Positions 1 through 64,000 of a stretch of 64,000 bases of DNA are shown in pieces; within the stretch, counting starts at the first letter, position 1; every line of letters starts with the position of its first letter. Origin of the DNA: Eledone cirrhosa (taxonomy: Eukaryota); NCBI GenBank assembly GCA_964016885.1, contig OZ024743.1, forward strand, positions 113,150,001-113,214,000. The letters are read 5' to 3'. A program made the position numbers and the translations under genes. The notes below the pieces were generated by a model. That model searched no databases. It saw nothing but the letters and a program-made list of their open reading frames with translations, and was not told the origin of the DNA.

Positions 1-520
1 TTACTTGGTTTCTACAGCTGGATTCCCTTCCATTGTACAATGTGTACTGGGAGCATTTTATCATAACTTTATCACTACTACCTTTCAGGGTGCACAGGGC
101 GTTTTTTTTCTGTTTTGTTATAATATCAGCATCACCCCTTTACAGGGTGGATTGGGCACTTCTTGTGGCACCAACACTACCACTTTACTGGGTGGACAGG
201 GTGCTTTTTGTGGCACTAACAGTAATAACTAGCTGTTTTTTGTCATAACACCAGCTGTACTGCCTTAGAAGTGGGCTGGGTTCTATTTTGTTGCAATAGC
301 ACTGCTGCCTTACAGGGTGGGTTAGGTGCTTTTCTGTGGCACCTGAACTATTGCCTTACAGGGGGAACTGGGTGCCTTTTGTGATGACCCCAGTATTGGC
401 ACCATATAAAGAGGATTGGATGTTTTATCATCTTACAGAGAGGACTGTGTGTGATTTGTTAAGACACTGGTACTATCACATTACAGGGAAGATTGGATGC
501 TTTTTAGTGTGGCACATAAA
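1..520. repeat. Degenerate minisatellite (~55-60 bp unit), probably derived from an RTE/SINE tail
   Basis: Recurring ccttacagggtgga..gggtgctttttgtggcacc units. The opening ttggtttctacagctggat matches the RTE-type tails at 48.9 kb and 61.3 kb. Confidence 0.55.
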
Positions 521-642
521 TAGCAAATTACAACATGAAATCCAACAAACATTTTTTTGTAATGCTAAGACAGGCGGAAAGAGATAGGCCACGCCCATGA
601 AACCTTTTTTGGGGAGAGGCAGTGAGGAGAAAGAATCCTTAA

Positions 643-1055
643 CCCTTTAGCATTTACATTGCTCTATATTTACTATTATATTTTTACGGTAAATGCTTTA
701 TCTCACATAATATCAAATCTATGAGATTTTGTACTATTTATTTTGAGAACAATACCTTAATACCAGTATGAGCAGCCGGTTACAGCCGGTTTGAACAGAA
801 AGGGGTGAGAGAATTCTGGCTGGATACGGCTATTTAACCCTTTAGTATTCACATTACTCTATATATACTATTATATTTTCATGGTAAAGGTTTTACCTCG
901 CATAATTATCTCACAGATATTGAAAGTATTTATTTTGAGAACAATACCTTTACATCAGTTTGAGCGACCACTTACAGCCTGTTTCAACAAAATGAGTGAG
1001 AGAATTCTGGCCGGTTTTGGCCGTTTTGAACATTAAAGGGTTAAATGCTAAAGGG
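643..1055. mobile_element. piggyBac-like MITE with a second copy (838-1040) nested in its right end
   Basis: TTAA|CCCTTTAGCATT...AATGCTAAAGGG|TTAA. The inner copy is flanked by TTAA at 834-837 and 1041-1044. Confidence 0.85.
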
Positions 1056-1374
1056 TTAAACTGATGTGAATTCTTGTAGCAAAGTTGACTCCACTAAAAG
1101 GCTCCAAGGACCTAGAGATGGTAGATGACAGAATAAGTCTACCACTTAAGAACTCAAAATACATGAACCTTGAACAAGTACTGCAAGGTATTTCAAGCAA
1201 AATTTTAACAATTGTGCCAATCTACTACTCTAGTCTTTTGAAAGGATAATAAACAAAGTTCTTTAAACTCTGAACACAGCAGAGAACTAGAATGAATGTG
1301 ATGAGACATTTTATTCTATGGTCTAAGAATTCTGCCCATTCACGCCCCTAATAAAAACAAATAAAACAAAACCA

Positions 1375-1655
1375 GTCAAAGGGCAGAAATACTCATAAGA
1401 GTCAACGGCCATCTAAAAAAAAATCAAAAAAAAAATCCTGCCAAGTAGTTCCAGCTGCATGCATCAAAAGACTGGTGTAGTGGTTCTGAGAACAATGCAG
1501 CTTTGCAGATGATCAATGCAAATTGACAATGGAAAGGCGCTTCCGCTTGAGTTAGAAGAGAACTATTGACTTTCATAAGAAGCAGCGACCCCTGATTGTA
1601 TTCAGCAAACATAGAGGCACTGGAAAGAGCCATGGCTACTGCCCTCTCTGCACTG
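1375..1655 (-). mobile_element. RTE-type LINE 3' remnant
   Basis: Minus-strand tail gatggccgttgactcttatgag is also present at 53101. The preceding sequence resembles a degenerate C-terminal Cys/His knuckle. Confidence 0.45.
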
Positions 1656-2288
1656 AGATAATAATAAAATAATAAAATAAAAATAGCCAATATAAAACGA
1701 AGATCTTTTTCATGATTCTTACCTTCAATAAAAAAAATATATTGGCAATAACAACTGCCACTAAATCATTTCAATTGGCAAATAAGACAAGGAAAGTCTT
1801 GAAATATTGATGTTCTCTGGAACTTTATTGTTTGAAATAAAACATTAAATTCCTAATAAATAGTTAAAAGATTTGTATGATACTGTGTTTTCAAAACTAC
1901 AAGTTTAAAGAAAAATCAGCTCACATCTACACAACATGTCTGTGTGTGTGAGAGAGTGTGTTTATAAATGTTAGTAATAAAACACATCTTTTTTTTTTGC
2001 CTTTGGAAATGAATGTAGGAGTAAAGAACATAAAAACAATGGGAAATGAAGAGAGAAGAAAAAAGGTGAAAGAAGAAAGAAAGCAAGCATGAAGAATGTT
2101 TAAAGTAAAGAAATTTTAAATGTCCCAACAATTGTTTGGTTTTAATCCCAATTACCTCTGATCTGGTGATTAAATAGAGTTCTTATATTAATGTTGTGAG
2201 AAAAGTAAACAAGGTAAAACATGGCAGAACATTTAACGTTTGATATATTAAAATAAAAGAGTCTTAACATTTCGGACGTTAGTCCTGC

Positions 2289-2348
<60 letters not shown>

Positions 2349-2723
2349 AGGTGGTGGGGTGGTAAAAACAAAAAATGTGAACATTTATTTTCACCAAGAA
2401 GTTGCACTTCAAGAGCTGCAATTTGCCAATAAATTTTCTTTCAGACATTTAGGCCATTGGCAATATTCTGAATGAAATTGACAGCATCAAACCTTGACAG
2501 ATCTCATGAAAAAAATAAATATTCACCTTCATTTTTACATATTGGGGACTTCATCTTTTGATTATATATATATATATATATAACCAAATATTAATATGGT
2601 TCATTGATTACTCAATGAATATAGTTTTACAATAGATTAAAAGCACTCTACAAAGAAGTTTTCTGGAGTTATTAATATTATTCAGAATATTAATAAATGA
2701 AGACATTCACATAATCAAAATAT

Positions 2724-2793
2724 ATGTTTTATTATATATATTTCAAAGGTACTGTGCTGTTTTTTCAGTACATCCTCGTCAGATAAAATACAT
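2724..2793 (-). ncRNA. Type I minimal hammerhead ribozyme
   Basis: Minus strand: atgtattttat CTGACGA ggatgtactg-loop-cagtaccttt GAAA tatata TA^ataaaacat. Stem III is palindromic. Confidence 0.8.
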
Positions 2794-2960
2794 GAATTGA
2801 TGTATGACATACCTCAATGGTCTTGATGGTTCAATTCCAGTACTGCCAATACTGGAATTGAACCATCAAGACCATTGAGGTATGTCATACATCAATTCAT
2901 GTATTTTATCTGATGAGGACGTACTGAAAAAACAGCACAGTACATTCGAAATATATATAA

Positions 2961-3146
2961 TTGTTTCTACTTTAGGCACAAGGCCAGCAATTACTCAGTG
3001 CATTACTGGTACTTTATTTTATCGACCCCGTAAGGATGAAAGGCAAAGTCAACCTCGGCGGGATTTGAACTCAGATCGTAAAGGGACGTAACTATGCTGG
3101 AAAGCATGGCGTCCGACCCTCTACCGATACTGCCAATCCACCGCCC
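2961..3146 (-). mobile_element. tRNA-derived SINE (Meta-domain-like) with 16-17 bp TSD
   Basis: TSD ttcgaaatatatataa at 2945-2960 and 3147-3162. B-box gagttcaaatcc and central gcctttcatccttacggggtcgataaa are on the minus strand. Confidence 0.9.
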
Positions 3147-3614
3147 TTCGAAATATATATAATAAAACATATTTTGATTATGTGAATGTCTTCATTTATT
3201 AATATTCTGAATAATATATATATATATACCATCCTCCATGGAAATGCCTTCTCTATTCAGTTCTCATAATAGTGAGAGGTGAAGAGAGCAGGAGGGACAA
3301 AAGCAGTGACAGTGGGAGTTTGGTTCCTTTGTGTTCGGACCTGATGTATATGTATATATTTATTTACCACACCACATTAACTGTATATTTGAAAGTGTTT
3401 TTACTAACAATGTCAAGGACTAAAACAGGCATATTTAAGAAAGATATCCACATACACAGATACATACATATATCCATTTATACATACAAGCATGGGTACA
3501 TATATATAGAGAGAAAGAGATTGTAACGTCCAATTACTGTAGGTTCACCAGAGTAAGCACTCAATGCATAGTTTCCAGTAGGTATATTGGTGTTGTACTA
3601 AGCAGAATGTAATA

Positions 3615-3810
3615 CTAATAATAATAAAAAAGGACGAAGTTTTAGATCGTTAAGTTTTGAGTTGTGACAAGCGTTTCGCAATTGATCAGCTCAAGGCTCG
3701 ATCTAGCCCGACTCTGGATCAAAAGCCTTGAGCTGATCAATCGCAAAACGCACGTCACACCTCAATAAACGTAATGAAAATCTAACACTTCGCCCTTTTT
3801 ATTATTATTA
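3615..3810. mobile_element. Diverged fold-back PLE tail with 3' half of an HHR (GAAAC-gctt-GTC on minus)
   Basis: Inverted arms aataataataaaaaaggacgaag / cttcgccctttttattattatt. Confidence 0.55.
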
Positions 3811-3811
3811 G

Positions 3812-4099
3812 TGAGTTCAAATTCGTTAACTTTGCCTTTCATCCTTATGGGGTCGATGAAATAAAGCACCAGTAATGCACTGGGGTAATTGGTAGCCTTG
3901 TGTCAAAAGTAGAAACTTTATTATTAGTACTAGCAGAGGGTAGGACGCCATGCTTTGCAGCATAGAGTTACGGCCCTTGTCATTCTGAGTTCAAATCCCG
4001 CCGAGGTTAACTTTTCCTTTCATCCTTACGGGGTCGATAAAATAAAGTACCAGTAATGCACTGGGTAATTGCTGGTCTTGTGGCTAAAAGTAGAAACAA
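3812..4099 (+). mobile_element. Two tandem Meta-type SINEs (3812-3916 truncated; 3938-4099 with TSD)
   Basis: Same family as 2961-3146. TSD ttattagtactagcaga at 3921-3937 and 4100-4116. Confidence 0.85.
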
Positions 4100-4676
4100 T
4101 TATTAGTACTAGCAGAAAAACCACCCTTTGGGTGGTTTTCTGCTAGCATGTGTAGTGTGTATATTGATATTATACACAATATATATGCATGTAAATAAAA
4201 TCGTAATTGACAATATACACAGAAATTGAACAGTAATCAGTAATCCATGATATATTAAAAAAAAGACATTATATATAAACTGCATGAGGAGAAAATTAGC
4301 AACAGAAATATATGCGATTATAAGTGTTATAATATTATGACTGCTAACCGGAAGTGTTGACATTTGATAATTTTAAAGAAGTGAATTTTAAAGATTAAGC
4401 TATAAAATATATTTAATCAACAGCCACGAAATTTAGCACATAAATTATGTAATATTCATTCATTATTTATTCAAAGTAATCCAACTTATTTTACAAACGG
4501 GGTAAAAAAATATATTCTGAACGCAATCCCGCAGACCTTCCTTTATTATAGTTAAGATGTATGTATATATATATATACACACACTCTGTAAATATGAAAC
4601 TGTTGATGACAACATTAATGTCTATGTATCAATATGATTGTTCTGTCGAATAGGAAGTTAATTATATGTCTAAACT

Positions 4677-4731
4677 TTGCTAGTGCACCGATGATTCCAA
4701 ACGAAAGTTTGGAAGAAACGATTGTCAGCAA
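4677..4731 (+). ncRNA. Hammerhead motif with CCGAUGA core variant
   Basis: ttgct..CCGATGA ttccaaac-gaaa-gtttggaa GAAAC gatt GTC^agcaa. Stem II is a perfect 8 bp with a GAAA tetraloop. Confidence 0.65.
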
Positions 4732-5282
4732 TAAAATGTTTTGAACATAGTTTTGATTATTCTGTAATTTATATATATATATATAAATAAAATTCTTTGT
4801 CTTTCTGTCTGTTCCTATGCATTCCCAAACGACTGGACCAACTCAAACCAAATTTTACAAGGTATTAGACCACGGGTGTGTCAACATGTAATTTTTATTT
4901 TCATCTGGATTAAAACAATATAATATTTTATCTTAAATAACATTTCTCTGGTGAACTATAGTAAATCACGACGAAGATGAGTCACATTTTGTATTTGAGT
5001 GTGTATGTGTTTGCGAGTTCGTTACTACGTAAGTTACATACACATTATCTTCACATGCAGGCAATTAAACACATGCACACACACACACACATCTACTCAT
5101 ACAGATACATATGTGATGACAGACAGGTGTGTGCGAATGTATGTCTGTGTGTGTCTGTCTTAGTATATGCATGTGAAAGTGTATGTGTATCTTCATATTT
5201 ATTGTTTACTAATCTGAATAAGAACAGCAGTAACCTGGGCAATTCAGCTAGTGTATATATATATATATATATATATAAGGAC

Positions 5283-5412
5283 AACTTCGCCTTACATCTT
5301 TATCTTTCCGAGGTTGATAAAATAATAAAGTACCAGTAAAGTATTGGGGTTGATATAATTGACTTCCCACTTTCCCCCAAATTGCTGGCCTTGTACAAAT
5401 ATTAGAAAGAAT
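5283..5412 (+). mobile_element. 5'-truncated Meta-type SINE
   Basis: ccgaggttgataaaata..aagtaccag...gctggccttgt matches the body of the 3938 SINE. Confidence 0.6.
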
Positions 5413-5863
5413 TATTTACATAGAAAAGAACTTTTCTGAATCACATGCTAAAGGAAAGTGTATTTTAATTTTGGTGTTGATGTTATTTTTGAGTTGGTAT
5501 TTCCAATTTTCAGCGTAAGTATCATGTGTTTGCTTATAGGAAGAGTAATATGTTGAGATATTTTATTCATAATTATTTATGAGTGTTTATACAGATGTAC
5601 AAAATATCTGAAGAACAATGAAAACCAGTAATTGTGAGTTTATGTGTGTCTAGACATATCAACAGATATTGCAAAAGTCTATAATATTTGTATGTGTGGG
5701 TGTACATATGTGAATAAATACCTCAAACATTTAATATTTGTGTGTTTTTCTATATTTAAAACAAGTCTTGTGGACTTAACCAACTTTTTTTTTAATGTCA
5801 ATATGTCTGTTTACAATGTATGTCTTCATATCTATCTACCCACCTATCTTTCTGTGTGTGTAA

Positions 5864-6175
5864 TATCATCATCATCATACGTCCACTTTTCCCTGCTTGC
5901 AAGGGTGGGACGGGACCTGATTCTGGCTTGATTTCTACAGCTGGATGCCCTTCTTAACACCAACCTCATTTACAGTGAGTGCTGGGTGCTTTTTTTGCCG
6001 TGACACCTCGAACACCACTTTGCAGTGGAATGATAGGGACCCCAGTCCATATCATCTCATTTCTACAGCCAAGTAAACTGGAGCAATGTGAAATAAAGTG
6101 TCTTGCTCAAGGAAACAACACATCACCCGGTCTGAGAATTGAACTCACAACCTTTCGATTGCAAGCCATGTGCCT

Positions 6176-6177
<2 letters not shown>
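5864..6177 (-). mobile_element. CORE-type tRNA SINE with RTE-derived tail
   Basis: Reverse complement of the copies at 34672 and 43874; (ATG)n tail. Confidence 0.85.
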
Positions 6178-6222
<45 letters not shown>

Positions 6223-6267
6223 TAAACAAATAATGAACAAACAATTCCTTATATTAAACAAAAAAAG

Positions 6268-6422
6268 TTCACTATTTAACGATCGTTTCTAGGGTATATA
6301 TGTGTTATAATTGGTATGCATATTTAACAGATCTATGTACAAAATTATACAAAATTATACAAATTATCAAGATTAAATATACATACCTAACTCATATATA
6401 CGCCGTCTTCAGAAATAATGAA
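6268..6422 (-). ncRNA. Hammerhead ribozyme, antisense copy in the inverted pLTR piece
   Basis: Reverse complement of 6785-6939. Confidence 0.7.
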
Positions 6423-6432
6423 GTATATTTAT

Positions 6433-7130
6433 TGTGTGTGTTTGTATGTTCGTGGTTATGTGTATGTTTATGCATATACGCACATGTATGTGTGATTATA
6501 CTGATATGTGTGAGTATGGAAAAAAATATATTTATATGCTTGACTCCATAAGTATCATTGCGTATCTTATCAGCGCTTTAAGCTTACAGAGATATTAACC
6601 TTGAAATTTTGTGTTTGCATCCATCTTTTTAGTATGCACATACAAATTATACACACATTATTGTAAAATATGTGTAAGGTTTTTACATGTATATACACAC
6701 ACCAAACTGCTTTTAACCCTTTGTGTTTTCATTGGTCAATTTTGAACTGATATTTTGAATTGTTGTTATTATCAATAAATATACTTCATTATTTCTGAAG
6801 ACGGCGTATATATGAGTTAGGTATGTATATTTAATCTTGATAATTTGTATAATTTTGTATAATTTTGTACATAGATCTGTTAAATATGCATACCAATTAT
6901 AACACATATATACCCTAGAAACGATCGTTAAATAGTGAACTTTTTTTGTTTAATATAAGGAATTGTTTGTTCATTATTTGTTTAATATTTTATCTTGACT
7001 CTGTATACCGTTTATCTTTCACCGAAAGTGGATTTTCATTACATCTCTTCTTTCCATGATATCCGGAATACATTGAGTTCTTCATACGGATTGGACACTA
7101 CCGTAAACTCTTGGTAGATTTATCTACATA
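6433..7130 (+). repeat. 5' pseudo-LTR (698 bp)
   Basis: Direct repeat of 12528-13225 (offset 6095). Only one difference was noticed by eye (tgtata vs tgcata). Confidence 0.95.
6785..6939 (+). ncRNA. Type I hammerhead with 116-nt stem II
   Basis: ttcattattt CTGAAGA [6802-6917 long hairpin] GAAAC gatc GTT^aaatagtgaa. Stem I is 10 bp. Confidence 0.75.
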
Positions 7131-7282
7131 ATTTTGCTCCTATTTTCACGGAAATATTCGTATTTTTGTACTGTATGTGTGTATTAATTTTATATTTATG
7201 TATAAACATATATATATGTATGATTTTGTAAACCCATATACATTTAGTTGAGCTCTTTCAATTGTCCATCATCCATATCACA

Positions 7283-9724
7283 ATGGAAAAACAATATTTA
7301 GGAACCTCCTTAAAAAACATACCAATACCTTCTAAGGACGACTTCTTACTCCTTATGATTCAGAAAACTAATAATTTTATCAGAAGGGTTAGATGGAGAG
7401 CCTACCACTTCGATAGAAAATCTATACAAGCAGATCGGAAATATATGTATGATTTCAACACTTACAAGAATCCACCACACAACTTTTTACTTGAAGACTT
7501 CGAGAAAGACCTTTTTAATTTAATTAAACACCTCAAATTTAAAAAGTATAAATCCGTCTTTCAAAAGGACCTTGATTCTACCCTATTGGACCTAAAAAAG
7601 TCTAAAAAAATCCATGTCCACTCGGACAAAACTGGTAACTTGTATCATATGGATATTGAACATTATAATGAGTTCATATATAAAGAACTCAGAAAAAATT
7701 ATAAAAAATCTAATAATGTGTCACTCACCAACATCAACAACAAAACACACAACATAGTAAAAAAACTAAATATTGAAGATAGAACTGAACCTTTGGCATT
7801 GAAAAGACCACACTTCAACCTGAAAGATCACAAATCTAACTTTAACTCTAATCCTTCTATTAGACTTATATGTCCCTCCAAATCAGATATTGGAATAATT
7901 AGCAAAAAAATTTTAGATAGAGTCATCCCACAAATAAGAAAATACGTTATTTTACCACTCTGGGAAAACACCTCCCAGGTAATTAATTGGTTTAAAAATA
8001 TTAGGTGTAAATCTTCTGCTTCTTTCCTACAATTTGATATAGATAATTACTATTCTTCTATATCACCCATACTCCTGAACAAAGCATTAATATTTGCTAA
8101 AAATAGATCTAATTTAACTTCGGATGACATTAACATTATTACACATGCTAGACAAACACTTATTGAATTTCAGAATGAGTACTGGACCAGAAACACATAC
8201 AGTAATCTTTTTGATATTACTATGGGTTCAAGCGATTCCGCCCAAATTACTGATCTTGTGGGCCTCTTTCTCCTTTTCAACATAAATGCCTCTTTTCCCC
8301 ACCTCAAAGGTGGTTTATATCGTGATGACTGTCTTCTTCTTTCTAACAACCTTAGCCTTTCAGAAATCGAAAAAAACAAAAAGCATATTAGAACTTTCCT
8401 TAAAGACTATTATAATCTTAATATTACTTTTGAAAAAACAAGTAAAGTAGTAAATTTCCTAGATATAACTTTAGATTTAGCTACGGGTATATACCAACCT
8501 TACCATAAACCTAACCAAAACTTACATTACATACACTCACAATCTAATCACCCTAAATCTATCCTTAAAAACCTTGCATATAATATATCACTTAGAATTT
8601 CTAACCTTTCTTCTAACCAAGATGTATTTGATAAAAATGCGACCTTTTATAATGAAGCTCTAGATAGAAGTGGCCACAAAAATAGATTAGAGTATATACC
8701 TTCTACTAAAAATACTGAAAGCATACAGCATAATATTACCAACAAACACCAAATGAAAAGTACACACCTAAATGCCACCCACAGTATACCCCAAAATACT
8801 AAATCTTCTAATATAAAGTATAGTAACCCTCAAAAAACTACTCATCATACAACTATAATAAATATTAATAATAAAACTCCTAATAAAAAAGATAAAACAC
8901 CTAAATCTACAAATATAACTAAAAATAGTTGTGGTGAGATCATTAACATTAATCCTCCTAGTAAAAATCATGATACAACATATAAAAATAATAAAAATAA
9001 TAAACAACATAGAAACCGTAATAGACGAGTTACTTGGTATAATGCTCCTTTTAATTTACAAGTTAAGGATAATATTGCTAAAAAATTTTTTTATATCCTT
9101 GAGAAAAACTTCCCGCCAAACCACAAATACCATCAAATCTTAAATAGGTCTACAGTTAAATTCTCATACTCTACAACAAATAACATAAAACAAAATATAA
9201 GTGCATATAATGCATATAAATGTAAGAAAACCATAAGTATACCACCAGTACATCAAATTAACAATAATATCTCCTCAAATACAGAATTAACGAAAGGATG
9301 TAACTGTAGAAACAAAACAAACTGCCCATTAAAAGGGAATTGTCTTGTTAACAACATAGTCTATAAATGTAATGTTAAAACTAAAGATTCTATTTGCTCA
9401 TATATAGGAGCTACCTCTAACAATTTTAAGACAAGGTATAATACCCACAAACATAGCTTTAAAAATGCCGCACTGGCTAATACAACATCTCTAGCAGAAA
9501 AAATCAATAGTTATAAAAATAAAAAAATAAAATATGATTTGACCTGGAGTGTGCTCAAAAGAGCCACCCCTTATCAAAATAATAGAAAGGAATGTAGATT
9601 ATGTTCCCAAGAACTATTTGAAATAATGAAGTCTAGGGATATCTTATTAAATAAAAGACAGGAATTAATTATATCGTGTAATCATAAACTAAAAAAAACA
9701 TTTAAATATTATAAACCTAATTAA
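7283..9724 (+). CDS. PLE reverse transcriptase + GIY-YIG endonuclease (813 aa from ATG 7283), uninterrupted
   Basis: Motifs KNIPIPS, DKT, FDIDNYY, MGS, YRDD, FLD, S-N-H-P; CNC..CPL.G.CL linker; IVY...YIG; C-terminal CRLC. Confidence 0.95.
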   Translation: MEKQYLGTSLKNIPIPSKDDFLLLMIQKTNNFIRRVRWRAYHFDRKSIQADRKYMYDFNTYKNPPHNFLLEDFEKDLFNLIKHLKFKKYKSVFQKDLDSTLLDLKKSKKIHVHSDKTGNLYHMDIEHYNEFIYKELRKNYKKSNNVSLTNINNKTHNIVKKLNIEDRTEPLALKRPHFNLKDHKSNFNSNPSIRLICPSKSDIGIISKKILDRVIPQIRKYVILPLWENTSQVINWFKNIRCKSSASFLQFDIDNYYSSISPILLNKALIFAKNRSNLTSDDINIITHARQTLIEFQNEYWTRNTYSNLFDITMGSSDSAQITDLVGLFLLFNINASFPHLKGGLYRDDCLLLSNNLSLSEIEKNKKHIRTFLKDYYNLNITFEKTSKVVNFLDITLDLATGIYQPYHKPNQNLHYIHSQSNHPKSILKNLAYNISLRISNLSSNQDVFDKNATFYNEALDRSGHKNRLEYIPSTKNTESIQHNITNKHQMKSTHLNATHSIPQNTKSSNIKYSNPQKTTHHTTIININNKTPNKKDKTPKSTNITKNSCGEIININPPSKNHDTTYKNNKNNKQHRNRNRRVTWYNAPFNLQVKDNIAKKFFYILEKNFPPNHKYHQILNRSTVKFSYSTTNNIKQNISAYNAYKCKKTISIPPVHQINNNISSNTELTKGCNCRNKTNCPLKGNCLVNNIVYKCNVKTKDSICSYIGATSNNFKTRYNTHKHSFKNAALANTTSLAEKINSYKNKKIKYDLTWSVLKRATPYQNNRKECRLCSQELFEIMKSRDILLNKRQELIISCNHKLKKTFKYYKPN

Positions 9725-10199
9725 TAACATTATTCTAGAATTTAATTTAATTTAAATGTTAGTTAACCTATAAATTTAATTTAATTAATATTTTATTACA
9801 GATGAGAAAATATTATGTAATCATAAATTTTGAAAAACCTTTAAATATTACTAATATATACTCAGTAATTTAATTTATAGATTAATTTTAATTTATTTTA
9901 ACCTTTTATTATAATTTTTTTTATTATAAAAAAATTTTTTTTATTATAATTCTTTTACAGATAAAATATAACAAAATAATATCATGTATCCTATGACGGA
10001 GAAAGAATTTTTAGTATTATAGACCTAATTAATATACATTTTGGAAATATATTTATTATTTGGTTTTAGTTTTAATCAACCTAAAACTTTAATTTTAATT
10101 TGCTTAAAATTAGTATCCTTGTACAGACGAATTGCAGAATGTCATGTAATCATAGAATGGGATGTGTTTTGGATATATACCTAGTTAATATATTCTGTG

Positions 10200-11464
10200 C
10201 AATTTTTTGAAAAAGATATGTATATCTATATGTATATGTATATGTGTGTGTTGTATGTGTATCTGTATGTATATTTATGTGACTATATATGTATGTATGT
10301 GTATATATATGTATATATATATATATATGTGTGTGTATATGTATATATATGTGTATGTGTATGTATATGTATATGTATGCGTATTAATTTTGATTTTTAT
10401 TTGCATATAATTATATTATGCTATTGATGAAATACAATATCTGCTTTATGTATTGTATACCTAATTAACATATACTAATTAACGTATACTATTGAAATAA
10501 ATATATAATTTTTAATTTAGTTAACATATAATTTATATGCTACTACCGATGTAATACTTTATTTTATTTTTATTTGGATTTCTTTTCCCTATTACTAAAT
10601 TCATCTCCTAATATTGATACCATAACGTTATTAACTTTAATTTAGTTATAATGTAATTAATAATCTACTACTGTTTGACTTCATAATTATGCTTCAAATA
10701 TTATAAACCTAACTAATTTACACCTTGGAAATCAATATGTTGACTATCTTTGGTTTAGTTAACATATGATTAATGGTATACTTTTTTGTTTTGAGATGCA
10801 TAGATTTCGTATTTCCTAGCACTGAAAATATGTAAGAACATACATTGAATTAAGATACGGAAAATATTATATGTTTCTTGAAACATATATTTACTTTGAT
10901 CCCCTTCTCCAAACCCCCCCTTTCCCCCATACTATTATCATCTGTTTTTGTAAGCGTATATGTATGAATATATGTGTAGGTGGGTGTCTATATAGGTTTT
11001 GGTATTTATTTCTAAATATAAAAATACATATATGAGCATGTAAATATGAATGTAAGATTGAGTGTGTATATATGATTGTACATATATATGTATGTATATA
11101 TATGTATATATATGTATTATATATGTATGTGTATGTGAATGTGTGGTATGTATATGTGTATGTATATGTATATATGTGTATGTATGTGTATGCTTGTATA
11201 TAGGAATATATATATGTGTGTATATATGTATGTATATGTATATGCGTGTTTGTATGTATGTGTATATAGGTTCTGTATATATTTGTATGTCTCTCTATTT
11301 ATATGTTTATCTTCGTATCTATGTGATATATGTGTGTGTGTGTGCACGTATACATATGTATGTGTTTGTGTGTGTTTGTATGTGTGTGTGTATATATATG
11401 TGTATTTGCGCACACTCACATATACACATATATATATATATATATGTGAGTGTGTATGTGTGTC

Positions 11465-11495
<31 letters not shown>

Positions 11496-11682
11496 ATATA
11501 TATATGTATATATATGTATATATATATATATAGATATATATATATATATATATATATGTGTATATAGGTGTCTATGTGTGAATATATGTCTTTATTCGTA
11601 TGTGTGTATTTATGTATGTATATATTTATGTGTATGTATGTATGTGTATGTATGTATGTATATATATATATATATGTATATA

Positions 11683-11715
<33 letters not shown>

Positions 11716-12059
11716 TATTCTTTATTATTATTGTAATATAACTTATGTGTATATGTGTATAAGTGAGGTTGTGTATGTATATATACTATGTGTATATATA
11801 AGAGTAATGAAGTATATATATATATATATATATGTGCATGTCTGTTTTTTATGTGTGTGTATATATATATATGTGTATGTGTATATGTGTGTATATATGT
11901 ATATATATGTGTACGTGTGTGTATGTGGATATGTATGTATATATATATATATATATACATGTGGGTGTTTGTATGTGTATTTATGGTGGTATGAGTGTGT
12001 GGATATATATGTTTGTATATATATGTGTATATGTATATATATATATATATATGAGTCTA

Positions 12060-12106
<47 letters not shown>

Positions 12107-12300
12107 ATGTGTGTATGTGTTGCGCGTGAGTGTGTGTGTATTTATATCTTTTTATATGTGTATGTGTATGTTCGTGTAAATGTATGTGTGTGTATGACTG
12201 TATAGGTATGTGTGTATGTATGTATGTGTAAATATCTCTATGTGCGCGTACATGTATGTATGTGTATGTATATCTGTATGTGTATGTACATTATATTATT
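10200..12300. repeat. (TA)/(TG) mosaic microsatellite inside the PLE 3' region
   Basis: Nearly continuous tatg/tgtg/tata repeats (unique AT-rich stretch ~10400-11050), lying between the ORF and the 3' pLTR. Confidence 0.9.
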
Positions 12301-12527
12301 TTTATTATATTTTATTGTTTTTATTTTTTTATTTTTCTTAATTTATAGATACATTTATATTAGGCAGTCTGGTCTGACAATCTAATACAGACCCCTCCCC
12401 CCCCCCCCCTCCCACCTAATTTCTGTATCTTGATCTTGAAATGTGTGTACCAGTGTTTTTATGTGAGTGACTTAATTTCTATTTGCTTATGATTTTATAT
12501 CCACATATATAAATGTGAGTGGGGGAG

Positions 12528-13225
12528 TGTGTGTGTTTGTATGTTCGTGGTTATGTGTATGTTTATGCATATACGCACATGTATGTGTGATTATACTGAT
12601 ATGTGTGAGTATGGAAAAAAATATATTTATATGCTTGACTCCATAAGTATCATTGCGTATCTTATCAGCGCTTTAAGCTTACAGAGATATTAACCTTGAA
12701 ATTTTGTGTTTGCATCCATCTTTTTAGTATGCACATACAAATTATACACACATTATTGTAAAATATGTGTAAGGTTTTTACATGTATATACACACACCAA
12801 ACTGCTTTTAACCCTTTGTGTTTTCATTGGTCAATTTTGAACTGATATTTTGAATTGTTGTTATTATCAATAAATATACTTCATTATTTCTGAAGACGGC
12901 GTATATATGAGTTAGGTATGTATATTTAATCTTGATAATTTGTATAATTTTGCATAATTTTGTACATAGATCTGTTAAATATGCATACCAATTATAACAC
13001 ATATATACCCTAGAAACGATCGTTAAATAGTGAACTTTTTTTGTTTAATATAAGGAATTGTTTGTTCATTATTTGTTTAATATTTTATCTTGACTCTGTA
13101 TACCGTTTATCTTTCACCGAAAGTGGATTTTCATTACATCTCTTCTTTCCATGATATCCGGAATACATTGAGTTCTTCATACGGATTGGACACTACCGTA
13201 AACTCTTGGTAGATTTATCTACATA
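12528..13225 (+). repeat. 3' pseudo-LTR containing HHR at 12880-13034
   Basis: Direct repeat of 6433-7130; ends in (TA)n. Confidence 0.95.
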
Positions 13226-13309
13226 TATATATATATATATATATTAGAAAGTGAGGTTTTTTTTACAAAATGAAAAATAAGCGAGGTGTCCTACAAGAGT
13301 GAAAGTATA

Positions 13310-14392
<1,083 letters not shown>

Positions 14393-14427
14393 GACATGTA
14401 TAAATACCAGAAATTTACATTGACAGT

Positions 14428-14480
14428 TGGCTTTCTGATGATTTCCTCCGACTGAAACAGTTCTAGTCCTGTAGAAGCTA
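14428..14480 (+). ncRNA. Type I hammerhead in a short PLE tail fragment (~14400-14563)
   Basis: tggcttt CTGATGA tttcctccgact GAAACAG ttctagtc CTGTA^gaagcta. A second copy is at 51776-51827. Confidence 0.75.
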
Positions 14481-14576
14481 TTTCTATATTAAATTACTTT
14501 TACTCTGCTATGTATTGAGTACCTTACTTACTGTGGTTATCCACGATTTAACCCGGGATCTACATATATATATTAT

Positions 14577-14885
14577 ATAATATAAGATCAAAAGATGGTT
14601 AAAGGAGTTCCATGTATTTTATTATGCGCATTTCAAAAACAAACATCATCATGCAATAATATTTGTGTTTTCATCAGATAAAACAGGAGAACATGATATG
14701 AAGGCTAAAAAACACTTATGTTGATTTAAAACTGCACTATCCACAAGTGTTTTTTAGCCTTCATATCATGTTCTCCTGTTTTATCTGATGAAAACACAAA
14801 TATTATTGCATGATGATGTTTGTTTTTGAAATGCGCATAATAAAATACATGGAACTCCTTTAACCATCTTTTGATCTTATATTAT
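14577..14885. mobile_element. Perfect fold-back PLE tail with HHRs at 14615-14685 (-) and 14777-14847 (+)
   Basis: ~140-bp inverted arms. tgttttat CTGATGA aaacacaaatattatt..gatgatgtttgttttt GAAA tgcgca TA^ataaaata. Confidence 0.85.
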
Positions 14886-14997
14886 GTATACTCCAGTCCT
14901 ACAAACTGTAGAGTGCTTCTTATCCGATATCTGCATTGCTTTATTGTACTACAATAAAACTCACCTCCTACATATATATGTATATACACCTTCGAAA

Positions 14998-15049
<52 letters not shown>

Positions 15050-15062
15050 CATACATACATAC

Positions 15063-15110
<48 letters not shown>

Positions 15111-15148
15111 TCACTCACTCACTAAAGTGAAATGAAGGATATCAGGTT

Positions 15149-16392
15149 ATCAGGTTGTTCGGAAATGAATGCAGATTTTTATACATTAAGCTTAAAACGA
15201 TATATCTCAGCATAGAATATACTATATTATTCTACATAAAAACCATTCTGCCAACAAGTACAAGTTTATTGATTCCGGTAACGTAGAATACTGATGTTCT
15301 GTAGACATTGAATTCAGTATTTTTGCTGCTGTGTTGTTAAAGATTTCCGCTCAAGAATATATTGAAATGTTTGAAAAAGCAGTAGTCATTTGATGTAAGA
15401 TCCGGGAGTATGGTGGATAAGAGTTTTGTAACCCAATTCTTTCAACTTCTGAGGCATTGGTTTGTAGACCTGTCAACTCTCCTCAACCTACGAGATCCCC
15501 CATCCACTTTGGGGTGGGTGAGAGATGTCTTCTCTTGTGAAAATGGGTATAGCTTTCATTATGTAAAATCTCCTCATTTTACCTCATTTCTCCCAGTTTG
15601 AGGGCACTTTTTTCATGGTACTCTCCGTTTGGGTTTTTAGAAGTTGGCAGGTCTGGGTTTGTGTGAGGATGGGACTTTTTGCATTGACCAATACGGAACA
15701 TATTTCGTGACATTACATATTCAGGATTAGGAAAACTGTGGTGGCTTAATCTTTTGGTGTAACTTCGATTTGGAAAGTGTTTGGCTCCATCTTGGTCAAC
15801 CCAGTGTAGAACGTCATCAATTATTGTGTAGGATCCTTCTCTAATCGCACATAACAATGCGATTAAGAAATGGGTCATTTTGTTGTGCAAAAGAAACGAA
15901 GAACAGATTTCATAACGACGATTTTTCTGGTTTTCATTCAATTTATGTGGCATCCATTTTCCAAGCTTCTTCGACTATCCAACTCGGTGCAAATGTTCAG
16001 AAATTGTTCTAACGCTTATATCTAGCTCCCCCGCATTGAACGATGATTTGCCTTCATCAAAGCCAAATTCATCGTTACCATTGATAGAAGGCTCCCTTCC
16101 TTATCTTCAAGAGTGAATACACCACAACAGAAATTTCGAAACCAACGTTGCACTGGCGCTAATTTTAAACTCATAGAAATAAATTTAACGACAATCCTGA
16201 CTTGACATCTTAAAAAATTTGAAAATCCCACAAACTATAATTTATATTTAAAATGGATAACATATATAGAAAGGGTATAAATAAGCTTTAACGTGATACA
16301 TAATTCTACACACCTCACGTAAGTTTTTATTTAAAACATGTTGAAATAAATAAATACATAAAACCTGTATTCATTCCTGAACAACCTATTAT
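15149..16392 (-). mobile_element. Degenerate mariner transposon
   Basis: Imperfect TIRs tatcaggttgttcggaaatgaatgcag / ctgtattcattcctgaacaacctatta. Minus-strand GKWMPHKL (WVPHEL motif) and a frameshifted HPPYS-D-SND (YSPDL motif). Confidence 0.85.
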
Positions 16393-17262
16393 ATCTACCC
16401 CCGTCTCTCTCACTCCCTCTCTGTCCCTCAATCTCTCTTTCGAAAGAAAGAGAGAGAGACGTTGAAAGAATTGGGGTTCCTTCAATTAGTAGTGCTTTCT
16501 TGGGTCAAACTAAAAAAAAAAGAGATTACAAAATACATTTCGGCATTATTTTAGTGAGTGAGGCTTTTAACGTTAATTATATTTTGTGTGTTATGTTGAC
16601 TTAGAGTTTGTCTTAATATTTATTATATCCTGTGTAGTGTATTCATTTAAAGGGACAAGTTGTTTGCCTTAATATCTATTATATATTATGTTGAAAGAAA
16701 GGAACACATTTGTCAATGTTTTTTTTTTGTTATTTAATTTACTAAAACGAATAACATATCTATAAGGCAATACTAACATTTCTTCTTGTAGTGTTTGAGT
16801 ACGTTTGCATATCTTCTGTTTATTTTTCTTTATGGCTTCTTTTTACTGAATTGTTTCTTTTGAAAATCGTAAACATTATATAATTTGATATACACCATTT
16901 CCTTGCTGAACGAAACCATTTATGTGTACGTATCTAAATGAGCAAGGTTGTTTAAAAATATCAGCGATATCAATCATACAATGGTGCTTGCTATCGTGCC
17001 AAACCAATTTAATGATGTTTAAGCAACTATAAACGACAGTACCTGCAAATAATAGAGGTGGGGTGCATTTTTACTATTACACCAGTCTCCGGTTTTCAAA
17101 GAGTAGTTAGTTTGGTTAGAACTTTTAAAGATATATATATTCTTACTTATTTTCGACGTGTTTTGAACGAATATAGCCTTAAATTACTCATTCAACAACT
17201 ATACGGTTATGCTCATAAGCCTTATCTTGTTTTACAAGGGTAGACTGAAAGACTGAAAAGTT

Positions 17263-17478
17263 GGCACTAGAACGCTATTAGCTGTCAGTCGAAAGCAACC
17301 GATGAAAGCAAAACATCGTTTATTTCCGTATGACTACCACGCGTAAGTGGAGTTACTTAAATGAAATTTTTTTATTTTTTTTCACGCGTTTTTTATTTTT
17401 TTTTTATTAAAGCATATAGATGTAAGTGGAGTTACTTAAATGAAAATATAGGTGGCCCTTAAAAGGGCCAAATTAGAA
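17263..17478. repeat. Duplicated left end (long TIR) of the Merlin-like element
   Basis: gaaaagtt|ggcactagaacgctattagctgtcagtcgaaagc...; same as 20597-20809. Confidence 0.8.
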
Positions 17479-17624
17479 TATACCGCTGCGTTTTTACAGT
17501 TTTACTAGTTACACATACACATATATATATATATATATATACACACGGTGTCCCCTCCAAAATATATACAAACTTTGATTACTTTGCTGTTGAAGTGTGT
17601 ATACATTTGTTGGGACACTGTGTT

Positions 17625-17660
<36 letters not shown>

Positions 17661-17668
17661 CACACACC

Positions 17669-18073
17669 GGGAGAGATGACCCCTTAGCCTTTGTCAAGGC
17701 AGAATTCTAGGAGAAGGAAAACTCTGATATAACACCTGCAACCCTGATGGTATCCAATGATGTTGACTTGTTCTTCTTTTTGGTAAATATCATCTTGGTT
17801 AAGAGAGTGGGACTGGCTTTGTGCAGTGCCTTTGCTCACTATAAAAGCTTCACAGCACAGGCATTGCTTTATATCTGGAGATCTCTCTGCACTTGTCGTC
17901 ACATGGTACCATGGGCCCAGCACTGTGTCAATAGTTGTCACAAGTGTAGTGTTTGTACCAGAGTTTTCAAGTCACTGGCTGGACTAAAAAGTCACACTCG
18001 TTCAGTGCTTCGGTAGGGGTTCTCCTACATGGATATAAAGTAGTGGCCGTACTCGAAAACGAGTTGGCAGCCA

Positions 18074-18075
<2 letters not shown>
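17669..18075 (+). mobile_element. 5'-truncated RTE LINE 3' end
   Basis: CSVCTRVFKSLAGLKSH knuckle plus gtggccgtactcgaaaacgagttggcagcc tail. Absent from duplicate copy 2. Confidence 0.7.
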
Positions 18076-18161
<86 letters not shown>

Positions 18162-18164
<3 letters not shown>

Positions 18165-18392
18165 GATAAATCTACCAAGAGTTTACGGTAGTGTCATTAT
18201 TTCTGAAGACGGCATATATATGTGTTTGGTATGTATATTTAATTTTGATAATTTTGTATAATTTTGTACATAGATCTGTTGAATATGCATGCCAATTCTA
18301 ACACATATATATCCTAGAAACGATCGTTAAATAATGAACTTTTTTTGTTTAATATAAGGAACTGTTTCATTGTTTTATTCATTATTTTTTTA

Positions 18393-18400
<8 letters not shown>
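18162..18400 (+). mobile_element. Short inverted/truncated insertion of the 6.2-kb PLE family with HHR (18194-18337)
   Basis: 34-nt reverse complement of the pLTR 3' end, followed by a diverged HHR region; between (TA)n tracts. Confidence 0.85.
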
Positions 18401-18452
<52 letters not shown>

Positions 18453-18794
18453 GAGAAGGGAGAAATTTTGGGATGCTATACCTGACATAATAAAAAACCC
18501 CAATACACCCTTAACATTTGTCGGAATATCAATCACGAGAGTAGATAAATAAATATATAAATACATAAATAAGAAATGATAGAAAAGGAAAAGAAAATCC
18601 CTACATTATGTAATATTCCCAGTCACCCCTAAATTTCAAAAGCGGGGGGGGGGGGAAGTCCGAGGGTTAAAATCCCAAATGATGGTACCTCAAATACTAG
18701 TGTATCCCTTCGCATTACAGTTTAAAGCAATACATATGATCGCTTTGATGACTCTTATTCGTTTCTAAGGGTCTCGTTTTTTTCTCTTCTTTCT

Positions 18795-18836
<42 letters not shown>

Positions 18837-18844
<8 letters not shown>

Positions 18845-19076
18845 GTTAAAAGAATAGAGGTGTAACACACAAGTTATTATATATTGGTAAACGGAATAGA
18901 CAATGCTGACAAATTGTTCACAGTTGAAAAATGGTTTAATTAGGAATAAAAGAGTATTAGTGATTGTATGGGTTAGAATACTAACCCATACAATCACTAA
19001 TACTCTTTTATTCCTAATTAAACCATTTTTCAACTGTGAACAATTTGTCAGCATTTTCTATTCCGTTTACCAATAT
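18837..19076. mobile_element. Fold-back PLE-type tail fragment in (TA)n
   Basis: ~95-bp near-perfect hairpin centred on gggttag-aata-ctaaccc. Absent from copy 2. Confidence 0.7.
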
Positions 19077-20874
19077 ATATATATATATATATATATGTCA
19101 AAATCTTTCCCTCTGTCTATCTCTTTTCCTCTCTGTCTATCTTTTGCCATAAAAACGATAATGATAATCAATTCAATTAAGAAATATATATATATAAATA
19201 TATATATATATTATTAGTATTATTATTAAAATTAAATACCATTTATTCTGCGGCAGAGAGCTTCATCTTCTCCATCATTCGCTCCTCCAGAATCGTAGTA
19301 CTGGTCGTTATTGTATGTGTGTGTTTCTGCGTGTGTGTATATATATATGTGTGGTGTGTGTGTGTATGTATGTGTATATATGTTTGCGATCGCCCGTCGT
19401 GAGGAGAATGCTGTGTATATATTCACATATTTAGAGGTAATATCACGTGAACACAATCACGTGACAATTCACATTATTCTTTCAAAAGGAAAAGTTTGGC
19501 GCCATTTTTCTTTCAAAAGGAAAAGTTTAGCGCCATCTCTTAATGTTGTCTGAAGCTGAGGAACCGGGGTTATTCCATTTCTGTCAACAACTTACTGGCG
19601 AAAAGGATCTCTTTGGATTTGTACGTGTGTTATAGAGGTATTTATTTACGCTTTAATTTATATTTTTAATTATCGTGTCTATAGTCTGCCTTTCATAGAT
19701 TATAGATTCCATACACTGGTGGTTTTTCCCTGTTTTATTGATAGTGCACTGTATATCTCTCTCTAGTGTGTTACCTTTTCAACATAGTATATTTTAAAGA
19801 GCTCAGGATTTCTTCTCCTTTGAGCACATTATTTACAGGTAATGGCGAGGGTCTATGGCTCTGTTAATTTATCGTGATATTTCGCTCCTTATAACAGTCT
19901 TTCCTATCCCTCTGTTTGGTTGAGCACACTTCTCTGAGTGGTTTTGGGCTGCCCTTTCTAGCAGCTCGTCCCTCAGAGGCCACTGGTTCACTGCACATCG
20001 TCCTTATTAAAGCAGTGGTTAGCTTTGTTGACCCATGACAAGCTTCTCTAATTTTCCCAGATCATTTGTTATTTAATTTACTAAAACGAATAACATATCT
20101 ATAAGGCAATACTAACATTTCTTCTTGTAGTGTTTGAGTACGTTTGCATGTCTTCTGTTTATTTTTCTTTATGACTTCTTTTTACTGAATTGTTTCTTTT
20201 GAAAATCATAAACATTATATAATTTGATATACACCATTTCCTTGCTGAACGAAACCATTTATTATGTGTACGTATCTAAATGAGCAAGGTTGTTTAAAAA
20301 TATCAGCGATATCAATCATACAATGGTGCTTGCTATCGTGCCAAACCAATTTAATGATGTTTAAGCAACTATAAACGACAGTACCTGCAAATAATAGAGG
20401 TGGGGTGCATTTTTACTATTACACCAGTCTCCGGTTTTCAAAGAGTAGTTAGTTTGGTTAGAACTTTTAAACATATATATATTCTTACTTATTTTCGACG
20501 TGTTTTGAACGAATATAGCCTTAAATTACTCATTCAACAACTATACGGTTATGCTCATAAGCCTTATCTTGTTTTACAAGGGTAGACTGAAAAGTTGGCA
20601 CTAGAACGCTATTAGCTGTCAGTCGAAAGCAGCCGATGAAAGCAAAACATCGTTTATTTCCGTATTACTACCACGCGTAAGTGGAGTTACTTAAATGAAA
20701 TTCTTTTTTTTTTCACGCGTTTTTTATTTTTTTTTTATTAAAGCATATAGATGTAAGTGGAGTTACTTAAATGAAAATATAGGTGGCCCTTAAAAGGGCC
20801 AAATTAGAATATACCGCTGCGTTTTTACAGTTTTACTAGTTACACATACACACATATATATATATATATATACA

Positions 20875-20953
20875 CACGGTGTCCCCTCCAAAATATATAC
20901 AATCTTTGATTACTTTGCTGTTGAAGTGTGTATACATTTTTTGGGACACTGTG
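20875..20953. mobile_element. ~80-bp Tc1-like MITE (copies at ~17544-17622 and ~63622-63708)
   Basis: cacggtgtccc...gggacactgtg inverted ends in a TA/CA context. Confidence 0.6.
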
Positions 20954-20955
20954 TT

Positions 20956-21005
<50 letters not shown>

Positions 21006-21448
21006 GAGAAGGGAGAAATTTTGGGATGCTACACCTGACATAATAAAAAACCAAAATACACCCTTAACATTTGTCGGAATATCAATCACGAGAGTAGATA
21101 AATAAATATATAAATACATAAATAAGAAATGATAGAAAAGGAAAAGAAAATCCCTACATTATGTAATATTCCCAGTCACCCCTAAATTTCAAAAGCGGGA
21201 GGGAAAAGTCCGAGGGTTAAAATCCCAAATGATGGTACCTCAAATACTAGTGTATCCCTTCGCATTACAGTTTCAAGCAATACATATGATCGCTTTGATG
21301 ACTCTTATTCGTTTCTAAGGGTCTCGTTTTTTTCTCTTCTTTCTATTATATATATATATATATGTCAAAATCTTTCCCTCTGTCTATCTCTTTCCCTCTC
21401 TGTCTATCTTTTGCCATAAAAACGATAATGATAATCAATTCAATTAAG

Positions 21449-21514
<66 letters not shown>

Positions 21515-21754
21515 AGTATTATTATTAAAATTAAATACCATTTATTCCGCGGCAGAGAGCTTCATCTTCTCCATTATTCGCTCCAGAATCGTAGTACTGG
21601 TCGTTATTGTATGTGTGTGTTTCTGCGTGTATATATATATATATATATGTGGTGTGTATGTGTTTGTGTGTATATGTATATATGTTTGCGATCGCCACTC
21701 TCGCCCTTCGTGGGGGAGAATGCTGTGTACATATTCACATATTTAGAGGTAATA

Positions 21755-21955
21755 TCACGTGAACACAATCACGTGACAATTCACATTATTCTTTCAAAAG
21801 GCAAAGTTTGGCGCCATTTTTCTTTCAAAAGGAAAAGTTTAGCGCCATCTCTTAATGTTGTCTGAAGCTGAGGAACCGGGGTTATTCCATTTCTGTCAAC
21901 AACTTACTGGCGAAAAGGATCTCTTTGGATTTGTACGTGTGTTATAGAGGTATTT
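21755..21955 (+). promoter_or_regulatory. Promoter / first-exon-like segment (duplicate at ~19443-19644)
   Basis: Two TCACGTGA E-boxes, two YY1-like GCGCCATnT motifs, local CpG enrichment, possible donor GAG|GTATTT at 21950. Confidence 0.45.
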
Positions 21956-22309
21956 ATTTACGCTTTAATTTATATTTTTAATTATCGTGTCTATAGTCTG
22001 CCTTTCATAGGTTATAGATTCCATACACTGGTGGTTTTTCCCTGTTTTATTGATAGTGCACTGTATATCTCTCTCTAGTGTGTTACCTTTTCAACATATT
22101 GTATTTTAAAGAGCTCAGGATTTCTTCTCCTTTGAGCACATTATTTACAGGTAATGGCGAGGGTCTATGGCTCCGTTAATTTATCGTGATATTTCGCTCC
22201 TTATAACAGTCTTTCCTATCCCTCTGTTTGGTTGAGCACACTTCTCTGAGTGGTTTTGGGCTGCCCTTTCTAGCAGCTCGTCCCTCAGAGGCCACTGGTT
22301 CACTGCACA

Positions 22310-22832
22310 TCGTCCTTATTAAAGCAGTGGTTAGCTTTGTTGACCCCATGACAAGCTTCTCTAGTTTTCCAAGATCATCTGTATCATCCTTATTAAAGCA
22401 ATGGTTAGCTTTACGGGCCCCATGACAAGCTTCTCTAGTGTTCCAAGATCATCTGTATCGTCCTTATTAAAGCAGTGGTTAGCTTTACGGACCCCATGAA
22501 AAGCTTCTCTAGTTTTCCAAGATCATTTGTATCATCCTTATTAAAGTAATGCTTAGCTTTATGGACTCCATGACAAGCTTCTCTAATTTTCCCAGATCAT
22601 TTGTATCATCCTGATTAAAGCAGCAGTTAGCTTTACGGACCCATGACAAGCTTCTCAAGTTTTCCCAGATCATTTGTATCATCCTTATTAAAGCAGTGGT
22701 TAGATTTTACAGACCCCATGACACGCTTCTCTAGTTTTTCCCAGATCATTTGTATCATCCTTATTAAAGCAGTGGTTAGACTTTACAGACCCCATGACAA
22801 GTTTCTCTTGTTTTTCCAGATCATTTGTATCT
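22310..22832. repeat. Minisatellite, ~74 bp x ~7
   Basis: Unit ccttattaaagcagtggttagctttacggaccccatgacaagcttctctagttttccaagatcatttgtatcat. Confidence 0.9.
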
Positions 22833-23324
22833 CTTTCAATAAACCTCTGTTGGTGATAAGAAGGGCATAACCATAATATTACATCCAATTATCTTTGTTA
22901 TAAATACTTAATTAGAGCAACTGTTTTCTAAGATGTAACAGGGGACACATTTCATATACATTCCTGTCAGTTTTGGCATGGTTTCTACAGCTAGATACTC
23001 TTTCTAGTACCAACTGATTGGTATTAGAAAGGGTATCTAGCTCAACCTACACTATATTGTTATGATTTAATACAAACATTTATCAAGCCAGTAAAATCAT
23101 ACCAAAACTATGTCAAAACATGTTATATTTGGAAAAATTGAAAGATCTGAAGAAAAAAAAAAAAAAGGTTTCATGTATTTGTTCTAATTAGGCAAGATTC
23201 CATTCCTTGAAACTTGAATATTTGTAAATAAATTCTCCAGAAATAAAGTCACTCTAATTATATTTAGTACCGAATATACTTCCATTTTTTATTGATAAAA
23301 CATTGAGGAATACAGTTTACTTAA

Positions 23325-24197
23325 CCCTTTAGCATATAAACCAGCTGTATCTGACCAGAATTCGCTCATCTCTTTCTGTTCAAACCGGCTGTAGTCGGCT
23401 GCTCATACTGATGTTAAGGTATTATTCTCAACATAAATATCAAAATCTCAGATTCGATATTATGTGAGATAATTATGTAAGGTAAAGCCTTTACCATGAA
23501 AATATAATAGTAAATATAGAGTAATGTAAATGCTAAAGGGTTAACCCTGTAGCATTTAAACTGGCCGTATCTGGCCAGAATTCTCTCACCTCTTTCTTTT
23601 CAAACCAGCTGTAACTGGCCACTTGTATTTATGCTAAGGTATTGTTCTCAAAATAAATATCAAAATCTCATAGATTTGATATAATGTGAGATAAAAATAC
23701 AAGAGTATATATAGAGTAATGTAAATGCTAAAGGTTAAATCCTTTCATTACCAGGAGAGTTACTGCTTATGAGTTTCAAATAATTTCGAAATTTATGAAG
23801 ACTTTTGAGTGTTTTAGTAATATAACTAACTTTCTCATAATTAAACTGGTATTTGGAACATAACTTAACGAAGATTCTTAAAATATGGTGGAAGATTTTT
23901 AGGTAGATAAACGCTTTTGTTTCCATATTTCTAATGAAAGACACTGTTTATGTTTCAAATAATCTTTATAAATAATCAAGAATTTGGAGTGATTTAACTA
24001 ACTTTTTCATAATTAAGCTGGTTTTTGGAATATAATTTAACCCTTTAGCATTTAAACTGGCTGTATCCGGCCAGAATTCTCTCAGCTCTTTCTGTTTAGA
24101 CCGGCCATAACTAGCTACTCATACTGATGTTAAGGTATTGTTCTCAAAATAAATATCAAAATATCATAGACTCGATATTATGTAAGATAAAGCCTTT
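23325..24197. mobile_element. Cluster of piggyBac-like MITEs (23325-23540 and 23545-23734 sharing a TTAA; 24041-24197 truncated)
   Basis: TTAA|CCC..TAGCAT...ATGCTAAAGGG|TTAA; same family as 643-1055. Confidence 0.85.
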
Positions 24198-24239
24198 AGT
24201 GTGTTACCTTTTCAACATATATATATATATATATATATA

Positions 24240-25915
24240 TAAAGAATGAATAATAACAAGTAGACATCATGAAAAGGTAATTTATTCCGTGTGCTTACAA
24301 ATGTTTCCACGGTGGTTATACAGCCTAGTTATGCTATGTGCAAATTTACAACTATTTGCAAAACTCAAATATCAAATGCTGTGACCACTGTATCATCAGA
24401 GCAGAATGGTTAAAATGTACAATGTAAATACCCTTAAGTGAGATTATTGGAGAAGATAGAGTAGAAAAAGAAGAGAGAAAAGTAGGAGAGGAAGAGAGAG
24501 AGAAAGATATGCAGGGGTTGGAGAAATAGGAGAGTGGTTTGTAGATATCTTAATCAAAATGTTATGGTAGGGGTTTTATTATACTGGTTACTCTTAGAGC
24601 GACCACCTTAAGCGATGCGTTGATAGTCAAGGTTGGAATTATTTATTGCCCCAGAGGGCAGGTTCATAGATGTGGAGAGGGAGGGAGGTGGCCAAAGGCG
24701 AGAGAGAGAGAGTGGAATGGATATAGAGGGAGAGATAGAGAGGGAGGGAGGTGGCCAAAGGCGAGAGAGAGAGAGTGGAATGGATATAGAGGGAGAGATA
24801 GAGAGGGGACAGACGAAAGCTATGGGGTGGGTGAACTTTGGGTTCGTAGTAGTAATCTGCGAATTGCACTAAGTTACCATTTATAGTGATAGGCAGGGTA
24901 TTGTCTTGTAGTGTGGGGGGAAGAGAAGGTGGATAGCTAGAAAGCGATGTTATAGTTACGGGTTCGAATGTTAAGTTATTTTATAGTGAGAGAATTTAGC
25001 TTTTAGTTTGTGGTTGCAGTATAATGATCGTTCGATTCTATCGTTAAGTAGTTTATTTTTGTATTTTAATATGTACATAACCTACAGTACTTCAATCCAC
25101 TCCGATATGCACTTGCGCTGGAAAGTATATCCCATTTTAAGGTGAACTGTTGGTTGCGTTCACGAAGTTGCCAGGTCTTGTTGGCGAGCGTGGTCACAAA
25201 ACGGTGATCAGGATGTTTAATTGAGAATCGATGACGGTACCAGCTAGATTTAAACGAGGTGGTGATAGACCCGATGTAATACCATTTCTGGTCGTTCGAT
25301 TCAACCGTGCATTGGTAAACAATGTTGGACTTTAGGCATTCATTCTTCAATGGACATCTTTCAGGTAGATAGCAGTTACAGTTTTTGTTGTGGGTAGCGG
25401 GCATACCATGGATAGGTTGTGATAGCAGTACAGGTGGGTTGTGTAATACCCGTCTCCCATTTAGTGGTTGGGAGGCAGATATTACGTTCTGCCCATCTAT
25501 TACCAAAATATTTTGTTTTGTAGTGTTGTTTAATTGCTTTAAGTTAAGTTTTTTATGTATGCTTCAAGGTTTGGTGCCGTGGAGTATGATAGTCTAATAG
25601 TTTTAGAGTTCAGAATTTTACTGTATTTATGGGAACTAGGGAAATGCTTGTTGATTAACTTAAAGAATTAAAGAGATAGTTTTGTACTAATCGAAGCATT
25701 AAAAATAGGATTATACCAGATATACTTTCTACAACGTGATTTATTTGGTGGTGATTTTCTATTATTAGTATGTCTGGTGGTACTGCGTGTGTGCGCTTGT
25801 ATTTTAGTCCCCCAGTTACGTATTCCTTGATTTCGTGTAGAGCTATGTGTGTTATGGAGATTCTTATCAATGTATTCTATTGTATCCTGGTGGTCGGCAT
25901 TCCTTAATGCATGTT
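24240..25915 (-). mobile_element. 5'-truncated, frameshifted second Naiad-type PLE (thumb end, linker, GIY-YIG, 3' UTR with HHR)
   Basis: IWYNPIFN; CNCYLPERCPLKNECLKSNIVY...YYIG...CRLC at 25066-25506, homologous to the 7283 ORF C-terminus. Ends in (TA)n. Confidence 0.9.
24292..24403 (-). ncRNA. Type I hammerhead with 85-nt stem II
   Basis: Minus strand: tgct CTGATGA tacagtggt-cacagc...gctgt-ataaccaccgtg GAAAC attt GTA^agca. Confidence 0.75.
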
Positions 25916-25999
25916 TTATATTTTTTTTTTTGTTTAGATGGAAGACAAAACAAAGAAGATGAATACAAAGATGAAGAAGATAAAGATGAAGAACCTCAC

Positions 26000-26345
26000 T
26001 GCACAGCACCACACTGCACCACACCGCACTGCACCACACCACATCGCAGTGCACCGCACCACATCACACCACACTTCACCACACCACATAAAAACATACA
26101 ATACTACACCACACTACTCCACACCATAACACCACAACACAACACACCACTCCACACCACACCACAACACAACACACTACTCCACATAAAAACACACCAC
26201 ACTACTCCACATAAAAACACACCACACTACTCCACATAAAAACACACCACACTACACCACATAACACCACAACACAACACACCATACCTCACTACATCAC
26301 GCCACATAAAAATACACCACACTACTCCACACCACATAACACCAA
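26000..26345. repeat. (CACAC/CTACA)-type pentamer array
   Basis: accac/actac/actcc units. Confidence 0.85.
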
Positions 26346-26624
26346 AAAATTTTTCCTCATCTTTTTTTCTTGTGTTATCAACTAATCTGATCTCCAAGAT
26401 GTTTGTTATTGACTCTCTCTTCATGGAAAACTTAGGTGGATGCACTTCTCTCATTTAACCCCAGAGTTTTCTCTAAGATTTTTCGTATGTTATCAACGAA
26501 TATGACCTCCAAACCAGTTGGAAATGATTAGTTGTTCTAGAAAAAAGGAGGGGTAAAGCAGGTGGAAAAACCATTGTCGTTTTGTAGATATATACCCTAA
26601 TGATTTTTCTTCGGTCTCCTTTTG

Positions 26625-27010
26625 AGTGCTATCAACTAATTTGACCTTTTAGTTGCTCTGAATCAATTTTTTTTTCCTGGGATTTGGAAACTAAAACTAA
26701 ATTAAACATAAAATTAAATCTAGCCCCAACCCTAAACTCTAAATCTAAACCAAATCAAGCTAAATCGAAATATAAACATTACCCCAACCCTTAAACTAAA
26801 CCCTAAACTATACCCCAACCATAAAACTAAACCCTAAACATTACCCCAACCCTAAAACTAAATCCTAAACTTTACCCCAAACCTAACACTAAACCCTAAA
26901 CTTTACCCCAACCCTAAAACTAAACCCTAAACATTACCCCAACCCTAAACCTAACCCAGGGAAATAAGTTGATTGAAAGCATCTAGGAGGTCAGATTAAT
27001 TAATAGCACA
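26625..27010. repeat. Degenerate TAACCC/TAAACC telomere-like tract between ~55-bp inverted repeats
   Basis: gtgctatcaactaatttgacc...tttcctggg / cccaggga...ggtcagattaattaatagcac. Confidence 0.75.
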
Positions 27011-27351
27011 GGAAATAGCATAGGAAATAGCATAGGAAATAGCATAGGAAATAGCACAGGAAATTAATAGTACAGGAAATATACCGAAAATGATTAAGTC
27101 CCACAACATGTGAGTGGGGTGTAAATCTGCAAAACTCTTCCCCTCTCCCTCTCCTCTTTCTCCCAAGCTAGTTGTTTTTGACTGGTTTGGAAGTCATATT
27201 CACTGATAACGCATGAAAATAGAATCAAAGAGAAAATTCCGAGTAAGCAGGGATTATCCGGATGAAGGGGGAACCACCTCACCCCGCTGTTTTCCTGGGG
27301 AGAAAAAGTCAGTTTCAAGCATCTTGGAGATTGGATTAGTTGATAGCACAT

Positions 27352-28720
27352 GTCATCTCATCTCATCTCGCCTTGCCTCGCCATGCTTCGCCTCGCCTTG
27401 CCTCGCCTCGCCTTGCCACGCCTCGCCTCGCCTCGCCACGCCATGTCTCGCCATGCCTCGCCTTGCCTCGCCATGCCTCGCCTCGCCTTGCCTCGCCATG
27501 CCTCACCTCGCAAAGCCTCGCCTCGCAAAGCCTCGCCTTGCCACACCTCGCCTCTCCACGCCATGCCTCGCCTTGCCATGCCTCGCCTCGCAAAGCCTCG
27601 CTTCGCAAAGCCTTGCCACGCCTCGCCTTGCCACGCCATGCCTCGCCATACCTCGCCTTGCCACGCCATGCCTCGCCACGCCTCGCCTCGCCTCTCCTCG
27701 CCTCGCAAAGCCTCGCTTCGCAAAGCCTCGCCTTGCCACGCCTCGCCTTGCCACGCCATGCCTCGCCATGCCTCGCCTTGCCACGCCATGCCTCGCCATG
27801 CCTCGCCTTGCCACGCCATGCCTCGCCATGCCTCGCCTCGCAAAGCCTCGCCTTGCCACACCTCGCCTCTCCACGCCATGCCACGCCTTGCAAAGCCTCG
27901 CTTCGCAAAGCCTCGCCTTGCCTCGCCACGCCTCGCCATGCCTCGCCTTGCCACGCCATGCCTCGCCACGCCTCGCAAAGCCTCGCCACGCCTCTCCTCG
28001 CAAAGCCTCGCTTCGCAAAGCCTCGCCTTGCCACGCCTCGCCTTGCCACGCCATGCCTCGCCATGCCTCGCCTTGCCATGCCTTGCCATGCCTCGCCTCG
28101 CAAAGCCTCGCCTTGCCACACCTCGCCTCTCCACGCCATGCCTCGCCTCGCAAAGCCTCGCTTCGCAAAGCCTCGCCTTGCCATGCCTCGCCATGCCTCG
28201 CCTTGCCACGCCATGCCTCGCCACGCCTCGCCACACCTCGCAAAGCCTCGCCTTTCCTCGCCTCATTTCACCACGCCTCGCCTCATTTCACCTCGCCTTG
28301 CCTCGCTTCATTTCACCATGCCTCGCCTCATTTCACCTTGCCTTGCCTCATTTCACCACGCCTCGCTTCATTTCACCTCGCTTCGCCTCATTTCACCACG
28401 CCACACCACATTTCATCACATCACATCACATCACACTTCATCACACTTCATCACATCACACTTCATCACATTTCATCACATCACATCACATTTCATCACA
28501 TCACATTTCATCACATCACATTTCATCACATCACATGCCACACTACATCCCACCACACTCCACTACACCATATCCCCCACCCTACACTCCACTACACCAC
28601 ACCACTGTCTACTACACTAAACCACACTCCACTACACTACACCACACCACTGTCCACTACACTAAACCACACTCCACTCCACTACACTACACCACACTCC
28701 ACTACACCACACTACACCAC
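27352..28720. repeat. Pentamer array grading CCTCG/CCATG -> TTTCA/TCACA -> CTACA/CCACA
   Basis: 5-nt register is essentially maintained over ~1.37 kb. Confidence 0.95.
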
Positions 28721-30019
28721 TGTCTATTCGACTGTTTTCTATTTCGTAGGTATGTCCAGTTACAGTAAGAGAAAGAAAGTTATTTCAAAGGATCTGAGTA
28801 AGTAAAAACTTCATTGACCATCATTTTAAGCAGAATCTCAGTGTAGTTTTAAATTGACCTTTTCATATGATTACACCTCAGTCTTAACTTAATCACATGT
28901 AGATGGATGCTACATGTAATGTTAAAATTAGTTAAACACTGTTTCCCCCTTCTCATCACATGTGGATGCTACATGTGTATTGTTAACATTAATCTAACGT
29001 TGTGTCCACCCCGTGCCTCGCCATATCATATCACACCACATCACACCATGTTGTACCACACCAGACCACATAACACCATGCTATACCATATATATATATA
29101 AGCTCCCCACTCGTTATATTAACTGTATCTCCTCGGTGTTTCGTGAAGGTCTGAGAGATCAGCTATATATTTGTTTACAAATTTTTTTTATATTTAGATG
29201 GAAAAGAAGAAAAAGACGACGAAGCAGACGACTAAAATGACAACGACAAAGAAGACACGGGAAACGAAGATGACGAAAAGAAGAAGAAAGTATGATCTCA
29301 GTTCAGTCTAAACCTAATGATTTATAGATATGATCTTAGTTCAGTCTTAACCTAATGACCTGTAGATACGATCTATTTAGGTTTAACTTAAACATTCAAA
29401 GATATTTGTATATACTTTTGTTGATGTTTGACATTGTTTTTTAGTTATGAAATAGCTTATAAGCTACATTATAAGATCACAGTGCATGAGCACACTGCTC
29501 TTTAAATTAACTTTATTTCCTCAGCACTTTGTAAAGTCTGAGAGATAGGCAACATATGTTTTACATTCTTTGTTTTTGGTATTTAGATGGCAGAGAAGTC
29601 AAAGGCACAGAAGAAGTCAAAGGCACAGAAGAAGTCAAAGGCACAGAAGAAGGCACAGAAGCAGTCAAAGGCACAGAAGAAGTCAAAGGCACAGAAGAAG
29701 ACAAAGAAAATGAACAAGAAGAACAATTATTATTACTATTATTGTTATTATTATTTGTATTATTATAATCAAACTAAGCCACACTACATCAACCTATACC
29801 ATACCATGCCACACCACACTGACAAACATTATACCATACCACATTATCCAACACCACACTACGAAACACTGTACGACTTCACATCAGACCATTCTATGAA
29901 ACAATATACAATACTACACTATACAACAATAGACAACATCACACAAGACTATGAAACACTATACTTTACCACACTATATCACACCACTCAAGTTAGAGAG
30001 GATCAACTTTTTTCCTGGA

Positions 30020-33000
30020 AAGTAGAAAACCTAACTTTAAGCTAAAACCGAACTTTAAAAATAACTTACCCTAACACTTGCACTCACACATGCTCTAACA
30101 GTGAACTTAGCGCTAACATGAAAACTAACACAAACACAAAATCTGAAAACTAACATTAAATAGAAAACTAACACAAACTAACCTGAACACTAACACTAAA
30201 ACTAACACTAATCTGAACACCAGCACTAAAACCAACACTACCGTAAACACTAATACAAACACTAACACTAACCTGAACACTTACACTAAAACTAACATTA
30301 GCACAAACATTAACCTGAACACTAGCACTAAAACTAACACTACCATAAACACTAACACTGACCTGAGCACTAACATTAAAAGTAACACTAACACTAACAC
30401 AAACACTAATCTGAAAACTGATACTACCCAGAAAACTAAGCTAACATTAACTTCAACACTAAAACAAACACTAACGCTAACAGAGATACTAACACAAATA
30501 TTAACACAAAAACAAACACTAACACAATCTCTAACACTAAAACTAACATTAACTTGAACACTAACACTAACCTGAAAACTAAGCTAACATTAACCTTAAC
30601 ACAAACACTCATGCTAACACTAACAGAAATACTAATGCTAACATTAACACAAAAACAAAGACTAACGCTAACACAATCACTAACACTAATGGAAATATCA
30701 ATCACTAATGCTGACAGAGATACTAAAACAAATATTAACACAAAAACAAATACTAACACTAACACAATCTCTAACACTAACCTCAACACTAACACTAAAA
30801 CTAACATTAACTTGAACACTAACTCTAACCTGAAAACTAAGCTAACATTAACCTGAACACTAACATAAACACTAATGCTAACACTAACAGAAATACTAAT
30901 GCTAACATTAACGCTAACCTTAACACAAAAACAGACTGACGCTAACACAATCACTAACACTAATGGAAACATTAATCACTAATGCTAACAGAGATACTAA
31001 CACAAAAACAAACACAAAAACAAACACTAACACAATCTCTAACACTAACCTTAACACTAAAACTAACATTAACACTAACATAACTTTAACACTAACCTGA
31101 ACACTTACACTAAAACTAACACTAACAGAGATACTAACACAAATATTAACACAAAAACAAACACTAACACAATCTCTAACACTAAAACTAACATTAACTT
31201 TAACACTAACCTGAAAACTAAGCTAACATTAACCTGAACACTAACACAAATACTCATGCTAACACTAACAGAAATACTAATGCTAACATTAACACAAAAA
31301 CAAAGACTAACGCTAACACAATCACTAACACTAATGGAAACATCAAACACTAATGCTAACAGAGATACTAACACAAATATTAACACAAAAACAAATACTA
31401 ACACTAACCTTAACACTAAAACTAACGCTAACACTAACCTAAACACTTACACTAAAACTAACACTAACAGAGATACTAACACAAATATTAACACAAAAAC
31501 AAACACTAACACAATTTCTAACACTAAAACTAACATTAACTGGAACACTAACACTAACCTGAAAACTAAGCTAACATTAACCTGAACACTAACATAAACA
31601 CTCATGCTAACACTAACAGAAATACTAATGCTAACATTAACACAAAAACAGACTAATGCTAACACAATCACTAACACTAATGGAAACATCAATCACTAAT
31701 GCTAAGAGATACTAACACAAATATTAACACAAAAACAAATACTAACACTAACACAATCTCTAACACTAACCTTAACACTAACATAACTTGAACACTAACA
31801 CTAACCTGAACACTTACACTAAAACTAACATTAACCTAAACACTAGCACTAAAACTAACACTACCATAAACAGTAACACAAACACTAAAACTGATCTGAG
31901 CACTAACAGTAACACTAACACTACCATAATACTAACACTAAAAAAAACACTAACACTAACCTGAACACTAACACTAAAACTAACACGAAAACTGATACTA
32001 ACCAGAAAACTAAGCTAACATTAACCTCAACACTAAAACAAACACTAACATTAACAGAAAAACAAAGACTAACACTAATGGAAACACTAACACAAACATT
32101 AACACAAAATAAAACACTAACACTACCGTAAACACTAACACGAACATTAACCTGAACACTAACACTACCATAAACCACTAACCTGAACACTAACACTAAC
32201 ACAAACACTAACACTAACACGAACACTAATGGAAACACTAACGCCAACGCTGACACTGACGAAGATGGCTATGCTGGCACAAATGCTAATGCAAATGTTG
32301 ACACAATCGCTTATGCTGACACAAACACTAACGTGAATACTGATGCAGGTGCAAAGGTGAATGCTGACAGATTCTGACACACACACTGATGTAAATGCTA
32401 CACACTCTAACGCTGACGTGGACACTGACACAAATGCTCACGATGATATAAAAAAAGCAAATGCAGACACTAATGCAAACACAGACGCAAATGTTGATGC
32501 AGATGTTAACGCAAATGCTGACAGCGATGCTAATGTGAACCTTAACGCAGACGTAAACATTGACGTAGAAGCTAAAGGAAACACCGATGCAAACACTAAT
32601 GAAAATGCTGACGCAGACGCTGACACAGACGCTAACACACGTTAACACAGATGCTAATGTAAACACTAACGCAGATGTTAATATAAACACTGACGCAGAC
32701 GCTAACATAAATGCTGACACAGATGCTAACACATATTGACACAGACGCTAACGTAAACGCTGACACAGACGCAAATGTAAACGCTGACGCTGATGTAGAT
32801 GTAAATACAGACACTGACGTAGAAGCTAACACAAACGCTGACACAAACACTAATGTAAGCGCTGATGTAGAAGCTAATGTAGCTGCTGATGTAGAAGCTA
32901 ACGTAAACGCTGACGTAGAAGCTAACAAAACGCTGACGTAGTTGTTACGTAGAAGCAGGCGTAGAAGTTAGCGTTTATCCTTACCGCCGAAGCTGATCTC

Positions 33001-34135
33001 CAAAACGCAATTGCTGATGCGGATTGCTGAAGCCAAAGCCAAGCTAACGCTGACGCAAATGTTGAGGCAGTATTGCCAGGCGCTGACGTGTATGCTGACG
33101 CTAACGCAAATGCTGATGCGGACGCTAGGGCTAAGGCTAATGCTAACGCTGACGCAAATGCTGAAGTTAACGCTTACATGGGATATGCAGACGCTGCAAT
33201 GATGCGGACGCCACAGGAAAGGTTAATGGAAACGCCAATGCTAACGGAAAACGCTGACGTACACGTTACGGAAACGCTGACGTAGAAGCTAACGTAAATG
33301 CTGACACAGACGCTAACGTAAACGCTGACACAGACGCTAACGTAAACACTGACGTTAACTGAAACGCTGACGCTGATGTAGATGTAAATACTGATGCTGA
33401 CACAGACGCGGTCGGAAACGTTGACGTAGATGCTAACGGAAACGCTGACGTAGATGCTAACGGAAATGCTGACGTAGAAGCTAACGTACACGCTGACACA
33501 GACGCTAACGTAAACACTGACACAGAAGCTAACGTACACGCTGACACAGACGCTAACAGAAATGCTGACAAAGACGTTAAAGGAAACGCTGTCGCAAACG
33601 CTAATGCTAATGCTGATGCAGATGCTGATGCAAATGCTAACCCCTACACAAATGCAAACGCTGATGTTAACACTGACTCAAACACTAATGCAAATGCTGA
33701 CGTGCATGCTGATGCAAACGCTGACACTGACACAAGTGCTGACGCGGACACTAATGCTGACTCAGAAGCTGACGTAGACGTAGGCACTGAAACAAACACT
33801 AATGCTAACACTAATGTTGACTCAGACGCTAAGGGAAATGCTGACACAATCACTATCACCAGCGCAGACGCTGATGCAAATGCTGACATGTACGCAAACA
33901 CTAATGCAGATGCTAACACCAGTCTACATAGACACTAACACAAAAGCTTACATAGACGCTTTTGCAAATGCTAACGCTGATGCAGACAGTAACGCAAACA
34001 GTAACTGTAAGAGTAACAGTTACACTAACAGTGACAGTGACAGTAATGTTAACAGTAACACAGTCACTAACAATAAACTTACCATTAACAGTAAAACTTA
34101 CCCTAACACTAACCCTAAATCTAACATTAACCCAG
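30020..34135. repeat. Hexamer array grading AACACT -> GACGCT/AATGCT -> AACAGT/AACCCT
   Basis: 6-nt register over ~4.1 kb with internal block duplications. Confidence 0.95.
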
Positions 34136-34229
34136 AGAAAAAAGTCATTTGCAATCACATTTAAGGTCACTCTTTAAGATATAGAAGATAGGCATTACAT
34201 TTTAATGATTTTAATTTAAAGAGAATCAC

Positions 34230-37200
34230 GCTATACGATGCAACACAATAACACACCACACCACACTAACCTACACTACACCAAACCAGATTATACCATA
34301 CCTTGGTAAATTTATGATAGGTTTCCATGTTATAACTACACCAAACTAAACCATACCAAACTACACCAAACCAAACCACACCATAACAAACTACACCATA
34401 CTACATCACACCATGCTATTGAACTCAGTGTGAAAAATGTTCTTCCTGCTTTTTTTTGTCTTTTTTTTGTGTGTGTGTGCTTACCACCCAATCTGACATT
34501 AAAAGTGTTTGCAATTAACTATTTTTTGCACATATTATCAATGAAGACGTTGAAACCTGTTGAAAATGACTAGCTTTGTAGAAAAAAGAGGGCGGAAAGT
34601 GGGTGGAAATACCATTCACAAAGCTTGTCATTTTTGATTGCAGTGAAAGTCATATTTGTTGTTAATATGGTAATGGAGGTACATGGCTTAGTGGTTAGAG
34701 CATTGGCCTTGCAATCGAAAGGTTTTGAATTCAATTCTCAGACCAGGTGGTGTGTTGTTTCCTTGAGCAAGACACTTTATTTCACATTGCTCCAGTTTAC
34801 TCAGCTGAAGAAATGAGATGATTGGGACTGGGGTCCCTATCATTCCACTACAAAGTGGTTGTGTAGGTGCCACGGCAAAAACCACCCAGCAGTCACTGTA
34901 AATGAGGTTGGTGTTAGGAAGGGCATACAGCTGTAGAAGTCAAGCCAGAATCAGTTCCCGTCCCACCCTTGCAAGCAGGGAAAAGTGGACGTAAAATGAT
35001 GATGATGATTGGAAAACCATACCACATTAAACTACATCAAACTACACCATACCATACTACATCACACCATGCTATTAATCTCAGTGAGAACATTTTTCTT
35101 CCTGTTTTTTTTTTTTCTGTGTGTGTGTGTGTGTGCTTACCACCCAATCTGAAATCAAAGGTGCTCACAAATGACTATTTTTTTACACATTATCAATGGA
35201 TATAACATGGAAACCTATTATTTGCAATAGGCTCCCATGTCATAACTACAACAATCCAAACCACACCACAACAAACTACACCATACTACATCACACCATG
35301 CTTTTGATCTCAGTGTGAAAAATTTTCTTCCTGTTACTTTTTTTTTTTTCTGTGTGTGTTCTTACCACCCAATCTGACATCAAAGGTGCTGCAATTGACT
35401 ATTTTTTGCACATATTATCAATAATTATGACATGGAAAACTGTCGAAAATGACTAGCTTTGTAGAAAAAAGAGGGAGGATGTGGGTGGAAATACCATTTA
35501 CAAAGCTAGTCACTTTTTATTGCAGCGGAAGTCATATTTTTTGTTAATATGCTAAAAGCATAGTCCACTGCGAGCATCTTGGAAGTTGTATTAGTTGATA
35601 GCACATGCAAAAGTGAAGGAAAACATTCTTTTTCTTACATAAATCAAAGTGGAAATTTAATTCCTTACTTATAACAAAGCACACCACACCACATTAATCT
35701 AACCCAAACCACACCATATCAAACAGCACCATATTATGGTAAATTTATTACAGAACACCTACTCCTATCGTTTACATCACACCATGGTATGAACATCAAT
35801 GTGACAAATTTGCTACCATCTTTTTTTTTTTTTTTTGTGGTTACCACCCAAACTAACATCAAAGGTGCATGACTATTTTCCCACATTATCAATGAATATG
35901 ACATGGGAATCTATCGTTTACAATTGGTTTCCATTTCATAACTTCACCAAACCAAACCACACCACACCAAGTTACACCATACTACATCACACCAAGCTAT
36001 TGATTTTGGTGTGACAAATTTTTATTTGGCATTTTTTTTTTTTTTTGTGTGCTTACCACCAAATTTGACATAAATGGTGCTTGCAAATTACTATTTTATG
36101 CACATATTATCAATGGTTATGACATGGAAACCTGATGAAAATGACTAGCTTTGTAGAAAAAAGAGGGAGGATGTGGGTGGAAATACCATTTACAAAGCTA
36201 GTCATTTTTTATTGCAGCGGAAGTCATATTTTTTGTTAATATGCTAATAGCATAGTCCACTGTGAGCATCTTGGAAGTTGATAGCACATGCAAAAATGAA
36301 GGAAAAATTTTTTTTCTAACATAAATCTAAGTGGAAATTTAAATCCTCACTTATAACAAAGCACACCACAGCACATTAATCTACCCCAATCCACACCATA
36401 ACCATACTTCACTATATGGTAAATTTATTACAAAACACCTACTCTTACCATTTACATCACACCATGGTATGGACATCAATGTGACAAATTTGCTACCTGT
36501 TTTTTTTGTTTTTTTTTGTGGTTACCACCTCAAACTAACATCAAAGGTGCTTGCAAATGACTATTTTGCCACACATTATCAATGAATATGAAATGGGAAT
36601 CTATCGTTTACAATTGGTTTCCATTTCATAACTTCACCAAACCAAACCACACCATACCAAGTTACACCATACTACATTGCACCAAGCTATTGATCTTGGT
36701 GTGAAAAATTTTCTTCCCGTTTCCTTTTTTTTTTGTGTGTGTGTGCTTACCACCCAATATGACATTAAAGGTGCTCCCAAGTGACTATTTTTTTTTCCAC
36801 TTATCAATAATTATGACATAGAAACCTGTTGAAAATGACTAGCTTTGTAGAAAAAAGAGGGAGGATGTGGGTGGAAATACCATTTACAAAGCTAGTCATT
36901 TTTTATTGCAGCGGAAGTCATATTTTTTGTTAATTTGCTAAAAGCATAGTCCACTGCGAGCATCTTGGAAGTTGTATTAGTAGATAGCACATGCAAAAGT
37001 GAGGGAAAAATTTTTTTTTCTTACATAAATCAAAGTGGAAATTTAATTCCTGACTTATAACAAAGCACACCACACCACATTAATCTAACCCAAACCACAC
37101 CATATCAAACAGCACCATTTTATGGTAAATTTGTTACAGAATACCTACTCCTATCGTTTACATCACACCATGGTATGAACATCAATGTGACAAATTTGCT

Positions 37201-40200
37201 ACCTGCTTTTTTTTTTTTTGTGGTTACCACCCAAACTAACATCAAAGGTGCATGACTATTTTCCCACATTATCAATGACTATGACATGGGAATCTATCGT
37301 TTACAATTGGTTTCCATTTCATAACTTCACCAAACCAAACCACACCATACCAAGTTACACTATACTACATCACACCAAGCTATTGATCTTGGTGTGAAAC
37401 ATTTTTTTCCGTTTCCTTTTTTTTTTCTGTGTGCTTACTACCCAATCTGACATTAAAGGTGCTCCCAATTTACTTTTTTTTTTCACATATCAATAATTAT
37501 GACATGGAAACTTGTTGAAAATGACTATCTTTGTAGAAACTTCACCAAACCACACCATACTACATCACACCAAGCTATTGATTTTGGTGTGACAAATTTT
37601 TATTTGACATTTTTTTTTTTTTTTGTGTGCTTACCACCAAATTTGACATAAATGGTGCTTGCAAATTACTATTTTATGCACATATTATCAATGGTTATGA
37701 CATGGAAACCTGATGAAAATGACTAGCTTTGTAGAAAAAAGAGGGAGGACGTGGGTGGAAATACCATTTACAAAGCTAGTCATTTTTTATTGCAGCGGAA
37801 GTCATATTTTTTGTTAATATGCTAATAGCATAGTCCACTGCGAGCATCTTGGAAGTTGATAGCACATGCAAAAATGAAGGAAAAATTTTTTTTATAACAT
37901 AAATCTAAGTGGAAATTTAAATCCTCACTTATAACAAAGCACACCACAGCACATTAATCTACCCCAATCCACACCATAACCATACTTCACTATATGGTAA
38001 ATTTATTACAAAACACCTACTCTTACCATTTACATCACACCATGGTATGGACATCAATGTGACAAATTTGCTACCTGTTTTTTTTGTTTTTTTTTGTGGT
38101 TACCACCTCAAACTAACATCAAAGGTGCTTGCAAATGACTATTTTGCCACACATTATCAATGAATATGAAATGGGAATCTATCGTTTACAATTGGTTTCC
38201 ATTTCATAACTTCACCAAACCAAACCACACCATACCAAGTTACACCATACTACATTGCACCAAGCTATTGATCTTGGTGTGAAAAATTTTCTTCCCGTTT
38301 CCTTTTTTTTTTGTGTGTGTGCTTACCACCCAATCTGACATTAAAGGTGCTCCCAAGTGACTATTTTTTTTTCCACTTATCAATAATTATGACATAGAAA
38401 CCTGTTGAAAATGACTAGCTTTGTAGAAAAAAGAGGGAGGATGTGGGTGGAAATACCATTTACAAAGCTAGTCATTTTTTATTGCAGCGGAAGTCATATT
38501 TTTTGTTAATTTGCTAAAAGCATAGTCCACTGCGAGCATCTTGGAAGTTGTATTAGTAGATAGCACATGCAAAAGTGAAGGAAAAATTTTTTTTTCTTAC
38601 ATAAATCAAAGTGGAAATTTAATTCCTGACTTATAACAAAGCACACCACACCACATTAATCCAACCCAAACCACACCATATCAAACAGCACCATATTATG
38701 GTAAATTTATTACAAAACACCTACTCTTACCATTTACATCACACCATGGTATGAACATCAATGTGACAAATTTGCTACCTGCTTTTTTTTTTTTTTTTGT
38801 GGTTACCACCCAAACTAACATCAAAGGTGCATGACTATTTTCCCACATTATCAATGACTATGACATGGGAATCTATCGTTTACAATTGGTTTCCATTTCA
38901 TAACTTCACCAAACCAAACCACACCATACCAAGTTACACTATACTACATCACACCAAGCTATTGATCTTGGTGTGAAACATTTTTTTCCGTTTCCTTTTT
39001 TTTTTCTGTGTGCTTACTACCCAATCTGACATTAAAGGTGCTCCCAATTTACTTTTTTTTTTCACATATCAATAATTATGACATGGAAACTTGTTAAAAA
39101 TGACTATCTTTGTAGAAACTTCACCAAACCACACCATACTACATCACACCAAGCTATTGATTTTGGTGTGACAAATTTTTATTTGGCATTTTTTTTTTTT
39201 TTTGTGTGCTTACCACCAAATTTGACATAAATGGTGCTTGCAAATTACTATTTTATGCACATATTATCAATGGTTATGACATGGAAACCTGATGAAAATG
39301 ACTAGCTTTGTAGAAAAAAGAGGGAGGATGTGGGTGGAAATACCATTTACAAAGCTAGTCATTTTTTATTGCAGCGGAAGTCATATTTTTTGTTAATATG
39401 CTAATAGCATAGTCCACTGCGAGCATCTTGGAAGTTGATAGCACATGCAAAAATGAAGGAAAAATTTTTTTTCTAACATAAATCAAAGTGGAAATTTAAA
39501 TCCTCACTTATAACAAAGCACACCACAGCACATTAATCTACCCCAATCCACACCATAACCATACTTCACTATATGTTAAATTTATTACAGAACACCTACT
39601 CTTACCATTTACATCACACCATGGTATGGACATCAATGTGACAAATTTACTACCTGTTTTTTTTGTTTTTTTTTGTGGTTACCACCTCAAACTAACATCA
39701 AAGGTGCTTGCAAATGACTATTTTGCCACACATTATCAATGAATATGAAATGGGAATCTATCGTTTACAAATGGTTTCCATTTCATAACTTCACCAAACC
39801 AAACCACACCATACCAAGTTACACCATACTACATTGCACCAAGCTATTGATCTTGGTGTGAAACATTTTTTTCCGTTTCCTTTTTTTTTTTCTGTGTGCT
39901 TACTACCCAATCTGACATTAAAGGTGCTCCCAATTTACTTTTCTTTTTCATTTATCAATAATTATGACATGGAAACCTGATGAAAATGACTAGCTTTGAA
40001 GAAAAAAGAGGGAGGATGTGGGTGGAAATACCATTTACAAGGCTAGTCATTTTTTATTGCAGCGGAAGTCATATTTTTTGTTAATTTGCTAAAAGCATAG
40101 TCCACTGCGAGCATCTTGGAAGTTGTATTAGTAGATAGCACATGCAAAAGTGAAGGAAAATTTTTTTTTTCTTACATAAATCAAAGTGGAAATTTAATTC

Positions 40201-43030
40201 CTGAATTATAACAAAGCACACCACACCACATTAATCCAACCCAAACCACACCATATCAAACAGCACCATATTATGGTAAATTTATTACAAAACACCTACT
40301 CTTACCATTTACATCACACCATGGTATGAACATCAATGTGACAAATTTGCTACCTGCTTTTTTTTTTTTTTTTGTGGTTACCACCCAAACTAACATCAAA
40401 GGTGCATGACTATTTTCCCACATTATCAATGACTATGACATGGGAATCTATCGTTTACAATTGGTTTCCATTTCATAACTTCACCAAACCAAACCACACC
40501 ATACCAAGTTACACTATACTACATCACACCAAGCTATTGATCTTGGTGTGAAACATTTTTTTCCGTTTCCTTTTTTTTTTTCTGTGTGCTTACGACCCAA
40601 TCTGACATTAAAGGTGCTCCCAATTTACTTTTTTTTTTCACATATCAATAATTATGACATGGAAACCTGTTGAAAATGACTATCTTTGTAGAAACTTCAC
40701 TAAACCACACCATACTACATCACACCAAGCTATTGATTTTGGTGTGACAATTTTTTATTTGGCATTTTTTTTTTTTTTTTTGTGTGCTTACCACCAAATT
40801 TGACATAAATGGTGCTTGCAAATTACTATTTTATGCACATATTATCAATGGTTATGACATGGAAACCTGATGAAAATGACTAGCTTTGTAGAAAAAAGAG
40901 GGAGGATGTGTGTGGAAATACCATTTACAAAGCTAGTCATTTTTTATTGCAGCGGAAGTCATATTTTTTGTTAATTTGCTAAAAGCACAGTCCACTGCGA
41001 GCATCTTGGAAGTTGATAGCACATGCAAAAATTAAAGGAAAAATTTTTTTTCTAACATAAATGAAAGTGGAAATTTAAATCCTCACTTATAACAAAGCAC
41101 ACCACAGCACATTAATCTACCCCAATCCACACCATAACCATACTTCGCTATATGGTAAATTTATTACAAAACACCTACTCTTACCATTTACATCACACCA
41201 TGGTATGGACATCAATGTGACAAATTTGCTACCTGTTTTTTTTTGTTTTTTTTTTTTGTGGTTACCACCTCAAACTAACATCAAAGGTGCTTGCAAATGA
41301 CTATTTTGCCACACATTATCAATGAATATGAAATGGGAATCTATCGTTTACAATTGGTTTCCATTTCATAACTTCACCAAACCAAACCACACCATACCAA
41401 GTTACACCATACTACATTGCACCAAGCTATTGATCTTGGTGTGAAAAATTTTCTTCCCGTTTCCTTCTTTTTTTTTTTGTGTGTGTGCTTACCACCCAAT
41501 CTGACATTAAAGGTGCTCCCAATTGACTATTTTTTTTCCACTTATCAATAATTATGACATGGAAACCTGTTGAAAATGACTAGCTTTGTAGAAAAAAGAG
41601 GGAGGATGTGGGTGGAAATACCATTTACAAAGCTAGTCATTTTTTATTGCAGCGGAAGTCATATTTTTTGTTAATTTGCTAAAAGCATAGTCCACTGCGA
41701 GCATCTTGGAAGTTGTATTAGTTGATAGCACATGCAAAAGTGAAGGAAAAATTTTTCTTTCTTACATAAATCAAAGTGGAAATTTAATTCCTGACTTATA
41801 ACAAAGCACACCACACCACATTAATCCAACCCAAACCACACCATATCAAACAGCACCATATTATGGTAAATTTATTACAGAACACCTACTCCTATCGTTT
41901 ACATCACACCATGGTATGAACATCAATGTGACAAATTTGCTACCTGCTTTTTTTTTTTTTTTTTTTGTGGTTACCACCCAAACTAACATCAAAGGTGCAT
42001 GACTATTTTCCCACATTATCAATGAATATGACATGGGAATCTATCGTTTACAATTGGTTTCCATTTCATAACTTCACCAAACCAAACCACACCATACCAA
42101 GTTACACTATACTACATCACACCAAGCTATTGATCTTGGTGTGAAACATTTTTTTCCGTTTCCTTTTTTTTTTTCTGTGTGCTTACTACCCAATCTGACA
42201 TTAAAGGTGCACCCAATTTACTTTTCTTTTTCATTTATCAATAATTATGACATGGAAACCTGTTGAAAATGACTATCTTTGTAGAAACTTCACCAAACCA
42301 CACCATACTACATCAGACCAAGCTATTGATTTTGGTGTGACAAATTTTTATTTGGCATTTTTTAATTTTTTTTGTGTGCTTACCACCCAATTTGACATAA
42401 ATGGTGCTCACAAATTACTATTTTATGCACATATTATCAATGGTTATGACATGGAAACCTGATGAAAATGACTAGCTTTGTAGAAGAAAGAGGGAGGATG
42501 TGGGTGGAAATACCATTTACAAAGCTAGTCATTTTTTATTGCAGCGGAAGTCATATTTTTTGTTAATAAGCTAAAAGCATAGTCCACTGCGAGCATCTTG
42601 GAAGTTGATAGCACATGCAAAAATGAAGGAAAAATTTTTTTTCTAACATAAATCAAAGTGGAAATTTAAATCCTCACTTATAACAAAGCACACCACAGCA
42701 CATTAATCTACCCCAATCCACACCATATACTTCACCATAACCATACTTCACCATATGTTAAATTTATTACAGAACACCTACTCCTACCATTTACATCACA
42801 CCAATGCTCGCAGTTGACTATTTTTTTCACATATGAATGAATATAACTTTGAAACCTATCGTCAATGATTAGCTTTGTAGAAAAATGAAGGCAGAAAGTG
42901 GGTGGAAAAACCATTCACAAAGCTAGTCATTTTTAATTGCAGTGGAAATCATATTTGTTGTTAATATGCTAAAAAAATAGTCAATTGCAAGCATTTTGGA
43001 GGTCGGATTAGTTGATAGGACATAAAAAAA
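34230..43030. repeat. Higher-order satellite (~1.58-kb HOR of ~690 + ~890 bp monomers built from ~190-bp subunits)
   Basis: Marker gtagaaaaaagagggaggatgtgggtgg at about 35460, 36152, 36846, 37730, 38422, 39309, 39997, 40887, 41587 and 42479. Confidence 0.9.
34674..35010 (+). mobile_element. CORE-type tRNA SINE with RTE tail
   Basis: A-box tggcttagtgg, B-box gaattcaattc, CORE-like ccttgagcaagacacttt, (ATG)n end. Confidence 0.85.
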
Positions 43031-43147
43031 CAAATATTGTCTATATGTTCCTGTGGAAAGTCGGGTCTTCTGTATTACTGTGTGACGCCAGAGGTCCTGG
43101 TCATGTGTCATTGCCCTTGAGAGGTGCAATTGGGGAAGGTCGGCTTA

Positions 43148-43740
43148 GAAATATTTACTTCTGCGTTCACAGATTGATTTTTTTTTTTTAGTTTCAGAAG
43201 ATCCCATTAAGGGTGAAAGCAGCCGATTCTTTGCTTAAACTTTAATCTGTTATTTTAATAAATATTTGCTCTACGGTTCTTATATATTTGATATATATTT
43301 ATCCTTATCGAGCCCTCTTTGGATGTTAGTCTTCAAATTTATTATTATTACTATTTGGCTCCCTTGATTGAGTACTCTATCGACTTATATTCATGATGCA
43401 GAAACATCTGAATATTTCTACAAAGAACATCCCGTACCAAGCAGGAAGAAATACCTAAAACTACGTCTCCACGAACCAAAGTATCGCCTTCCTGTCTTCC
43501 TTCGGTTGCAACGTTTTTCGAAATATTTACTTCTGCATTCACAGATTGTTTTTTTTTTTTTTTTTTTTTTTTTTAGTTTCAGAAGATCCCATTAAGGGTG
43601 AAAGCAGCTGAGTCTTTGCTTAAACTTTAATCTGTTATTTTAATAAATATTTGCTCTACAGTTCTTATATATTTGATATATATTTATCCTTATCGAGCCC
43701 TCTTTGGATTTTAGTCTTCATATGTATTATTATTACTATA
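43148..43740 (+). mobile_element. PLE-type tail with partial direct repeat (43148-43354 / 43520-43738); HHR variants at 43190-43241 and 43575-43626
   Basis: agttt CAGAAGA tccc-attaa-gggt GAAAGCAG..TTGCTT^aaact in both copies; ends in (TA)n. Confidence 0.65.
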
Positions 43741-43747
43741 TATATAT

Positions 43748-43784
<37 letters not shown>

Positions 43785-43873
43785 ATATTAGTTTATATAT
43801 ATGTGTGTGTGTATATATTAGTTTATATATATATATGTGTGTGTGTGTGTATATATATATATGTTTATAGATA

Positions 43874-44198
43874 TAGTGGTTAGAGCATTGGCCTTGCAAT
43901 CGAAAGGTTGTGAGTTCAATTCTCGGACCGGGTGATGTGTTGTTTCCTTGAGAAAGACACTTTATTTCACATTGCTCCAGTTTACTCAGCTGTAGAAATG
44001 AGATGATAGGGACTGGGGTCCATATCATTCCACTGCAAAGTGGATGTGGAGGTGCCACGGGAAAAAAGCACCCAGCACTCACTGTAAATGAGGTTGGTGT
44101 TAGGAAGGGCATCCAGCTGTAGAAATCAAGCCAGAATCAGTTCCCGTCCCACCCTTGCAAGCAGGGAAAAAGTGCACGTAAAATGAAATGATAATGAA
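43874..44198 (+). mobile_element. CORE-type tRNA SINE
   Basis: Same family as 34674. Confidence 0.85.
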
Positions 44199-44373
44199 TG
44201 CTCCCAGCAGCTGTGGTCACCCCATAGTATCAAACTAACCATGGAGCTTGAAGCAATCCAATGAAGCTACACCAAGAAGGTTGCCACGATGAAGGAGATA
44301 AACTACTGGGAGAGTCTAAAAGAACTGAAACTCTACTCCTTGGAATGAAGACGGGAGAGATATGCAATGATAT

Positions 44374-47300
44374 CATTTTCTTCTTGTCTCCCCACCCTTC
44401 GGTTCATCCATCCATATATCTATCTGTATAATCGCCCAGAATCCAATCCTACCTTCTCAATGCTATTCTATAATTCTGTCTGGCTGTTCTAAATAATCTT
44501 GTGTATTTTAAAATCCCAGTATATCGCTTGTGACTGTTTATTGCTTTATTTAAAACCTTCTCCTTGCTAACTACCCCTCCCACCCGCCCCCACTCTCCAC
44601 CACTATTATTTGGACCAATCATAAGTCAGCGGCCTATGCTATCACTTCTCCTGGTTGTTTTTCGATATGATGGATGGACTAAGTAATTTCTGGAGAGTCT
44701 GAAGAATCTGGACACTCGGAGACAATGCCAAAGATAACGACAAATTCACCTCATGCTGCCGGACGAAAGGGCAAGGACTCCTCCTCTTTGTTTTGGCCGC
44801 GGATGGCCAACATAACCCCAACCCATCCCCCTCACCCACCAAACGCAATCCAAAACTTCAGAGTTGGTACCATGAATGGAGGCACCTTAAAAGGGCGCTC
44901 TAACGAGGTTGTAGAAATGCTTGAACGTAAGGAGGTTGATGTTTGCTGTATCCAAGAGACCAGGTGGAGGGGCGGGTCTGCTAGATTCATTGTGGGTAAA
45001 ACACGATGCTATAAGCTTTTCTGGGTGGGAGATGACAATGGGCTGGGTGGGGTAGGAATCATGTTAGCAGAAAAATGGGTGGATAAGATAATAGACGTAA
45101 ATAGAGTGAATGACAGAATAATTAAAATAAGACTTGTTCTAAATAGAACTACTGTGATAGTAATATCTGTGTACGCACCCCAATCCGGACTGCCTTGCAC
45201 TATAAAAGACAGATTCTATGAGACACTGATGCTCACTACCTCCCAAATAACTGACAGTGACTATATAATTATTGCTGGTGACCTAAATGGTCACGTTGGA
45301 CAACATTTTGACGGCTATGGGTTTGGTACTAGAAATGAGGAAGGCTCCAGAATCCTGGAATTCTGTGATGCAAATAACCTAACTATCTGTAACACTAACT
45401 TCAAAAAATAGACAATCACTTGATCACCTACAGATCAGATGAACATACCAGCCAGGTAGATTATATCCTTACCAGAAGACGTGACAGAGTGGCTGTTGTT
45501 AACACTAAATCCCGCCCCATGAAGAATGCACCTCCCAACATAGACTCATAATTAGCGACCTCATAGTCAGGACGAGATGTACTCGACAACAGAAGAGGAC
45601 TATCCTCAGGAGAAAAATATGGAAGCTAAAGGACCCCACAGCCAGTCATAAATTTAAAAGCATATTACTTGATGCTTTCGACAGTAAGGAAGAACAATTA
45701 GAATCGTACAATATAGAGGAACAGTGGGAATTCCTGAAAGCAAACCTGCTGATGGCGGCAGACGAAGTCTGTGGCTGGAGCAGGCCTATAGGCAGGAGGA
45801 GAGTAACGTGGTGGTGGAACAGTAAGGTGGAGGAGTCAATTAAGGCCAAAAAGAAGGCTTGGAAAGTATGGCGGGATGGGGGAAGTAGAGAAGACTATCA
45901 AGTGGCCAGGAGGGAAGCTAGGAGACAAGTGTACTTTGCAAGAAGGGGAGCAGAGGAAAGAAAGTTCAAGCATGTTCTACAACGCGAGGATCAAAAACGT
46001 GTCAAGGAAAACCGTGATATTGTTGGGGAGAAGTGTGTCCTTAATGATGATGGTGTACTTGCCATCACTGACGCTGATAAGAAGGTAGCTTGGAAGTGTC
46101 ACTACGAAAGGCTACTAAATGAGGAGAATAAATGGGAGAAAGACAGTCTCCCCCACATCGATCCAATAGAGGGGACCAGCAGTGTTAGTCGAAGGTAGTA
46201 AGGCAATCAGTAGTTAGTCGAATAAGTAAGGCAATCAAAGAAGGTAGTATAATAAGTAAGGCAATCAAAGATATGAAGACGGGTAAGGCGGCTGGACCTT
46301 CGGAAATAGTTGCTGGAACGGTGGGACACACCATGGTCACCCGGATAGTAAACCAAGTCATACAGAATGGGGTTGTTCCGAAGGACTGGCGTAGCAGCAT
46401 CATCATTAACTACTACAAGGGTAAAGGAGATACCCTAGATAGGGGTAACTATAGAGGCATTAAATTAATCGACCAGGTCATGAAGGTCACAGAAAAAGTA
46501 ATAGCGCAACTAATCAGAGAGCGAATTGATCTAGATGAAATGCAGTTTGGGTTTGTGTCAGGTAAAAGTACCACAGACGCTCTTTTCATTGTACGTCAAC
46601 TACAGGAGAAGTACCTAGCTAAAAGTAAACCCCCTATACTTAGCTTTTGTCGACTTGGAGAAAGCCTTTGACAGAGTCCCCCGCTCCATTATCTGGTGGG
46701 CTCTTAGAAAACTAGGTGTTGATGAATGGCTTGTGAGAGCTATACAAGCCATGTATAAAGAAACAGTCAGCAAGGTTAGAATTAACAACGAATATAGTGA
46801 AGAGTTTAGCGTAAAAGTTGTTCATCAGGGCTCCGTTCTTAGCCCCCTACTATTTATTATTGCCCTTCAGGCTATAACAGAGGAGTTCAAGACCGGCTGC
46901 CCATGGGAACTCGTATACGCAGATGATCTAACGCTCATAGCTGAATGAATGGCTGAACTAGAGAAGAAATTCCAAACATGGAAGCATGGCCTAGAATCAA
47001 AAGGCCTTAAAATTAACCTGTCTAAGACTAAAGTTCTAGTTTGTAGGAAGGAAAATAGGGCACCGGTACCATCCGGGAAATGGCCATGCTCAGTGTGGAG
47101 GAAAGGAGTAGGTAGAAACTCCATTTTATGTCCCAAATGCAAAGTATGGGTACATAAAAGATGTAGTGGGATCACAGGTAAACTAACTAAGAATATAGAT
47201 TTTATATGTGGCCAGTGCTCTGGAGCAATAAGTAGCAGCAAGTTACCACAGAATAATAGCTCATTCCATTGCACAGATGGTTCTATAGAAATAGTGGACA

Positions 47301-48248
47301 CCTTCCGTTACTTGGGTGAAAAAATCAGCAGTGGTGGAGGGTGCTCTGAAAGTACAGTAGCTAGTGTCAGAACTGGATGGAAAAAGTTCAGAGAGCTTAT
47401 ACCACTATTAGCCGCTAAAGGGTTCTCTCTAAAAATGAAAGGCAGGCTGTATGATGCCTGCATATGAACAGCAATGTTACATGGCAGTGAGACCTGGGCA
47501 TTGTGTGCAGAGGATATACGCAGACTGGAGTGGAACGAAGCTTGCATGCTCCGCTGGATGTGTAATAGTAATATATGTGAACGGCAAAGCATAAACGAAC
47601 TAAGGGAAAAATTAGAAATAAGAGGGATCAGATGTTATTTACTCGAGAGAAGACTACGTTGGTATGGTCACGTGATGCGCATGAAAGACGACAGCTGTAT
47701 AAAAAAGTGCAGGGCAATAAAAATAGACGGTAGCCACGGAGTAGGCAGACGCAGAAAAACCTGGGACGACTTGATAAATTCCGAGCTCACACACTTACAC
47801 CTCTCCAAGACAATGTCACTGGACCGAGATCTTTGGCGCTACACAGTAATACAGAAGACCCGCCTTACCTAAGTACAAAGTGAAACCTACTACAGTCAGT
47901 AGGCACCTCTAACAAAAATACACCCCCGTCCCAATACCCCCACCCCATCCACACCACCCCTTTCAATGTAAAGTTATGTTGGTACCACAACATCCAGTCC
48001 AAAACAAATGAGGTCGTGTAGGTGTCATGACAAAAAACACACAGTCCACTCTGTAATGTGGCCGTGTAGGTTACACGGTAAAAACCTCCCAGTCCACACT
48101 GTAAACGTGGTTGGTGTTAGGAAGGGCATCCAGCCGTAGAAAACCCGCCAGACAGTCCTATGCGAACAAGACAACCACTCTTGCCTCAAGTGGGAAAACT
48201 CCCGTCCAAACCCACGCAAGCGTGGGAGATTGACGTTAAACGATGATG
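44374..48248 (+). mobile_element. Near full-length RTE LINE pseudogene (APE, RT, PHD-like Cys cluster), inserted in a CR1-like fragment
   Basis: GTMNGGTL, CIQETRW, VYAPQ, GDLNGH, KAFD, QGSVLSP, YADD, with frameshifts and stops; (GAT)n tail. atgatat duplicated at 44367 and 48249. The flanks join as RERYAMI/YIWKIL. Confidence 0.9.
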
Positions 48249-48486
48249 ATGATATATATGGAAAATCCTGGGGGGGACTAAGACCAAACTTTCGCATTGA
48301 GAGCTGGACCAATTCTCGAACAGGACGTCACTGTGTGGTACCAAAGGTCCCGTCTTCCACATCTAGAATCAGGAGCAGCTATTGCAATAGCCTGGGGTTC
48401 AAAGGCCCTCAACTTGGTTTTCAAAATTTAAATTTGTGTTTCCTATGCATCAATGCTTCAAGCAAGCTATAAAACTCTGTTATATT

Positions 48487-49835
48487 TCATCATCATTTTA
48501 TGTCAGTTCTTCTACGCTAGCATGGGTTGTCCTGTTGTGGGCAGTGTCCGGTCGGCTGACCTTTTCTTGCTCATACGAGAACTGATTCTGTCTTGATTTC
48601 TACAGCTGGATGCCCTTCCTAACACCAACCTCATTTACAGTGAGTGCTGGGTGTTTTTTTTTTTTTTGCCGTGGCACCTCCACGACCACTTTGCAGTGGA
48701 ATGATAGGGACCCCAGTCCTATCATCTCATTTCTACAGCTGAGTAAACTGGAGCAATGTGAAATAAAATGTCTTGCTCAAGGGAACAACACACCACCCGG
48801 TCCAAGAATTAAACTCACATCCTTTCAATTGCAAGCCCAATTCTCTAACCACTGAGCCATGTGCCTTCTATTGTTGGCAATGTTAGGTCAGATGACCATG
48901 TCTTGCTCATAAAGAACTGATTTTGGCTTGGTTTCTACAGCTGGATGCCCTTCCTAATGCCAAGTTCATTTACAGTGAGTACTGGGTGTTTTTTGTTGTG
49001 ATTCCTCCACGACTACTTTACAGTGTGGACTGGGTGTTTTTTACCGTGTCACCATCATGACCACTTTACAGTGTTTCGACCTGTTCTCATGAAAGATATA
49101 TTGGCGGGTGGGATGGAGTGGTGCATACTGTATGTATGTTTCAGCCTTAGCCTGGGCCTGTGGGCAGTTGGGGTTTCTGTATTACCTCATAATGCCAGAG
49201 ATCTTGGTCCTGTGACATTGCCTTTCAGAGGTGCAATTGGGCAAGGTCGGCTTTTATCATTTCATCTCAAGTCTTTCTGGGACTTTATGTAGCTGTCATC
49301 CTTCATACGAATCACATGTCCATACCAACATAATCTCCTCTCCTACACACCACATTTGATTCCTCTTATGCCTAGTTTCGCTTTCAGATTGTTTATGCTT
49401 TGCTGTTCGCGTATATTACTATTACACATCCATCGGAGCATACAAGCTTCATTCCTTTCTAATCTACGCAAGTCTTCTACACAGCGCCCAGCTCTCACTA
49501 CCATGCAACATTGCCGTTCATATGCACACATCATACAGTCTACCTTTTATTCTGAGGGAAAAGCTTTTTGTATCCAGCTGTGGCAGTAGCCCCCTCAACT
49601 TCTTCCCTCCCGTTCTTTCAGAACACCCCCCTCCGCTGCTAATTCGGTATTGTTTTTACCAAGTCCTCCCAGACTTTGATGTCACTTGTTTTCAGTGATT
49701 GTTTGCTGCTTACTGTCCTGGTGCAACTGTTACATGTAAAGCCTACATTCTTAACTAAACTTCCTGAGATCCCACTACATCTCTTGTGTACCCATAATTT
49801 GCATATGGGACAGAGGATGGAGTTTCTACCTACAC
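48487..49835 (-). mobile_element. RTE 3' fragment plus CORE-SINE
   Basis: Minus-strand RRLERNEACMLRWMCN and GVGRNSILCPICKLWVHKRCSGI match the 44-48 kb RTE; SINE at ~48590-48868. Confidence 0.8.
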
Positions 49836-49881
49836 CTCTCACACACATATATATACACACACTCACATATATATATATATA

Positions 49882-50849
49882 TACTAGCCGAATTACCAGC
49901 GCCTTGCTGCGTTTCATACATTTTTTTTGTAAGAAAATGATTATTGATTTTAAATCAGTGATATAATTTATGGAGAAAAACTCAATATTACTCAATGTAA
50001 AATACAATGCATGAAAAATTGGAAAACATCATTTTTTGTAATATATCAAATCAAAATTGCATTATTAAATCTTATTCTTATTTTGTTTCTTGTAAATAAT
50101 TTTTTTCAAAATATCAATTGAAAACTTTTGTGAATAGGCCTCATCTCTTGTCATTTACCTATGGTTTAAGTTTCATATAAATCGAAAGGGAAATGTTTTC
50201 AGCGGGGGTTTGTACCCCCGGGGAACCCTAATAGGGGGTTTAACCACCATTAAGCTGTCTTATAGTATTGAAATGTTGTGAATAGGCATCATATCTCTTC
50301 ATTTATCTATGGTTTAAATTGCATATAAATCGAACCGAAAAAATTTTCAGTGGGGATTTTGTGCCCCCTGGTGAACCCTAATAGGGGGTTTAACCCCCAT
50401 TAAGGTATTGTAATTTTATTAAAATTTGCTGAAATGATGTGAATATCTTGTCGTTTACCTATGGTTTAAATTGCATATAAATCGAAGGGAAAACTTTTTC
50501 AGCAGGGGTTTGTGCCACCGGTGAACCCTAATAGGGGATTTAACCCCCATTAGGGTATTTTAATTTTATTGAAATTTGCTGAAATTTTGTGAATAGGCAT
50601 CATATCTTGTCATTTACCTATGGTTTAAATTTCATATAAATCGAAGGTAAAGTTTCAGCGGCGGTTCTGTGCCCTCGATGAACCCTTTGATTAAAATGAA
50701 ATATACTTATACAAGTACCCTGGGCAATGTAGTTTCAGAATATATATGGTTATGGGGATCTATCTCCAAAACCATAGGAAGAGTTCGTAAAATCTTATTC
50801 CATTTATTGGCCAAACTTTTCACTATAGGGTGTCTTAATATTGAAATTT

Positions 50850-50850
<1 letters not shown>
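49882..50850. mobile_element. Helitron/Helentron-like non-autonomous element with ~165-bp internal tandem repeats
   Basis: Starts tACTAGccg... in TA. About 4 units of gtgaataggc..tatggtttaa..catataaatcgaa..aaccctaatagggg. The class assignment is inference. Confidence 0.45.
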
Positions 50851-50896
<46 letters not shown>

Positions 50897-50913
50897 CACA
50901 AACACACACACAC

Positions 50914-50950
<37 letters not shown>

Positions 50951-50979
50951 AACACACACACACATATATATATATATAT

Positions 50980-51320
50980 GAAAAACAAGGGGAGAAGAAT
51001 ACTGCATGGATTACATATTATAAAATTAGTCCCTCATCAGTGATTTGCCAACCATCATTGGTATTTCATCGCATTAAAAATCAGATACCTCAGGTTGGTG
51101 CGAGCAATAACTAAAATAAGCTATTGGGACAAGTGAAACGCGTAAAGCGAGTGAGACAAGTAAACAACAGAAGGAAAAGCAAACCGAAGGTTGGAAAAAC
51201 AGCAAGCCACATGATAGTTATCCGATCAGCATAAGCTGGGTGAATTTCATGAGCAGTCAGAAAAACAGACCGTACGCTGTGAATGCGGTGTGAGAAAGAA
51301 GGAACCCCACTACTAGCGAA
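50980..51320 (-). mobile_element. PLE-type tail family with atypical HHR-like motifs (fold-back copy at 62990-63378)
   Basis: Shared ~200 bp with 62990-63195; ends at (TA)n; CTGATGA and GAAA motifs on the minus strand. Confidence 0.6.
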
Positions 51321-51481
51321 CGGGAGGAAGTGAGAAGGGGAGAAACAGAGAGTGAGTGAGTGGAAGTGCGAGGAAGAGGTCAGTCGAGAGAAAAAGTGTA
51401 ACTGACAGAGAGGGCGAAAGAAGGTAAGAGAAACAGAGAGAACGGGGGAGCAGTAAGAGAGAAAAATATATATATACACAA

Positions 51482-51512
<31 letters not shown>

Positions 51513-51775
51513 CACACACACATACACATATATATATATATATACATACACAAACACACACACACATACACAAACACACACACACATATTTATATCTTTT
51601 AGCAGAGCATTTTAATATTGCCACTCAATGAAAACCCTTTGTTTGTTTGGAATAAATGAATCTTGAAAATTAGGAGTGCCTGTCAGTGTGTATGTGTTTG
51701 TCTATTTAGCATCAATTTACTACCCTCCCCTACCACCAGAAAATGTATAAATACCACCATATTACATTGACAGTC

Positions 51776-51827
51776 GGCTTTTCTGATGATTTCCTCCGAA
51801 TGAAACAGTTCTAGTCCTGTTGAAGCC
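51776..51827 (+). ncRNA. Hammerhead (second copy of the 14428 family)
   Basis: ggctttt CTGATGA tttc-ctcc-gaat GAAACAG..CTGTT^gaagcc. Confidence 0.7.
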
Positions 51828-51852
51828 ATTTCTATATTAAATATATATATAT

Positions 51853-52432
51853 ACTCTTTTAGCTGTTCCAGCCATCCGGCTGAGACCATGATTGGGCACT
51901 GCCCTTGTTGCTACACATTCTATCTCCAGCCTGTGTTGGCTGGCCATTGATGTAAGAGGGAGTTCGTTGCTGCTGCCCTTAGGTTACCTTCGTACCGTGA
52001 TGTGGGCTCATCCAGGATCCTGGATAACAGGGTGTCGAGAAGTTTCTTGAAAATATCCACGGCCACACCATGTAGATCTCTCAAATCTCTCGGCAGTTTG
52101 TTGAAGAGTTGAGGGCCTTTGAACCCCAGTCTATTGCAATATCTGCTTCTTGTTCTAGATGTGGAAGACGAGACCTTTGTCACCACACAGTGACGTCCTG
52201 TTCGGGGGTTGGTCCCGCTCTCAATACCAAAGTTTGGCGCTAGTCCCTCCAGGATTTTCCATATGTATATCACTGCGTATCTCTCCCGTCTTTGTTCCAA
52301 GGAGTAGAGTTTCAGTTCTTTTAGCCTCTCCCAGTAGCTCATCTCCTTCATCGTGCAATCCTCTTGGTGTAGCTTCGTTGGATTGTCTCAAGTTCCGTGG
52401 TTAGTTTGATACTATAGGGTGACCACAGCTGG
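51853..52432 (-). mobile_element. CR1/Jockey-group LINE 3' fragment
   Basis: SYWERLKELKLYSLEQRRERY..IWKIL..GPQLFNKLP. Related pieces lie at 44200-44373 and 48249-48415. Confidence 0.85.
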
Positions 52433-53365
52433 GATCAATAGTCCAGGCAACTTAAGACAAATGGCCTTCATAGTATCAACATGGTCTCCTGGTCTCTTAT
52501 ATAGAAAACCTCAAATAAAAAGTCAAGATTTGTTTCGATTTAACAGAGCAGAAAGAATTCGCGTCAGAATATTCCAACCAATCCAGCCTATATCAGCTGA
52601 ATAAATATGTATATGGAGATATATATATACACACCCACATGCACATATATATACACACACGCACGCACACACATATATATATACACACACACACACACAC
52701 TCAAACACACACACATACATAAACGCATGCATACGTGATGGCTGCCTCCTCGTTATCGAGTATGACCATTGCACGATATACCATTATTAATAATTATTAA
52801 TTAATTCTATCGTGCAATGACTGTGCATGAAGATATTTTTTTAAATGAGGAAAGACTGTGCACTGAGCCAATCCCACTCTCTGGTTTTATATCGGAGTTA
52901 TCCCAGTTTCCTGAGTTGCCTTCTCCTAGAAGAATGCCCTGACAAAGGCTAGGGGTTCTTCACTCCCAGTGGTTTAACCGCGCAATCGGGTGTCCAGCCC
53001 GATTATTTCTATGTCCCCGCGCATGTACATACACATGCACCCATGTATATACACATATACATACATATGTACATGTGTATATACATATTTACACACTTTT
53101 GGATGGCCGTTGACTCTTATGAGATCTTCCGCCCTTTGTCAGGTTTTGTTTTTTGTCCTGCAGGGTGTCCAAAATCACCCTCCTCACCAAGTAAACTTGG
53201 TGGGGTTGCCGGTTTAGTCGCCGACGACCCGACCATGCGACAGGTTGTACTGGGTTACATGTTACCAATAGCACTCAAGAGTGACCCGACATACATACAT
53301 ACATACATACATACATACATACATACATACATACATACATACATACATACATACATACATACATA

Positions 53366-55425
53366 CTACATGATGGCTGCAAACTCGTGTTCAAGTATTG
53401 CCATCGCCCGATAAAATGTTCAAAAATGTGAAGCACAAATGTGACTCTTTAAACCAGCCAAATACTTGCATCCTCTGGCACACACATGGCAACTTTAGGC
53501 TCCCTCGAAACCTTCCATTGCTTTGTTCTGGCTGTATGTTCACATGTAATTTTTAAGACCTCCTATGCTTGTACATTTCTTACACCTTTTCAGATCATAA
53601 TCTACATGAGGTCTACTGATATGACTTTGTTCATGTCTAATCAAACCAGCTTTGCTCAGGCTGACTAGACCACAGTGCTGGCACACCAGATGATGTTCAA
53701 CAGCAGGCAGTTCAGAACAGTCTCAATCCTCACCTTCCTTTTCAGTGTTAGGTGTTCTCTCCGACGAGTTTCAAAGTGTTCACCACCTGACTTGATCAAA
53801 CGTCTCCACTTCACACGCTCGTCAGCCATTTTCTCCCATTCGTCAGATGAAATTCCAGCACAAGCAAAGGTGCCCTTGATACAGTCCCGGTACCGCCTTT
53901 TTGGTGTATGTGGTGGTCGCCTTCTTTCACACAGTTCTCCATAGAGAAGTTGCTTTGGAATACGATCATCAGACATCCGCACCACGTGACTGCACCACCT
54001 CAACCGATACCGAAAGATTATGCTCTCTATAGTCACGCACTTGCTCCGTTCTAGAACTTCCAAATCACTGGCGAACATTTTCCACCACACCCCAAGTAAC
54101 TTATGAAGAGATTGTTGGTGAAATCTCTCCAGATCCTTGAGCTGCTTTCTGTATGTGACCCACGTTTCACAAACATTAAGTAAAGAGGAGACGATACAAG
54201 TCAGATACACTTTCACCTTGGTTTCGATAGTGATACCTCGTCTGGACCATAAACATTGATGCAGCCGTCCAAAAGCATCACTAGCTTTCTTGATTCTTAA
54301 GGATATTTCATTATCATGTGTGCATGACGTGTTCAACGTACTACCAAGGTAAACAAACTTGTCAGCAACTTTTAGCCTCTTTCCGTACACGTACACATTT
54401 GGTGCAGTGTACTCGTTTCCAGGTACTGGCTGATACATCACAACAGTCTTTTCCAAGCTTATTGTGACGCCCAAAGTGCTGCAAGCTGCAGAAAAAGAGT
54501 TCATAATATGCTGCATGTCACTTTGTGAGTGTGCAAAAAGATCGCAGTCGTCTGCATACAAAAACTCTCGGATTATAGATGTTAATACCTTTGTGCTTGT
54601 ACCAAAGCGCCTTGTGTTGAGCAACTCTTGGGATCAATCTATCCATCAATATTCGACACGACTTTACCAACTACTGAAAGAAGGGATATGACATGATAAT
54701 TGCCACATTTGTCCTTGGAGAATCACCATGAGCGCATCCTTCTTGTGGTACATTCTCATCTTCCCACACCATTTTCATGAGGTCAGTCAGGCGCTGCGGG
54801 AAGTTTTCACCACCACACTTCAAAACCGCTCCACTCAGACCATCCATACCAGGAGACTTACCACAGTTCAGCTTATGCACAACAGAAGTCCCCTCTGCAA
54901 GAGAAGATACATTAGCCATCTCATATGCTTCACTGGTTCAATAGGAATGGAACAAATGAAATCATCATCAACCTGGGATGGCTGGTTTAAGAGCTCATCA
55001 AAGTGATCTCTCTATCTGTCGAGTGTCTTTTGGGTCGCGCAGTAATTGCTTGCCATCTTTCGATCTCAAAAGGGCCACTGGAGAGCTGAAAGGGCCATAC
55101 ACCTCTGTGAGTAGAAAGTGCGGCAGTTTCACATTGTTGCCGTCAGATGCCACTTGAACTTCATCTGCTTTGTTGCTCCACCAGGTATTTTGCATAGCCC
55201 TGAGTTTCACCTGCACTTCCTTCTTTACCTGTCTGTAACGCTCATAATTGACATCAACAGAGCTACCACCTTTAAGAACTGCATCAAGTGCCTTTTGTTT
55301 TCCGTCTAGCAGAGCCTTGACCTCCTGGTCATTTTCATCAAACCAGTCCTTGTTTTCTTGTGATAAAGCCAAGGACCTCTGCTGAAGCCCCATAGACCGA
55401 GCTCCTGAAGTCCTTCCAGTTGTTC
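53366..55425 (-). mobile_element. RTE/BovB-like LINE fragment, internally deleted
   Basis: FLYADD, YLGS, RIPKQLLYGEL, KSPGMDG, DWFDEND. Confidence 0.9.
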
Positions 55426-56149
55426 TCATACACGCATGCATACTTACATATATACATGTATACATACATGCATCCATCCATCCATCCATCCATCCACACA
55501 TACATGTATACACACATACATACATCCATCCATATGTGTATACATACATACATACATACAATGGTTAAAGTGTTTGACTGACGACCATAAGTTCATGGGT
55601 TCATATTTGGGACCGGGTAGTTATTGAATCAACCTGATATCAATGTTTATTATACAGCACACTTCCTCTTTGGTATAATATGACACATAGTAATATCTAA
55701 CATAGTACCCATCTAATCTGTTATAATATGATTTACCTTTCCTCTGTGAAGGCACATGCCTTAGGGGTTACGGTACTGAACTAACCATTATAAAGTCATG
55801 GGCTCGTTTCTTCGATCCTGCAGCATGTTGCGTCCTTCAGTAAAATACTTTAGTTCGTGTAGCATCTTCTACCAGGACTTGGGCAGACAGATAATATCAG
55901 TAATGGAAAAAACCTTGTTTCATTAGTATGACCTGGAAATCAGTTCCACTCTATTTATCTTCTTTATTAAAGGCAATCAAATTTTTTTTTATTTTATTAT
56001 TTTTCTTATTTTTCCATGTTTGTTAAATAAATTTCAAAAAATCGAACTAAATTGAAATTTTGTAATAAAATGTCCATAAAAGTTAATGTTTACAATAAAA
56101 TAAAATGTAATAAAATGTATTGAAGTCGACGAAATGTGGACCTTCATTT

Positions 56150-56421
56150 TTGAAAGATGGATAATGCTATAAGCAGACCTTACAATATTGTACCACAATT
56201 TTCCTTTGTGCAAAAGTGGGCAGCCGAATTTAGGAAAGGATAGGGGATTCTTGAAGATGACCCAATGTCTGGACGTCCTACAACTGCCACTACCGAGGAA
56301 AACATTGATCTCAGTACTGCAACACCGATGGAAGAAGTGTGTGGAACGCAAGGGAGACTATGTTGAAAAATAAACCTCATTTGGTCACATTCCATGAGAG
56401 TATCTTTGTCAACCCTCGTAT
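56150..56421 (+). mobile_element. Internally deleted mariner remnant
   Basis: EDDPMSGRPTTATTEENID joined to RWKKCVERKGDYVEK*. Confidence 0.8.
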
Positions 56422-56456
56422 CTATGCGCAATATACGTAAAGATACAGAATTGCGG

Positions 56457-56874
56457 GCACTACAACGCTATTAGCTGTCATATTTGTTGGTGAAAAAAAT
56501 TTGATTATAAAACTTAAATTTATGAATGACTTGTTTTCTACATTGATAACCATGACTTGTTTTCTAATTAACTTAAATTTGTTTTCTAATTTGGCCCTTT
56601 TAAGGGCCACCTATATTTTCATTTAAGTAACTCCACTTACATCGATATGCTTTATAACCATGACTTGTTTTCTATTTGTTTTCTAATTTGGCCCTTTTAT
56701 GTCTTCCCTCTCTCTCTCTTCCCTATCTCTCCTCTTCCCTCTCTCTCTCTCAAAAAAAAAACGCGTGAAAACTCCACTTACGCGTGGTAGTAATACGGAA
56801 ATAAACGATGTTGACGAGTGACGTCACCTTCGCCTATTTTCCACTGGACTGACAGCTAATAGCGTTGTAGTGCC
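56457..56874. mobile_element. Small MITE with the same 25-bp GGCACTACAACGCTATTAGCTGTCA TIRs
   Basis: Perfect 25-bp inverted ends; no TSD seen (gaattgcg / ataatttt). Confidence 0.75.
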
Positions 56875-57520
56875 ATAATTTTAATTCAGTTAATTCAGGG
56901 TCAAATTGTTAATGGAATTAACCATCGCGATCTTTCCATCGCTACCGCTACTACAGCAGATACCATCAATCTCCATGGGGACTGTATCCATGCTTTTGAA
57001 TAAGGTTGGTGAAAAAAATTTGTTTTCTAAACATTTCTTCATAAAGGGTTGGTGAAACAAATTTGATAACCATAAATTTGTTTTCTAATTTGGCCCTTTT
57101 AAGGGCCACCTATATTTTCATTTAAGTTAACTCCACTGTTGGTGAAAATGACTTGTTTTCTACATTAATAACCATGACTATGAAAATATAGTTCATGGTA
57201 TTAGCTGTCAGAAGTAACTTCACTGTTGGTGAAAATGCCTTGTTTTCTACATTGATAACCATGACTATGAAAATATAAATGATTAAATCCAATTTATTTG
57301 ATAACCATGACTTGTTTTCTAATTAACTTAAATTTGTTTTCTAATTTAGCCCTTTTAAGGGCCACCTATATTTTCATTTAAGTAACTCCACTTACATCTC
57401 TATGCTTTAATAAAAAAACTAAAAAAAAAACTCCACTTACGCGTGGTAGTAATACGGAAATAAACGATGTTTTGCTTTCATCGGCTGCTTTCGACTGACA
57501 GCTAATAGCGTTGTAGTGCC

Positions 57521-57698
57521 GAAAAGTTAATAGGCTGACTATGAAGGAGGGTTGCTAGTGCTGTGAAATCTTGCATGCATTAATTTCAACTCTTAATAAT
57601 AACTGCATTGTTTCTTTCTCAGGACTATGTTGAAAAATAAGCTTCATTTGAGAGTATCTTGGCAAGTCTGTGTGAGTGAACTTTTCGGCCGACTGGTA
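57521..57698 (+). mobile_element. Remainder of the mariner-derived MITE whose first ~20 bp lie at 20575-20596
   Basis: Contains gactatgttgaaaaataa (DYVEK*). Ends tgaacttttcggccgactggta, inverted-similar to tacaagggtagactgaaaagtt. Confidence 0.65.
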
Positions 57699-58009
57699 AG
57701 TCAAACTGTTTTATTTGTAAATATTTTTCTTAATGTATTGCTATTTGTTTAGCTTCCTCGTGAAGCAAACATCATTGTGCAGTGATACTGTGGGGAAACT
57801 TTTGTCATATCTTTCTCCAACGTGATGGAAATATTTGACTTTATTGTTTAAAACCGTTAAAGACAACATAACTAATCATTTTTTGATGGTTACTTAACAA
57901 TGAATGGAACATAATTCTCCCATACTTCCATTATTGTATAGTTCTGTTCATTAATGCTTTGGGAAACAATGAGTTTGTAATGAAATTATATAATATTTAT
58001 GATTTGCAG

Positions 58010-58116
58010 AAGGGGCAAATCAATAAAAAGGAATTAGGAGAGAGAACAAACAAGAGGCACGAACACTCAATTGAATACTGTAGCAAGGAATGTCAGCGTT
58101 TTCTTCTCAATACTAA
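58010..58116 (+). CDS. Candidate coding exon (KGQINKKELGERTNKRHEHSIEYCSKECQRFLLNT)
   Basis: tttgcag| acceptor and |gtaagc donor; only one frame is open; YCSKECQ resembles a MYND-finger motif. Confidence 0.4.
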
Positions 58117-58649
58117 GTAAGCCAAGACACCCACTATATTACCGACAGGGTCTCAAAATATTAGAATTAATTTTTTTTTATTAGAAGTATTTTCTGGCAT
58201 TCTCCTAATTACTGAACACCTTTTTTAATTATTGTAAACAAAATTTATGGATATCGTTTTCAGCTGTATTACCATAGAAATAATTCTATAGTATCTAAAT
58301 TTTATGACAAAGTTTGGTTAGGAGAAAAATATGGTGTCCGTTCTAGAAAAAGTACAGTGAAATTTTAGTATGGTATGGAGTTCTCGGATGGGAGAACCAC
58401 CAAAAATAACTAACTTACGATGATTTTAAAGGTTGTATTCAAGCCAAAAATCATAGGAAAAGCATAAATTTCACCTTCAAAATTCTAATCAGTTTTTTTT
58501 TTCCTTCGTGTTTTTTTTTTTTCTACTACCATTTCAACTTCTCGGGAGAGTCTCAGACAAGCCTCTCGATTTTTCTTATCAAATTATAAATGTGAGAGAT
58601 GTGTGTCTGCTTGTGGGCACACATACATAATCTTGCCTGCACCTAGAAC

Positions 58650-58807
58650 CAGTGCTGGATTTAGGACAAATAAGGCTCTGTGCTAGTTAAGTTATGAGGC
58701 CCCTTTGAACATTTGAAAAATTCATTGTAAAAATTTTTTTGGCAGGAAAATACTACGCCCTGGCCAGTGAGGTCCTGTGCTTAAGCACAATGGTAAATCC
58801 GACACTG
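58650..58807. mobile_element. hAT MITE with 8-bp TSD
   Basis: cctagaac|cagtgctggattta...taaatccgacactg|cctagaac. Confidence 0.9.
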
Positions 58808-58815
58808 CCTAGAAC

Positions 58816-59440
58816 GCTTTACCAGGAACCATGCATCTCAGTGAAGGGAGAGAAACACTCCCCCATGAATGGCAATCAGATGCAGAGGTCAATAATAGAA
58901 TTGTTGAAGCCAGTGCTGCCTTTGGAAGGGTCTGCGAAATGTATGGAATCAGAGAGGACTCAGCCTCACAACCAAACTGGAAGACTACTGAGTAGTGGTG
59001 TTTTACCTTGCTCTTCAGCACCTGTGAGATCTGGAATTTATACAGCAAATATGCTAAACAGCTTAACTATTTCCATCTGAGCTGCATCCTCAGATTTCTC
59101 CACAAACGGTAGCAGGAACAAGTCCAAGACTCGGAGGCCCTGAAACAGGCTTTCATCCACAGTAACCACACCGTCTTACAGAATGTTCATGTCAGATAGA
59201 TAGGTAATGTTGTCCAAATGTTTGACAGTAGGCTAATGTATGAAAAACCGAGCCAGTGCAAGTGTTCTGTCAGTGAAGTGAAGGAATGTTTCAAAGACAA
59301 TTTAAAAGTGTTCCTTAAAAACTTCAACATCAACCTCAGTAGTTGAGAGTCACCTGCTCTGGATTGCCCAGTTTGGTGAAGCCAAATCTTTGAGGGACCA
59401 CGTGCAGTAGAAACCAGATACATCACAGGCTCAGAGGAGT
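58816..59440 (+). mobile_element. Old RTE/BovB-like C-terminal fragment
   Basis: Degenerate gaggtcaataatagaatt..gccagtgctgcctttggaagg (EVNNRI.KASAAFGR) with many stops. Confidence 0.6.
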
Positions 59441-59954
59441 AAACATGTCTTATTTACACATTTCTTTGTAGATTGAAAAAGAGGAACAGCTGATCGTGAT
59501 TATATTTATTCTTTTACCTAATGTTGCTATGCTGGAGCACAGCCTTTAAGGGCTTAAGCTGATCATATTGACCCCAATACTTATTTTCTTAAGTCTGGTA
59601 TTTACATTATTGATCTCTTTTTATCGAATGTAAATATGCACTTATCAGATAAGTTTTGCAGTTCCTGTCTATCAAATTTTTCCCACAAGGCATTAATCAA
59701 CTAGATGGCTATAGTGGAAGACATTTGACCATGATGTCATGTAGTGGAACTGGATGTGAAATCATGGAAATGTACAGTGAATTCCTTAACCACAGAGACA
59801 TGACTATACCTGTATTTTTACATATATGTGTGTTTGTATACACATTTCACACTCTCTTCAGTTAAATTTCGTACAAATATATGTATTTATGAAATATAAC
59901 TACAGTTCTAATTTTTTTTGTTTACCTTCTTCATCTCGGGTCTGAATTAAGTAT

Positions 59955-60665
59955 TTTGATTTTTTTTTCTTTTGAAGTGGTTGTTTAGCCTCATATAGAG
60001 TGCACTGCACAGGCTTCCTTGAGAGGATGAGTGTCTCAGTTTTTACAGCATTGATTTTCATTCCAGCCATGCAACACTTGCCATCAAACCTATTAAATGC
60101 AAGTTGGAGATCACCTCCTGTCGAGTTAAGTAACACCATGTTGTCTGCAAATTCCAGTTAACTGATTTTAGACCTGCCACTCATGACACCACTTCCATCC
60201 TGGCTGTGCATGTCAATTCTTTTCATATAAATAATGAACAGTGTCCACAATTGTCAGAGTCCGACTCCCACATTGAGTGGTTTCGATTTAGCACCATTTA
60301 TCCAAATACAAATACTTGGGCATTTGTATAAAGACATCGGAGCAGCAAAAAGCTGACCATCAATCCCATTCTCTTGCAGAACCTTCCACAGCAGGTCTCA
60401 AGGAATGCAGTCATATGCCTTTTCGAGGTCTACAAAACAAGAATATACCCCTTGGCAATAATCCCATGATTTCTTGAAGACATGCTGCAGTGTGAATATT
60501 TGGTCAGCTTTGTGAAAGCCAAACTATTTATCAGCTATCTTAGACTTGACAATCTCCCTTCATCTCTTGCCAGATACTTAGCATAGACTTTATCGAGGAG
60601 GTTTAACAAGGATATCTCTCTATAATTGGAACAAACTCTGTCTCCCTTTTTGAAAATTGGGTAAT
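59955..60665 (-). mobile_element. LINE RT fragment
   Basis: Minus-strand IFKKGD..CSNYRDISLL, FVDLEKAYD, FADN, GMKINAVKTE. Confidence 0.8.
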
Positions 60666-61189
60666 GACTGAAAGAATATGATCGCGAATACAAGTGGTCG
60701 AAATGGGGTTTCTCCGGAGGGTCTTTGAAGTAAACTTACTCAATAGAGTGCATCGCTCGGGGATCAGAGAGTCACTCCAGATAGAGCCGCTACTTCTCTG
60801 AATTGATAGATCACAGCTCCCATACTATGTAAACATTACCAGAAGTCTCATCCTAGCCATGTCACTATGGAAAAACGATGATGATGATTATATATAATAT
60901 ATATATATATATATAAAGTATTATTTTGTATATCTAGCAATATACAGTATCTTTATGAATAAATATTTTTAAAGCCTTCAGTTATGAATTTGGTAACTGA
61001 TGTAGTAGTGCAATATAGCAGATTACAGCAGAAGCAAAGGGTGGGTAACTATTGACGACGAACATCGTTTCTGACTCGCATCATTATCAAGACAGTGCTC
61101 CATTACTCTGTTCTCTACTCAAACTCTATATAGGCGAAAGGTGTTCGCTCATAGCTGTTAGAATCACTAAGATATACAAGATACACCTA

Positions 61190-61857
61190 ATTCATCACCA
61201 TCACTGTTTACGTACATTCTTCTCCGCTAGCATACGTTAAACGAGTTATCCTGTTGTGGGCAATGCCAGGTCAGGTGACTATGTCTTGCTCATACAGAAC
61301 TGATTTTGGCTTGATTTCTACAGCTGGATGCCCTTCCTAACACCAACTTCATTCACAGTGAGTGCTGGGTGCTTTTTTACTGTGGTGCCTACACGACCAC
61401 CTAACAGTGTGGACTGGGTGCTTTTTTTGTCGTGACACCTCTACGACCACTTTACAGTGGGAGGGGGCATAGTCTATATGCTTCAGCTTCGGCTTGTACC
61501 TGTGGGAAGTCGGGTCTTTTGTATTACTGCGTAACGCCAGAGGTCTCGGTTCTGTGACATCGCCTTTGAGAGGTGCAACTAGGCAAGGTCAACTTTTATC
61601 ACCTCATCCCAGGTCTTCTTGTGTCTTCCCACTCCAAGGCTTCCATTGACTTTTTGTGTCCTGCACCTTTTTATGTGACTGTCATCCTTCATATGCATCA
61701 CATGTCCACACCAACGCAATCTCCTCTCCTGCACACAGCATTTGATTCCTCTTATGCTTAATCTCTCTCACAATTCGTTTATGCTTTACCGTTCGCGTAT
61801 ATTACTATTACACATTCATTGGAGCATGCAAGCTTCGTTTCTTTCTAACCTACGCAA
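61190..61857 (-). mobile_element. RTE 3' end fragment
   Basis: Reverse complement of the 47520-48250-type sequence. Confidence 0.8.
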
Positions 61858-62050
61858 GGTTATATATATATAGTATTCCACCTGGTTCTGGTGCGGCTGA
61901 TAACGTTGTTAGAACTCAAGGTGTCCTTGGAAAAATGGTTGCAGCGAGATTGGGCGGTGTGACCAGTAGTTTTTGTGGTAGGTAATCACCGCTAAGGTTA
62001 TCCTCGAAAAAGATCCACCAGGGTTACGGAGTCATTTACATATATGTATG

Positions 62051-62165
62051 TGTTTTATGAAGAAGAATTTCGAGACTAGAAATAGGTAGTAGTCTACCCA
62101 CTATCATGCTAGTTGATACATCGATCTTCCCCCATCAGTTGACCCTCTGAAACGATCGTAAAACA
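62051..62165 (+). ncRNA. Degenerate long-stem-II hammerhead
   Basis: tgtttt ATGAAGA aga...tct GAAAC gatc GTA^aaaca; C3 is mutated. Confidence 0.4.
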
Positions 62166-62989
62166 ATGAACTACCTACGTCTTACTTCTGTCTTTTTTTT
62201 CCATTGTTCTATTCGCGTACGTACGCACGAGCACGCACACGCACACCTACCTACCTCTTTTCTAACAAGGAAAACAAATGTTATATGATGATGATGATAT
62301 ATATCTTTAGTCTACGGAAATACAAAGAAAAGTCTGCCAATTGATATTTATCTATCATGCATGCCCTAAAGATTAATAATCATTGATCAATCGTACTACT
62401 ATCCTATATAAACATTTAGATCAATATTACAATTAAAAAATAATATTGATAAAAGTACTTTAAACGTATTTTTACCGCATTTCTTAAGAGAAATGCTTTA
62501 GGTATTAAAAAAATATATATTTCCATTGTATATAAAATGTTTTCATATATTTATCATTATATGTATATTAAATATAGTTTAAATATATTTTCCATTGTAT
62601 ATTAAATCTAGTTTAAATGTATTTTCTATTCTATATTAAATATAGTTTAAATATATTTTCCATTCTATATTAAATGTAGTTTAAATTTTACAAATAGAAT
62701 CAATTGTTGTATGTTTTAAAGTTTTCTTTGCTTCCATTTTTTTTTATATCTAGACACACAGACCCATATGCACACACACATACACACACACACACTGAAT
62801 ACAGACAGACATGCATACATACATACATATAAATAAACCCGCTCTTTTTGATTATTTCCGAGATTGAATTTTGCTTGATTTAACATCTAGCCAAAAAATA
62901 AACTAAAAATTCACAGACACACATTGACCCTCTCTCTCTCGCACATAATATATAGAAATGAATTTGTGCATGCATGTATATATATAAAA

Positions 62990-63373
62990 AACATGAGAAG
63001 AAAGAATACTGCGTGGTTGCACATGGGTTACATATGATAAAAATAGTCCTTCGTCAGTGATTTTACAACCTTCATTGGTATTTCATCGCTTTAAAAATCA
63101 TATACCTCCGGTTGGTGCGAGCAATAGCTAAATAAAGCTATTGGGACAAGTAAATCGCGTAAAGCGAGCGAGACAAGGTAAACAATAGGGAAGGATAGCA
63201 ACGCAAAGATAGGAAAAACTTCCTTGTTGTTTACCTTGTCTCGCTCGCTTGACGCGATTTACTTGTCCCAATAGCTTTATTTAGCTATTGCTCGCACCAA
63301 CCGGAGGTATATGATTTTTAAAGCGATGAAATACCAATGAAGGTTGGAAAATCACTGACGAAGGACTATTTTT

Positions 63374-63378
<5 letters not shown>
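62990..63378. mobile_element. Fold-back of the 51-kb tail family
   Basis: 63035-63195 is inverted relative to 63220-63378; (TA)n flanks. Confidence 0.8.
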
Positions 63379-63405
<27 letters not shown>

Positions 63406-63819
63406 GCGTCCAGAATTAGCCGTCGAAACGGCTTGAGCTCAGCCGTCGGGGTCCTACTCGTTCCTATATATATATATAATATATATATACACATGCATCT
63501 CTCTCTCTCTCTCTCTCTCTCTCACCCTCTCTCTCACACACAATATATAGAGATGCATATGTGTATGCATGTATATATACAATCATCTCTCTACATATGT
63601 TTATGTGGGTGTTTACATATATACAGGATGTCCCCCAAAAATGTATATATACTTCCACAGCATTCTAATAAATGTGTATACATTTGGGGAGGGGGGGGGC
63701 ATCCTGTATATATGTGTGTATGTGTGTGTGTGTGATTTCAAGAAATTAGTTCTGACCTTACTCTCCATCTACACTTTTATTTATCTTTTACATTCAATTT
63801 AGGAATTTTAGCACTAGAT

Positions 63820-64000
63820 TGTTGTTCTTATTGGTGGTGTTGTTGTCATTGTTGAGGTGCTGTTGATGTTTCTATAGTTGGTGGTAGTGTTGATGTTTCT
63901 GTAGTTAGTGGTGGTGGTGGTGGTAGTGTTGATGTTGGTGGTGGTGGTGGGGTGTTGTTGGTGATGTTGGTGGTGGTAGTGGTGGTATTGGTGGTGGTGT
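63820..64000. repeat. (GGT/TGT)n trinucleotide microsatellite
   Basis: Seen directly. Confidence 0.9.

Follow-up and report, generated by a model that had tools for sequence, protein, structure and literature searches.

A 37-kb transposase-less copy of a dispersed Merlin-ended family in Eledone cirrhosa, probably enlarged by serial capture of MITE ends

Introduction

Merlin elements, which are related to IS1016, have terminal inverted repeats (TIRs) of 24 to 462 bp that begin with 5'-GG; GG termini, an 8-bp target duplication, a single DDE_Tnp_IS1595 transposase of about 300 residues and internal tandem repeats are all shared by the Eledone elements described here (PMC8101967, excerpt). By their listed repeat coordinates, zebrafish Merlin-1_DR and Merlin-2_DR measure at least 10.3 and 13.7 kb, and dispersal of satellite arrays has been proposed for Merlin (PMC8101967, excerpt). 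Two recent Merlin families, with 11 insertions and 28,998 bp, are given in Table 1 of PMC13282606 (excerpt).

Both large repeat-rich Merlins (10 to 14 kb) and composite eukaryotic units have been described. Maize Ac/Ds macrotransposons were reportedly studied by Huang and Dooner in 2008. In such macrotransposons, the outer ends of neighboring elements mobilize the intervening DNA as a unit, with 8-bp duplications in cases of 10.3 kb and 28 kb, and copy number can rise (PMC9910405, excerpt). In Tn10 and Tn5, two modules of the same family frame a cargo, and in an animal, Drosophila, inverted-repeat elements on either side mobilize the foldback-flanked "Ising TE" as a composite unit (PMC6431247, excerpt). 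Pack-TIRs and Pack-MULEs are TIR elements that contain other DNA, and the multicopy ones show distinct duplications; in animals, the median Pack-TIR capture is 224 bp and 1.4% are multicopy, and the excerpt makes no mention of Merlin (PMC8277862).

Here, an interval in Eledone cirrhosa is compared with these systems. With a probability of roughly 0.8, it is a transposase-less copy of a dispersed 22- to 37-kb Merlin-ended family, likely moved by cut-and-paste with the family transposase acting in trans and likely enlarged by serial capture of MITE ends. Unlike the Merlins above, the family comprises at least 129 mostly nonautonomous copies of 22 to 37 kb, in which inner TIRs are stacked and ends have been swapped. 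No comparable family appears in the excerpted part of the supplementary table of PMC8101967, and no report of an amplified 22- to 37-kb Merlin family was found in the literature searched, from which subscription papers, Repbase and Dfam were excluded.

Results and discussion

Ends, target duplication and interrupted host element

The window is the whole stretch of DNA analyzed, 64,000 nucleotides in length. The copy spans 20597-57520 (about 37 kb), with GAAAAGTT directly outside both ends. Its features are as follows.

16726-20064, plus strand: upstream copy of a local tandem duplication, comprising host flank, the element's first ~1.7 kb and an additional insertion of ~1 kb
17255-17478, plus strand: second GAAAAGTT (17255-17262) and second left end (17263-17478)
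20575-20588, plus strand: outer portion of a terminal repeat from the target MITE, presumably mariner-type
20589-20596, plus strand: target-site duplication GAAAAGTT, left
20597-20809, plus strand: left end, 25-bp family TIR (GG start) and subterminal arm, "derived" type
20810-24241, plus strand: left arm common to sibling copies, with a 74-bp satellite (22309-22831)
24242-25910, minus strand: window-specific insertion, with an ORF at 25066-25563
25911-50856, plus strand: family core, collinear among copies by marker and pairwise alignments
44373-48246, plus strand: broken LINE with endonuclease and PHD-like pieces (Pfam PF03372, PF00628)
50857-56455, unstranded: ~5.6 kb of retroelement and mariner-type debris, with an RVT_1 fragment (53668-54633)
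56456-56874, unstranded: 419-bp terminal module with two TIRs
56875-56896, plus strand: 22-bp spacer starting ATAATTTT
56897-57520, minus strand: half-MITE of the family, with the TIR that now serves as the right end
57521-57528, plus strand: target-site duplication GAAAAGTT, right
57529-57698, plus strand: rest of the interrupted MITE, found by genome matches, with a decayed second terminal repeat

A preliminary description of the window had proposed inverted ends of Merlin type, and the ends at 20597 and 57520 indeed start with GGCAC. One of the first 34 bases and three of the first 96 differ between them, whereas 20597-20809 and 57339-57520 are only 82.6% alike over their full length; both the near-identical 96 bp and the roughly 210 bp at 83% lie within the length range of Merlin TIRs. 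The motif "GGNRM," which had been named as typical of Merlin termini, is absent from the excerpt of PMC8101967.

Among 148 end observations in the loci examined, in which overlapping loci are counted twice, GAAAAGTT adjoins only the window's own three ends, and other family ends are flanked by other 8-mers. Thus, it is not element sequence, and the intact 8-bp duplication stands as proposed. The joined flanks also restore one MITE, as had been predicted. This MITE gave 44 scored genome matches at 80 to 92%, and the 14 of them fetched as intact copies all hold GAAAAGTT or a near variant exactly once. The 13 bases before the 8-mer in those 14 copies match the window's left flank at a mean of 8.4 of 13 positions, against 3.3 at random. 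We presume the MITE to be mariner-type from its TA flank and general appearance.

The right-end junction was present in 90 reads of run X4, which comes from another sample and another study, and the 30-base consensus of the loose ends in X4 is the reverse complement of 57521-57550. Over 19850-20845, the unique flank was without read cover in runs X1-X4, of which X1-X3 may derive from the source sample; neither an empty allele nor a read or contig linking the two ends was observed in these runs.

At the left, 16726-20064 resembles 20065-22377 at 97% over 938 bp and 93% over 1,034 bp, with TTTGT common to the junction. The second left end at 17263, which has the same flank and 8-mer, had been overlooked in the preliminary description. 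The 20064/20065 junction has no bridging reads, its unique flank being uncovered in runs X1-X4. This tandem duplication would have arisen over the left junction after the insertion.

A dispersed family with a separate duplication at each site

The window copy belongs to a dispersed family of at least 129 members, as counted by genome occurrences of a core marker at 27306; this family had escaped the preliminary description. The family TIR was counted 355 times in the assembly. Genome-wide, derived left ends (by the inner-edge junction of 20597-20809) occur 105 times, hairpin-type left ends 46 times and the inner right junction 103 times. Sixteen other copies were fetched, of 22 to 37 kb and, in one nested case, 84 kb, each with its own 8-bp target duplication; the derived left end is present in 10 of the 17 copies compared. 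The flanks match at 8/8 positions in 14 of the 17 copies and at 7/8 in 3. The 17 8-mers are all different, and none of 544 cross comparisons reaches 7/8. An 8-bp register fits all 17 copies at 7/8 or better and 7- and 9-bp registers fail, where Merlin duplications are of 8 or 9 bp.

The rate of 14/17 is biased, since 13 of the 17 copies were chosen because their ends or flanks already seemed paired. When four siblings were taken through the inner junction alone, three had matched outer duplications (8/8, 7/8 and 7/8); the sibling at C3:105.5 Mb has no resolvable outer end. A left end lies within 100 kb upstream in the correct orientation for 71 of 100 listed inner right junctions, and a wrong-orientation partner was found for 0 of 146 left ends (chance, ~0.002 per end). 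Movement as a single unit, which had been proposed together with a genome-wide search for other cargo copies and paired ends, is borne out by the dispersed core and the 17 copies with duplications.

Interior of the window copy

Alignments to other copies cover 94% of the interval but only 2% and 11% of the flanks. The left arm is 90 to 97% identical to copies at C3:232.56 Mb, C3:251.7 Mb and C4:219.4 Mb. The core contains low-complexity arrays (5-, 6- and 12/24-bp units), a 150-bp satellite, a ~700/1,580-bp satellite at 35000-43000, exon-like pieces and LINE fragments, and differs between copies by pairwise distances of 1.7 to 4.5%. The broken LINE was inherited, since it lies at the same place in two siblings (43824-50529 at 93% to C3:232.56 Mb; 43720-50424 at 92% to C3:105.5 Mb). 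Enlargement by later nested insertions, as first supposed, does not hold for most of the interior, which is inherited; only 24242-25910 and 50980-51465 have no match in the 16 other copies. By eye, 24242-25910 is a putative Penelope-like retroelement fragment, for which Pfam is blank. The ~5.6-kb debris occupies the position that a 1.9-kb transposase module has in four other copies; it is absent from these transposase-bearing copies and present in the nonautonomous ones. A (CA)n run marks the point at which the core meets each of the two alternative right ends.

Exon-like pieces had been proposed as cargo. They are indeed collinear among copies, but no coding cargo could be shown in the interior by Pfam, frame comparison among copies or protein search. 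Pfam found only retroelement domains there and left the low-complexity frames blank. A D/A/N-rich array is present in 15 copies, with a broken frame in every one, and its search, among longer proteins only and hence weak evidence of absence, gave one low-complexity bacterial match. In nearly all copies, a stop interrupts the acidic frame of the exon-like piece at 29197.

Transposase

The window copy is nonautonomous. The earlier statement that it lacks transposase is correct for a complete gene but missed a remnant of 21 codons at 56908-56970 (plus strand) inside the right end. The Merlin partner with the same TIR that had been suggested was found: a DDE_Tnp_IS1595 transposase lies 0.5 to 1.4 kb inside this TIR in 4 of the 17 copies (PF12762, E < 1e-17). 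The frames of these four giants are all frameshifted, and uninterrupted frames of 301 to 303 codons are present at L148, L149, L151 and L152. The latter four have D151, D212 and E249, which are shared by at least 90% of 15 aligned sequences and which, by the motif blocks, form the putative DDE triad. In three of three proteins, Pfam reported PF12762 only and no Zn_Tnp_IS1595, yet C43, C46, C66 and C70 are conserved. The closest named relatives are Octopus proteins (73 to 85%).

One transposase group occupies a fixed place inside the TIR, both in the giants and in 3-kb palindromes with 8-bp duplications of their own, and family MITEs hold transposase remnants. No TIR joined to the transposase upstream arm, as in a plain short autonomous element, was found among the 148 end observations. 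Of 46 hairpin-type left ends, 13 have the transposase as their nearest right end, versus 1 of 100 derived left ends; this derived end, paired with a transposase end at C3:15.88 Mb, indicates that ends have also been shuffled.

Stacked right-end modules and growth of the unit

The right side contains TIRs stacked one outside another. The 419-bp module had been described as a small MITE at 56457-56874; it does have two TIRs, but it starts at 56456 and is an inherited inner module rather than a free MITE. It is without a target duplication of its own. Its inner TIR keeps a frozen flank, GAATTGCG (56448-56455), and most nonautonomous copies use its outer TIR as the working end, with a matching duplication in nine other fetched copies. 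Both inner TIRs, at 56456 and 56874, are intact, and their flanks stay constant across 103 and 5 copies, respectively. The 22-bp spacer, whose junction is identical in five copies, is likely frozen host DNA of an earlier insertion site. The half-MITE matches free MITEs of 0.9 to 1.2 kb (L003, L016, L017, L022 and L027), and the further 646-bp extension of the end that includes it occurs in five copies, namely the window copy and the four siblings of which three have matched outer duplications. At L028, spacer and half-MITE are joined to different host DNA, the giant's end is absent and 7/8 bases are like the frozen flank; this locus resembles the state before the last capture step. Half-MITE distances of 0.9 to 10.7% do not single out L028 as the donor.

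This arrangement points to serial end capture as the route of growth. Donor loci were mostly not found: no donor MITE had GAATTGCG on both sides (four matches had two mismatches each), and the sole left end flanked by ATAATTTT is truncated, with no partner within 47 kb. The 17 copies fall into four nested end types of 4, 3, 6 and 4 copies. The core tree, for which 14 of 18 copies were kept and four were left out for missing blocks, is star-like with support of at most 78 and lends no confirmation to the sequence of steps.

Under serial capture, the family transposase would pair any two correctly facing TIRs tens of kilobases apart and cut out everything between them. The founder may have comprised a 165-bp hairpin mini-element and the 1.9-kb transposase module around ~21 kb of genomic DNA, with both inner ends clipped. 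Later, the transposase end would have been replaced by the 5.6 kb of debris and the 419-bp MITE, and the left end swapped to another type; a single lineage would also have adopted a half-MITE lying 22 bp farther out as its new end. Repair or replication of donor sites is a textbook route to increased copy number and may have acted here. The window copy would then have inserted into the mariner-type MITE and gained one retroelement fragment.

Alternatively, the same family could have grown from within, host DNA being copied in by template switching or gap repair (of the Pack-TIR or FoSTeST type) and the inner TIRs being small insertions trimmed by deletions. The many rearranged hairpin and palindromic derivatives that the family yields, the failure to find a donor locus retaining a frozen duplication on both sides and the (CA)n run, a likely switch point, all suit this explanation. 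We nevertheless consider it unlikely, since the inner TIRs are whole, the TIR at 56874 is a working end with matched duplications in nine other copies while its flank is invariant in the five-copy lineage, L028 looks like an unjoined site and pieces captured in this way have a median of only 224 bp (PMC8277862, excerpt).

In the preliminary description, two inverted MITE copies had moved one local 37-kb block that was later enlarged in place. Near identity of the outer ends over 96 bp and a duplication only outside are what this would leave, but the alignable interval between mostly unalignable flanks, the 129 occurrences of the core, and the LINE and end extension common to siblings make it very improbable. 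The term composite remains apt in spirit, though the interval is one copy from a family of at least 129 rather than a one-off pair of inverted MITE copies. The dispersed copies, each with a duplication of its own, rule out one-off status. None of three outcomes set in advance against the preliminary description was found, namely an 8-mer belonging to the element, flanks without a MITE and an interior of independent TEs.

Segmental duplication or misassembly of repeat-rich DNA, in which TIRs and 8-mers agreed by coincidence, would fit the AT-rich 8-mers, the copies inside large tandem duplications (C5 and C211) and the uncovered unique flank in runs X1-X3, but is hardly credible when similarity ends at the TIRs, each copy has a different 8-mer with 0/544 cross matches, the target MITE is split precisely at the 8-mer and the right junction recurs in reads of another sample. 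The 8-bp duplications are also made by hAT, P and Zisupton transposases, and 27 of the 30 best PF12762 loci have no family TIR within 1.5 kb; even so, service of the ends by such an enzyme, with the Merlin gene a passenger, deserves next to no weight against the fixed position of the Merlin transposase inside the TIR in giants and palindromes, its remnants in family MITEs and the GG termini.

Comparison with composite and capturing elements

In Tn10 and Tn5, the outer ends are used, the inner ends are idle or damaged and one module supplies the transposase. The last is true of the four transposase-bearing Eledone copies, and the window copy likewise has inner ends and a duplication only outside. 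Unlike Tn10 and Tn5, the Eledone modules are unequal MITE derivatives, no selectable cargo gene was found and the window copy has no transposase; instead of two full flanking copies, a 213-bp left end faces two stacked right modules, and the modules are unequal in transposase-bearing copies too. Whereas the Ac/Ds macrotransposons are single experimental alleles of a plant hAT system, the Eledone elements are a natural animal family, amplified more than 100-fold, with several fixed rounds of capture (PMC9910405, excerpt). The "Ising TE" contains hundreds of kilobases of genic DNA and is not a multicopy family with a fixed core (PMC6431247, excerpt). The Eledone unit is ~100 times longer than the Pack-TIR captures, and its parental locus was not identified.

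Implications

On balance, we lean toward a broader view, in which an animal Merlin transposase routinely moves units of 25 to 85 kb, captures outlying family TIRs outward in a ratchet-like manner and has taken satellite arrays and remnants of other elements to ~150 sites, causing inversions and duplications; perhaps still mobilizable through the uninterrupted frames, the family would be what composite transposons look like when they arise and amplify naturally in a eukaryote, and the steps of its growth would still be legible. Animal cut-and-paste elements are usually annotated at a few kilobases, and repeat pipelines would report the family as separate LINE, satellite and MITE fragments. The sequences suggest that a 300-residue IS1595-type enzyme likely moves at least 22 to 37 kb repeatedly in an animal germ line. 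Size limits of eukaryotic transposons and cargo transport are treated as an open question in PMC6431247, whose excerpt does not mention Merlin and on which large Merlin units bear. With uninterrupted transposases and defined ends, end choice and payload limits become directly testable. At ~130 to 150 copies of roughly 29 kb, the family amounts to some 4 Mb, and it offers a mechanism for satellite dispersal and rearrangement in large genomes of the cephalopod type.

Ends and target site of the interval

The window scan located five TIRs in total.

TIRs in the window
17263, + strand, TIR
20597, + strand, TIR, left end of the interval
56456, + strand, TIR
56874, - strand, TIR
57520, - strand, TIR, right end of the interval

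The left end starts at 20597, directly after GAAAAGTT, and the last base at 57520 is followed by GAAAAGTT. These outer ends have 3 mismatches in their first 96 bases and 82.6% identity across about 210 bp. All 14 intact copies of the split mariner-type MITE that were fetched (from 44 genome matches) contained the 8-mer or a near variant once, and the preceding bases agreed with the left flank in the window at 8.4 of 13 positions (random, 3.3 of 13). Because intact host-repeat copies carry a single 8-mer and matching upstream bases, GAAAAGTT is a genuine target duplication. Apart from the window's own ends, no family end in the fetched loci was flanked by it, placing it outside the TIR. The right junction was present in 90 reads of run X4, from a different sample and study. 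Thus, the inverted ends, the 8-bp duplication and the rejoining of the flanks into one host repeat, as given in the preliminary description, were confirmed.

The end at 20597 held as described, while a second copy of flank, 8-mer and left end at 16726-20064 (blocks 97% and 93%) had been overlooked. This duplication is younger than the insertion, because the duplicated block includes host flank. Its junction was bridged by no read of runs X1-X4, in which the unique flank had no coverage. Left ends repeated every 2.2-3.3 kb at G000:C4:23913670-23918404 and at C12:22386522 and 42494509 resemble it, suggesting that the family's left junction is liable to tandem duplication. Outside the element, positions 6214-7130 and 12528-13225 contain a 698-bp direct repeat that is nearly perfect, together with perfect inverted repeats of 221 bp, apparently a duplication or foldback element of very recent origin.

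A dispersed family

In the 3.0-Gb assembly (window at G000:C4:113150001-113214000), the TIR, taken as the 25-bp repeat with any base but C nine positions outward, occurred 355 times; among the 100 matches listed, many TIRs formed facing pairs 22-48 kb apart with matching flanks. Twelve facing pairs, one nested 84-kb pair and four siblings of the window copy, located by inner junction alone, were fetched for comparison. Both ends were resolved in 17 copies including the window's (22.2-36.9 kb, plus one at 84 kb). Flanks matched 8/8 in 14 of the 17, a figure that is no rate, 13 having been selected for their paired look, and 7/8 in 3. All 8-mers differed, and 0 of 544 cross comparisons of non-partner flanks reached at least 7/8.

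Of 20597-57520, 94% had a same-strand alignment in one or more of the 16 other copies; for the flanks the values were 2% and 11%. The core (25911-50856) was collinear among copies and diverged by 1.7-4.5%, reflecting a single burst. With one mismatch allowed, the genome held 129 occurrences of the core marker, 105 and 46 of the left junction types and 103 of the inner right junction. Among the matches listed, 71 of 100 inner right junctions had a correctly oriented left end within 100 kb, 0 of 146 left ends had an inner right junction in the wrong orientation, and 57 left ends had neither partner. Median spans of position-paired ends were 29 and 36 kb. The genome-wide end pairs with matching 8-bp duplications and the further cargo copies that were earlier proposed as things to look for do exist, and the interval is almost certainly a member of a transposing family, moved by transposition (probability about 0.95).

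Exact core-marker hits were concentrated on the four largest contigs, C1-C4 (81 of 91; these contigs make up 54% of the assembly; binomial p 6e-13). On each of C5:12.47-13.06 Mb and C211:0.11-0.64 Mb stand four copies spaced 160-215 kb apart, likely carried along in a large tandem duplication; the C211 array may repeat that on C5. Two same-strand ends 164 kb apart (C2:160784367 and 160948392) have reverse-complement flanks, an apparent sign of an inversion that shifted one end. The 84-kb unit at C3:42007076-42091183, with a perfect 8-bp duplication and further family ends inside, is likely giants nested in a giant. At L141 and L142 (C4:47.065-47.106 Mb), a copy with its core inverted relative to its own left end adjoins the half-MITE locus L028.

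Transposase

Profile matches to PF12762 sit directly inside some family ends. A transposase gene lies within the last 1.9 kb of 4 of the 17 copies, always with frameshifts. Intact frames of 301-303 codons were found at L148, L149, L151 and L152, three of them adjoined by the same TIR, so the sought Merlin partner was located. DDE_Tnp_IS1595 was the proteins' only Pfam domain, D151, D212 and E249 were conserved, and the closest named relatives were Octopus proteins (73-85%). Because it combines GG termini, 8-bp duplications and a DDE_Tnp_IS1595 transposase, the family is Merlin by the definition followed, that in the consulted part of PMC8101967. The window copy indeed lacks a full gene, as first described, but retains codons 9-29 within its last module.

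Palindromes with the family TIR (2.8-3.3 kb)
L154:941-3990, two inverted transposase copies, 8-bp duplications
L155:1253-4533, two inverted transposase copies, 8-bp duplications
L156:971-3807, two inverted transposase copies, 8-bp duplications

A first genome look gave 447 Merlin-type candidates. Further Merlin-type groups (L041-L070) lack a family TIR nearby and have open reading frames of around 330 codons.

Cargo

Tandem repeat made up 27% of the interval (TRF), and the remainder was largely remains of LINEs and other elements.

Coding-like features
~25939, exon-like piece, AG acceptor
~28751, exon-like piece, AG acceptor
~29197, exon-like piece, AG acceptor
~29587, exon-like piece, AG acceptor
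32200-34000, D/A/N-rich array

The exon-like pieces and satellites reported earlier are present, but the frames of these pieces and of the array are disrupted in all copies. A protein search covering the longer proteins found no relative.

History of the ends

On the left, transposase-bearing copies start with a 165-bp hairpin in which the inner TIR is clipped; the hairpin that opens their transposase module has TIR-like arms without terminal bases. Such copies would consist of about 21 kb enclosed by two modules of the family, each with its inner end disabled. Most copies carry 5.6 kb of debris and a 419-bp module in place of the transposase module, with the switch at a (CA)n run. The inner TIR of the 419-bp module is constantly flanked by GAATTGCG; its outer TIR bears a matching duplication in nine fetched copies and is followed in five copies by ATAATTTTAATTCAG and a half MITE. 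The new outer end of the siblings had matched duplications in 3 of 4. At L028, spacer and half MITE are joined to different host DNA, with 7/8 bases as in the frozen flank. The 17 copies sort into nested end-type classes (4, 3, 6 and 4). Among the matches listed, the nearest right end was the transposase type for 13 of 46 hairpin-type and 1 of 100 derived left ends. Within the window's carried debris, 56100-56425 is a mariner-type fragment whose terminal sequence is that of the target MITE.

From this arrangement we infer serial end capture. A founder of two modules with disabled inner ends enclosing about 21 kb would have had its transposase module swapped at the (CA)n run for the debris and 419-bp module; the left end would have been exchanged as well, and the five-copy lineage would have adopted the half MITE beyond ATAATTTTAATTCAG as its new outer end. 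The main rival is growth of the family by template switching. Counting against end capture, genome searches found no donor locus with a frozen 8-mer on both sides, the core tree left the step order without support, and one mixed copy joins a derived left end to a transposase end. Taken jointly, the family, its transposition and the end-capture history are nonetheless quite probable.

Comparison with known systems

In the consulted parts of the sources, Merlins with tandem repeats reach up to at least 13.7 kb (PMC8101967), Ac macrotransposons 10-28 kb (PMC9910405) and Pack-TIR captures a median of 224 bp (PMC8277862); a recent octopus annotation (PMC13282606) gives two recent Merlin families, at about 2.6 kb per insertion, and a review names the Drosophila Ising element, the word "Merlin" being absent from that part (PMC6431247). 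No giant Merlin family was found in the open-access literature searched. In a Tn10-type composite, two full element copies flank the cargo. The window element works like a composite, as first proposed, or a macrotransposon, but does not have two full copies. Nor is it a stand-alone Tn10-like composite, being one copy of a family whose core marker recurs 129 times. The element is a Merlin with composite- or macrotransposon-like behaviour.
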